From: Chiloscyllium plagiosum
Taxonomy: Eukaryota
Reading direction: 5' to 3'
DNA length: 64,000 nt
NCBI RefSeq assembly: GCF_004010195.1
Contig: NC_057719.1
Coordinates: 3,893,902-3,957,901 of the forward strand
The position numbers and the translations under genes were made by a program. Under the pieces are notes generated by a model. That model saw only the letters and a list, made by a program, of their open reading frames with translations, did not search any database and was not told the origin of the DNA. Every line of letters begins with the position of its first letter. Position 1 is the stretch's first letter. Below are positions 1 through 64,000 of this stretch, in pieces.

Positions 1-340
1 GTTCTAAACTTCCAGCTCAGCACTGTCCCCATGACTTGTCCGGACTTGTCCTACCTGCCTATCTCCTTTTCCACCTATCCACTCCACCCTCTCCTCCCTG
101 ACCTATCACCTTCATCCCCTCCCCCACTCACCCATTGTACTCTATGCTACTTTCTCCCCACCCCGACCCTCCTCTAGCTTATCTCTCCACGCTCCAGGCT
201 CACTGCCTTTATTCCTGATGAAGGGCTTTTGCCCGAAACGTCGATTTCGAAGCTCTTTGGATGCTGCCTGAACTGCTGTGCTCTTCCAGCACCACTAATC
301 CAGAATCTGGTTTCCAGCATCTGCAGTCATTGTTTTTACT
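1..340 (+). mobile_element. Penelope-like element 3' end / pseudo-LTR, abutting (probably inserted into) the L1 element
   Basis: C-rich tract and terminal sequence nearly identical to 48170-48444, which follows a GIY-YIG ORF. Contains a hammerhead motif. Confidence 0.8.
215..242 (+). ncRNA. Minimal type I hammerhead ribozyme motif
   Basis: CUGAUGA-A-GGGC(UUUU)GCCC-GAAAC-GUC. Confidence 0.75.
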
Positions 341-3300
341 ACGTTGACAGACCTTCTATTGCCAAATTACAAAGGATTACGGCCCTTAGGACAGCTCTGA
401 ATACCATGCTCACCCAAACGGCAAAGAGGGAAATATTATTTGCAAAACAAAGATTATATGAATTTGGCGATAAACCTGGTAGATACTTAGCATTTCTCGC
501 AAGGAAATAAAGGGCCCCTCAAGCTATCATGGCTATCAGGGAAAGTGCTGGTAATCTGACTCACGATCATAAAAGGATCAACACAATCTTCAGAAAGTTT
601 TATTTTGATTTATTTAAATCACAGGATTGTGAAGATAGAGCCTGGAGGATGCAGTCCTTTTTTAAAAGCCTGGCCTTTCTGGACTTAACCCCAGAACAGG
701 TATCGGTCCTGAATGCTCCCTTAACAACCCAGGAAATACTTGACACAATCAGGCAGTTTCAGAACGGTAAGGCACCTGGCCCAGGTGGATTTCAGGTTGA
801 ATTTTACAAAGAGTTCACAGAAGTATTGGCTGGCCCACTTATGGACATGTATAACTAATATAGTCAGGGCTGTCTCCTGCCTTAGCTGAAAGAGGCGAAT
901 ATCTCCCTTATTCTCAAAAAAGGAAAGGATCCAGAAGATTGTGCATCATACAGAGCAATATCCTTGCTAAATGTAGATTTTAAAATTCTCTTTAAAACAT
1001 TAGCATTGAGGCTAGAGAGGGTACTGCCATATATCACAAAAGAGGACCAGACGGGGTTTATCAAGGGCCCTAGATCATCTAATAATATTACAAGGGTCTT
1101 GAATGTGGTTCAAGTCTGTCATCAGGAAACAATATCGGGAATTGTAGTCTCATTGGACGCGGAGAAGGCATTCGACAGGGTTGAATGGTCATACCTGTTC
1201 TATACATTGGAAAGGTTTGGCATTGGAAAAGTATTTGTCAAATGGATAATGATCCCAAAGCAGTTGTGATCACCAATGGATTAGGCTCGGATAGCTTCAG
1301 TGTGGGTAGGGGCTGCCGTCAGGGATGTCCTCTCTCACCGTTGCTATTCTCGCTAATAATTGAGCCACTACATGGGCTGACTCTAATATAATGGCTCTGA
1401 GGGTTGGTACAGGTAAACATAAAATTACTCTTTATGCAGATGATGTTCTCCTTTTTCTTAGTAATCCTCTGATGTCCGTGCCTCACTTAATCTAAGTTAT
1501 TAATACATTTAGTGCATTTTCAGACTATAAAATTAATTTTTCAAAATCGGAGGCTATGCCAATGGGTGGCCTTGCTAGTATGTCCCACTTATTGGATGGA
1601 TCCCACTTCCCCTTTTAGTGGGCTCTGGAGGGTTTCTTATACTTAGGCATTTTTATCACCCCAGTATTTGATCAGTTATACAAGGCCAATTTTGTGCATC
1701 TATTGGAAAGGATAAGGCAGGACCTTCAACGTTGGGGTGACCTTCCAATTTCCTGGCTAGGTAGAATAGCCCGAATTAAAATGAATGTCTTGCCCCGTCT
1801 CCTATACCCTATGAGAATGCTCCCGGTGATGTTGCCGAGGCCGGCACTGCACAAATTGTATGGTTGGCTGGGTTCTTTCATCTGGAATCATAGGCAGCCC
1901 CTCATTAAGTTAAGGAAGCTACAACTTCCACAGGCAAGGGGAGGACTGGATTTTCCAGACTTTAGGAAGTATCAGTTAAGTTCCCTATTAAGCTACATAA
2001 CCGATTGGGTCTCGTCTGGCCCGCAATCAATCTGGCTGGACATTGAGGCTTCTCAAGTAAAGTGCCCTCTTATTAACCTCTTATTTTTAGATAAGATGAA
2101 AGTCATTACTGACCACTGTAAAAACTCTAAAGTACTAAACAGAATTAAAGCTTGGAATATAATGCGGCAAAATGAGGGTAATTCATATAAAACATCCCCC
2201 TAAACTCCTATAGTGGGGGCATGGGGTTTTCAACCAGGGCTTACAGATGCCACATTCAAATCCTGGAGATCCAGGGATATCTCCTCTTTAGGGGATCTGT
2301 TTGAGGAGGAGGTCCTGATGTCTTTTGAAGAGCTGCATCAGAAATTTGGATTACCAAATGGAGACCTCTTTCGATACTTCCAAATTCAAGACTACATACT
2401 GAAGAAGACTACGCTATTAGATAGTCTCTATAAATCAGATAGAGAACGTAGAATGTTGTGGCCAATGGGTGTAACCTCGGTCAGCACTCTTTATCATTTA
2501 TTACATGATGAAGTGTCGGAAGATATGGACCGTCTGCTTAGAACATGGGCTGGATTTGTGGCTGGAAATTTCAGATGTGGAATGACATCTGGGAAAATGC
2601 CCAAAAAATCTCCACTGTAATCGAACCCAGGCCATTCAGTTAAAGATACCTCATAGGGCCTATATGATACCGGAACGATTGGCAAAATTTAGGGCAGGAG
2701 TATCTCCAATGTGTCCCAAATGTAAAACAGAGGTAGGCACTCTTGCACATTGCTTATGGACATGTCATAAGACCCGCAAATATGGACCAAAGTAGTAAAC
2801 GCCCTGACAGAAATCTTGGGAACAGAAATTACAGTAGATCCAGTATCTCCTCTTCTGGGCTTCTCGAGCTTACCTTCTCTGGATGTGCACGGGAGGAAAT
2901 TATTTTCCCTTCTCTCCTTCTGTGCAAGGAGAAATATCTTAGTAAACTGGATGGCTGAAGGTCCTCCAGGACTTCCGAATTGGTACAGATTAATCATGGA
3001 ATGTATTCCCCTTGACTTCCTTACAAATATGGTGCACCAAAAAACTGAATTATTCTATAAAATATGGCAGCCCTTTTTGAATTACATAGATACAGATATT
3101 TCGGCCATTCGAACAAGGGCTTTCATCTAGTTGAGGTAACAGGACCCCTTGAGGGAGGAATCCCGCATGAATACGGGTTTTATTACAATTTGATGTTAAC
3201 TCATTCCGAGCATGTATTTCACTACTTAATTACTATGTTATCCTTCTTTTTTCTCTTGTATAATGTAAGATATTTGATCATACACTCTGGTTAGTTATAG

Positions 3301-3482
3301 GTTAGATTAGTAGTTAGTTGAGTTTTGTCTTTTCCTTCTCTGTATCTCTTCTTTTTGTTTGACAGGTTTTGGCTATTATTTATTTAAGATTTAATTGTAT
3401 ATTAGTGTTTGTACTTGTGTTTTTTTTATTTGTAAACTTGTAAAAACATGTTACATTTTCAATAAAAATATCTATTAAAAAA
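341..3482 (+). mobile_element. L1-clade LINE, decayed ORF2 and 3' UTR
   Basis: [40 protein letters not shown] (~1431-1448), GRIARIKMNVLPR, C-terminal CPKC..HCLWTC knuckle. Stop at 3130, AATAAA at 3461, short A tail. Multiple stops and frameshifts. Confidence 0.9.
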
Positions 3483-4229
3483 GGGTCCTAAGTAACAGCC
3501 CTAACTTTCTGTGTTCGGTTTAATGGGTACTTAGTGCATATTGAAAATATGCACTTAGTGTTTACTGAAAATCACAGGGAGTTTGATTTTGAGCAGTCAT
3601 TTCACAAGGCTAACAGAGTTGCAAAATATACGAAAATTTAAACTAATCTAGAACCCACAGGGTATTTGTCCCTTGCAACAACTTTCATAGTTATTTGCTG
3701 ACGTAATAGTGAGTGCATTAAACTCGTTATTATTGAACCAAATTCTGGTGCAATGTGTCTACAATGCTATTGACACGTTGCCCTTTGATACAAATGTGTG
3801 ACTTTATTGCTCCCTGCGTGTGGATTTTTTAGATGTGTTACATGCCTTTGTGATTGATAAATGGAACTTCTTGTGTCTCTGTCACTGTAAGTTGGAGGGT
3901 TAGGTCCATAAGTCAGCAATTGGTGATTGTATACATTTATTACAGAGGAAATATTTATAAAATAGTGAATGTGACTGGGTATGGATGGACTGCACTGATT
4001 GTTTGCATCTCTATCGTCACTCTATGGTGTATTTGTATGATAATAACTGTATTTGTTGCTTATATTGCTGGCTGCTTGTATGACTATTTTTGTTTTGAAA
4101 GATTTGTGACTCACTCTGCGATTTATGTGTATCTTTGTGTGTATTAGTTACAGTTGAGACCATATTGCGTATAATGGATCACGAGATTTTGGCATACTGC
4201 TGCATGCTTGTGGTACAAGGAGTGGACAT

Positions 4230-4990
4230 TTGGATTGGATGCCAATCAAAAGAACTGCTTTGTTATGAACTGTGTGGATCCTCTTAAATGTAGTTGGAGC
4301 TGCACTCATCCAGGCAAGTGGGAAGTATTCCATCGCACTCATGACTTGAGCCTTGTAGTTTAATGGAGTCAAGAGATAAGTTCCTTGCCTGTGACCAGCT
4401 CTTGTAACCATGCCACAAGACTAGTCCATTTAAATTTTGGGTCAATGAAGACTCCCAAGAGGTGGATGGTAGGGAATTCAACATTAACCCACCCCTCCCT
4501 ATCACTGCACCTCATCCCCCAATTCCATCAATTGCCATTGAATACTTAGACTAATAATTTTTTCTCATAGTAATTTATGCAATGGACATGTTGGCAGAAC
4601 TGATATTTATTTCCTATTCTTAACTGCCTTTGAGAAAGTATGATCAGCCACCTTCTTGAACTGCTATGGCCCATGTGGTAGACATACATCCACCGTGCTG
4701 TAAAGGAAGGAGTTCCAGATTTGCGGCTGAACTACACTGAAGGAAGGATGATTTAAGTCCAAGTCAGATAGTGGATTTAAGGGGAGCATGCAGTCAATGA
4801 TTGTTCAATACACCTTTTGCTTTCTTGAAGGTGCTATCAAAGAAGCCTCGGTGATCTGCTGCAGTAATCTTGTAGGTGGTAGCCACCATTGCTGCTGTGT
4901 GTTGATGGTAGAGGAAGTGAAAATTCAAGGTGATGGATATGGCACTAATCAAACGGGTTGCTTTGTCCTGGATGGGTTACATTCTTGATT
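4230..4990 (-). mobile_element. 3' fragments of the second APE-type LINE family
   Basis: VMSAMEYFPLAWMSAAPTT-type C-terminal ORF remnant. Similar sequence recurs at 45350-46020 and 49750-50740. Confidence 0.6.
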
Positions 4991-5004
4991 ATTCTCGAGT
5001 GTCC

Positions 5005-7205
5005 TGGAAAATCATAGCTCCTTTGGTTTAACTTGCCTGCACCTACCAGACCTCCCAATCTGACTGAATTCCATTTGCCAAAATTGTCCCTTAACCATTC
5101 CTATTCATATACCTACCCAACTACATTTTAAATATTGTAATTGTACCACCCTCCACCACCTCCTCTGGCAGCTCATTCCACACAGGCACCACCCTCTGCA
5201 TGAAAATGATGTCCCTCAGGTCCTTTTAAAATCTTTCCTCTCACCTTAAACCTATACCCTTTAATTTTGGACTCCCCCAACCTAGGAAAAAGACTTTGGC
5301 TAATCACTCTACTCATGCCCCTCATGATTGTAAAACCTCTATAAGGTCACCCGTCAGCCTCCAACACTCCAGGGAAAACAGCCCCAGCCTATTCAGCCTC
5401 TCACTATAGCTCACACCCTCCAGTCCTGGCAACATCCTTGTAAATCTTTTCTGCAACCTCTCAAGTTTAACAATATGCTTCGTATAAAAGAACGAATACA
5501 AAGAACAAAGAACAAAGAAAATTTACAGCCCAGGAACAGGCCCTTCGGCCCTCCAAGCCTGAGCCGATCCAAATCCACTGTCTAAACCTGTCGGTCAATT
5601 CCTAAGCATCTGTATCCCTCTGCTCCCCACCTCCTCATGCATCTGTCCAGACGCATCTTAAATGAATGTACCATGCCTGCCTCTACCACCTCTGCTGGCA
5701 ACACGTTCCAAACACCCATCACCCTCTGTGTGAAGTACTTACCACGTGTATCCCCCTTAAACTTTCCACCTCTCACTTTGAAAGCATGACTTCTCATTAT
5801 TGAATCCTTCACGCTGGGAAAAAGCTTGTCTCTATCCACCATGTCTATACCCTTCATGATTTTGTAAACCTCAATCAGGTCCCCCCTCAATCTCCTTTTT
5901 TCTAGTGAAAATAAACCTAACCTACTCAACCTCCCTTCATAGCTAGCACCTTCCATACCAGGCAACAGTCTCATAAACCATCTCTACACCCTCTCCACAG
6001 CGTCCACATCCTTTTGGTAATGTGGCGCCCAGAACTGTACACAGTATTCTAAATGCAGCCAAACCAATGTCTTGTACAATTTTAATATGACTTGCCAGCT
6101 CTTATACTCAATACTCCATCCAATGAAGGCAAGCATACTATATGCCTTCTTGACCACTCTATCCACCTGTGCAGCAATCTTCAGGGTACAATGGACTTGC
6201 ACTCCCAGATCTATCTGCCCATCAACTTTTACCAAGGCTCTTCCATTCATTGTATAATTCGTTCTAGAATTAGACTTGTCTAAACACATCACCTCACATT
6301 TGCCTGGATTTCCGCCCAACTCTCCAGTCTATGCATACCCTCCTGTATTCTCTGACAGTCCCTTATGCTTTCTGCTACTCCACCAATTTTTGTGTCATCT
6401 GCAAACTTGCTGATCATACCAACAGTGCCCTCTTCCAGATCATTTATGTATATCACAAATAACAGTGACCCCGACACTGACCCTTGTAGAACACCACTGG
6501 TCACCTTTCTCCATTTCGAGAAACTCCCTTCAACTACTATTCTCTGTCTCCTGTTGCTCAACCAGTTCTTTATCCACCTAGCGAGAACACCCTGCACACC
6601 ATGTGACTTCAATTTCTCCATTAGGCTCCAACGGGGAACCTTATCAAACACCTTACTACAGTCCATGTATATGACAACAACAGCCCTTCCTTCATCTAAC
6701 AACTTGGTCACTTCCTTGAAGAACTCTATCAAGTTGGTAAGGCAAGATCTCCCCTGCACAAAACCATGTTGCCCATCACCGATAACCTCATTTCTTTCCA
6801 AATATGAATAGATATCTCTCAGTACCCTCTCCAGTGACTTCCCAATTACCGACATCAGGCTCTCTGGTCTGTAGTTACCAGGAATATCCCTACCACCCTT
6901 CTTGTACAGGGGGACAACATGAGCAACCTCCCAGTCCTCCAGCACCTTACCTTTATTTAAGGATGCCACAAAGATATCTGTCAGGACCCCAGACTGTGCA
7001 CAGTATTCTAAAAGTGGCTTCACCAATGTCCTGTAAAGCCGCAACATGACATCCCAACTTCTGTCCTCAATGTTTTGACCAATGAAGGCAAGCGTGCCAA
7101 ATGCCTCCTTCACCACCCTGTCTAAATGCTACACCAGTTTCAAGGAACTGTGAACCTGCATCTGTAGGTCCCTTTATTCAGCAACATCCCCAGGCACTGT
7201 CATTA
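5005..7205 (-). mobile_element. CR1 (HER1-type) LINE with a younger CR1 nested at ~5495-6990
   Basis: ORF2 motifs GRSCLTNLIEFF, GVLQGSVSGSLLF, KFADDTK, HLEYCVQFW, LGLFSLEKRRLRGDLIEVYKIM. The nested copy ends in an (AAAGAAC)n tail. Confidence 0.9.
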
Positions 7206-7207
7206 AT

Positions 7208-8740
7208 AGACATAGAACATAGAACATAGAACAATACAGCACAGAACAGGCCCTTTGGCCCACAATGTTGTACCGAACATTTGTCCGAGCTTAAGCACCC
7301 ATCCATGTACCTATCCAATTGCCACTTAAAGTTCGCCAATGATTCTGACTCTGCCACTCCCACAGGCAGCGCATTCCATGCCCCCACCACTCTCTGGGTA
7401 AAGAACCTACCCCTGACATCTCCCCTATACCTTCCACCTTTCACCTTAAATTTATGTCCCCTTGTAACACTCTATTGTACCCGGGGAAAAAGTTTCTACT
7501 CTATCTATTCCCCTGATCATCTTATACACCTCTATCAAGTCACCCCTCATCCTTCGCCGTTCCAACGAGAAAAGGCCGAGAACTCTCAACCTATCCTCGT
7601 ACGACTTCCTCTCCATTCCAGGCAACATCCTGGTAAATCTTCTCTGCACCCTCTCCAAAGCATCCACTTCCTTTTGGTAATGTGGTGACCAGAACCATAC
7701 GCAGTATTCCAAATGTGGCCGAACCAAAGTCTTACACAACTATAACATGACCTGCCAACCCTTGTACTCAATACCCCGTCTGGTAATGGAGAGCATGCTG
7801 GATGCCGTCTTAACCACTCTAATGATCTGCGTTGCCACCTTCAGGTTGTATGATGTTATTACTATAACTAAGACTTGGTTGAGGGAAGGGCATGATTGGC
7901 AACTAAATATCCCAGGATTTAGATGCTTTAGGAGGGATGGAGAGGGAGGAAAAAGGGGTGGAGGAGTTGCATGCAGCCGACAACAGCCCTCTTCACTGTC
8001 CACAACTCCACCTATCTTCGTATCATCTGCAAATTTACTGACCCACCCTTCGACTCCCTCTTCCAAGTCATTAATAAAAATTACAAACAGCAGAGGACCC
8101 AGAACTGATCCCTGCGGAACTCCACTTGTAACTGGGCTCCAGGCTGAATATTTACCATCTACCACCACTCTCTGACTTCGACCAGTCACTGCAGCTTACC
8201 CCTGCTAGGCCGTCCCCCCCAACAGTATCCAAAGCGGTCTACTTATTGTTGAGGGGAATGACCACAGGGGATCCCTGCACTGCCTGCTTCCTCCCCTTCC
8301 CACCTCTAACTGTTACCCAGCTACCTCTGTTCTCTGGCGTAACAATGTCCCTGTAGCTTCTATCTATCACCCTCTCAGCCTCTCGAATAATCCTCAGTTC
8401 ATCCAACTCCAGTTCCAGTTCCCTAACTCGTTCTGTGAGGAGCAGGATCTGACTGCATTTCCTGCAGATGAAGTCGGCAGGAGTATTGGTGGTCACCCCT
8501 ACCTCGGATCATTCCACTGCCTGCGCTGCCATTACTCTACACTTCGTCTCCAAAACAAGAACACTGAGTAGCTTACCTGTAGACTTTAAAGTTAGTTTAG
8601 AGGAGGAGGATGGGAGGGAGGCCCTACTATGTAGGGCCTGGGGTCTAGAACACACCCACTCAAATATCAATCACTTACCTTCCCGACTAGCTCTGCACTC
8701 CAACTTCACTTCCGCCCAACTCGCGCCACTCTCTGCTGTG
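7208..8740 (-). mobile_element. Rearranged young CR1 LINE (3' end, inverted endonuclease piece, RT piece, ORF1 piece)
   Basis: (ATAGAAC)n tail. [20 protein letters not shown] on the - strand, [18 protein letters not shown] on the + strand (7845-7970), ORF1-like CRKC..LELELDELR at 8239-8496. Confidence 0.85.
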
Positions 8741-8742
8741 AA

Positions 8743-9930
8743 AAATTGTATAGGTTCTGCCCTGATTTGGCTTACCAAAATGCAAAACTTCACATTTATC
8801 TAAATTAAACTACATATGAACAAGGTTTCATTATACTCTGAGATAATCTTCTTCCCTATTCCCTACACCACTTATTTTGGCATCATCTGTAAACTTTCTA
8901 ACCATATTTCCTCTATTCACCTTCAAATCGTTTATTTAAATGATGACAAACAGTGGGCCCAGCACTGATCTTTGGGGCACACCGCTGGTCATACGCCTCC
9001 AGTCCATAAAGCAACGCTGTATCATTCTATCTTCGAACTGATTTTGTATCGAATTGGCTAACTCCCCATGGATCCCATGTGATCTAACCTTGCTAACCAA
9101 TCTACCATGTAGAACCTTGTTGAATGCTTGCTGAAGTCCATAAAGATGTCCAACCATCTGCCTTCATTGATCTTCTTTGTCACTTCTTCAAAAAACTCAA
9201 TCAAGTTAGTGAGACCCAACTTCCCATGCACAAAGCCCTGCTGTCTATCCTTAATAATTTCTTGTCTTTCCAAATGCATGTAAATCTTGTCCCTCAGAAT
9301 TCTCTCCAACAACTTGTCCACAATTGACATTAGGCTCACCCTGATTACAGTTCCCTGTTTTTTTTCCTTACCACCTTTCCTAAATGATGGCTCCACATTA
9401 GCCAATCTCCAGTCTTTCAGCACCTCACCCATGGCTGTTGATAATACAAATATCTCAGCAAGGAGCCCAGCAATCTCTTCCATAGCTTCCCACAAAGTTC
9501 TGGGAAATACCTGATCAGATCCAAGGGATTAATCTACCTTTACGCACCATCTCCTCTGTAATATGAACTCTTTTCAAGATATCACTATTTATTTCACTGG
9601 ATAATCTCCCGGGAATATCCTCTCTAAGTACAGCCGTAATGTTATCCCTAACCAAAAATGCCACCCCTCCTCCTCTCTTGCCTTCTATACCTGGAATATT
9701 AAGCTGTCAGTTCTGTCCATCCCTGAGCCAAGTTTCTGTAATACCTTTGATATCCCAGTCCTATGTTCCCAACCATGCGCTAAGTTCATCAGCCTTACCT
9801 GTCAGGCATCTTGCGTAGAAATAAATGCAGTTGATTTTATCAGTCAATTATTTAATTATTAGTTTAGTTTATCAGTCTTATCTCATTCCCTGCTGAGCTC
9901 TTGTCTGCCTTGACTGTCGATCAAATTCTT
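8743..9930 (-). mobile_element. Older CR1 LINE fragments
   Basis: DWRLANVEPSFRKG, GLTNLIEFFEEVTK, GVPQRSVLGPLF. Confidence 0.8.
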
Positions 9931-10382
9931 CTTGGAGATGGTCATTGTCTGGCACTTGTATGATGTGAATGTTACATATCACTTCTCAGTATGAATATTG
10001 TTCAGCTGTTGCTGCATTTGGACATGCACTGCTTCAGTATGTGAGAAGTCACAAATGGTGCTGAGTATTACACAATCATCAGTGAACACCATTACCTTAT
10101 GATTGTGGAAAGTGATTGCTGAAGATGGTTGGACCTCGGGCACTATGCTGAGAGATTTTGCAGCTATGTCTTGTGACTGATATGATTGGTCTTGGTTTGG
10201 ATCCTGCTAGGATCATTCAGCTCCTGACCTCATTAAACCCGCTGTTCAAACATGGGCAAAAAAACTGAATTCAAAAAGTTATTTGAGAATGACAGCACCA
10301 AAGTAGCATTGGACAGAATGTGACATTGAGGAGCCACCAAGCAATCACCATCTTTGAGTTGAATGTGATTCTAACATAGTGG

Positions 10383-10730
10383 GTAGGCAATGGTCTCATG
10401 GTATTATCACTGACTATTAATTCAATGACCCAGGTAATGGTCTGGGGATTCAAGTTTGAATCTGCCATAGTGGCATTTGAATTCCACAAAAATCTGGAAT
10501 TAAGAGCCTAACAATGACCATGAGGCCATTGCCAATTATTGGGGGGGGGGGACATTTGGTTTACCAATGTCCGTGAAGGAAGGAAACTGCTGTCCTTACC
10601 TAATCTGATCAACCTGTGACTCCAGATCCACAGCAATGTGGCTGATTCTTACCTGTTCTCTGGGCAATTAGGGATGGGCAATAAATGCTGGCCTAGCCTG
10701 TGATGCCACATCTTAGCTGAGAGTAAAAGA
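10383..10730 (+). mobile_element. tRNA-derived SINE, family B (other copies ~13520-13915+, 24958-25330+, 28205-28545-, 29752-30106-, 34660-35025, 51150-51425+)
   Basis: Recurring body (gactccagacccacagcaatgtggttgactctt) and tail (gggcaattagggatgggcaataaatgctggcctagcc). Best Pol III boxes: TGGCTTAGTGG 34668-34678 and GGTTCGAAACC 34731-34741. Confidence 0.8.
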
Positions 10731-10867
10731 AATAGACAATTATTTCACTGTTTTCAATATTACTCTTGTTCCTAAATGTCATATTCAGTCCAATACTACC
10801 TTGGTGCTGCCACTCTCACCTCACTTTTTGAATCCAGCATGTTGCCCCTGTGTGAACAAAGGAACTC

Positions 10868-11183
10868 ATTGATTTTAACTTTACTGCGAATCCTCTTGCA
10901 AGGATGCCTACCTTGAAGAAGTTCCCCTCCTCTCTCCACAAGAATCTCAGTGAGTCTCTCTCTCACCGCAACCTCCAGGTCATCTCCTCTGCCCTGAAGC
11001 TCTGACCTATCACCTCTATCCCCACCCAAATTCACCTATTGTACTCTTTGCTACCTTCTCCCCACCCCCATTTATCTCTCCACCCTGGAAGCTTCCTGCC
11101 TCTATTCCTGATTAAGGGCTTTCTCCTGCTCCTCGGATGCTGCCTGACCTGGTGTGCTTTTCCAGCACCACTCTGATCTAAAC
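10868..11183 (+). mobile_element. Internally deleted Penelope-like element
   Basis: 3' half matches the Penelope terminal sequence with a degenerate hammerhead (ctgattaagggc). 5' half is an ORF-start-like segment (MPTLKKFPSSL..). Confidence 0.65.
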
Positions 11184-11379
11184 AAAGGGTGTAATGGGGT
11201 CAGGAGGTGAATGGTCCTAGCGGAATCTAGACCGAGATTTGTAAATGTTCTTATGGCATTGTTATATTCTATTATTTTGGTGTTCGAGATTGTCTAGATT
11301 AGAAAACAAAATGCTGGAAAACAAGAACAGAATTAGCTGGAGAAACTCGGGCAGCATTGCAGAGAGAGTGAACGTTTTG

Positions 11380-11573
11380 GGCAAAAGTGAGGACTGCAGA
11401 TGCTGGAAACCAGAGTCTAGATTAGAGTGGTACTGGAAAAGCACAGCTGGTCAGGCAGCATCCGAGGAACAGGAAAATCAGTTCCTGATGAAGGGCTTTT
11501 GTCCGACACGTCGATTTTCCTGCTCCTTGGATGCTGCCTGACCTGCTGTGCTTTTCCAGCACCACTCTAATCC
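11380..11573. mobile_element. Inverted (hairpin) Penelope terminal fragment nested in an older Penelope-type repeat (~11300-11735)
   Basis: Head-to-head copies of the terminal repeat flanked by agtgaacg duplication. Mutated hammerhead at 11485-11512. Confidence 0.8.
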
Positions 11574-11999
11574 AGTGAACGGGTCCACTGACCCTTTTTC
11601 AGAAGCACAGATCGTCAAAGCAGAGGCACATCTATGACTCTATCTCTCTCCACAGATGCTACCAGACCAGCGGAGTTGTTCTAGTGCTTACTGTCTTTTC
11701 TCCCGACCTCCAGCGTCCTCAGTATTTTGCTTCCAGATTAGATTTGCAGACAGGACACAATTTGTATATTGTACGTTTGTGTGTGTTTAGGGTCAGTCCC
11801 ACTTGCCCAGTGTACAGTATGTTGTTTACATGGTTTGTGACTTAATTTGTGCTGTTGTCACTCTGTAATGCCTGTATGTGCTCAAGGGCTGTGCAGCATC
11901 TGCATGTTTGTGTGTGCTTGAGGGTGTGTCTGCTCGGGAGTATGCAATATTTGTGTGTTCGGTGACTGTAATGTCTGTGTGTGTGTTCCATTGAGATGC

Positions 12000-12302
12000 A
12001 GCACTTCTGTCTGGCTCTCCCGCGGAGTGGGTGTAGTCTCTAGTTTGAAGGTGTGCTCAGTTTATCTGTATTCTTGCTCCAGTAACCAGGTGGTGCTGCG
12101 CAGTGAAAGAGGGCGGTCAAAATCCCATCGTCACCAGGAAGTCGTTCGGATTTATCCCCTGAGTGAATCTGTGATCCCACCCTCTCCCCGCCCAGCGCTT
12201 CGCCCTCGTCTCTCGAGTGCTTCCTCTCTGTTCGGCTCCCCCTCAGGTTAAAGGGACGCTGTGAGAGTACAGACGGATCGGGCTCTCTCTCTCTCTCTCT
12301 CT
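12000..12302 (+). promoter_or_regulatory. Putative CLMN promoter / 5' UTR
   Basis: Local CpG enrichment in otherwise CpG-poor DNA. GC boxes GGGCGG (12111-12116) and CCGCCC (12188-12193), ETS-like CAGGAAGT (12135-12142). TSS cannot be determined from sequence. Confidence 0.6.
12283..12302 (+). repeat. (CT)10 microsatellite abutting the start codon
   Basis: ctctctctctctctctctct immediately followed by ATG at 12303. Confidence 0.95.
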
Positions 12303-12384
12303 ATGGCAGGACACGAATGGGACTGGTTTCAGCGAGAGGAGCTGATCGGTCACATCAGCGACATCCGAGTGCAGAACCTCCAGG
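12303..12384 (+). CDS. CLMN: Calmin (calponin-like transmembrane protein), coding exon 1
   Basis: Encodes MAGHEWDWFQREELIGHISDIRVQNLQ plus 1 nt, matching the vertebrate calmin N-terminus as I recall it. Donor CAGG|gtaaga at 12385 (phase 1). Lies in a CpG-enriched region. Confidence 0.95.
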
Positions 12385-14629
12385 GTAAGAGTCTGATGGA
12401 ACTGGGATCACAGCCTGGGAGCCGGGCGGAAAGTTTGCCAAAAAAAAAACTTTGTCTGTAAATGAAACTATTCTTAGTGAGTTGGAGTAAAAGCTGCTCC
12501 CACCGCGGGTTATTCAACATCCTTGCTGGATAGGGATAGTTTGAACATAATCCTTCTCATTTTACTTCAAGCAAGCCGCTTTCCAAATTAATATTACTGG
12601 TGAATTAAGATTCACTAAATATTTCCAAATAACCTGTGGGAGTCGTTACACATCGTGGGCTAACTTCAGGAATTTTTCGGATGGGGTCAAATTCCATTCC
12701 AGCCGTAGCTTTATATTGTTCACTTCTTAACAGTTTTTGATGTCTGTATGTTTGTGTCACTGTGATTGTTGCTCCGTCTGTCCCTGTGATGTGACTAGAT
12801 CACTGTTGCAAAGACTAACCCCTAATTTGAATCTATCAACAGGACAGGATTGAAAACGTGCCATTCTGTCATTTGCCTGAATCATCACAAAGTTTAAAAC
12901 ACTCCAGATCCAACCTAAGGACACAAGAACAAATATTATCTAAAAATACATCTGTTACCTACACCCAAAATAGTGATTGGAATTGACGACCTTTCCCTGT
13001 GTTTAATCTTGTGCCCCTTTGCAGACCAGCTGGGTTGGTTCTTGCAGGAATTATCATCCCTGCTACATCATATACTCCAACTGCTCTCAGTCTCTGTACC
13101 ACACACACTCCTCCCTGACCACCACCCCTCTGCCTAGTCATGTGCTGCCCTTCTATTCATACACACTCTGTTGCTTCCCCCCTTATTGTTGTTTTCTGTC
13201 CCCTTCCCTTGCCTGCTCTCTCTGACCCTGTCCTGTCACCAGCTTGCCCTCTCTCTCCCACCTTCACCTGTGACTTTTTTTCCCATCTGATTACCTTTTC
13301 TCACTGTATGTGTGTCTTTCTCGCTGGCTCTTCCTCTCTTGTCTGTTCCTCACCCTAGTTGTTCCTCCGTCAAATAAATTTCTCTGTCTCATTTATTGAT
13401 ACTGATATGGTCAATGTTTCTCACAACTTTCCTGTCTTGTTTTTCTAAACTTTGAATATTCCATTATGCACACCCTTCCTCCTCCTGTGTTGAAATCAGG
13501 ATTCGTTGCAGCGCTGGCTGGGGGATGGTAGTATAGTAGTTATATTAGTGGTTCCGTATGCTTGAACTAATGATCTGAAGACATGAATTCAAATTCTACC
13601 ACGGCTGTTGGGTAGATTAAATTCAGTTAATTGAGTAAATCTGGAATGAAAACACTGCTATTAGTGATGGTAACCATGAAACTACCATGCAAAAACAATC
13701 CATCTGGTTTCATTTAGGGAAAGAAATCTATTGTCCTTGCATGGTCTGTATGTGACTCTACCAATGTGATTGCTGTTTAATAGCTTTCCAAAGCAGTCTG
13801 CCAAACCACTCCGTTGTCAAGATTCACTACCACTACTTCTCAAGGGCAGTTTGTGATACGCAAGAGATGATGGCTTTTGTCAGTAGTATCTACATCCCGC
13901 AAATAAGTAATTAGAAAATACACATCGGCTTGTCTATAAATTAATTTACCCAGCACTTCAAAACCTTATTTTCCTTAGTCGTCTTTTGCCCAGTCTAAGC
14001 TGGAGGATGCGCATTTCTGATTTCCATCTCCTTCTCTGCTTACAAACCTTGTCAGTGCCTTATATTTTGAACCATGGTACTATAGATAAGGGTACAATGG
14101 AGAGATGGAATATGAGACTCTAACAGACAAGAGTTTCATTTTTAAAAAGTCAAGGTATATAGAGAGAGGGAAAGAGATGCTAAAAGTGCCTGTCTATCTA
14201 TGGCAGCAGCTTTCAAGTCAGGCACAAGTTTGAATTTTATTCAAATAGTTGTTGAGAAAGATGCAAACATTTGGAATAAATAGTAAACTCAGCTCCTTGG
14301 AGAATGGTCATTTCATTTCAGGTCAAAATAAATCATTCAAGATGAGGAACTGATGAGGAATGACTAAGGATGGAATGAAAATGGGAAAAGGAGTTTGTAA
14401 CACTTTTAAAAGACTGTTTTCAATGCCTGTTGGAAGAGTGAAATTCCTTCCTGGTGATGTGTTCTGAAAAAAAGTTAGAATTGTAACAAGTGTACAGCAC
14501 AGAAAAAGATCTCTTGGCCCATTGTGTCAGTGCCAGCTGAAAAATGATCCTCGCAGCTTAACCCCACTTGCCAACGTTTAGATCATTACCCCACAGATAA
14601 TGAGACTTGGTAGAAACGTAGGAAGTTTA

Positions 14630-17600
14630 TGGTTGGTGAAATAACTCCCGGTATCTGGGAGATCCTGGAAGGCTGGAGAGTAGCAAATGTTGTGCCATTA
14701 TTCGAGAAGGGCTGCAAAGGAAAGCCTGGGAACTATAGACCAGTCAGCTTAACATCGGAGGTGGGTAAGTTACTTGAGAAGTTCTGAGGGATAAGATTTA
14801 CTAAGTTACTTGAGAAGTTCTGAGGGATAAGATTTACATGCATTTGGAAAGACCGGATTTAATTAAGAGTAGTCAACATGACTTTGTGAGTGGGAGATCA
14901 TGCCTCACAAATTTGTTAAGAGTTCTTTAAGGTGACCAGGAAGGTTGACAAGGGCACAGCAGTAGACATAGTTTATATGGATTAGGCAAAAGTGAGGACT
15001 GCAGATGCTGGAGATTAGAGTTGAGAGTGTGGTGCTAGAAAAGCACAGCAGGTCAGGCAGCATCCGAGGAGCAGGAGAAAACCCTTCATCAGGAATTGTA
15101 GTCTATGTGGATTTCGGTAAGATTCCACATGGTAGGCTGCTCTGGAAGCTTAGATTGCATGAAATCCAAATTTATGCTAGCAAATTGGTTACACAATTGG
15201 CATGATGGTAGGAAGCAAAGGGTAACAGTGAAAGAATGTGTATTGAGTCGGAAGAGATAGGAAAGGTCTTGAATGAGTACTTTTCTTCAGTATTTACAAA
15301 CGAGAGAGACCGTATTGTTGAAGAGTAGAGTGTGAAACGGACTGGTAAGCTAGAGGAGATACTTGTTAGGCAGGAAGATGTGTTGGACATTTTGAACAAC
15401 TTGAGGATAGACAAGTCCCCCGGGCCTGAGGGGATATATCCTAGGATTGTGGGAAGCAAGAGAGGAAATTGCAGTACCGTTGGCAATGATCTTTTCGTCT
15501 TCACTGTCAATGGGGGTGGTACCAGGGGACTGGAGAGTGGCGAATGTTGTGCCCCTGTTCAAAAAACGGAATAGGGATAACCCCGGGAATTACAGGCCAG
15601 TTAGTCTTACTNNNNNNNNNNNNNNNNNNNNNNNNNNNNNNNNNNNNNNNNNNNNNNNNNNNNNNNNNNNNNNNNNNNNNNNNNNNNNNNNNNNNNNNNN
15701 NNNNNNNNNNNNNNNNNNNNNNNNNNNNNNNNNNNNNNNNNNNNNNNNNNNNNNNNNNNNNNNNNNNNNNNNNNNNNNNNNNNNNNNNNNNNNNNNNNNN
15801 NNNNNNNNNNNNNNNNNNNNNNNNNNNNNNNNNNNNNNNNNNNNNNNNNNNNNNNNNNNNNNNNNNNNNNNNNNNNNNNNNNNNNNNNNNNNNNNNNNNN
15901 NNNNNNNNNNNNNNNNNNNNNNNNNNNNNNNNNNNNNNNNNNNNNNNNNNNNNNNNNNNNNNNNNNNNNNNNNNNNNNNNNNNNNNNNNNNNNNNNNNNN
16001 NNNNNNNNNNNNNNNNNNNNNNNNNNNNNNNNNNNNNNNNNNNNNNNNNNNNNNNNNNNNNNNNNNNNNNNNNNNNNNNNNNNNNNNNNNNNNNNNNNNN
16101 NNNNNNNNNNNNNNNNNNNNNNNNNNNNNNNNNNNNNNNNNNNNNNNNNNNNNNNNNNNNNNNNNNNNNNNNNNNNNNNNNNNNNNNNNNNNNNNNNNNN
16201 NNNNNNNNNNNNNNNNNNNNNNNNNNNNNNNNNNNNNNNNNNNNNNNNNNNNNNNNNNNNNNNNNNNNNNNNNNNNNNNNNNNNNNNNNNNNNNNNNNNN
16301 NNNNNNNNNNNNNNNNNNNNNNNNNNNNNNNNNNNNNNNNNNNNNNNNNNNNNNNNNNNNNNNNNNNNNNNNNNNNNNNNNNNNNNNNNNNNNNNNNNNN
16401 NNNNNNNNNNNNNNNNNNNNNNNNNNNNNNNNNNNNNNNNNNNNNNNNNNNNNNNNNNNNNNNNNNNNNNNNNNNNNNNNNNNNNNNNNNNNNNNNNNNN
16501 NNNNNNNNNNNNNNNATAGGGGGGATGTCAGGGGTGGGTTCTTTACCCAGAGAGTGGTGTGGGCATGGAATGCGCTGCCTGTGGGTGTGGTAGAGTCAGA
16601 ATCTTTGGTGACCTTTAAGCGGCAATTGGATAGGTACGTGGATGGGTGCTTAAGCTAGGACAAATGTTCAGCACAACATCGTGGGCCGAAGGGCCTGTTC
16701 TGTGCTGTATTGTTCTATGTTCTATGTTCTATGAAGCTTGTCGGACTTGAGGCCTGTGACTACTGGAGTGTCTCCGGGGTTGGGGCTGGACTCATTACTG
16801 TTTGTTATCTGTAAGAATTATTTGGATGAGAATGTACAAGCCATGACTAGTAAGTTTGCTGATTACACTAAAATAGGTGGTATCATGGACAGTGAGGAAG
16901 GTTATCAGAAATTGCAGCAGAACCTTGATCAGCAGGGGAAGTGGGCTGAGAAATGGCAAATGGAGTTTATTCTAGATAAGTATGAGTTTGGAAAGTCAAG
17001 GTAAGAGTTTCATGGTGAATGGCAGGGCCTTGAGGAGTGTAGTGGAACAGAGGGATCTAGGCGTTCAGGTTAACTGTACTCTGAAAGTGGAGTCACAGGT
17101 AGACAGGGCAGTGAAGAAGGCTATTGGCACACTGGCCTTCATCAGACAGGGCATTCAGTATAGAAGTTGGGAAGTTATGTTGCAGTTATATAGAACATTG
17201 GTGAGGTCACACTTGGAGTATTGTGTTCAGCTTTGATCTCCTTGCTATGGGAAAGATGTTATTAAACTGGAAAGAATGCAGAATAAATTTACAAGGATGT
17301 TGACTGGATTCAATGATCTGAGTTATAGGGAGAGATTGGACAAACTAGGGCTTTTCTCTTTTAGAGCATAGGAGACTGAGGGGTTGGGGTGGGGGGTGGG
17401 GGGGGAATCCTTTATAGAGATGTATAAGATCATGAGAGGCATGGATAGAGTGAGTGCACTCAGTCTTTTTCCCAGGATTGGGGAATCGAGGATTAGAGGG
17501 CATCAGTTTAAGATTAGACAGAATAGAATATAAGGGAACCTGAATGGCAACTTTTTACACAGAGGGTGGTACATATATGGAATGAGCTGCCAGCGGAAGT

Positions 17601-17776
17601 GCTTGAGCCGGGTACATTACAACATTTAAAAGGTATTTGGACAAATAGACGGATAGGAAAGAATTAGAAGGATATCTGCCAAATGCAGAGAAATGGGGTT
17701 AGACTGGACAGACATTTTGGTCAGCGTGGACCAGTTTGGGCCAAAGAGCCTATCTCTGTGCTGTAGGATTCTATCA
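14630..17776 (+). mobile_element. CR1 LINE with a nested younger CR1 (~15233-16733) and a Penelope fragment (~14985-15097)
   Basis: WRVANVVPLFKK..PGNYRPVSLT, KFADYTK, HLEYCVQ. Nested copy ends in a (TTCTATG)n tail and has the same 3' end as the 7208 element. Confidence 0.88.
15612..16515. other. Assembly gap (904 N) inside a young CR1 LINE
   Basis: Run of N flanked on both sides by CR1 ORF2 sequence. Confidence 0.99.
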
Positions 17777-17939
17777 GGGAGGCAAAAGTGAGGACTGCAG
17801 ATGCTGGAAACCAGAGTTTAGATTAGAGTGGTGCTGGAAAAGCACAGCAGGTCAGGCAGCATCTGAGAAGCAGGATTTTCCCGCTCCTTGGATGCTGCCT
17901 GACCTGCTGTGCTTTTCCAGCACCACTCTCATGTAAAAC
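17777..17939. mobile_element. Inverted Penelope terminal fragment
   Basis: Perfect 16-bp TSD ctgtaggattctatca (17761-17776 / 17940-17955). Inverted arms. Confidence 0.85.
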
Positions 17940-17957
17940 CTGTAGGATTCTATCACT

Positions 17958-20900
17958 CTATCCTGTCATCACATCACCTTTTATTTACACATGGAGAGTC
18001 CTTGACACTGATCTAGCTCCCTCAGACCCAGCTTTCAGAACAACAGTATATCTGACACTGCTGTTTATTTATTTTTAATTTTGTTTTTTTTTCTTTCCCC
18101 CCACACTACCGCCTAACAGCAGTAGACACTCCTGTTTATGTCTGTCAGCGAGGGCTCCCTGATTGGGGCTGTTAATCTGGACCAATCAGGGAACTCATAT
18201 TCTATGATGTCCACCTGGCTGACCTCACTACAATCACTGTATCACTCTCCCCTGAGTCTGAGGACATGGGCCAGTTCTTTTCTTTTGTAGCTCCTCCTGG
18301 CAGTTTAGCACTGGGTCAGGTTCCTCCTCCCCTGCCTCTGATATGGGCGGTGTGTTAATCACAGTTGCTCTCCTCTTGTGCCTGAAGCATCTCAGAAGAA
18401 AGTCATTTGCTTCTTCAGGCAGCAAAGGCATTAAGGTGGCAGCATCTGCCATGTCCATCTCAGATTTTGAGGTATCTTCAACGCTTAAAGCAGCACAGTG
18501 GCTCAGTGGTTAGTACTTCTGCCACACAGCACCAGGGACCCAGCAACCTCGGGTGACTGTCTATGTGGAGTTTGCACATTCTTCCTGTGTGGACTTCCTC
18601 TGGGTGATCCGGTTTCCTCCCACAGTTCAAAAATGAGCAGGTTAAGTGGGTTGGCCATGCTAAATTGTCTGTAGTGTCCAGGGATGTACAGGTTAGGTGG
18701 ATTAGCCATGGGAAATGCAGGGTTACATGAATAGGATAAGAGGGTGAGTCTAGGTGGGATGCTCTTCGGAGATTGGGTGTAGACTTGTTGGGCCAAATGA
18801 CCTGCTTCCACACTGTAGGGATTTTATGAAAGGGAGAACCCATGGGTTCTGGAACATTCAGAAAGGGTGTCGAGGACCTCTGCACATTTTGTTCCCACAC
18901 CGTTTGCGAGTTTGCAACTTTTGTAATCCAAGTGTTTGTTAAGACCATCGCACCTCCCCGAACTTTAACATTGGACCAACTTTGCATCAACCATGCCTCT
19001 TAACCATGTAGGGCCAACCCCATGGTTCCTACACCAACTGTCATCCCCTGAAGTAACCTGTCTCTCTCACCTAGAGGAATCTTGTGTCTGGCATTAGCAT
19101 CCCAGATGCCATTTCATTTCCCCCCCCCCCCATGTTTGACGAATTAACTTTGTGTGGTTAACACATAACTGAATCCCAGGTTTACCTGACCGTTCCCAAA
19201 AAATGTGGGCAAGCTGCTGGCAGTGAGTTTTGTCCTTGTCAGTGCTCTGGGCACTGCCCCACCAACATGGCTATGACTGCATCCAGTCCTGATCACTTGA
19301 CATAACATCATTCCAACATCTTCATTTTGGAAACCCCTGGATAACCCTGGTGGAGTTCAGCCAGTATCAGGCAGTGACCTTTGCTTGGGACAATCACTCT
19401 TGCTCCGCACAATCATATTCTTTCCTCTGTTGTGATTTGGTTTGTTCAGGTTCAAAAATCTGGTTGTGATGACCCCGTCGTTTTTGGATGTTCCTCTCCA
19501 TTGGACCACCTATGAGCTAATACGACCCTGATGCTGTATTGGGAGGCGTCGCCTGTCAATACCAGATCTCACTTGGAATCATAGTGTGCCAACATCTTAG
19601 AGGATGATAGCTCTTTCTTCACTTCCCTGAAAGCTATAGCTTGGCTACATGACCACTTCAAAAGCAAACCCTTTTTTAGGAGTTGATGCAAAGATGCCAG
19701 GATGGAGGCCAGATTATGTATGAACTTTTCAAAATAATTCATCAGTCCATGGAAAGACCTAAGCTCCAGTGTAGATGTGGGAGCCGGGGCAGCTTTGATC
19801 ACTGTCACTTTAACTTCCAATAGGTGTAACTCAATCTTCTTAACTCTATGGTCTAGCTAGGTCACTTGGGATATCTGAAACACATTTTTCCCTTCTGAGG
19901 CATACACACGCTTGGAAGAAAGATCTACGGACTATAACCAAGTTCTCTAAGTGTATATTATTGATCTTTCCTATTAGTAGCACATAATCTGGATAAATGG
20001 TGATCTGGTGTAGACCTTGTAAAATGTTCTCCATTGTCTGGTGAAAAATTGTATGGGCTGACTATACCCTAAATGACAATCTCATACAATGGTACAAACC
20101 CTTCTGGGTGGTATTAATCGTAGTGTACTCTGGGAATCCTCATCTAACTGCAGTTGCAAGTATACATGGCTTATATCCAGCTCCCTGAAGGACAGCCCCC
20201 TGCAATATAAAGCCTCTATGAGAGGGATTGGATATTTATCCAGCTGCGAAAAGTGGTTTACCATTTGTTTAAAATCCCCATAAAGATACACTGACCCATA
20301 GAGCTTCACAATCAGTATGATGGGTGCAGCCCATTCAGTAACTGGGCTGGTTTGATGGTTCTTTAACTTCCCAGCCTTCTGATTTCTGCCTCTATTTTTG
20401 CTCAAGACAAATGGCCATTGGGCAGGCCTTGCACAATCATAGAATTGCTTTCGGGATCAATATGCCTTGGCTCCGCTGATGGTCCCTAGACCTTCCTGAA
20501 AAACCTCCACTAAGGACTTCACTCAGGCAGTAATTTTCTAATCAAAAAATGTTGAGCCAATCAAGGTGAATCTTTCTCAACCAATTTTGCCCCATCAAGC
20601 TCAGGCCCGAGCCTTTAACTACGATCAGTGGTAAATAAACCAGGTACTGGAACCGATGTTGTACCCTTTACCTGTAGTTTCCCCAGGAAAGGTTCTCATT
20701 TTAGCTGAGACCTTGTGCAAACTTAAGGTTTGGAGTCCAGAGCAAATTTTGTTAAGACCAGTTCTATGATCACTGAAACGGCCACACCAGTATCGATTTC
20801 CACTAAAACCAGGTGACCATTTAACTAAAAGTTTATTTTGATTTGTTCTGATTTGGACGTTGCTAAGCATTTTAACTGTTCCCGATGTAGGTGTGCACTG

Positions 20901-21435
20901 TCCTGGATATTGGCCTGAGTTCTCTTGCTCGGTTTAGGTCGGGTGAGACTCTTTTGCTGTCTTGAGTCCACACACCACCAGCAACTACAATGGCTTATCA
21001 GCCCAGATTATGAAGAAACTTCTAACCATTTGGCCGAGGCTTGGCTTTGTTTTGGGGTTTTGCTGTGGGCAGCCCCAGAGTCCTTCTGTTTACGATATGT
21101 CCTGAGTGAGGCTGTGTGATTGCCTTCACTGAAGTGGTGCTCCCAAGCTCACTCAGAGTGGCGAGAGTGTCAACATTCATCGGACTCATATGCCCTACTT
21201 GCTGCATTTTTCAATGATAAAGCCAGTTGTAGTGCCTATTTGAGGTCCAGTTGGGCTTCAGCTAGTAGGCGTTTTGCATAGTTACATCATCAATCTCAAT
21301 ATCAACAGTCTCTCAGCATCTCGTTAAAAGTTGTTCCAAAGTCCTATGCTCCTGAACACCTGCTGGTCAAAAATCCTGAAATGATTCCCCTCATAATCTG
21401 AGGTCCACCTGGCTGACCTTTTTACTATCACAATA
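17958..21435 (-). mobile_element. Decayed Gypsy-type LTR retrotransposon (3' LTR ~17958-18241, 5' LTR remnant ~21390-21435)
   Basis: RT motifs WAAPIILIVK..GDFK..DKYPIP..LDISHVYLQ and MENILQGL..YPDYVL, connection/RNase H-side ELRSFHGLMNY. Purine tract GGGGAGAGTGA (- strand) next to the 3' LTR. gtccacctggctgacct occurs at both ends. Confidence 0.85.
18490..18828 (+). mobile_element. HE1-type V-SINE (inserted in the Gypsy element)
   Basis: tRNA-like head gtggctcagtggttag, V-domain tgtggagtttgcacattct..ccggtttcctcccacag, CR1-like 3' tail. Confidence 0.85.
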
Positions 21436-22469
21436 AAGAATAGAGTGAGGATAAGAACAGAGTCCTGAAAACTCCAGAGATAATGGGGAAAGACGTTTAA
21501 TGGTGAACAGTGACATGGCAGTTTAGAAGTAAACTAGATTGCTATGTACAGAGGGAGGGCAGGCTGGTGTTAACTTATTTAGAAATGCAGTGTGCCTGGT
21601 TCTGCCAAATGTTTTAGAGATCTACAAAATAAATAGCTCAAGTGGAGAATTTTGCAAGGCCTTGTTGACATTCAATTCAATCACAAATATTACATCACTG
21701 TTTTTCTGTTCCCAGTGTGCTTTGGCAGCATAGAGGAAGTGATACCTCCCTGAAGGATGATGGATTTACTGAGTAAGCTCTGGAGGTTCCTCTATGCATC
21801 AGGAGACTTGGCACTGGTTCCTATGGGACAAGTTACAAATTGTCCATTTTTACCTTTAAGTGTGAGCCAGTGAGGAAGTGTTAACTCTCATGTTTACATT
21901 TCTGTGTTAAAAAGGTCAGAATTTCAAGCAGGCATGTTAGCTAGGAGGGACTTCCCAGAGGCAGATGCGACTTAATGGCTGATCGTCTTGGATTCCAAAG
22001 CATATTGTGTACAGTATTCATTGCACTCACCTGCTTTCTGTTATAGGAACAAAATAAGACCATTCAGCTCCTCAAGTTTGAAATGCCTCCTTTGAAGTTC
22101 CAGGCAGGAAATGTCTGCACTGGTGTTATGTTTATGAATTACCTCTGTCACTCATTCTTTCTCGGAGACACATAACATAGAGTGAATCAATACTAATTAT
22201 CACTTTCCTCACTTTTTCCTCTCTTGCTCCTGTATAAACACAAAGGGTGTGGTGAAATACTTGTTGCTCAATTGGTTTGGATGATCTCTAATAGACATAA
22301 CTTTGAGAGTATGGTCATTTGGTGTACTGCGTTCGTGCTGTTTTTTTAAAAAAAACCTATTTAGCTATCATGCTTTCTAATTATTGGACCATGACTTTTA
22401 AGGTGTGGGTATGACAGTTAAAGTGCATATCCACAAATTTCAAAAATGTGATGCAGGTTTTTGTGTTTT

Positions 22470-24660
22470 CCAGGCAGAGTGACAGGGCACCCACCACAAC
22501 TTCAGGGTGAAAGAATTACCATCAACCCTCCTCTAATTCTTCTATTGATTGCTTAAAGTCTATGGTGCCTGGCTATTGACCTATCTACTAAGAGGAAATA
22601 AGGGGCCCCTCATAATCTTGTACGCATCAATTAAGTTTCTCGCTTGCCTCCACGTTGTGAGAGAACAGCCGATTTGTTATTTTCTGATAGCCGTGATCCT
22701 CCTTCCTGGCACCATTCTCGTAAATCTGCACTCTGCTCTTTCTAGTATGATCTCAAACCTCCTGTAATGCAGCGAACAGAACTCAATGCAATATTCTAGC
22801 TGTGGCTAAACTAGTGTTTTACGCGTTCTCACAGACTCTCCCTCTTATTATTCTTATATTATATACCTTTAGCCAACAAGAGAAAGCAGCAAGCTTACTT
22901 TCTTATTTAGCTGTCCTTCAAGGGTTTGTGGACTGCAAGGTTTCATTGTTCCTCCTATTTTTCTCCATATTCCTGACATCCTCTGTGCACTCCTTTTGTT
23001 TTGTTAGTCTTTGCCATAACCTCACACCTGTTGGGATTCAATTCCATTTTCTACTTTTCTGCCAAAGGGACTAATTCATTGGTATTGTCCTGCAATTTAC
23101 ATTTTTTTTTCACTATCAGCCCCATGGTAAATATTTGTCTTGTCTGCAAAGTTTTTGATAGATTTAGAAGTAAATGCAAGAAAAACCTTTCATTATACCA
23201 ATGATTCCCAAACGTTTTTCTAGAAAGACCACATTTCAAGGCATAATAGTAAGAATTTTGAGGGCTGGAGAATGTGTAAGAGAAATCCTGTGAGAGTGTT
23301 TTAGACCGAGAAAGGTCAGAGCTACACAGCAGCCATTTCTGCCATTTGGAGCTTTTAACCTAAGTAAATTTCCACTTGTGACCCCATTTGGGTTCTGGCC
23401 CCACTTTGGGAAGCTGTGGATTTTTCCATGAAAAGGAAGGATCTCTTTGAAACCTCACAGGACATAGTCTTCCGATCACAAAAACCTGTCAATCATTACA
23501 CTTTTATTTCTGTCAGTAAGTCCATTTTGCATCCAGTTTGACTTTTTCTTGAATCCTGTGAACTATGAATTTAGTATCAGTCTGCCATGAGAGACCTTAT
23601 CCAAATCACTGTAAAGTGCATAAAGACTGCTTCAAACATATTATCCTAAGCCACTTCCTCAAAATGTTCAGTCAAGTTAGTTAGGCGCAACCTTCCCTTA
23701 ACAAATCCATGTGGCCTGAATTATTGACCTGTGCTTTTCTAGCATAATTTTATGTTGTTCCTTGGACATTTTTCCCAATAATTTGCCCACCACAAGATTA
23801 AGATGACTGAGCTGTAATTACTTGATCTATTCTTTTCTCCCTTTTCACTCAATGGAACAACTTTAACTGACCTCAAATCCTCGAAGACCATATCTAAAGT
23901 CAAAAAGAATTGGAAAATGATGGTCATAAAGAACCGCTGCTATTTTGTACCATATCATTTTGTCTGAATGTTTGTGGAATTGGCTTCAACTCGATGCTAA
24001 GAACAGAAGTAAGAGAAAGTCAACCGTAGCTGAAAAAGAAAAGGCTTCGGAAATGGGCAGAAATAGTAGTAAATCTGAGGATTGGGAAGTTTTTAGAATA
24101 CAGTAAATGTGGTCCAAGGAAAGGAAGAATAGAATTTTGCGGTGGCATGATGGCTCAGTGGTTAGCACCGTTGCTTCACAGTGCCAGGGACCCGTGTTCG
24201 ATTCCAGCCCCAAGCAACTGCTTGTGTGGAGTTTGTACATTCTCCCCGTGTCTGCCTGGGTTTCCTCCAGGTGCTCCGGTTTTCCCCTGCAGTCCAAAGA
24301 TATGCAGATTAGGTGAATTGGCTGTGCTAAATTGCCTGTAGTTTTCAGGGATGTGTCAGTTAGGTGCATTAATCAGGGGAAATGTAGAGTAATAGGGTAG
24401 GAGAATGGATCTGGATAGGAAACTCTTCGGACGGTCGGCGTGGACTTGTTGGGCCAAAGGGCCTATTTCCACATTGTAGGGATTCTATAATTCTATAAAA
24501 CAAATGCAAGCTAGAGAAAAAGAAACTTAAAAAAAACACAAGTGAACTGCAAAATTTTCTGCAAGTAAATGAAGAGGGAGCATTTGACTAACTTGAGTGA
24601 AGGACTATTAAAAAGTCAGAAGAATTTAAATGATTTGTTTGACCAACTTCACGAAATCTG
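22470..24660. mobile_element. Old CR1 LINE fragments (mostly - strand)
   Basis: Degenerate ORF2-like sequence (VVPLSEKGEKNRSSNYSSVIL). Confidence 0.65.
24139..24497 (+). mobile_element. HE1-type V-SINE
   Basis: Box A tggctcagtgg, box B gttcgattcc, V-domain, (ttctata) tail. Confidence 0.88.
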
Positions 24661-25744
24661 GAGACTTTGGCTTAGCTAAAAATTCTGCAACTTTAATGCA
24701 GAAGATTCTAGATGCAGGGGAATTGTCCATTAGAATCTTTCTTTTCCTGGGCCATTCCTACATTTGGGATTTTGCATAGTCTTGCTGCACAACTCCAATC
24801 TGCGCTGCTCCAACCACCATTTTGGGCCATGATCAATAGAGATACCATTACAGAATGCATCAAGTGGGGAGGACAAATAGAGGACACCTTTTGTTATGCA
24901 GGGAGAGATGCTCAGGGAGAATTATGGGCACTTGTGACTACTGTTGTAGATCATGGTGAGATGTGTGTCGTGGTTATGTTAGTGGACTTATAGTTCAGAT
25001 ACTCATGCTCTGGAAAATTGAGTTCAAATCCCACCAAGAGATAATGGAATTTAAATTAATTTCAAGTATTAAAGAAAAAAGTTAACACAAAGCTATTACA
25101 ACAATTGAGAAATACCCATCTGGTTCATCAATGTCCTTTCCAAAAGGAGATTTTCCATCCCTACCTGGTCTGGCCCATAAATGACTGCAGACCCACTGTA
25201 ATATGATTGACATTTAATTGTGTTTTGAAATGGCCAAGCCAGCCACTCAGATCCACACCAATTAGGGATTTTGTAACAAATACTGGTTTTGCTAGTGACG
25301 TCACATCACGTCAAATAGTAAATAAATAAATGCACCCTTTTGAAGTTTAAGTCCTTGACACCATCTACATTGTGTAAGATTCTTCTCCCCCCACTGATCT
25401 TTTGTAAATTGTGCCTTTTAATTTTTGGAAATTGTTTTGACCAAAAATGTGTTGCCAGTTTAAACTTCAATCCTTCTTTTGATTCCAAGGATTTGCCTTG
25501 TAATTAGAAGCTAGAAATATGTAAACACCAAAGCAAACCAATGTAAACTGGAGCCAACTAGGGAAAAAGAGGAGACCTGGGTTCTGGCATACAACAATGT
25601 AGGTCATGATTATACAGAAAGGGTGAGGTGAATAAATGGCGCCTTTAAACCCTTCCCCCAACATGCAGTGCTTATAAGATAGAAGACTTGCGTTCATAAC
25701 ACATTTTGTAACATCTGAATGATCCAAAGCTGACTGGAGCCAGT

Positions 25745-26195
25745 ACGTTTGAAATGGAGTCACTGTTGTAGGAAACATGGTTTGTTGTTTGTGTGATGTT
25801 GATTGAGGGATAAGTATTTTCAGGACAATAGGAGGAAGTCCTCTTCAGAATAATGCAACTTTCTTATACCACTTTTGAGAGGGCAGAGGTTTGCTTTGTG
25901 CTGTCATTTCTGACAGCACAGTGGTCCATTTGTACTCCCTCAGGGAGTGGGGATGTCTAGATTTTGTAATCAAATGTTTGGAGTGGGTTTGAAACCACAT
26001 ACATTCAGATGAGAGTACAGAGGAACCTCAAACATCTGAATGACATAATTGGGGAGTAATTTTTTCGAATAATCAAATGCCGGATAACACAGTTTAGCCA
26101 AGCGTTGGGAGCTTGCGATCTTGTCCGGATAATCCGAATTTCGGATAATCGAATGCTGGACAATCGAGGTTCCTCTGTACTACATACTGAGTCAA
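25745..26195 (-). mobile_element. Old Deu-SINE (SacSINE1-like) remnant; similar remnants ~42525-42830-, 51930-52120+, 53350-53500-, 57335-57630-
   Basis: Degenerate gttgagggataa..gacagcac..ctccctcag..ggagtggg.ttgaa motifs, recognised from memory of the family. Confidence 0.5.
26018..26177. mobile_element. Tc1/mariner (pogo/Tigger-like) MITE
   Basis: Perfect 12-bp TIR cagaggaacctc / gaggttcctctg with TA on both sides (26016-17, 26178-79). Internal ggataa repeats. Confidence 0.85.
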
Positions 26196-27938
26196 AATGA
26201 TGCATAACAAGTAAAACATTGCAAAGAGCATGAATTTTTACTGTTCATCTTTCATTGTGCTTTGCCCATTGTTGGGGAGGTAGTAGTATGTGACCCTTTA
26301 CAAATTTGAGTCCGGAATGCAGGGACAGCAGGATGATTTAACCTGAAGAAACAACACAATGACCAAGCTTAATTCATATTAACCACATGACATAGAATAT
26401 AACTTTTCTTTCTCTTGGGATGTGTTGCATTGGCAGAATAGAATGTGAACTCATGGATGGTAGGTTGGTTAAGGCTGCTTCATTTCCTGAGGAATTTTAA
26501 TTGGTCATTAATGAGAACTATGTTTTTTTTTAATAGTGGAATGAAAATGGCCAGATTAATTGAAGATAATTGTATAATGGGTCTTGGTAGCATTCAGACA
26601 TGATCTTAATATTCTATTACCCAGCTTGTTTGTTTATCTTTAGATATTCTTTCTACTTGCTCCACTTGCAACCTTTTTTTTAAAGAAACTGATTTCTTAC
26701 TGTAACTAATTGTTTGTGCTATTCTACTTGATGTCTCATGCTAACTTGTTGACTGAAATTTCCACATTAAATACCCAAGTGATTCAACCTTTTGGGAAGT
26801 TAAGGCCTCACAATAAACAGCACAGAAAGGTGTCCCTAACGTCAAGTTTAAAAGAGGTGGGAGAAGCAAGGTTTTTCACACAAAGGGTGGGGAGTGCCTG
26901 GAACACACTGCCAGAGGAGGAAGCAGACACAACAGCAGCAATCAAGAAGCACCTGGATGAATACATGAATAGGAAGGGAATAGAGGGATATGAATCCTGT
27001 AAATGAAGGCAGTCTTGGAGGGGTAAAATATGCCAGCACAGGCGTGGGGGGGCCGAAGGGTCTGTTTCTATGCTTTGGTATCTAGACCCGAAATGTTAAC
27101 CCTACTTTCTCTCCACAGATAATGCCAGACCTAATGAGTTTCTCCAGCAATTCTTATTTTTGTTTCTGACGGATTCCATTATGCCTTCACTAATTTCTTT
27201 ATACCTCTTAACATTTAAAAGAAGCATATTAGCTAAAGGTGATAAAGATTGGTACGTGACAACACACAAAAACCAGATACATTCTAATCTGTCCACTACC
27301 ATCATAATTATAGTTTGAATCTGTCTCTTGATCTATATGGTATAATGAGCGACAATGAGGTACAGCAATATTATTTACAAATACAATAGTGTGTAGTTTG
27401 GAAGGGAATTTGCAAGAGATCTTTCTATGCAGTTGCTGACCATGACCTTTTAGATAGAGTTTGTTGGTTTGGAAGGTGTTGTTGAACTAATTGATGTGAT
27501 TCATAATAAGACTCGTCCAGTTCAGTGGTCAATGGTAATACCTGGCATGTCGATGGGGGATTGGTAATGGCATTGAACGTCAAGTGGAAGTGGTTAGATT
27601 TTCTTGTCAGGAAAAAAATCATTTTTTGGCATGATTGTTACTTGCCACTTATCAAACCAAGCCTGAATATTCATCTTTGTTGCATTTGGATATGTTTTGC
27701 TTCAGTGCCTGAGAAGTTGTGAAAGAGACTGAACTTTGTACAACCATCAGCAAGCATCCCCATTTCCCATTTAAGTAGCTGAAGATGTTTGGGCCTTGGG
27801 TACTGCCTTGAGGAAACCCCTGTAGCAATATTTTTGGCTCTGAGATGATTGACCTCCAAAAACCACAACCACTGCCCTTTTGTGCCAGATATAACTCCAA
27901 CCATCAGAGAGATTTCCTCCTGATTCCCATTGACTCCA

Positions 27939-28034
27939 TTCTGGATTAGTGGTGCTGGAAGAGCACAGCAATTCAGGCAGCATCCGAGGAGCAGTAAAAT
28001 CGACGTTTCGGGCAAAAGCCCTTCATCAGGAATC
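27939..28034 (-). mobile_element. 96-bp Penelope terminal fragment with hammerhead
   Basis: 14-bp TSD tcccattgactcca (27925-27938 / 28035-28048). Confidence 0.85.
28002..28029 (-). ncRNA. Minimal hammerhead ribozyme motif
   Basis: Minus strand CUGAUGA-A-GGGC(UUUU)GCCC-GAAACGUC. Confidence 0.75.
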
Positions 28035-28570
28035 TCCCATTGACTCCAGTTTTGATGTCACACATCAAATCAGCATTCAACAGAGGGCAAGAACAGTTAC
28101 CTCATCTCTGGAGGTCAGTTCTGTTGTCTGTGTTTGTATTTAGGCTGTAATGAGGTCAGGAGTTGAGTGGCCCTGGCAGAATGCAAACTGAATTTCAGTG
28201 AGCTGTTTTTTTTAATTTATTGGTGTGGTTATCACTGGCTAGGCCAGCATTTATTGCCCATCCTTAATTGCCCAGAAGGCAGTTAAGAATCAACCACATT
28301 GCTGTGGGTCTGGAGTCATGTGTAGGCCAGGGCTGGTAAGGATGTCAGGTTCCTTCCCTAAAGGACATTAGTGAACCAGATGGGTTTTTCCTGACAATTG
28401 ACCACGCTGATGGTGACGATTAAACTCTTAATTGCAGATTTTTATTGAATTCAAATTCTAGCATCTGATTGCCTTCAAACTCAGTTTACTAGAACATTGC
28501 CTGTGTCTCTGGATTAATCATCTAGTGATCATAACATTAAGCCATTAGATGTTGCTGAGTAGTGCCCTTT

Positions 28571-28907
28571 GGGGATGGCACGGTAGCTCAGTGGTTAGCA
28601 CTGCTGCCTCACAGCACCAGGGACTCGGTTTCAATTCCAGCCTCGGGTGACTGTGTGGAGTTTGCATATTCTCACTGTGTCTGTGTGGGTTTCCTCTGGA
28701 TGCTCCGGATTCCTCCCACAATCCAAAGGTGTGCAGGTCAGGTGAATTGGCTATGCTAAATTGCCCATAGTGCTAGGTGCTTTACTCAGGGGTAAATGTA
28801 GAATAGGGGAATGGGTCTGGCTGGGTTACTCTTCAGAGGGTCGGTGTGGACTTGTTGGGCCAAATGGCCTGTTTCCATACTGTAGAGTATCTAAACTAAT
28901 CTAATCT
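28571..28907 (+). mobile_element. HE1-type V-SINE
   Basis: tRNA-like head, V-domain, (ctaat) tail. Confidence 0.88.
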
Positions 28908-30712
28908 GATAGTACTGTTGATGATGCCTTCCATCACTTTACGGATGATCAAGAGTAGATTGGGGCAGTTATTGTCTGGGTTGGGATTTTCATGCTTTTT
29001 GTAAATAGGATATTTCTGGGCATTTTTCCATATTGCTGTTTGGAGTGTGGTAGCTGGACTGGAACAGCTTGAATTGAGGCATGGCTAGATTTGGAACATA
29101 AGTTTCCAGGACTATATTTGGAATATTGCCAGATGCCATGGCCTTTGCAGTGTCTGGTGCCTTCAACCATTACATGATATGGCATGGAGTGGCTAAATAC
29201 TGGCAGCTATGATACTGAGCACCACACGAAGAGGCCAAGATTGATTATCAATTCAGTGTTTTTGGCTGAAGACTGTTGTAAATACCTTGTGTTTTGCAGC
29301 GATGTGCTGGGCTTCTCCATATTTGAGAATAGGAATATTTGTGGAACCAGCTTTACCGGTTAGGTGTTGAATAGTTTTTAACCACTATTTACGTCTGGAT
29401 GTGGCAGGACTGCAGAGCTTACTGTGTGTGTTGCAATATTGCTTAGCTCCACACAGATGCTGCCAGACCTGCTGAGTTTCCCAGCAATTTCTATCTTTGT
29501 AGATTTCCGCTTTTAGCTCTTTCATCACCTCCTGTAGACCCAGTCTTGCAGCTATGTCCTTCAGAACTCCTCCTGTTTGATTAGCAATGGTGCTACTGAG
29601 CCACTCTTTGTGATGGACTTGAAATCTCTTCACCTCCATCCAGAGTTCGTTCCACATTCTTACCAACTTCAGTGCTTCTTAAAATTGGTGTTCAGCATGG
29701 AGGAATATTGATTCATCAGCCGAGGCATTTGTTGGGGCTTGTGATAGGTGTTTTTAATCATTCATGGGATGGGGATGGCACTGGCTAGGCCTGCATTTAT
29801 TGCCCGACCCTAATTGTCCAGAGGGCAGTTTAGAGTCACCCACATTGCTGTGGGTCTGGAGTCACATATAGACCAGACCAGGTAAAGATGTCAATTTCCT
29901 TCCCCTAAAGGACACAAATGAGCCAGATGGGTTTTCCCTGACCATTGGCAATGGTTTCGTAGTCATCATTAGATTCTTAATTCCAGATTTTTTTTAAAAT
30001 TCACATTCCACCATCTGCCATGGTGAGATTCCAACCCGGGTCCCCAGGACATACTGGATCTCTGGATTAATAGTCCATTTATTATACCACTCAGCCATTG
30101 CCTCCATGCCCATGTTTGACCTGAAGCCATGAGACTTCATTGCACCCGGATCAAAGTTGAGGACTCCCTCCCAAGTACTTCCACTCTTAATGGGTTTGCT
30201 CTGCTTCTGGGCCAGGACATACCCAGGAATGGTAATACAGGTATCCTTTACCAAGTATGATTACACTATTGCTCAACTTGTCTGTATCTCTCCTACAAAC
30301 AGAAACTCTGGATGTTAGTAAGGAGAAATCTGCAGGAATGACCAGATGAACCATTGTTTTTCTGATGCTTAGTCTCTTGCCAGGTGGACCAAAATAATTA
30401 ATTCATTTTATTATGCTTTGTATCGGTTTGGTAGCACTGAATGGCTTGCTAGGCCATTTCTTAGGGTATTTACAAGTCAACCACATTTCTGTGGTATGGA
30501 GTTGGTAAGGACAGCTGAATTTCTTCCCTAAAGAATATTAATAAACCAGGTGGGTTTTTAGGATAATTTACAGTGGTTTAGTAATCATGCACTAGCTTTT
30601 AATTCCAGATTTATTAATCGAATTTAAATTTCACCTGCTACTTTGGTAGGACTTGAACCTGTATCCCCAGAGTATTAACCTGGACCTTGTTTGTACAATG
30701 ACTTTTTTTTTC

Positions 30713-31120
30713 ACTGGAGCATAAGAGGTTGAGGGGTGACCTTATGGAGGTTTATAAAATCATGAGGAATATAGATAAAGTGAATGGCAGATATCTTTAT
30801 CCTAGAGTGGGGGATTTCAAGACTAAGGGACATATTTTTAAGGTGAGAGGAGAAAGATTTTAAAAAAGACATGAGGGGCAACCTTTTTTTTTACACAGAA
30901 TGGTTTGTATGTGGAATGATCCTCCAGATGAAGTGGTGGATGCGAGTAAAGTTACAACATTGAAAAGGCATTTGGATAAGTACATGAATAATAAATGTTT
31001 GGAGGGATACTGGACAAGTGCAGGCAAGTGGGACTAGTTTGGTTTGGGGTTATGGTTAGTGTGAACTGGTTGGACCAAAGAGTCTGTTTGCTTCTGTGCT
31101 GCATGACTTTATGACTCTAC
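30713..31120 (+). mobile_element. CR1 LINE 3' end (similar 3' ends ~26855-27080, 35030-35495, 40810-41150, 42007-42512)
   Basis: LE.KRLRGDLMEVYKIMR motif and CR1 3' UTR. Confidence 0.8.
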
Positions 31121-32387
31121 ATCATTGCTTCCACTATGTCTCGCCAATCTGCTCAATTTTGCTTCGGCTATCACATCCTGACTTGCTGCTTAATTAACAC
31201 CTCAAGCCAAGGAGTGTCTTTGGAGTGTCTTTTAAGAGCTGTGAATATCATGGTGAAATATAACACTATGAAAACATCATATCATGGAGACAAAATACCA
31301 CAGGGATGTTATTGTTATGGTATGCGGGCAGTCAGGTAAGTAAGAGTGCTGGCTGAGGCAGTAATTATGGCAGCTGTAATAATAAACTATCATACTGAGG
31401 AATTTACTCTGCATCGCACAAAAGGAAGCAGCAAATTTGGCAGGTACATGTATGCATAAAAGATTTCTCAGGCCATATCTATCCAGTAATGGTGCAGATG
31501 TTAATTTGAAAATCTAATCACTCGATGCTTTATTACTTTCTCAGAAGAGAATGGTTCATGGTCAGGAGTGAATCTAGGTGGATCATGGAATTATTGCACT
31601 GCAGAAGGAGTCCATTCAGCTCTCTTGTCTGCTCTGGCCCTCTGAACGAGCAATGTGATTTAGTACCAATCTCTTGCATTTTTCTCTTGTGCATTGTTTT
31701 CCATTTAAATATTCACTAATGCTCTCTTAAATGCCTCAGTTGAACTTACCTTCATCACAATTCCAAGTAGTGCATTCCAGACCCTAACTACTCATTGTGT
31801 GAAAAAGTTTTTTAAATCTGGATCTTAAATGGAAAGCAGTTGCTTTAATCTAATCTTACTGTTTTTCAGTATTTGGAGTTGAGGCTTGTTGGAGTGAGGG
31901 GGCAACGTAGACAAGGCATAGACATTGGCTGAGGGTAGTGCTGATAAGTGAGTTTTTCAAATGTATTAACTCCCTCAGTTTAATAAGCAGGAAAGGGTTT
32001 TCAGTAAGCTCTTGTTTTGACATGTTTACTGATGAATTAGAAACTTTTTGCATTCATTCTTGCAATGTACCAGTCATTAACAAATCTGGAATTTATTGTT
32101 TATCCCTAATTTTTCTTGTGGTATGGTGAGTTACTGCCATGAACCACTTTTGGTCAAATGTAGTGATGGTATTACAGCAGTAATGACAAGACTTTGACCC
32201 ACAATGGTAAAACATAGGTAATACTGTATAGTTAATGGTATGAGTTTTCAGCAGAGTGTTTTACCTGATGCAGCAATGGTTCTTATCTAGGAGAAAGTGA
32301 GGACTGCAGATGCTGGAAATCAGAGCTGAAAAATGTGTTGCTTGAAAAGCGCAGCAGGTCAGGCAGCATCCAAGGAGGAGGAGAATC

Positions 32388-32415
32388 GACGTTTCGGGCA
32401 TAAGCCCTTCTTCAG
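32388..32415 (-). ncRNA. Minimal hammerhead ribozyme motif
   Basis: Minus strand CUGAAGA-A-GGGC(UUAU)GCCC-GAAACGUC. Confidence 0.75.
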
Positions 32416-32432
32416 GAATGGCTTCTTCATTC

Positions 32433-32460
32433 CTGAAGAAGGGCTTATGCCCGAAACGTC
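32433..32460 (+). ncRNA. Minimal hammerhead ribozyme motif
   Basis: CUGAAGA-A-GGGC(UUAU)GCCC-GAAACGUC. Confidence 0.75.
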
Positions 32461-33210
32461 GATTCTCCTGCTCCTTGGATGCTGCCTGACCTGCTGCGGT
32501 TTTCCAGCAACACATTTTTCAGAATGGTTCTTATCTCCCATGACATCATAAACTGGGCATGGAAAATGGGATTGAAGACAACAACAGACATATTACAACA
32601 ATTATACACAAATATTGCACCACTCAGCCACATAAGTATCTGGGCTGACATTAAGCTATGCTATAACAGAGGACCATGCTTCCAATAGCACACTATGCTT
32701 CAAATCTCCAAAGTAAGGAGTATGAGACCTTTACACTCGAGGTCACATTCTGTGTTACACAGATGATAGCATGATGTATACTGAGTGTAAGACATAACAC
32801 AACAGTTGCAAGTTAGAATGGTATGTGCCTTGAAGGGGGACTTGCAGGAGGTGATACTCCCATGTATCTGCTGACCTTGTTTCCTTTTGTGGAGTTGATC
32901 ACCGGTTTCAAAGGCACCTTAGTGAGTTGCTGAAGTGCCAGTGTTGGAAGGAATGAATGCTGAAGGTGTTAGATTGTTAATAATATAGGCTGTTTTAAGA
33001 TTCTTGTCCTTAAAAAGCTTTCATGTAATAAAAACTCCTGTGTTCCTCTTTGACTAAGTCATTGTTTTTCTCATCTCAGCAGAGCTGTTACTACTTGACA
33101 GGACTTGGAAACATCAAGGTCTAATTTCCATTTAACCACATTTCCCCACAGTTTTTTAAATGGTCTCTTGGGAGATCTCATACAGAGCTGTAACTCCATA
33201 ATTTAGACTT

Positions 33211-33316
33211 GATGTGGAGGTACTGGTGTTGGACTGGGGTGGACAAAGTTAAAAATCACACAACACCAGGTTATAGTCCAACAGTTGGACTATAACCTAA
33301 TGTGATTTTTAACTTC
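33211..33316. mobile_element. Inverted fragment of a second Penelope-type family (same family at 41382-41459)
   Basis: gttaaaaatcaca..ggttatagtccaac / gttggactataacc..gtgatttttaac inverted pair. The 41382 copy has a degenerate hammerhead. Confidence 0.6.
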
Positions 33317-33580
33317 ATTCATACTGGCATTCCAGTGTGATACTGAGGCAGTGCTGCTCTGTCAGCGAATCCAGGACTGAGGGAGTGCTGCTGTATCAGA
33401 TCAGCAAGGACTGAGGAAGTGCCACACTATTGGAAAGGCAGTGCTGAGGGATGTGGAAGAGGGGGAGATGGCAGAGAACTGGGACAATATAGAGCAGATG
33501 GGGAGTTTGAAATGGGGCCTGTGCTGTTGTGGATGGCATAAACTATAAGGAATGCAATGGAGAACACCTGAAGCTTTTAA

Positions 33581-33908
33581 GAATCAAAGAATCCCCACAG
33601 TGTGGAAGCAGGCCATTCAGCCCATCGAGTCCACACCGACCCTCCAAACAGCATCCCATCCATACCAACCCCTTTGCCCTATTCCCTGTATTTCCCATAG
33701 CTAATCCACATAGCCTACACATCCCCAGACACAATTAGTATTTTAACATTGCCAATCCACTTCACCTGCCTGTCTTTTTAGACTGTGAGAGGAAACCAGA
33801 GGAAACCCATACAGACACAGGGAGAATGCACAAACTCCATACAGACAGTTATCTGAGGCTAGAATCAAACCTGAGGCAGCAGGACTAACCACTGAGCCAT
33901 CGTGTTGC
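33581..33908 (-). mobile_element. HE1-type V-SINE (other - strand copies 34167-34377, 50064-50414, 55172-55368)
   Basis: Reverse complement of head and V-domain (ctaaccactgagcca, caaactccacacagac). Confidence 0.85.
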
Positions 33909-34166
33909 TTTAAGGTGTCACTTAAAGGAGAACATTATATCTGTACATTGGCAGCACTGGTTAGGCTGCAGGCTCCATCCTTGAGTTGTCTGATGTCTGC
34001 GAGGGTTCCAGAAATTATTGCCTAGGCCCTTATTATCATAAATAAGGAGTGCCAAGGCCCCTGAAGAGTGAATGAGTCCACATGAAATTAGACATTTTTC
34101 AGGGGAAAATAGGAACATAGAATCAAGAGTAAACCATTGAGCCCATCAAGCCTGCCAACCGGTACA

Positions 34167-34225
34167 ATTAGATTAGATTAGATTAGATTAGATTAGATTA
34201 GATTAGATTAGATTAGATTAGATTA
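34167..34225. repeat. (ATTAG)n microsatellite, the expanded tail of a truncated HE1 SINE
   Basis: About 12 perfect units directly abutting the SINE 3' end. A shorter version lies at 55172-55196. Confidence 0.95.
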
Positions 34226-35489
34226 CTTACAGTATGGAAACAGGCCCTTCGGCCCAACAAGTCCACACCGCCCCGCCGAAGCGAAACCCACCCATACCCC
34301 TACATTTACCCCTTACCTAACACTACGGGCAATTTAGCATGGCCAATTCACCTGGCCTGCACATCTTTGGACTGTGGCTAATTGTGGCTAATTGAACACT
34401 TCAATGGCTTTTACTCACCCCATTCTCATAACTTTGTTTACCACTGGTAATCAGAAATCTGTTCATTTTTACCTTTTGATATACTCAAACCCTGAGCTTC
34501 CACAGCCTTCTTTGGTACAGAATTCCAAAAGTTCACAACCCTCTGAGTAAAGTAATACTCACCATCTGTGACCTAAATGGCATTCCCCTAATTTTTAATT
34601 TGTGACCCCTGCTTCCATACTTTCCAAGTGGCAGTAGACTAGGAAGCTCCATTTCTCAGGGGGGTGTTGGCTTAGTGGCATTATCTCTCGACTGTTAATC
34701 CGGAGACCAAGATAATGTTTTCGGGATCTGGGTTCGAAACCTGTCATGGCAAAATGGTAGAATTAGAATTCAATAAATATCTGGAATTAAGAGTCTAATG
34801 ATGACCATGAATTGATTGTCAATTGTTGGGAAAAATCCACCTGTGTCACTAATGCCCTTTTGGGCAAGGAAACTGCCATCCTTACTGCCCCTGAAGTGGT
34901 TTTTATTCATTCATACGTTGAGGGCTGTGCTGGCTAGGCCACATTTATTGCCCAATCCTAATTGCCCAGAAGGCAGTTTAAGAGTCATCCACATTGTTGT
35001 GGGCCAGACCAGGTGAAGATGGCAGTTACTCTAGGTTGACAGGGTAGTTAAGAAAACCTACAGGATGTTTGCTTTTGTCAGTTGTGACAGAATATTAGAA
35101 CAGGGAGATCATGTTGAAGCTTTACAGAACTTTGGTTAGGCCACAGCTGGAAAACTGTATTGTGTGCAGTTCTGTTCGCCTCACTACAGGAATGATTTGA
35201 TTGCAATGGAGATACTGGAGATGATGCAAATGAGTTTCACCAGGATGTTGCCAGGAATGGAACATTTCAGCTAAGAAGAAACTGGGCTTATTCAGCCTTA
35301 TTTTCTTTGGAGCAGAAAATGTTGAGCGGGGACATGATAGTGGTGTGTAAATTCAGGGGCAAGGGCAAGTAAGTATAAAGCAGCTGTGCTTTAGTCAAAG
35401 GTTTAGTATGGAAAAGTGGGACTAGTGTTGATAGTATATTTATTGGTGGTACAGGCTCATTGGGTTGAAGGGTCTCTTCTGTACTCTGA

Positions 35490-38400
35490 GTCTGATTCCA
35501 ACCAGGGAAAACACCTATTTTGCTACCCCTTTTCAAGTATTTTGTAAGTTTCAATTAAATCACCACTTTTTCTTCAAAACTCTAGCAATTACATGCCCGG
35601 TTGTCCCGGTCTCTTGACGGGACAGTTCTACCATCCTGTGAACAAGTCTGGTGAAACTTTAATTGCATTCTCTTTATGGCAATGACATTTTCCTGAAAGA
35701 AGGAGACCAAGATTGCGCACAATACTCCAGGAATAGATAACCAAGTTAATAATCAAGTATAAGAAAGAAATTGCTATTTTTGTACCCAATCCTATTATGA
35801 TAATGGCTAACATTCCTCCAATCACTAACATTCCTCCATTCCTAAGACCTTGATGGACCTAAATGTTAGCCTTCGATGACTTATTAACAAGGTCACCCAG
35901 GTCCCTTTGCATATCCACACTTGTCAGTCGTTTACTATTTAAGAAATACTCTGCATGTGTTTCTCCTACCAAAGTGGATAGCCTCACGTTTTCCACCTTG
36001 TATTTACATCTATCATGTTCTAATTCACCTACTCAGTAAGACTGCTTAAATTCTCCTGTAGCCACTTTACATCTTCCTCACATCACACCCCCACTTAGTT
36101 TTCTATTGGCCACGCATTTGGAAATATTACATTTGGTTTTCACTTCCCAATCCCTGATATATAATGTGAACTGCTGGGACCTATGTACTTATCCTGAGAG
36201 TACCCACTAGTCACACCCTGTCAATGTAAGAATTATCTATTTATTCCTACTCCCTATTTATTTTCTGTCTTGGCCAATCGTTTGTCCATGCCAGTGCATC
36301 ACCTCACACCTCTTGTGCTTTAACATTTCTAAACAGCCTCCTGTGCGGGACTTTCTCAGAGATGGATTTTGTGGGTTTGTTTTCCTGGCGTTGAGGAATC
36401 ATGGTGGAGAGTGGGTTATGATCAGGATGTTTCCTTTTCTTTTGGCTTTTAGAGTCATAGAGATGTACAGCACGGAAACAGACCCTTCAGTCCATCTCAT
36501 CCCCGCTGACCAGATATCCTAACCTAATCTAGTCCCATTTGCCAACACTTGACCCATATCCCTCTAAATCCATTCTATTCATATACCCAGGAGAAAGTGA
36601 GGACTGCAAATGCTGGAGATCAGAGCTTAAAAATGTGTTGCTGGAAAAGCGGCAGCTCATTCCATACATGTACCATCCTTTGCATGAAAAAGTTGCCCCT
36701 TAGGTCTCTTTTATATCTTTCCCCTCTCACCCTAAACCTATGCCCTCTAGTTCTGGACTGCCCCACCCCAGGGGAAAAACCTTGTCTATTTACCCTATCC
36801 ATGCCCCTTATGATTTTGTAAACCTCGATAAGGTTACCTGTCAGCCTCTGATGCTCCAGGGAAAACAGCCCCAGCCTATTCAGCCTCTCCCGATAGCTCA
36901 AATCCTGTAACCCTGGCAACATCCTTGTAAATCTTTTCCGAACCCTTTCAAGTTTGTCAACATCCTTCTGATAGGAGGGAGACCAGAATTGCAGACAACT
37001 TTCCAAAGGTGGCCTAACCAATGTCCTGTACAGCCGCAACATGACCTACCAACTCCTGTACTCAATACTCTGACCAATATGAGAAAGCATACTAAATGCC
37101 TTCACGCTCTTATCCATCTGCAACTCCACTTTCAATGAACTATTCTTTCATTTTGGTTTCTGGTTTTAATCCTGTCTTTTGTATGCTAAGATGGCAGTAG
37201 AGAATGGCGACTTTGTACACTTTTCACTGTACTCCTGGATTCCTGTGCTCTAGTGCAATTAAATTTAAATCCAAGCAAACTACTTCCATCAGGTCCTGGG
37301 GATTTATCAACTTTCAGCCCCATTAATTTGTCCAGTATGATATTTTTTACTAACATCAATTTCTTTCAATCCCTCATTATCCCTAGCCTCTTGGATCTCT
37401 AATTCTGGGGGTTTCTTGAATATTCCTGAGTGACAACAGATGCTAAATGATCTTTCGGAATCACTGTCATTTCTCTCTTCTCTAATATAAATACTCCGAC
37501 TCTGCCTACCTAATGGATTAACATTTGCAACGTATAGAAAATTTATTTTCCATTTCTGTTTTTTGTTGCAAGGTTGTATTCATATTCAATTCTCCGTTTC
37601 TTTATCAGTTTCAGAGTTCTCCTTTCTTGTATTCTATAAATTCACAATCCTCAGAATTACTGCTATTTGTGGCAACTTTTCTTTTAATCCTATCCAATTG
37701 ATCATATCCAGTGGGTCAACAAACTCACTTCCAAACATAATGTAAGATTCTATCATATTTTGGTCATTTATCCCTAAAGATCCATATACAATAAGGAAGG
37801 TAATGGCCTTGTGGTATTACCGCTAGACTAGTAATCCAGAGAATCAGAAAAATGTCCTCCTGACCTGAGTTCGAACCACCAATGGTGAGGCACTAGCAAA
37901 TCTTCCTGGGGCATATTAGTCATGGTCTTATTATGATGCTCTCCCTTCTAAACCAATTCTCCACCCATGTATTTATACAATCAATCAAGCAATCAATCCT
38001 CATTTTCTTCTAGTCACTTGTGCGAGTAACTGGAGTCATCCTGAGGTGACTGCCTTTGAGATTTTCCTTTTTAAATTTCTTTGTAACTCACTGAAATCTG
38101 TCTTCACGACCACATCATTTGGTCTAATGACATAGTTATGACACTGTGGGCCACAATACCTGGCAGATCCCCATCTCCCTTCGCAATGGCCTGCAGTCAT
38201 GCTGTGTCATCCTTGACCCTGCCACCAAAAATGCAACCTGCTGCCTTGTTTACTGCCACAGAAACACTCTTGGATCCCCTGCCTGTGGGATACTGTATCA
38301 TTATTACCCTTCTACTTTTTTCTCCTCCCTTCTTCAATTGAGTCACCTGTGGTGTCATGGGGTTGGCTCTTGCTGAACTGTCCTGACGAACCATCACCTC

Positions 38401-38640
38401 AGCAGTTTTCAAAATGGAATACTGATTAGCAAACACGATAGACTCAGGGAACACTTACGCTACCTGCCTGGTTTTCGTAGACTGCCTGCTACTCACCGAT
38501 TTCCCCCTCTGTCTGTCCATTTCTAATCTGTGGTGTGACCAACCCCCTATACTTGCTATCCATGTAGTCATCTGCTCCACAGAAGGCATGACTGTGGTTC
38601 CAACTGCTGCCCAAGTTCTGAACATTTCCTCTTCTGCTCA
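35490..38640 (-). mobile_element. CR1 LINE fragments, including a younger copy at ~36449-37140 interrupted by a Penelope fragment (36589-36650)
   Basis: LYRTLVRPPLESCLQFWSP..LGLFSLEHQRL motif. Older RT and ORF1 remnants flank it. Confidence 0.75.
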
Positions 38641-41289
38641 CCTCTCACTTATGTGTTTGAACCTTCCTTAATTAAATGTATCCCTGCTACCCCAAATTCC
38701 CACTTTGATACCAATTCCCAGTTTCACACAGTCTCACTGCAGCATAGTCTCAATCTGACCATGCAGTTTATTCTGACTGCGACTTTGAACATGCTCTTAT
38801 GAGAGAGCTCTGATGAGTCACTCGTTTTCTTTTAATTTCCTGGGGAAGATGGATTTGAAGTTGAAGATCTGTCATGATTCTATTGAATAATGAAGCAAAC
38901 TGGGAGAGTACTGTGTTTTATTCCCGTTCCTAACCTTGGGCATATGTCATATGAAATTGGCCTTTCTTGTTTCTCTTTACTCTGAGAAGAGCTGGTGTCT
39001 ATTTCCAGCAAATCTTTCTCTTCCAAATTTTTTAGGTACTTGTAGTTCTATGATTTATATCAGTAGAAAGTATCTCTTGCTTTTTTTTAAGCAATCTGAG
39101 CTTATTGTCTTTTCAGTAAATACATCAAAAAAACTTGAGACTATGCAGAGGACTGAAATAGAATTGGTATGCAGTACTTGCTTTCTCAGTAACACAGCTG
39201 TACTTGATATCAAGGTAATTTAATGTGCTTCCTAATTACAAAAGTCTTTAAGCTTCAGTTTCAACAAGACATTCCTGGGCTTTTTTTTCTAATTTTGACA
39301 AAACTGATTTTTCCTGATAGCCCATATTACCACAGCAATACCAGTTCAAAAGTACTTGCTTTAACAGGTTTTGGTATGCCCTGAGCTTGTAAAGGGTACT
39401 ATAAAAAAAAAGCAAATGTCTTTCTTCACTATCCAAAAAGAAATCTTGGTGGATATTGATATTGATAATCTGTAATGTCACGTATAGAATTCTGGCTGTG
39501 TTACTTATATCGTCTATTCAAATGTTTTTGATCACTGTTATGTAATACTGGTGTATTTATTTCTACCAGCTCTTTATCTTCAGCTCTGGGGAAGGTTTCT
39601 TTTTGTATTATGAATCTAGGTCTACTTTACAACAACTTTAAGGGTTTACTTTCTTAATCATTACCATTTTAAAAGCTGGCGTATTGCTGTGAATGTTTGA
39701 GAATGGTTGATGGTTAGATTGACTGCATCACTGTAGTACTATAGGCTGGACAATTTAATTTGACACTCTCATGTTTTACAGAATAATTTCACTTTTTAAA
39801 ATTATATTTATGAATGAATAAAATAAGGTGTGTTTCTGTGCTCTATAGCAGAGTGTGCTTAATTTGATTAGAGTCCACAGTATTGAGCATCTCACTTTTG
39901 ATATACATTAACTGCAAATATATCTATTTATACTCATCAATGTTTCAGGAACTCTGGGGAAGGTGAAAACCGATCTTGTGCAGTATCACAAATTTCCTTA
40001 AAAGTCAAAAATGAGGAGGTGTAAACAGCTCTCACTAAAGACTGGTTCGACTCTCTACCCCACCCTCCCACACCCTTCACAAGTCAGTTAGTAATAGGGT
40101 GGGTAGGTGCAGCATAAAGCTGTACCTGTTTTGTTTGAACAATTTAGCATTGTCTTTTAAGAACCAAAATTTCTTCTGGTGTCCTGACCAACATTTCTCC
40201 CTCAGATAAAAGCAGAACAACAAATTGATCAGAGATGAGGTATCTTACAAATCTAAGTCTTTTATTTTCTCTCCTATTATGTAGTGAACATGCAATTGGT
40301 GTGGGGAAGAGGAGAATTCAGAAAACTGGTGATCACATTTACTAGGTTGAAATTGCTTTGAACATATTTCAGCCTGCTAACTGCCTAATGTTTTAAATTT
40401 GCATTATTCAAATCCATAGTGGTAATCCAGAAATAAACTAACCATGACTCATTTTACTTCACCAATTAGTATAAAACTATTGAGGTGAGGAATGTTGGTG
40501 CTAATGAACAGGATGAGTTTGTGGCTTGCATTTTCTGTGAGAACCATACATGTGAGTGTGAGTCTCCAATAATGACAGTTCCAAGCTTAGCTGTGAATAT
40601 TTTCACAGCTGAAATTGTCCACCAACATTGAGTAGTGATCTTTGAACTCACAAACTGGTTTATAACTCAGTAATTCTTAGTTCAACATATTTTAAGCCTT
40701 CACTTGGACACTGTTATGCCTTTTATAAAAGCCAGCTGAACCTCCGATTATGATTTCCCTGATTGGACCAGGTTAACAGGGTTAGTGACACTCTAGTGCC
40801 TGACTCTGCAGGAGGATTGAGCTATAGGGAGAGGTTGAATAGGCTGGGGCTGTTTTCCCTGGAGCATCAGAGGCTGAGGGGTGACCTTATAGAAGTTTAT
40901 AAAATCATGAGGGACATGGATAAAATAAATAGACAAAGTCTCTTCCCTGGGGTGGGGGGAGTCCAGAACTTGAGGGCATAGGTTTAGGGCGAGAGGGGAA
41001 AGATATAAAAGAGACCTAAGGGACAACTTTTTGACTCAAACAGTGGTACCGGGTGCTGGCAGGTGGGACTAGATTGGGTTGGGATATCAGTGGGCATGGA
41101 CGGGTTGGACCGAAGGGTCTGTTTCTGTGCTGTACATCTCTATGACCCTATGTGTTTAAGATAGTGTTTCCGTGGAGTCATGTGGTTTTACCTAAATGTC
41201 TGGCAAGTGACCTGGGAGAAAATGTTTCTTTGTTTACTGACTTGAGTTTATAATGTAGGAAGGGAAAGGAACCAAATGCAGGTTAATTT

Positions 41290-41316
41290 AGAGAGAGAGA
41301 GAGAGAGAGAGAGAGA
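41290..41316. repeat. (AG)n microsatellite
   Basis: Direct reading. Confidence 0.95.
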
Positions 41317-43419
41317 TCTAAAATAACAGAGGTACTATTATTCACAGTATAAAAGCAGTCTGGACTGGAAGAAGTCGCAAGCTGATGAAGGAGCAGCGTT
41401 CCAAAAGCTAGGACTTCCATTTAAACCTGTTGGACTATAACCCGGTTGTGATTTTTAACCAAAGGCAAAAGGCTGTGAATATGTCAGAAAGGAAGACATC
41501 CGACAAGGCTGTTGAAGACATGAGATTAAGTAATTCATGCTGAACAGTAAAGGGGTGCTAAGTGCACATTTTTTAAATGTCCATGGGAGAAATATTAATT
41601 GAAGAAAATAGCATCAAGTCAATGCACAGAAATTTCCTGAAACTGATTATAACTGAGCAAGACATTTGTAGTGATTCTCCATTGGGGTTTGGCTGTAAGG
41701 TTATTGTTGGAATAAAAGGGATGAATTTATTTGTAATGAGTGTTTTCCAGCTGTTCTTAGGTAGTGAATGTCTGGAACCTTAACTCTGTAAATGGTGACT
41801 CCCAAAGCATTTCTTCCCGTCTATGGAGTCTCTTGTCAGCAGTTATTTTCTGGTAGTGCTCTGGTGATGCTAGTTTGCCCAAGGATGTGGAACTCATAAA
41901 GGAAATGTGAATGGACTCTCTCTCAACTGTCAGGAAAAGGAACTTTGACGTTTGTGGGATCTACTCAAGCACTGGCCGTATTCAATCCAGCAAGTTTAGT
42001 TGGTGATAGGAAAGATGTTGTGAAACTTGAAAGGGTTCAGAAAAGATTTACAAGGATGTTACCAGGGTTGGAGGGTTTGAGCTATAGGGAGAGGCTGTGC
42101 AGGTTGGGGCTAAATTCCTTGGAGCGCAAAGGCTGAGGGCTGCCCTTACAGAAGTTTTGAAATCATGAGGGGCATGTATAGGGTGAAGAGACAGGGCCTT
42201 TTCCCCAGGGTAGAGGAGTCCAAAAGTAGAGGGCATTGATTTAAAGTGAGCGCAGAAAAATCTAAAGGGGATCCAAGGAGCAACATTTTACACAGAGTGG
42301 TGCATATATGGAAATGAACTTCCAGAGGAAGTGGTGGAGGCTGGTACAATTACAACATTTAAATGTCTGGATGGGTATATGAATAGGAAGGATTTAGAGA
42401 GATATGTGCCAAATGCTGGCAAACGAGATTAGATTAATATAGGATATCTGGTCAGCATGGACAAGTTGGACCAAATGGAATGTTTCCATGCTGTATAAGT
42501 CTCTGACTCTTTTAATGGTTGTTTGCAGCATTTCACCATACTGGGATGTCCCAAAATGATTCCCAACCACTGCAGTGTTTATAAAAAGTGCTGTGGCTGT
42601 TGCAACATGGGAAACATGCCAGCCACAAAATAGGATAATGAGTAGTTATTCTGCTTTGATTATGTTGGTTGAGGGGTGAATGATGGCTGAGGATAATCTC
42701 CTGTTAATTCAGGAGTAAGTGTTAACTTATAAAAAACCTTCACTGGTTTTCAAGGTACTGCAATGGAATCTTTTACATTGATCTGAGACAGGACGTAGAT
42801 TAATAAATCATTGAAGAGACAGCACCCCCAATCTCAAGAGGTCCAAGGGATGTTGGTGATTTCTATTTTATCTGGAATTAAATGGGAATCTGGCTCCTTT
42901 TCCCTCTGTATTCGGGTCCAGGTTTAACTAGAGCACTGCAACATTAACATCAACATGCATGCAAATCACTCCACAGTCACACTAATTCTGTAGTGTAAAT
43001 TTATTCTTAGTACTTTATAAGCACTTATTCCTTTCCTTAGACTTGTTAACTAAGCTACTGTAGGTTGCTCTGTGGTGCTGGTTCTCTCTTCCTGTGGAAC
43101 TTCCCCTGTTTGTTCCAGTGGGATTGAGTCAGCGCAAAGTTTTTAAACTGAGATGACAGACAAATGTTTGCAATACTATGGAGTCAAGCGTTATAGGAAC
43201 AGGCCAGGAAGTGGAGTTGCTATTGAGTAGCTGAGCAGGCTTGAGGGCCCATATGGTGTCGTCTTGTTCTATTTCTTATCTTGTATCAAGAGAGCCTTCT
43301 GATTCAGTGATCCCTGCAAATTGTGCTGTGAATGCAGGTCTGATGGTGCCAGTATATACCCTTATCTTTATTAATATGTCCTCAACATCGTTTCAGGCTG
43401 TGTAAGTATTTTGTCACAC

Positions 43420-44800
43420 TATAGAAAGTAGAAACAGAAGTAGGCCATTCAGCCCTTCAAATCCATTCTGCACTTTAATGAGATCATGGATGGTCTGATA
43501 ACCCTCAATACCGCTTTCATGCTTTTATCCCCCAAAACCCTTGATTCCCAACCTGATTTAAAATCAGTTTCAACCTTGATATACTTAATAGTCCAGTCTC
43601 AATAGCCTTTTGTGATAAAAGAATTCTACAGATATACTACTTTCTGAGAGAAGAAATTCCTCCTCATTTTTGACTTAATTGGGCGACCTCTTACTTTGAG
43701 ATTAGGTCCTAGACTTTCGCACAAGGGGAAACAACCTTTCAAGTTAATCTGCTGAATCCTCTAAGAATCCTGAATGTTTCAATAAGGTCAGCATTCATTC
43801 ACCCATGTTCCAAAAAGTACAGACCCAATCCACCCAACTTCTCCCCATAAAACAGTCCCTCCAATTTTCAGCCTCGTGAACTTCTCTGGACTGCCCCTAA
43901 TTCCAGGATATTTCCTGAGATAAGGGACCCAAAATTGTTTACAGCATTCCAGCTGTGGTCTGACTAGTGCCCTGTTTCATTTTAACAAAGCCCCTATTTT
44001 TATACTCCTAAAGCCTCAGAAGTACATCCCTGCTTTTATATTCTAGTCTTCTTGAGACAAATGACAACATTGTTTTTACTTAGGAAGGTAAATACAAAGC
44101 GCTGCAGATGCTGGAAACCAGATCTACTGACTCAACCTGCAAGTTTACCTTAAGAGAAACCTGCACTAAGAATCCCAAGTCTCTTTGCACTTCAGACCTC
44201 TGAATTTTCTCCCCATTCAGAAAATAGTCCGTGCCTCTATTCTTCCTACCAAAACGCATGACCTCACACTTTCCCACATTTTATTTCATCTGCCACTTCT
44301 TTGCCTACATTCCTAACCTATCTAAATCTTTCTGCAAGGTGAAAGTGAGGACTGCAGATGCTGGAGATTAGAGTTGAGAGAGTAGTGCTGGAAAAGCACA
44401 GCAGGTCTGGCAGCATCCGAGGAGCAGGAGAATCTACATTTTGGGCAAAAGCCCTTTAGGAATCTTTCTGCAGCCTCTCTGCCCCCTCAATACTACCTGC
44501 CCCTCCACCTATCTTTTGCAGATGTTACAAACATTGCCAGAATGCCCTCAGTTCCTTCATCTAGATTGTTAATGTATAAAGTGAAAGGTTGTGGTCCCAA
44601 CACTGACCCTTGTGGGACACCACTAGTCACCTGCTTCTAACCTGAGAGGATCTCTTTTATCTCCACTCTCTGCCTTCTGCCAAACAGCCAATTTTCTATC
44701 CATATTAGTACCTGGCCTCTAACACCATAGGCCCTTATCTTATTCAGCAGCCTCCTGTGCAGCACCTTATCAAAGGCATTCTGGAAGTCCAGATAGATTC
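43420..44800 (-). mobile_element. CR1 LINE with Penelope fragments at ~44080-44123 and 44337-44460
   Basis: KCEVMRFGRKN..QRDLG motif. 12-bp TSD aatctttctgca (44325-44336 / 44461-44472). Confidence 0.8.
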
Positions 44801-46926
44801 AATTTCTAAGTCATTAGTATATCATAAATGATTGACCCAACTCTGGTCGCTTTGTCACCAAGTTTCTAAATCTGACAGTGTGATCAGGAGAATTTATCAC
44901 TTAAAATCCCTTATTTTGAACTTCATTCTTTTTAAGATCAGTTGGTAAGGAACTGGCAAGAAAACTATTTCCCTTTAGAATGTTGCCAAAAGACACATGA
45001 GATAAGGTTGTCAACTCTAATTTGACATATTCTTGGAAGCTGCATTTTATGACTTTCCTTCCCTCAACCCTTCTGCCTGTCAAGCACCCTTTTTCCTATT
45101 TTCAATATTTCTATAACCACTAAATTAGAATTGGTATAAGAATATTGGGAAACTTCTATTTTAAATACCTCATTGGAATTCTGGCAGGAGGTTTGTAATG
45201 TAGATGTTGACTAAATGGTTGCCCTTTCTATTATGTTCTGTTTGTATTTTGAACTGGTTGCTTATGTCCAGAAGGTAAATCACACTTGCAAGTACTTAAT
45301 CTTGCCAATTGAGATTAAATTGATGAGACTTTGTCATAGTTTTTAAATTTTTTATTCAGTGTGATGAGAGTGTTGCTGACAAAGCTATTGTTGGCCATTT
45401 CTGCTTGTCCTTAAGATGATGGTGGTGGTAGCACTTTCTTGGATTGTGCAATCTCTCCACTTTAGATACACCCACTGTGCTCTAAAAATGGAAGTTTCAG
45501 GCTTTTCACCTAGTGGTGGTAAACGAATGGCAATATAGTTCCAAATCGGGTTGGTATGTAACTTGCAGAGTCATTTGCAGGTGATGGTTTTTCCATATAT
45601 CTGTAGATGATTGAGCTTTTGGTTTGGAAGGTGGTATTGAATTAGGCTTGATGACCAACTGCAGTGCGTGTGTAGACATGTCATTGTGCATTGGTGGCAA
45701 ACAGAGTAGTGATGAAGGTGGTTGAAGGAATTCTGATCCAGTTGCACTCATACAGGCTCATGGAAACTATTTTTGAGTTGTACCTAGTAGATGGCTGATT
45801 TGGTTTTCAGGAGTAAGGAGGTGAGTTACTCGCAGTAGACGTCCCAGTTTCTTTCATTCTCGGTTTCAGATCAAAAGTGATAGCCACCATCAACACGCTG
45901 GGTTAATTCAGAGAGGGTAATGCCGTTGAATGCCAAGGAGTGATGGTTATATTCTCTTTTTGGTGACAGTTATTGGTTAACATTTGCTGTGTCTGTTACT
46001 TGTCATTTACACACCAAGCCTTAATTTATCCCATTTCATCACAAGTGGCATTGATAAAATAGAATCCATACTTGCAATTCAAAACAGAAAGCTCAATATC
46101 AGCTAAAAATGGCTTCAAAAACGCTGACTGTTTAATTTCCAACTTTTTTTTACCGGGGGGGTGGCATTGCATTATGGTGTCATAATAGATAAGCGAAAAG
46201 AAGTAAATCGTCAGAACAAAGAGGCAAAGAGCAATGCAGAGAGTCCCAAAATCAATAAAAGTAAAATGCTATAGAGAGTGGAAATCTGAAGAAAACGGAG
46301 AATGCTGAAGGAAGAAACAGAGTTCAAATTTCACGTTTAGTATGACTCTTCAGTTAACTCTGCTTCTTTGTCCACATGTGCTTAGTTTCTTCAGCAATCT
46401 GTGTTTATGTCAAAATCAATGTTCAGTGTCATTCACAACTCCACAAAGACCATAAACTTCAGAACAGAAGTAGGCCATTTGGCCCATTCAGTCTGCTTTG
46501 CCATTCAATGAGATCAGCTGTTCTCCTTTGTTCAAGGGTTAGTACCAAGAGGGCATAATTTTAAAGTGAAAGGTTTAGACAGAATTTGAGGAAAAACATT
46601 TTGCCTGGAGTGGGATGTTGGTTGTTTGAAATGCACTGTCATGGAGGACATTTGAGGAGGGAAACTTCATAACCTTAAACATTGCTTGAAGTATCATAAC
46701 ATTCCAGGCTATGGGCCTAGTGCAGAAAGAGTGGGACTTGTGTCAGTAGTAGTATTTTTTTGAATGGTATGGACTAGATGGGGCAAATGTGGTATGGACT
46801 AGATGGGGCAAATGACCGTATGATTCATGCCTGATCTGATCATCCTCAAATCCACTTTTCTTGCCTTTTTCCATAACCCTTAATTCCCTTACTGACTAAA
46901 AATCTGCCTGTCTCAGCCTTGAATAT

Positions 46927-48444
46927 CATCAAACCATCATCTCCCAAACCATACAGAACCTCATCACCTCAGGAGATCTCCCACCCACAGCCTCCAACCT
47001 CGTAGTCCGGAAACCCCGCACCGTCCGATTCTAACTCCTTCCCAAGATCTACAAGCCTGACCACCCTGGCCGACTCATTGTCTCATCCTGCTCCTGCCCC
47101 ACCGAACTCAACTCCATCTACCTCGATACTGTCCTATCCCCCCCAGTGCAGGAACTCCCCACACAAGACACCACCCATGCCCTCCACTTCCTCCAAGACT
47201 TCCATTTCCCTGGCCCACATCTTCACTATGGACATCCAATCGCTCTACACCTCCATGACCAGGGTCTCCAAGCCCTCAGTTTCTTCCTCTCCCGATGCCC
47301 CCAACAGTACCCTTCCACTGACACTCTCATTCGGTTGGCTGAACTGGTCCTCATCCTTAACAATTTCTCCTTCGAATCCTCCCACTTCCTCTGAACCAAA
47401 GGGGTTGCCATGGGCACCCATATGGGCCCCAGCTATGCCTGCTGCATGCCCTCCAATGCATCTCATCCACATCCCGCACCTCTGCCCTCAAACCCCACCC
47501 TTCCAACCGTAACAAGGACAAGACCCCCCGGTCCTCACTTTCCACTCTACCAACCTTCCCATTAACCACATCATCCAACAACATTTCCGCCACCTCCAAA
47601 CGGACCCCACCACCAGGGATATATTTCCCTCCCCACCCCTTTCCGCTTTCCGCAAAGACTGTTCCATCCGTGACTACCTGGTCAGGTCCACGCCCCCCCA
47701 ACAACCCACTCTCTCTTCCTGGCACCCTCTCCTGCCACCGCAGGAATTGCAAAACCTGCGCCCACACTTCCTCCCTCACCTCCATCCAAGGCCCCAAAGG
47801 AACCTTCCACATCCATCATAGTTTCACCTGCACATCCACTAATATCATTTATTGTATCCATTGCTCCTGATGCAGTCTCCTCTACATTGGGGAGACTGGA
47901 CGCCGCCTCGCAGAGCGCTTTAGGGAACATCTCCGGGACACCTGCACCAATCAACCCCACCGCCCCATGGCCCAACATGTCAACTCCCCCTCCCACTCTG
48001 CCGAGGACATGCAGGTCCTGGGCCTCTTCCACCGCCGCTCCCTCACCACCCGACGCCTGGAGGAAGAACTCCTCATCTTCCACCTCGGAACATTTCAACC
48101 CCAGGGCATCAATGTGGACTTAACCAGTTTCCTCATTTCCCCTTCCCCGCCCACCTTGCCCCAGTTCCAACCTTCCAGCTCAGCACCATCCTCATGACAT
48201 GTCCTACCAGCCAATCTCCCTTCCCACCTATCCACTCCAACCTCCTCTCTGACTTATCACTTCCATCCCCATCCCCATTCACCTATTGTACTCTTCTCCG
48301 CAACTCCCCCACCCCCATTTATCTCTCCACCCTAGAGGCTCACTGCTTCTATTCCTGATGAAGGGCTTATGCCCGAAACGTCGATTTTCCTGCTCCTCGG
48401 ATGCTGCCTGACCTGCTGTGCTTTTCCAGCACCACTGATCTAAA
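46927..48444 (+). mobile_element. Penelope-like retroelement (RT + GIY-YIG endonuclease), 5'-truncated and decayed, inserted in a CR1 (~46445-49640, - strand)
   Basis: LLPKIYKPDHPGRLIVS, FTMDIQSLYTS, KGVAMGTHMGPSYAC, CHRRNCKTC, TCTSTNIIYCIHC..YIGETGRRLAERFREH. 15-bp TSD ctcagccttgaatat (46912-46926 / 48445-48459). Confidence 0.93.
48355..48382 (+). ncRNA. Minimal hammerhead ribozyme motif at the 3' end of the Penelope element
   Basis: CUGAUGA-A-GGGC(UUAU)GCCC-GAAACGUC. Confidence 0.78.
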
Positions 48445-48858
48445 CTCAGCCTTGAATATATCTAATGATCTGATTTTGATAGCTCTCTGGTAAAGATTCA
48501 GTATCACCAGCAAGACGAAATTCCTCCTCATCTCTATCCTGACTGGGAGATCCATTATGCCCACTGATCATAGACTCTCTTACAAAGTAAACAACATCTC
48601 CGCATTTATGCTCTCAAGCCTCCTAAGAATTTTGGATGTTTAAATAAGGTCACTCTAATTCTTCAATGAGTACAAGCGCAATCTATTTAACCTCTCCTCA
48701 TAACAAAGTCACTTTATACCCAGAATCACCTTAGTTAACCGGCTCTGTTCTGCTTGCAATACCTTTCCTTTGATAAGAGGACGAAAATTGTTCACAATAT
48801 TCTGATGTGGTGTAACTAGTGCTTTGTATAGTTTTAGCAAGACCTGCCTATTTTTATA

Positions 48859-49272
48859 CAGGTAGTTCTCCAATTACAGTGAAACCTTGTTTAGTAGAAA
48901 TAATGGGGCCAATGGGAAAAGTGGGGTTAGGGGCAGACCAAACAATATTGCTCAATAATTGCCCAAAAGTCTAACGCAAAGTAAAGCACAACTTAAATGG
49001 AGGTTGAAATCCTATTTATTAACAAAACAAAAGTAAATTTAATACAGCACATTTTTAAAAATGTACGAAAGCTGCTTACTGTACAGTAGCTCTCACAGAA
49101 AGCTGCTGTATAATTAGCTGACATCGCACATGCACCGAACAGCAGAAAAACCAGCACTCACGTCGCATATGCTGGTGCATGTGCAGAATGGCTCAGAGAT
49201 TTCAGCATGCATGTGCAGAACGAAGCACGTGAACTGATCCTTGCTGAAATCATGCTCTTGCAAAAGGAGGTA
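48859..49272. mobile_element. Probable Tc1/pogo-type DNA transposon fragment inside the CR1
   Basis: Begins TA|caggtagttctcc and interrupts contiguous CR1 sequence. Internal gcatgtgcagaa repeats. Second TIR not seen. Confidence 0.4.
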
Positions 49273-50754
49273 ATATTCCATTTGTCTTCCCTTTTACCTG
49301 CTGAGCTTGTATGCGAGCTTTGTGTTTTATACATAAGGACTCCTAGCTTCCTGTGCAGTCATTCTCCATTTAAATTATAATTAGCTCTTCAATTCCTCAT
49401 GCTAAAGTATGTAACCTCACATTCTCCCACATTACAAGCCAAGTTTTGGACAACTCCCTTAACCTGTTGATTTCCCTTTGTAGACCTTTCTCATCCACAC
49501 TACCTGCCTACCCACCTAATTTTGTATAATCCACAAACTTGGTGATAGTATATTTGTTTCCCTCATCCAAGTCATTATTACATTGTAAATAATTGTGGTC
49601 TCAGCACTGATCCCTGTGTCAGTCTACAGGCTCACCAGTCTTTGGATGAAGAAATTTCTATTCTTAGTCGTAAGTGGTTGACCCATTTTCCTTAGACTTA
49701 TGGCCCCTAATTCTGGACACTCCTGCCATTGAAAACATCCTTCCTGTGTCTACTTGGAAGGGAATTTGCATGTAGAGTTGTTTCCACACATCTGCCTTTA
49801 TCCTTCTAGGTAACAGAAGTTTAGAAGGTGCTAACAGAAGAAGGAGCTTTGGTGTGTTACTGAAGTGTATTTTGTAGATGGTATACTTTCCACTGTGTGA
49901 AGAGAGTGAATGTTGAAGGTTGTGAATGGGGTGCAATCAAGCAGATTGTTTGTTTCTTTTTCTTGGATGGCATCTAACTTCTTGAGTATTTTTGGAACTA
50001 CACACACCAGGAAAGTAGAAAATACATCATCACACTCTTGACTTGCCTTATGTCTCTTAGATAATCATAGAATCCCTACAGTGTGGAGGCAGGCCATTCC
50101 ACCCATCAAGTCCACTCCACCCCTCTGAAGAGCATCTCACCCAAACCCACGCTGCCCATCCCTGGAACCCTGCATTTCCCATGGCTAATCGACCTATCAT
50201 GCACATCCCTGGAAACAATGGGCAATTTAGTATGGCCAATTCTCCTAAGCTGCCCATCTTTGGACTGTGGAAGAAAACCAAAGCACCTGAAGGAAAGCCA
50301 TGCAGACATGCGAAAAATGTGCAAACTCCACACAGACAGTCACCTGAGGCTGGAATCGCACTGCCTCCCTGGCGCTATGAGGCAATATGCTAACCGCTGA
50401 GCCACTGTGCTGCCCAGGCATTGGGGAGATGGGAACTGAATTACTGACAGCAGGATTCCCAGCCTCTGACTTGCTCTTGTATCCACAGAATACATCAGGC
50501 TAGTCCAGTTCAGTTTCTGGTCAGTGGTAATATCTAGTGTGCTGATAATTGGGGATTCAGTGAAAGTAATGTCATGGAACATCAAGGGGCGATGATTATA
50601 TTGTCTTGTTGGAGATGGCCATCACCTGACACTAGTTACAAATGTTCGTTGCCACTTATTAGGCCAAGCCTGGATATTGTCCGGTCTTGTTGCATTTGGA
50701 CATGAACTGCTCATTATCTGAGTTGTTGCAACAAGGTGAGGGCAACAAGGTGAG

Positions 50755-50892
50755 AGCTTTTTATTCCTGATGAAGGGCTTTTGCCCGAAACGTCGATTTT
50801 TGCCTGTCCTCGGATGCTGCCTGAATTGCTGTGCTCTTCCAGCACCACTGATCCAGAATCTGGTTTCCAGCATCTGCAGTCATTGTTTTTAC
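50755..50892 (+). mobile_element. Penelope terminal fragment with hammerhead
   Basis: 13-bp TSD caaggtgagggca (50732-50744 / 50893-50905) plus an extra partial copy at 50745-50754. Confidence 0.85.
50767..50794 (+). ncRNA. Minimal hammerhead ribozyme motif
   Basis: CUGAUGA-A-GGGC(UUUU)GCCC-GAAACGUC. Confidence 0.75.
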
Positions 50893-53715
50893 CAAGGTGA
50901 GGGCAGTTCCACTCAGCTGACTGATAGAAGAAATACTTAGAGGAAGATGGTGTGGTAAACTGTCAAAAACAGCAGGCAGATCATCTGTCCTAACACTAAT
51001 GTGGCTTGTTTTTTTTTAATGTCTTGAAATGTTATTTGATCATGCTCATGTGAAACATTGAGATATCTTACCACACTAATGGTGCATTTATAAAGGCACC
51101 ATGTCATTGTTACGTTAAAGTTAAACTTAGTTCTCTGAAGGTAGCGACATTTTTCCATGGAATTTGAAGTGAAAATTTGAAAAAACAAAGTCTGGAATTA
51201 GGAGTCAAATGATGACCATGGAAACATTATCAATTGTTGGAAATTCCCATCTAGTTTAATAATGTCCATTATTAACTATCATCCTTAACTTAGTCTGGCC
51301 TACATATGACTCTGGACCCACAGCAATATAGTTGACTCTTATCTGCCCTCTGGGCAACTAAGGTTAGGCAGTAAATGCTGTCATGGTCATTGGTATCAAC
51401 ATGCTGTGAATTGATTAAATAAAAACCTAGAATTGGAATGCTATTCTGATCATAGACAGGCCTTCATGTAGAGATTATTAGAATCAAATTAAGTCTGGCC
51501 ACCACTCAACCATCATAAACATATGGGAGGATTATGGGTTAACAAATAATGATACAGAATGAAATACCCTCCTCCCCAATCCCATCCCACCCAATTATTC
51601 ACCAGCCTACATATGAGATCTCTTAACTCTGCACTCATGGCCAGTGGCAACAGCTAGACATTTAACCTGTTCTTCACTTAAGTCCTTGAAAAACTAGTCT
51701 GCATGTTCAAGACATCTGGCTGGTAAGAAACAGTGTTAAGAGTAAATGGAATTGGGACAGCAGTGAGAACATGCTGCTTCACCTTTAGCTCAAGGAGAAC
51801 TCAGTGAACCTACTCACAACGACATCAATCAGCACCTGAGCTACAAATCTTTTACACAAACTTTGATCAAAGGGACTTTGCATCCATGAATGATGGAATT
51901 TAAAAGGTTCTGCAATATTATTTGAAGAAGAAACAGAGGGATCACCCCAATGTTCTGGCCAATTCTTTCTTTCAGTTTGTGGGAGCTTGCTGTAAACAAG
52001 CTTGCTTTCTCGTTTCCAAAATTGCAGCAGTGGATGGCTACGCTTTAGGCAATACTTTCCTGTTGAAGCACTTTGGGACTTTCTGGAACTGTGAAAGGGG
52101 ATTAAAAAAAATCAAGATTTTTGTTCTGTCTGATTAAAATATACATTCCTATCAGAGGACCCACTCTTAGATGTGGGGAGAGTATATCACGGAAGAGTTA
52201 TGGCACAGGAGGCCATTTGGCCCATCAGACCTGCACCAACTTGTTAAATGAGCATCGTTGCATAGTGCCAATCTCTTGCTTTTCGCTCTATGCTTGCATG
52301 TTGTTGTTATACCAAAAATCAACTAGTAACTTCTTGAATGCCTCAATTAAACTGCTTCCATCACATTTACATTCTGTACCCTAACTACTCGCTGAGTGAA
52401 AAAGCTTTTCTTCACTTCACCCTTGTTTCTTTTGTAGATCAGTTTAAATCAGTTCTTGTACATGTTCTTGTATATGTTTTCATATTACTGTTATGGATTA
52501 GTAAGCAAAGACTCTAACCTAGTGCTTCCCAAACCTTTTCTTGCTATGACCCCATATTGAGGCTTGAAAATTGGTGTGACCTCTCTGGGAGAACTGAGAG
52601 AGTTGGTTGTGGAGTCATGCGAGCAGGGACCTGTTAAAGCAGAATCACAGCTGTTGTAACTTGGCTGGAAATTTGTGGTGGCCATTTCTGCCTTTAGTGC
52701 AAGGGACCCCAGCTTGTGACCTGACTTGGGCTCTCGACCACCACATTGTGAGTATTACACTAGCCTGGCCTGCTCTGTGTTCCTTGATCTAAAATAGAGC
52801 AACAAAAACAGAGGTGTGACTGCTAGCCTGGAGTAGGGAAAGCGGGCAGGGGAAAGGTTCATATCCCTCTCTTTGCCTGATGTGCAGAGATGATTTAACA
52901 ACTGTTCCTAAAGCAGAGTCCTTTACAGCACATTAGTTCACAAAGCAGGGTGCCAGGCAACCAATGCACACTGATTAGTGCCAATCAGTTTTCAGTATTT
53001 CTCTTGGATATTGCTAGAAATGTACTATTTCTGCACTAACAACACCCACTTTCAGCTATGGTGGGGAGGGGGCTGGTAGGAAATTGGTGGGAGATCATCG
53101 GGCCTCATGTTTTCTCTGTGTTACATCATTCTCTCTGTTTGAATTTCAGCCGACACTCTGCAGTTGTGAAATTCCATTGGTCCTACGTTGGACTTTGCCA
53201 AACAGTGATTGAATTTACACCTACTGTCATTTTTGGCTGCAGCAAGTATATTTTAAAAAAACACATTTTGAAATTAAAAAGGTTCTTCTGTCATCATGAA
53301 TGTCACCAATCTCTTTATTTTTAATTATTCGGCTGTTTTATAATCCACTTTCATCAATTGATTACACTGAAGTCTCTCGTTTGGTATCTCCCTCAATACT
53401 GGCACTGGAAGGGTCAACCTGGTTTCTGTGCCACAGTCTTGAGAGTTGGATTTGATTTTTTGCCACCAGACACAGAAGTGTGAGTAGTACCCACTGATAC
53501 CCAAGATGACACACCTAACACATCAATTACATGTTTGATTAATTTCATTTGCCTTTTTAAATGAAATAACAGGGAGTGCTAATGTGTGCAGAATGACGGT
53601 GGAAACAACAGGAAGCTTGCAGTAGAAATATCTGGGTTGGCGCTTCGTATCTTATTCACTTTGAGTTTGAAGCAATTATCTCATTGTAGGATCATAAGAC
53701 ATAGAAGTAGAAGTA

Positions 53716-53930
53716 TCTGGATCAGTGGTGCTGGAAGAGCACAGCAATTCAGGCAGCATCCGACGAGCAGCAAAATCGACGTTTCGGGCAAAAGCCCTGA
53801 TTCCTGATGAAGGGCTTTTGCCTGAAACGTCGATTTTGCTGCTCGTCGGATGCTGCCTGAATTGCTGTGCTCTTCCAGCACCACTGATCCAGAATCTGGT
53901 TTCCAGCATCTGCAATCATTGTTTTTACCT
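53716..53930. mobile_element. Palindromic Penelope terminal fragment in the tail of a CR1 (CR1s ~53690-55170, - strand)
   Basis: 83-bp inverted arms (53716-53798 / 53811-53893). 16-bp TSD catagaa(g/a)tagaagta. Confidence 0.88.
53804..53831 (+). ncRNA. Minimal hammerhead ribozyme motif (G-U variant in stem II)
   Basis: CUGAUGA-A-GGGC(UUUU)GCCU-GAAACGUC. Confidence 0.65.
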
Positions 53931-55689
53931 CATAGAAATAGAAGTAGGCTACTCAGCCCATCATGTCTGCTCAACCATAAAGCAAGATTATAATTGATCT
54001 GATAAGAACATAAGAAGTAGGAGCAGGAGTAGGCCATTAAGCCTGTTGAGCCTGCTCTACCATACAGTAAAATCATGGCTGACCTTTCCGTGGACTCCGC
54101 TCCACTTACTAACCTGCTCACCATAACCCTTAATTCTCTTTCTGTTCAAAAATCTATCTTTGCCTTAAAAACATTCGATGAGGTAGCCTCAACTACTTCA
54201 TTGGGCAGAGAATTTCACAGATTCACAATCCTTTAGTTGACAAAGTTCCTCCTCAACTCAGTCCTAAATCTGCTCCCTCTGATTTTGGGCTATGCTTCCC
54301 AGTTCGAGTTTCACCCGCCAGTGGAAATAACCTCCCTGCTTCTATCATCGATTCCCTTCATAATTTTGTACATTTCTATAAGATCTCTGTTCATTCTTCT
54401 CAATTCCAATGGATTTGGTCCCAGTCTACACAGTTTCTCCTCTTAAGCCAATCCTTTCAACTCCAGAATCCACCTAGCGAACCTCCTCTGCATCGCCTCC
54501 AGTGCCAGTACATCCTTTCTCAAGGAAGGAGACCAAAACTGTACACATTATTCCAGGTGTGGTCTCGCCAGCACCCCATACAATTTTAGCACAGCCTCCC
54601 TATTTTTAAACTCCATCCCTATAGCATTGAAGAACAATATTCCATTTACCTTCTAAATTACCTGCTGAACCTGCAAACCAACTTTTTGTGCTTCATACAC
54701 AAGGACACTTAGGTCCTTCTGCACAGCAGCATGCTGCAATTTCTTTTACCATTTAAATAATAGTACATTTTGCTGTTATTTCTGCCAAAATGGATGATAT
54801 CGCATTTACCAACATTGCACGCCATCTGCCAAACCCTTGCCTACTCACTTAACCTACCTATATCCCTCTTTAAACTTGGCAGAGTCCTTTGCAGACTTTA
54901 CCACTCATCTTAGAGTTATCTGTGAACTTTGACCCACTGCACTTGGTCCCCAACTCTAAGTCACCTATGATGATCTTCAACTCCACTATCCTGCCTTTGC
55001 CCCATAATCTTTGATTCCTTTACTGATTAAAAATCTATCTCCATCTTGAATATTAATGACTTAGCCCCAAACCATCTGTAGTAAAGAATTCCACAGATTC
55101 ACTACCCTCAGAAAGAAGTTGTTTCTCATTGCCTCTATCATTAAATGGATGACCCCTCCCTTGGAGATGCATAGATTAGATTAGATTAGATTAGATTCCT
55201 TGCAGTATGGAAATAGGCCCTTTGGCCCAACAAGTCCACACTGACCCTCCGAAGAATAACCCACCCAGACCCATTCCCCAAACCTATATTTACTCCTGAC
55301 TAACACACCTAACACTATGGGCAATTTAGCATGGCCAATTCCCCTAACCTGCACATCTTTGGATTGTGTTGTAATATGTTGCACATCCAGCATGTATTGA
55401 AACAAGTACAAGGAACGACTTACTGTAGTGCTGTGCAATATGTGGAGGTCAAAAATCTCTCGACTCGAATGTACTGTTGACATCCAAACTGCAATTGCAC
55501 CCTCTTATTTTTTCCCTTGATGGCAACTGATTGTTTCAAAGGAAATTCCATAAACTGCAATGAGATACATGTGCTGAATCTTTCTTTTTTTTCTGACTAA
55601 GTTTGTTTCTTCAAGTTTTCAAAGAGGATTTCTCTGTGTGATGCCCAGTGATGTTTCTTCAGCTAACCAAACCTATATTAAAATTCTGA

Positions 55690-57329
55690 CTCTATAGTGC
55701 ACCTCTTGTGAGATTCACACCCTACCCTACCACAAGAACTTGTTGCTGCCATCTTTAAAGGGCCATTATGACATAAGAGTTTGAAGTTGCTCTGCATGCT
55801 CCCAGACATTTGCCTGGATGTGACAGACGAGAGAAAATTGCTTTGCAGAGTGGGATCTTGAGATCCTACTGGGTAGTGTTGTGCAGAACATCATCTATTT
55901 CCCAGACCAGCAGAGGAGGTCATGCCAGTCTGGTTAGAGATTATCACCTGGGTCAGAGCAGTTTCAGCCATCTGCAGGAATGCCCAGCAGTAAAGGAAGA
56001 AGGTAAATGATCTTACCCACTCTGCCAGCAAAAATGCTGCTATCTTGGACCCTCTCACTCCCTCTATCTGTCACTATATCCACCTCCCACCAAAGCTCTA
56101 CCACTCTCACTATTGCCTGCAAAGTCTTGCCACACCAACTGTCATCTAACCTAACCCTTGACACTGGTAACCTTACATTGTGACTATACTGCCTACTCGT
56201 TTGCTTGGAACACTTTCACACCTGCACCAAAAATAACAATTGTGCCATTTAATTTCATCCAATTAATACAAGTCCATCATTCTAGGAGGAAAACAGCCCA
56301 CAATAGGATGGAAAGAGTGCAGACCAGTGGTGGCCTGTCCAACATTCAGTTTCTCACTCCTAATGAGGAAATAATTGTGACTGTGACCACCCTGAGCAAC
56401 TGGCTGACCATGTTCAAATGATTGAATTGAAATTGGAAGCTAACCATGACTGTGACCCTCGTTCGAAGGCTATCTCCCCTGACATGACTAAGGACCATGA
56501 GCCTGATATATCTGATTGAGGAGGCAGTACACAAAAAGGCAAGTCAAGGCAGAGATGCTGTGACAATCTAGGTAGACTCAAAGTGAATAAGTACTGAAAG
56601 ATCAAGCAAACTGTCCAGAATTGCAACCTGACTATGTCATGAACTGGGTGCATGTCCCTGAATGCTGCAGCATTACAATGATAGTAATTGATGCAGCCCA
56701 AAGTGCAGCATTGAAGTATGCAAGTGCCTCTAATTGGATCAGATATGTGCCATGAGAGTTTGTAGAGGCTGGCACATGTTGGATACCAATGTCCTTGGAC
56801 ATGGAGGAACAATTTACTCCAGATGCTGGAAATATACTGAAAACAACAAATGCTGGAGATCACAGCAGATCAGACAGTATCCATGGAGAGAGATCAAGCT
56901 AATGTTGAGTCTAGACAATCTCCAGCATTTGTTTTTTCAATCTTAGACATGGAATTTATGCAGCTGGTGCCTATAGAGTATGGCCTGAGATGTTGGTGTC
57001 ATGGAAGTGCTTTGGAGAAAACAGTTAGCTGAAGTCACCACCAGATACCCACTCTGACTTCTATGTCGAGAATTCTCAGCATTAAGTGTGTTCACAGGAT
57101 CAGAAATGTGTGAAGCTGTATATTTACTGCATATTGAATCTCATTAATAAGGTTGTTAACTTGCAATAATGCCCTCAATAGGCAACCTGCCACAGTCTGG
57201 TAAGAATTTCACCTAACTGCCCAGCTGTTACGTAAAAGATGTAGCAAGTTGGACCTGATATCCGACTTCTCACATACCTCTGCCACTCAATATAGCCCAT
57301 GCTGTTCACAATACTATAAGATTCTGCCC
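55690..57329. mobile_element. PIF/Harbinger transposon remnant (Myb/SANT-like ORF on +)
   Basis: 55931-56029 reads WLEIITWVRAVSAICRNAQQ*RKKVNDLTHSAS, and ~56287-56370 reads KTAHNRMERVQTSGG..LTPNEE, both typical of Harbinger Myb-like proteins. Possible terminal aagattctgccc. Confidence 0.55.
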
Positions 57330-58854
57330 AATGTGTAGATTTCAGTGATTTGTCCGAGGATAAATGTTGCCTTGGACTCTAGGGTAAATTTTTTTTTAAA
57401 ATTAGTCATGGGTTGTCTTTCTTCCCTAAAAGGCTTAAATGTTGGTTAATATTGATTTCATGTTTCAAGCAAAAAGCAGAACCACTTCTAGCACAGTGCT
57501 TCCTTGATATGGAATTGAAAGGGTCAGCTTTTTATTTAATGTATTCTAGTATCTGTAGAGTGACATTTAATAGTGGCATTCACCACCTGACTCAGGCATG
57601 AGTGGTGCCCACTGAGCCAAGCTGACACTAAGTGCTTTAAGACATCCTCTTATGAGAATGGAAGTATTTTCTAGAAAACCATCTTCTATAGAGCACAAAC
57701 ATAATCCTTCCAAAGTGATTCTGTTACTTAGAGAGGAGGCCTTCTCATGTTGATGATGGTGAATTCCTCCAACTACAATAACAACTTTATAGTAAACACT
57801 GCAATCATTTTACTACTTGTACTGAAAGTGAAGTACCTCTGAGTGCTTTATTGTGTGAAGTACTCTTGGTTGCATAGTGATGTCGTCAAGGTTTGGAAGG
57901 AAAACTAAATAATCATGGGTACTATCATAGAATTCTTGCTTATCTCTGTTACACATATTGGGCTTTGGGAAAACATATACCTTATGCTTTCCTCTACATC
58001 AATAAAAACTTGCATTGGAAAATTTCAAAGGAGCTCTAGAATTCCTTCCCTGACCTACTTGTGCCTCTCAACCACCCTATTCTTTTTTAAGATGTTCAAA
58101 AAACCCATCTCTATGATCAATCTTCTGATCATCTGTCATGATTTATCTTATTATGACTTGGTGTCAAAGATTTTTTTTGTTGATATCACTCTTGTTAAGT
58201 GTCTTGGGATGTTTACTACATTAAATGCACCAGTTACCTGTATGCTGCTGCCTAGAAACATAAGTTGACACTGAATGACCCAAGTACAGGTGACCAAAAG
58301 CTTAATCAATAAGGTAGGATTTAAGTCTTCACTATCTCCAAGGATTTAAGGAAAAGACAGAAAGAGAGAGTTTAGGAGGGAATTCCAGAACCTTGGCAAC
58401 AGTAAGGCCACCAATGGGGGAGTGATTTTAAAATCTGGATTGATGTAAACTGCCTGAGTTGGGGAATACAAAGGTCTCGTAGGGTTGAAAGACTGGAAGA
58501 AATTGCAAAGCAACAGAAAGCTTTTAGTAAATAATGTACAGAGGGTGTGTAATAAATGAAAGGAGGAAATCTGAGGTATATCTGTAGGCTATGACAATCC
58601 CTCAATGACTAGAGAACGTAAAAACATCTGTGATCTCATTTAAATCTAGTTTCCATGCCAATGGAGCCCATGTAAAATAATTAATTGTGCAGTCAGGTTA
58701 GCCTGAACCCATTGCTGTGTGCCCTTTGCGCATTTTCCTAGCACACACTAAGGGAGCTGGCACACAAATAAACATGTTTTGATCTGAGGAAGCAGCCATT
58801 TGCCTGGAAAACCTCCAGAATTCGATTGTAATTATTTTGTTTTTGGAGTAACTT

Positions 58855-58867
58855 TGCCCCCTGGTGG
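58855..58867 (-). promoter_or_regulatory. Candidate CTCF binding site
   Basis: Minus strand reads CCACCAGGGGGCA, a close match to the CTCF core motif, in non-repetitive intronic DNA ~810 bp upstream of exon 2. Confidence 0.5.
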
Positions 58868-59676
58868 TGATTTTTAAAAAAATGTAATTAAAATGTATAA
58901 AATTAATTCCATGCTATTTCTAGGGGAGAATTGAGCAATTTTTTTTATTACACAATGAGCTGCAATCTAAAAGTGTGAAAAAATGGAGATTCTAAAGCAA
59001 CTTTGAAAAGTTATTTGAATAAATACTTGGAGGGAAAGAATTAAGCTGGGAACAGCAGAAGGAACGGGACCAATTGGAAAGCTCTACCAAAAAGGCACAA
59101 GCATAATGGGTTGAATGGCCTGCAATGTGCAATTCTATTCTAAGATTCATATTGGACTTGTTTCTGTTCTGATGAAACTGGAGATGAATAATCAGCTTTG
59201 AGTTCGGTGATGTAATGATATCATAGATCATGGCACAGAATTGTGACTCATTTGATCAGAGGAGCTGTTTGCCTCAGTTGTTGATGAAGGGGCCTAAGCT
59301 TTGGTGAAATCTGATATGTGCATGTTAACTTTTACAAAAGGAGGATAAGTTAGTAAAAATTTCTGGAATTGGTAAGTCTGGATTTGGCTACCCCTAGGTT
59401 CTGCTGCAAGACACTCACTGTATAGATCAGCTCATGAAGCATTATTGCTCATGTTAATGGAGACTGGATGGTACTTTGTACAATGAGGCCGTGAGATTTT
59501 GAAATGGTGATGGTGCTCTGCTCACAGTGAAACTAATTTACAGAAAAATTGGCTCTGTCTCACGTCTGATTAGGACAGTGCAAGCATATCAAATTGTGAC
59601 CCAGGTAGGATTGTGTGTTTTGTTGGCATGTACTTGTGACAATAATGAGCAACTTGTCCCCTTGTTTTCCCTTCAG

Positions 59677-59738
59677 TTGAAAGAGTGAGCACGCAGAAGA
59701 GAACGTTTACCCGATGGATCAACTTCCACTTGTACAGG
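59677..59738 (+). CDS. CLMN: Calmin coding exon 2 (start of CH1 domain)
   Basis: Polypyrimidine tract and acceptor cccttcag|TT. Joins exon 1 in frame (G|TT=V) to give VERVSTQKRTFTRWINFHLYR, the QKxTFTxWxN actin-binding CH motif. Donor AGG|gtaaga. Confidence 0.95.
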
Positions 59739-60124
59739 GTAAGAGCGAGCATTGAATTCTATTTCAGGCTAATTAATCACTGCCAAACAATATTTATTGT
59801 TACGAAGAGGGTTTATATTTAATACTGTCTGGATGACTTGGGTTTTGAAGGCTTGTGGAAAATGGATAGATTAAATTTTGCGGAAACACCTGGAATATTT
59901 TCTTTTAAAGGCCGTATTTAGGGCCACGAGACGGAGTATTGGTGTCCATGATTAGCAATTCCGTTAACATACAGCTTTCATTATTGGTTATGAGTTAACT
60001 CAGAAGCATTTCTCACCATGTAGAAAGGTGTTGAAAGGCAAATTCTGAAATCAGCACTTAAAAAACAACATTGAATGATGGCTAGTGACTTTCAGGAGAA
60101 TGTAAGACAGATGCGTCACAAGTG

Positions 60125-61625
60125 TATATTGCTAGACATGTAATACAGTAAATCAGCCAATGTTCAGGGGACTGGGATTCAAATTCCTGCCACAGCCACT
60201 GGTTGAAATTTAATTTATTTTTTTAAAATCTAGAATTAAGAATCTACTGATGACAATGAAACATTGTAAATTGTCAGGAAAAAAAAATCATCTGGCTTAC
60301 TAATGTCCTTCAGGGAAGGAAATCTGCCATCCTTACCTGGTCTGGCTTATGTTTGACTCCAGACCCATGTCAATGTGGTTGACTCTCAGTTGTCCTCTGA
60401 AATGGTCTAGATAACTGAAACAACTCAGAGGCCAGTATCCTGTCACCAAGTCACCTTTTATTTACACATGGAGAGCCAGCTCTGAGTGAACAGAACTTCT
60501 GACATAGCTTTTTTTTTGTTTTTTTTATGTGGCCGGCCAGCTCGGAATCAGTTTCCTGAACTGGGGAGATTCTAAATCTTCTCGTGGTTATATATATTTT
60601 TAACTACCCATGTTGTATCTGTATCTGCAAGACACAGTGAAACACCCAAGTGAAAATAACTTTATTAATATTCTAACATCAGGAAAGACACCCATGTGGC
60701 AAATGAACCAGTGACAAGCAAAGCCCAGAGTAAGCAATGCTTACGTGAACATTCATGTTTATTTTTTAAAAAAATTCTCTTTTTTTTCTTCTTATTTTAT
60801 TCCCCATACTACCACCTAATACCAGTAGTGCTTATATTTTTCCCAGCACTCATGATGTTTGTGTGCAGGTGTGAGACACAGTGAAAGACAACATGTGCAT
60901 AAATCTTTATTCATTTTCCACCACCTGGAAGGAAGGAAACACCAGAATGGCCAATGACGAGCAGTGCCCTTCTCATCAAAGGGCAATGCTGTGTGATCAA
61001 AAAGTGAAATGTTCATGCTTATATTGTCAGCCAGGGCACCCTGATTTGGGCTGATAATTTGGTCCAATCAGGGAACTCATGAGGTCCACCTGGTTGACCT
61101 CATTACAATCATTAAAATAGCCACTCTGTTGTATCAATCGCTATGAAGTCTCAACAAAAAAATGAAACCGATGGACTGGCTGGTATCGACCCAGGGACTG
61201 GAAAAGACTATGGCAGAAACAGCCCTGTCAACCCTGTATAGTTTTCCTTACTAACACTGGGGGGGCTAGTGCCAAAGTTGGGAGAGCTGTCTCACAGACT
61301 AGTCAAGCAACAACCTGACATAGTTATACTCATGGAATCATGCCTTCCAGACAATATTCCAGACACCATCTTCACCATTCCTGGAAATGTCCTGTCCCAC
61401 CAGCAGAAGTGGTGGCACAGTGGTATACGGTCGGGCGAGAGTTGCCTTGGCAGTACACAGCATGGACTCTGGACGTCATGAAGTTTCATGGTTAAACATC
61501 GGAAAGGAAACCTGTTGCTGATTATCACTTATTGTCCTCCCTTGGCTGAGAATCAATACTCCTCCATGTTGAACAACACTTGGAGGAAGCACTGAGAGTG
61601 GCAAGGACACAATGTGTACTCTGGG
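60125..61625 (+). mobile_element. 5' end of the second APE-type LINE family (tRNA-like head plus endonuclease ORF), interrupted by a solo LTR
   Basis: SINE-B-like head at 60125-60415. After the LTR the sequence continues into LVPKLGELSHRLVKQQPDIVILMES..IPGNVLSH. Confidence 0.75.
60416..61116 (-). mobile_element. Solo LTR of the Gypsy family seen at 17958-21435, containing two retroposed insertions
   Basis: Shares tcaccttttatttacacatggagag and ccaatcagggaactcat..gtccacctgg.tgacctca with 17958-18241. Starts TG. 5-bp TSD ATAAC/ATAGC. Confidence 0.85.
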
Positions 61626-61756
61626 TGGTTGCATTTACTGAGTCCTTTTAATCTAGAAAACTACCCAACAGCAATCATCTCTCAGATATATCCGCAGATA
61701 GAAACTGCAGTAAACCAAAAGATGGGGTCAAGTGGATGTTTGGCCCGAAAAGGGCG

Positions 61757-61801
61757 TGTGTATGTGTGTGTGTGTGTGTTTGTGTGTGTTTGTGTGTGTG
61801 T
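61757..61801. repeat. Imperfect (GT)n microsatellite
   Basis: Direct reading. Confidence 0.9.
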
Positions 61802-62618
61802 CCGTATGTCCTTAGGAGAGTATTGATCAATTTTGTGACCAAGTGTGACTCCAGACTGATAGCAATGACTGCCCACTGAGCAATTAGGGATGGGCAATGA
61901 ATACTGGCCTAGCCAGTGATGCCCACATCATTTGAATTTAAAAATACCCTTAAAAATGTTACATTCTGGCCAGCTATGAATGATTAATAATGTTTTTAAC
62001 ATGCGATGTATTCCAATCAAACTCTCCTGCAGGTGTTGCCTCTTGCTGAGCTATATGGTCACCAGTTCTGGCTTTCCTCCAACATGTCACTCAAAAGTCA
62101 TTCTTCAGGTCTGAGCTTAATAGTGAGTGTCAGTAGGATGAACAGTGAAGGGCATTGGAGTCAAAACCCATACCTGCCCTATCGTGTGATGACAAAGAAT
62201 TACCTGAAAGCCCACAATTTCTTTTTTGTTTGGACCAAACATCCAACTGTCCACCTCTTTTGGTTTGGTGCTATTTCTATCTGGGAACATATCTGAAGGA
62301 TGCTGCTGTAGGGTAGCTCAGTAAATGTAAGTTGCTGTTAAGTGCAGTAGACACTACAGGTTTGTAAATATTTGAATTTCTTGTTTGATATAATACTGAA
62401 ATAAACACAAATAATTTGCATTTATTTAGAACTTTTAACCTCTCAAAATAACAAATTCTTTAATTTAGATGTGTATCAAAACTCCTGAAATTTTCTCCAA
62501 TTCCTTATCCATTATTCTCTTACATTTTACTGGTAAAATAAATGCAAATTATGTGTCCACATATATACTTTGGGATTGTTTATGCTCTGGTTGCCAAACA
62601 TTGTTTGTGATTTTACAG

Positions 62619-62714
62619 TGCAATCCACCCCTGGAGGTGAAGGATTTGTTTAAAGATATGCAAGATGGGAAGATCCTGATGGCTTTGCTGGAAGTGCTAT
62701 CTGGGCAAAGACTG
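62619..62714 (+). CDS. CLMN: Calmin coding exon 3 (CH1 domain)
   Basis: Acceptor ttttacag|TGC. 96 nt, phase 0, encoding CNPPLEVKDLFKDMQDGKILMALLEVLSGQRL (DG..L..LLEVLSG CH motif). Donor CTG|gtaaag. The gene continues beyond the window. Confidence 0.95.
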
Positions 62715-62879
62715 GTAAAGTTATTTAACACAATTGCACTTCTACAAACTTGTAGTTTATGACTTTGTTTATTTTGGTGCAATATCTTTACATAGCGGTA
62801 GATATCCTAGTGAGGAATATTATCATTAAGCAACTGTTTCAAAATGTTCAATAGCAATAAAAGTTATCTTCAATGTTTA

Positions 62880-64000
62880 CAAATCACTACTTGAGTCTCA
62901 ACTGAACTATTCTGTCCAAATCTGAACACTGTGCTTTAGAAAGGATATCAAGGTCTTAGAGTGGGAACAGAAAAGATTCACAGAATGGTACCAGTGTTCA
63001 GAGATTTCAGCATTACATTGGTGAGATTAGAGAAGGTTATGATTGTTCTCACTGTTAATATAGTGACATTCAATATGATGAGTCACCTATTTGAAAATTA
63101 TCTAATTATCAAGTTAGCCGAACATCAGTTTCTGGGGAATGCTAGACTTTATTATTAGGAGCTGTTAACAAAATCATAACATGAGAGTTCAGTAAACACA
63201 TTTATGACAGGAAATTTTGTATTTGACAATTCCGTATTAGAATGCAACTAGTGTGGTTAAGGAGAACCAGTAGATGTAGTGTATTTAGATTATAACAGGA
63301 GCATTCAGTAAAGAGCCTTACAATTTAAAAAAAAATAAAATTAGCATCCGTGGAATTGTTTATCAGCTCAGATTGAGAATTGGTTAATGATCAGAAACCA
63401 AAGACTAGGAATAAATATATACTTTCATGTTAGTAAACTGTATCAGTGAAATACCACAAGAATGGTACTTGGGCTTCAGCTATTTACAATCAATTTGAAT
63501 GACATTTGTGAGTGTGATTATTCAAGTTTGCTGATATTTCAAAGTTGGGTGGAAACGTCAACGGTGAGGAGGATGCAAAGAGGAATCACAGAATTTTACA
63601 GAACAAAAGGTGGCCATTTGACCTATTGATTCTTCTGTACTTGCTCCCAAAACAGCCACCCAGCTAGTCCCATTCTCGAGCACTACCTTCAAAGCCCTCT
63701 AAATTCAACACTTTTAAAATATATATCCAGTTCTTTTTCAAAACATCATATGGACTCCACCTCCACTCACTCTCCCAGTAAGTGCATTCCAAATCCTAAT
63801 AACTCTGAGTAATTAAGTTATTCATAGTCTCACTACCAGCTCTCTTGTTGACAATCTCAAAATTGTAACCCCTAGTTACTGACATATCAACTAGTGGAAA
63901 CAGAATTTTCTTCTTTACCCTGTCAAAATTGTTTATAACTTTGAAGGCCTCAACAAAGTCACCTCCTTAATCTTCTCTGCTCCAAGAAGAATAAGGAGAA
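62880..64000. mobile_element. Old CR1 LINE fragments in CLMN intron 3
   Basis: Degenerate VDVVYLD / KFAD motifs on +, CR1 3' end on - from ~63590. Confidence 0.65.

Follow-up and report, generated by a model that had tools for sequence, protein, structure and literature searches.

Short hammerhead-bearing insertions in a bamboo shark genome as probable products of a Neptune-type Penelope-like retrotransposon

Introduction

Why should a single stretch of shark DNA carry many copies of a minimal hammerhead ribozyme, and does the ribozyme shape the RNA from which these copies are made? The question is raised by a 64,000-nt region of the Chiloscyllium plagiosum genome (GCF_004010195.1, NC_057719.1, positions 3,893,902 to 3,957,901; hereafter the window), for which an initial annotation had proposed that the motifs process the RNA of Penelope-like elements (PLEs). 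The role of the Penelope hammerhead has been called unclear (PMC8557442). No description of the family in sharks was found by title or abstract start in the literature, most subscription papers and Repbase being outside the coverage of the search.

Results and discussion

Hammerhead motifs in the window

A pattern scan of the window identified six exact matches to the motif (starting at 215, 32433, 48355 and 50767 on the plus strand and at 28002 and 32388 on the minus strand), compared with an expected 0.00 in 100 shuffles of the window, while the motif at 53804 on the plus strand is one base off the pattern. The count of seven intact motifs given previously therefore holds as six exact copies and one with a single-base difference, yet these represent only six insertion events, since 32388 and 32433 are the two arms of one insertion inside a single 14-bp duplication. 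As had been reported, the seven vary only at position 7, in loop II and at a single pair of stem II. The latter is the G10.1-C11.1 pair adjoining the core, which reads G-U in the 53804 motif; as this is a CpG transition that the opposite arm of this insertion does not share, it is indicative of decay rather than of tolerated variation.

All seven copies carry the CUGANGA and GAAA core with GUC as the NUH cut triplet, and the extra nucleotide that separates position 9 from 10.1, the G10.1-C11.1 pair and stem II are present in six of them (with the above G-U in 53804). A palindromic ACGU at 15.2-16.2 takes the place of a stable stem III, and stem I is weak, consisting of two pairs, a U-U and one further pair; both features had been described correctly. 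Among the mutated copies, 11485 shows two substitutions and 44435-44462 seven differences, whereas an identical 18-nt stretch, beginning in loop II and ending just beyond the cut site, is missing from those at 11108 and ~15083. Both variants common to subfamilies fall in the five free positions of the 28 (p 0.026), while private changes strike the core. The assignment to the minimal type I hammerheads of Penelope-like pseudo-LTRs (pLTRs) is borne out by the presence of all hallmarks of the type described in 2014, and the motifs are a known end-signature of PLEs.

As described in Cervera and De la Pena 2014 (PMC4209133), the hammerheads of metazoan PLE pLTRs have the same conserved core, extra 9/10.1 nucleotide, G10.1-C11.1 pair, palindromic 15.2-16.2 positions without loop 3, and short stem I. 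They also occupy the same place in the repeat after the ORF, mostly as single dispersed motifs on truncated copies, with opposite-strand pairs. The window family differs from that account in its stem II of only 4 bp and in the composition of stem I; no shark is named in the first half of that paper. A search with Rfam models, suggested as a check on the motif, did not recover it: hammerhead models gave no match in the window at E<=1, the nine matches obtained being eight miRNA models on inverted pairs and one snoRNA model (E 0.98).

A family of 13 loci

Altogether, the family comprises 13 loci with 17 arms and 3423 bp in the window, more than had been listed before. Locus K (46927..48444, plus strand) is a Neptune-type element, 5'-truncated and internally deleted, within a 15-bp duplication (46912-46926/48445-48459). 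Its ORF (46927..48131) encodes the N-terminal half of a reverse transcriptase (RT), the thumb, a C-x4-C-x2-C linker (~47733-47760) and a GIY-YIG endonuclease. In tblastn searches with P0006 and P0001 as queries, this ORF was colinear with both and 79-85% identical to P0006, its best matches being bamboo-shark proteins; it begins at P0006 residue 245, lacks residues 424-572, including the RT catalytic YIDD, and contains stops and frameshifts. An RT linked to GIY-YIG in one ORF does precede the motif at 48355, as had been claimed, but the ORF is broken, and the motif sits ~220 nt beyond the last residue aligned to the P0001 endonuclease. The GIY-YIG profile gave E values of 0.057 in the window frame and 0.00025 in P0001, with Pfam scores under the cut-off. 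The linker corresponds to CX2-5CxxC before a C-terminal GIY-YIG, and on this sequence feature the clade can be narrowed to a Neptune-type PLE, with the qualification that linkers of this type are common to Neptune and Nematis. Downstream, ATTC (48351..48354) forms the 5' strand of stem I and represents the dominant 5' boundary of short copies, followed by the intact core (48355..48382, predicted cut after 48382).

Two further loci on the plus strand are of the long type. Locus A (1..340), which precedes an L1/Tx1-like fragment (RVT_1 in 886-1266), retains only the 3' portion of a long copy, with 3' UTR, hammerhead and long tail, has its left end beyond the window, and is 78% identical to 48164-48440; its intact core (215..242) has a predicted cut after 242, and in a predicted long-range helix (259..322) residues 259-266 would pair with tail residues 315-322, enclosing the proximal 3' end. 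Locus B (11003..11180) has a short 3' end and a hammerhead with G8>U and the 18-nt deletion. It may extend left to 10863, with a tentative 8-bp duplication (10855-10862/11181-11188). A 47-codon frame at 10862-11002 was rejected as a PLE N-terminus, as none of seven candidates scored.

The single short copies are, as had been noted, little more than ribozyme and tail. Locus D (14984..15097, minus) runs from ATTC to a long tail, carries the same 18-nt deletion as B and has a 15-bp duplication with two mismatches. Locus F (27939..28034, minus) is a 96-bp insertion that begins with an extra G and ATTC, carries the hammerhead at 28002-28029 and a short end, and is flanked by a 14-bp duplication. 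Locus J (44337..44463, minus) starts at ATTC, with a decayed hammerhead, a long tail and a 12-bp duplication, ATT being common to element start and target duplication. Locus L (50755..50892, plus) starts ~8 nt before ATTC and has an intact hammerhead (50767-50794), a long tail and a 13-bp duplication (50732-50744/50893-50905). Two minus-strand loci are tail-only fragments, namely H (36588..36652; G-type subfamily) and I (44088..44123; 36 bp).

The remaining four loci are head-to-head pairs. In C (11375..11573), whose 8-bp duplication abuts both ends, the minus arm (11375-11479; long tail) starts exactly at the cut site and the plus arm starts at the ATTC position, with a mutated hammerhead (11485-11512) and a short end. 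Locus E (17777..17939; 16-bp duplication) lacks the core; its plus arm has a short end and begins at +1 to +3 relative to the cut site (2-nt overlap), and its minus arm has a long tail. Locus G (32289..32522; 14-bp duplication), with 9 nt between its two ATTC, carries an intact hammerhead on each arm, namely 32388-32415 on the minus arm, which has a long tail, and 32433-32460 on the plus arm, which has a short end. The plus arm of M (53716..53930; 16-bp duplication, one mismatch) consists of an extra G, ATTC, the hammerhead (53804-53831, with G-U at 10.1-11.1) and a long tail, and its minus arm starts inside stem II and has a short end.

Ends of the insertions

Target-site duplications of 8-16 bp were observed for most short copies. 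Of the 12 loci for which both flanks are available, 8 have duplication scores of at least 9, a level reached by 0.75% of 2923 random pairs; the score is 8 for C and for B, a value that 2.9% of random pairs attain, while H is weak and I has none. Leaving out H and I, the 3' ends of the 15 remaining arms lie at either +62 to +67 (seven arms) or +98 to +106 (eight arms) from the cut site. These two ends, ~36 nt apart, are the known Penelope 'tail', a stretch of 30-40 bp between two RT start sites (PMC11167929), and each of the four inverted pairs has one long and one short arm. Direct or inverted pLTRs, an optional 30-40-bp tail and a target-site duplication are hallmarks of EN+ PLEs (PMC3846280, PMC8557442), and all are found at the window loci. 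Coding capacity of the tail was rejected, since subfamilies differ by 1-2-nt indels.

At the 5' side, 8 of the 17 arms start at ATTC, 32 nt upstream of the cut, or up to ~8 nt before it, and keep the whole core. Only two start at the cut site (the minus arm of C exactly, the plus arm of E with an ambiguity of 2 nt). Among arms that retain the 5' core, 8/11 start within ~13 nt of the 5' side of the core, compared with 1/43 in two invertebrate families with the same core (Fisher p 1.3e-6, the copies not being independent).

Predicted folding and covariation

Folding predictions gave stem I pair probabilities of 0.000-0.028 in all seven intact copies, with monomer folds that bury the core, and stem II outer pair probabilities of 0.68-1.00. 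The best predicted dimer is an inactive duplex (-25.9 kcal/mol), and the ACGU duplex between two molecules is predicted at -3.1 kcal/mol; for hammerhead cleavage, the modelled folds favour inactive monomers and dimers. RNAalifold applied to eight long-tail arms predicted a tail helix of nine pairs (columns 50-58), kept in 8/8, with three one-sided and no two-sided changes.

Of 73 distinct motifs in the DNA of other animals, 53 showed the inner stem II pairs, compared with a mean of 12.3 and a maximum of 23 in shuffles. Stem I, which lies outside the search pattern used, shows pairs 1-3 in 35, 31 and 24 of 43 animal families, compared with 15.0, 12.9 and 11.1 expected; pairs 4-7 show no excess across these families. 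Covariation was therefore obtained for stems I and II across animal families, suggesting that the fold is selected, but not for stem II within the window's own family, where no compensatory change was found.

Boundaries in public read runs

Genome-wide counts rest on public reads (runs X1, X2, X15 and X21) at an 85% likeness cut-off. The main 5' boundary in these reads is ATTC (48351), with more than one thousand contigs per DNA run (X1, X2). Loose ends before 48351 were observed in 1393 (X1), 1562 (X2) and 329 (X15) contigs and in 481 reads (X21), and the pile lies at 48351 rather than 48383 in all four runs, with a flank agreement of 0.33-0.45. The consensus letter before 48351 is C in the four runs, and part of the pile may be supplied by another subfamily with a different upstream sequence. 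A splice-acceptor origin of the boundary found no support: no GT..AG was seen among the 15 joints listed (394 further), and no AG precedes ATTC.

RNA reads were found over the motif on either strand; of these, 96% continue into unlike sequence, as expected for read-through of dispersed copies. No pile of RNA starts or ends was seen in X21, a fragmented single-cell library that may be unable to show one. No RNA data set with locus K was listed.

Origin of the short insertions

Taken together, these observations make it probable that the insertions are products of an abundant Neptune-type Penelope-like retrotransposon, with ATTC as the 5' end of its RNA and the stubs as by-products. As most short copies begin just before the motif and not at the cut, they would be copied from mostly uncut RNA. 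The element RNA may begin at ATTC or slightly ahead of it, by a few bases, probably from a Pol II start, which would place the hammerhead at its very 5' end. The RT/endonuclease protein would then nick the target and initiate reverse transcription internally on the RNA, from either of two sites, which the two 3' ends suggest to lie ~63 and 100 nt beyond the cut; this step has been demonstrated in vitro for the lizard element PAc (PMC11167929). A start at the 5' signal copy would yield a 95- or 130-nt stub reaching the RNA 5' end, a start at the downstream copy longer 5'-truncated elements such as K, and priming on both nicked strands the head-to-head pairs, in which a long arm is joined to a short one. 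Staggered nicks, the trace of which is visible in the sequence, account for the 8-16-bp duplications. The ribozyme would be kept by selection in source elements and cut rarely, only as a dimer via ACGU and probably assisted by the element's protein, leaving most templates uncut; copies would decay neutrally after insertion.

As to the proposed RNA start, the match to the initiator pattern at the ATTC boundary is weak, since this pattern occurs 13 times per kb per strand. An extra G before the element start is a possible cap trace. Such a G precedes ATTC in 3/7 arms (p 0.16); the figure rises to 4/7 (p 0.039) only with the post hoc inclusion of a base at D that has undergone CpG decay, and nothing relevant to a cap-derived G was found in the literature, and it represents a weak lead. 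Also counting against a start at ATTC is D. virilis, in which the start is located well upstream of the hammerhead.

It is unlikely, though the best of the alternatives, that the 95-130-nt unit propagates itself as a non-autonomous element (SINE- or retrozyme-like), with transcription of some stubs from ATTC and their renewed mobilisation in trans by the Neptune protein. Such a unit would fit the fixed ends and the duplications of its own, as well as head-to-tail joints in 16 (X1) and 31 (X2) contigs and far deeper coverage of the stub region than of the ORF in X21 (2457 reads at 48387 vs 125 at 48349), a ratio that the 85% likeness cut-off inflates. In a rotifer, pLTRs alone can mobilise DNA in trans (PMC3846280), and pLTRs are a source of vertebrate retrozymes (bioRxiv 2026.07.22.740005). 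On the other hand, PAc requires RNA well beyond the starts (111-118; first 172 nt of the ORF) that would be missing from a stub (PMC11167929), and the window, with only monomers and head-to-head pairs, contains no tandem array. Moreover, subfamily tails are common to short and long copies (A with F, L and M; K and B with C and E), which appear to intermix in a small comparison of 15 arms over 46 nt. The distinct non-autonomous element suggested previously is thus not upheld, as internal initiation on autonomous RNA accounts for the stubs.

It appears improbable that, as first proposed, the element RNA is cleaved by the ribozyme and normally serves as template in its cut form. The selected fold, the two arms at or near the cut and inverted joints linking 48351 to 48383 (14, 9 and 2 contigs) speak for such cutting. 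Against it, eight arms retain the whole core, 48383 is not among the 24 loose-end positions listed (2115 further, so that this sets no limit on it), and ribozyme mutants of PAc insert normally (PMC11167929); nor is the cut site a unique peak, since joints at 48385, 48386, 48388, 48389, 48391 and 48400 were observed in 3-18 contigs each in X1.

An ATTC boundary made at the DNA/cDNA step, by RT halt after hairpin unwinding, ATT-preferring second-strand joining or an alignment start between subfamilies with different 3' UTRs, is very doubtful: the PAc endonuclease prefers ATT, J and its target share ATT, and a 9-nt motif recurring beside 48351 in the loose-end consensus of three runs suggests another upstream type, but F, D and the plus arms of M and C pass from duplication or inverted arm into ATTC within 0-2 nt and with no second upstream type, the remaining duplications lack a terminal ATT, and the two invertebrate families with the same core show no such boundary.

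Comparison with known systems and significance

The by-product origin preferred here agrees with findings on PAc, the Poseidon element of Anolis carolinensis (Frangieh et al. 2024, PMC11167929), which likewise has a hammerhead and, behind it, two 3' ends spaced by 30-40 nt, priming of both strands and, as proposed here, an uncut RNA template; its hammerhead needs protein. PAc belongs to the Penelope/Poseidon clade and its ORF starts at the core ATG, whereas the window element has a Neptune-type linker, and an equivalent ORF start was rejected because the frame closes after 16 codons in K. With the Neptune clade (Craig et al. 2021, PMC8557442) the family shares RT followed by C-terminal GIY-YIG, the CX2-5CxxC linker, direct and inverted pLTRs and a tail at one end only. 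It differs in having clean 8-16-bp duplications without microsatellite targeting and a repeat that is very short and whose 5' edge is fixed.

Non-LTR retrozymes (Li, Clavereau and Pollet, bioRxiv 10.64898/2026.07.22.740005), reported in one chondrichthyan and including many monomers, likewise derive from pLTRs and are small, non-coding and equipped with a type I hammerhead. By definition they are tandem, with at least two consecutive hammerhead units, whereas no such array was found within the window; head-to-tail joints occur elsewhere, in related genomes. No pLTR boundary could be drawn from the L080/L081 sequences, which match at 99.9% identity wherever they overlap.

The evidence says that the ribozyme is conserved yet mostly does not cut the inserted RNA, as in vitro for the lizard element. 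Because the insertions are very many, short and sharply bounded, template ends become countable in vivo; the family is of use as supporting data and as a lead, open to testing, on the RNA start, rather than as a new kind of element. A bolder reading, which we regard as speculative and rather unlikely, is that shark element RNA starts at stem I's first base, and that promoter edge, silent ribozyme and two RT starts (tail-closed helix) form one 130-nt module that is both the commonest product and a self-propagating minimal retroelement. If so, the Penelope mechanism would be recorded in vivo in thousands of genomic junctions, showing an uncut template, two-strand priming at different starts and cut RNA that is seldom used.

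There is no sign of a host function. The scan for host genes covered 85 of 180 frames with at least 72 aa, and only RT and a sub-threshold CH match were found. One match was observed in viral contigs.

Identification of the hammerhead family

Six exact matches to the hammerhead motif were identified in the window, compared with 0.00 in 100 shuffles, and a seventh copy (53804) carries a single mismatch, in agreement with the positions assigned in the initial annotation. The G-U pair of the 53804 copy, which adjoins the core, represents a CpG transition and is absent from its sister arm. Although all seven motifs previously listed as intact were recovered, they represent only six insertions, because 32388- and 32433+ sit within one duplication. 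A blast search of the repeat against the window, with inspection of each flank, delineated a family of 13 Penelope-like element (PLE) loci (A to M) comprising 17 strand-wise arms and 3423 bp in total.

The minimal hammerhead type of PLEs was described in 2014 by Cervera and De la Pena, and the window motif exhibits all four traits given in that paper (PMC4209133), i.e. the core, an extra base before stem II, G10.1-C11.1 and a palindrome replacing stem III. The family is real and of a kind known since 2014. No Rfam model captured the motif in a search of the window. Titles and opening lines of abstracts in the literature search pointed to no publication on copies from sharks or on a stem I boundary; PMC6155905 mentions sharks only in connection with the name, a 2026 retrozyme preprint (bioRxiv 10.64898/2026.07.22.740005) includes one chondrichthyan, and the supplements of that preprint and of PMC4209133 may list the family.

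Conservation and predicted folding of the hammerhead

To test whether the fold is selected, metagenome contigs were scanned with a looser pattern, yielding at least 123 matches in at least 122 stretches. Among the matches listed, 53 of the 73 distinct motifs have at least two inner stem II pairs (shuffle mean 12.3, maximum 23). Stem I was left out of the search pattern and scored in 43 family representatives (one of 44 was dropped for its short flank): among the matches listed, positions 1-3 form Watson-Crick pairs in 35, 31 and 24 of the 43, compared with 15.0, 12.9 and 11.1 in shuffles, and positions 4-7 display no excess over shuffles. The expected covariation was thus observed as a pairing excess in both stems across other families, but not as a compensatory stem II change within the window's own family, where none was found. 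In the latter, both shared variants occupy free positions (p 0.026) and private changes strike the core. On one metagenome contig (L016, L017) the motif comes after an ORF of 47% identity, and an inverted copy lies upstream.

In stem I of the window family a U-U separates two pairs from a third, with a computed energy of +1.4 kcal/mol, consistent with the weak pairing noted initially. In the best predicted monomer fold the core pairs with the cut site, while that of the dimer is an inactive duplex spanning the cut site (-25.9 kcal/mol); the first stem I pair has a predicted probability of 0.000-0.028 in all seven copies, and head-to-head pairs are predicted to form long hairpins with the motif buried inside. 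The favoured folds of monomer and dimer would both be inactive forms. In published work, hammerhead dimer tests gave low cleavage (PMC4209133), cleavage by the hammerhead of PAc, the Anolis carolinensis Poseidon element, depends on protein (PMC11167929), and one of nine Xenopus retrozyme dimers was active (bioRxiv 10.64898/2026.07.22.740005); PMC6765202 summarizes dimer cleavage.

Target duplications and 3' ends

Duplications scoring at least 9 were found at 8 of the 12 loci with both flanks, such scores occurring in 0.75% of 2923 random pairs; loci C and B have 8-bp duplications, that of locus H is weak, and none was found at the flanks of locus I. The duplications thus show the stubs (short copies of 95-130 nt) to be insertions rather than remnants of deletion. 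Across the family, 3' ends lie +62 to +67 after the cut in seven arms and +98 to +106 in eight, corresponding to the known 30-40-bp PLE tail; Frangieh et al. attributed this tail to internal starts of the RT at two sites (PMC11167929). The same two 3' ends occur in the two largest invertebrate families among the metagenome matches listed. All four inverted pairs combine one long and one short arm (chance expectation 1 in 16), as in the rotifer elements described in PMC3846280. In metagenome stretch L077, positions 473-669 contain a head-to-head pair with two intact hammerheads, whose unequal 3' arms share 82 and 63 nt with relatives, in the layout of locus G.

The tail is predicted to pair with a segment 17-24 nt past the cut, nine pairs being kept in all eight arms. 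Because the changes in this putative helix are exclusively one-sided (three, with zero two-sided), it is regarded as a lead only.

5' ends and the inserted template

The 5' starts of the 17 arms comprise eight at, or up to ~8 nt before, ATTC (the 5' strand of stem I, 32 nt upstream of the cut), three long, two at the cut (C- at the precise position, E+ between +1 and +3) and four elsewhere. These eight arms speak against the proposal that the ribozymes process the element RNA: a copy with its core complete, starting 32 nt upstream of the cut, must derive from uncut RNA, so the inserted template was mostly uncut. Under the simplest reading, the element RNA would begin at ATTC, and internal initiation near that RNA end would produce stubs. 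Locus L carries ten extra bases at its 5' junction (50745-50754) that copy part of its target site, resembling a template jump onto the target.

Four runs were aligned to 47850-48450, spanning the 3' part of locus K, at 85% likeness. Loose ends before 48351, where ATTC starts, were counted in 1393 and 1562 contigs from two DNA-like runs (X1 and X2), 329 contigs from a possible RNA run (X15) and 481 raw RNA reads (X21), with a flank agreement of 0.33-0.45. The 24 loose-end rows listed, with 2115 more beyond them, do not include 48383 (the cut site), which sets no limit on its frequency. Inverted joints link 48351 with 48383 in 14, 9 and 2 contigs; they also link it with positions in 48385-48400, each of which has 3-18 contigs in X1. 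Joints of the head-to-tail kind were found in 16 (X1) and 31 (X2) contigs. Copies of other subfamilies that differ upstream would likewise be clipped at 48351, and the loose-end consensus contains a recurring 9-nt motif that points to such a type. Raw RNA depth was 2457 reads over 48387 versus 125 over 48349, both strands were covered and 96% of aligned reads continue into unlike sequence, a pattern consistent with read-through of dispersed copies. The raw RNA reads showed no pile-up of molecule starts.

As a control, members with at least 100 nt of upstream flank were hand-counted in two invertebrate families (29/32 and 14/20). A stop within 13 nt of the core was found in 1 of 43 such members versus 8 of 11 here (p 1.3e-6, with copies not independent and measures that differ). 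In L047, L060, L095 and L096, which form a family of invertebrate type whose stem I is longer, the upstream sequence that the members share ends 5-22 nt before the core. Because this four-member family stops there and another metagenome family has its upstream edge near 48 nt, fixed 5' edges may be family-specific.

ATTC is indicated, weakly and indirectly, as a transcription start. The boundary has an initiator-like match, to a pattern that arises 13 times per kb by chance. An extra G at a 5' junction can be a trace of the cap; it precedes ATTC in 3 of 7 arms (p 0.16), and is opposed by the consensus base before 48351 in reads, which is C. The shark layout would differ from that of Drosophila virilis Penelope, because the latter is transcribed from an internal promoter whose start site lies upstream of an intron ending at helix I (PMC2377424 and PMC4209133).

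A separate non-autonomous family, as initially suggested for the short copies, is possible but not needed, as short and long copies have common tails, and PAc requires RNA beyond its own start sites (PMC11167929). The hammerhead remnants of loci B (11108-11125) and D (15075-15092) share an 18-nt deletion that took out the 3' half along with the cut site, yet the two loci are independent insertions with different subfamily tails; either the deletion recurred between short T runs, or copies with a dead ribozyme were mobile.

Locus K and the parent element

Locus K (46927-48444) is a single insertion with a 15-bp duplication. Its ORF, interrupted by stops and frameshifts, starts at residue 245 of the bamboo-shark protein P0006 and lacks residues 424-572, including the catalytic YIDD stretch. 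The endonuclease frame at 47874 matched Chiloscyllium punctatum proteins (74-76% identity), and an RT piece has 86% identity to C. punctatum and 79% to Mobula hypostoma, pointing to a genome of shark type. A C-x4-C-x2-C linker precedes the GIY-YIG motif, and the element is therefore putatively assigned as Neptune-type; linkers of this type mark Neptune and Nematis and are missing from Penelope/Poseidon, according to PMC8557442.

The 140 nt at 10863-11002, flanked by a possible 8-bp duplication on one side and by locus B on the other, include a tract of pyrimidines, CAAG and an ATG frame of 33 codons, with neither a protein match nor a second copy in the window. This segment could be the element's 5' region, deletion-joined to its 3' end.

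Surrounding sequence

The window represents repeat-rich DNA containing LINE fragments. A broken L1/Tx1-like LINE ORF (340-3130) lies directly 3' of locus A, and a 904-base N run (15612-16515) falls within a CR1-like fragment. Distant relatives of the post-ribozyme segment at 29456-29486 and 56851-56883 are probably older PLE families without a recognizable core. A weak calponin-homology match at 62469-62759 (residues 53-80, E 0.0075, below the cut-off) may represent a host exon.
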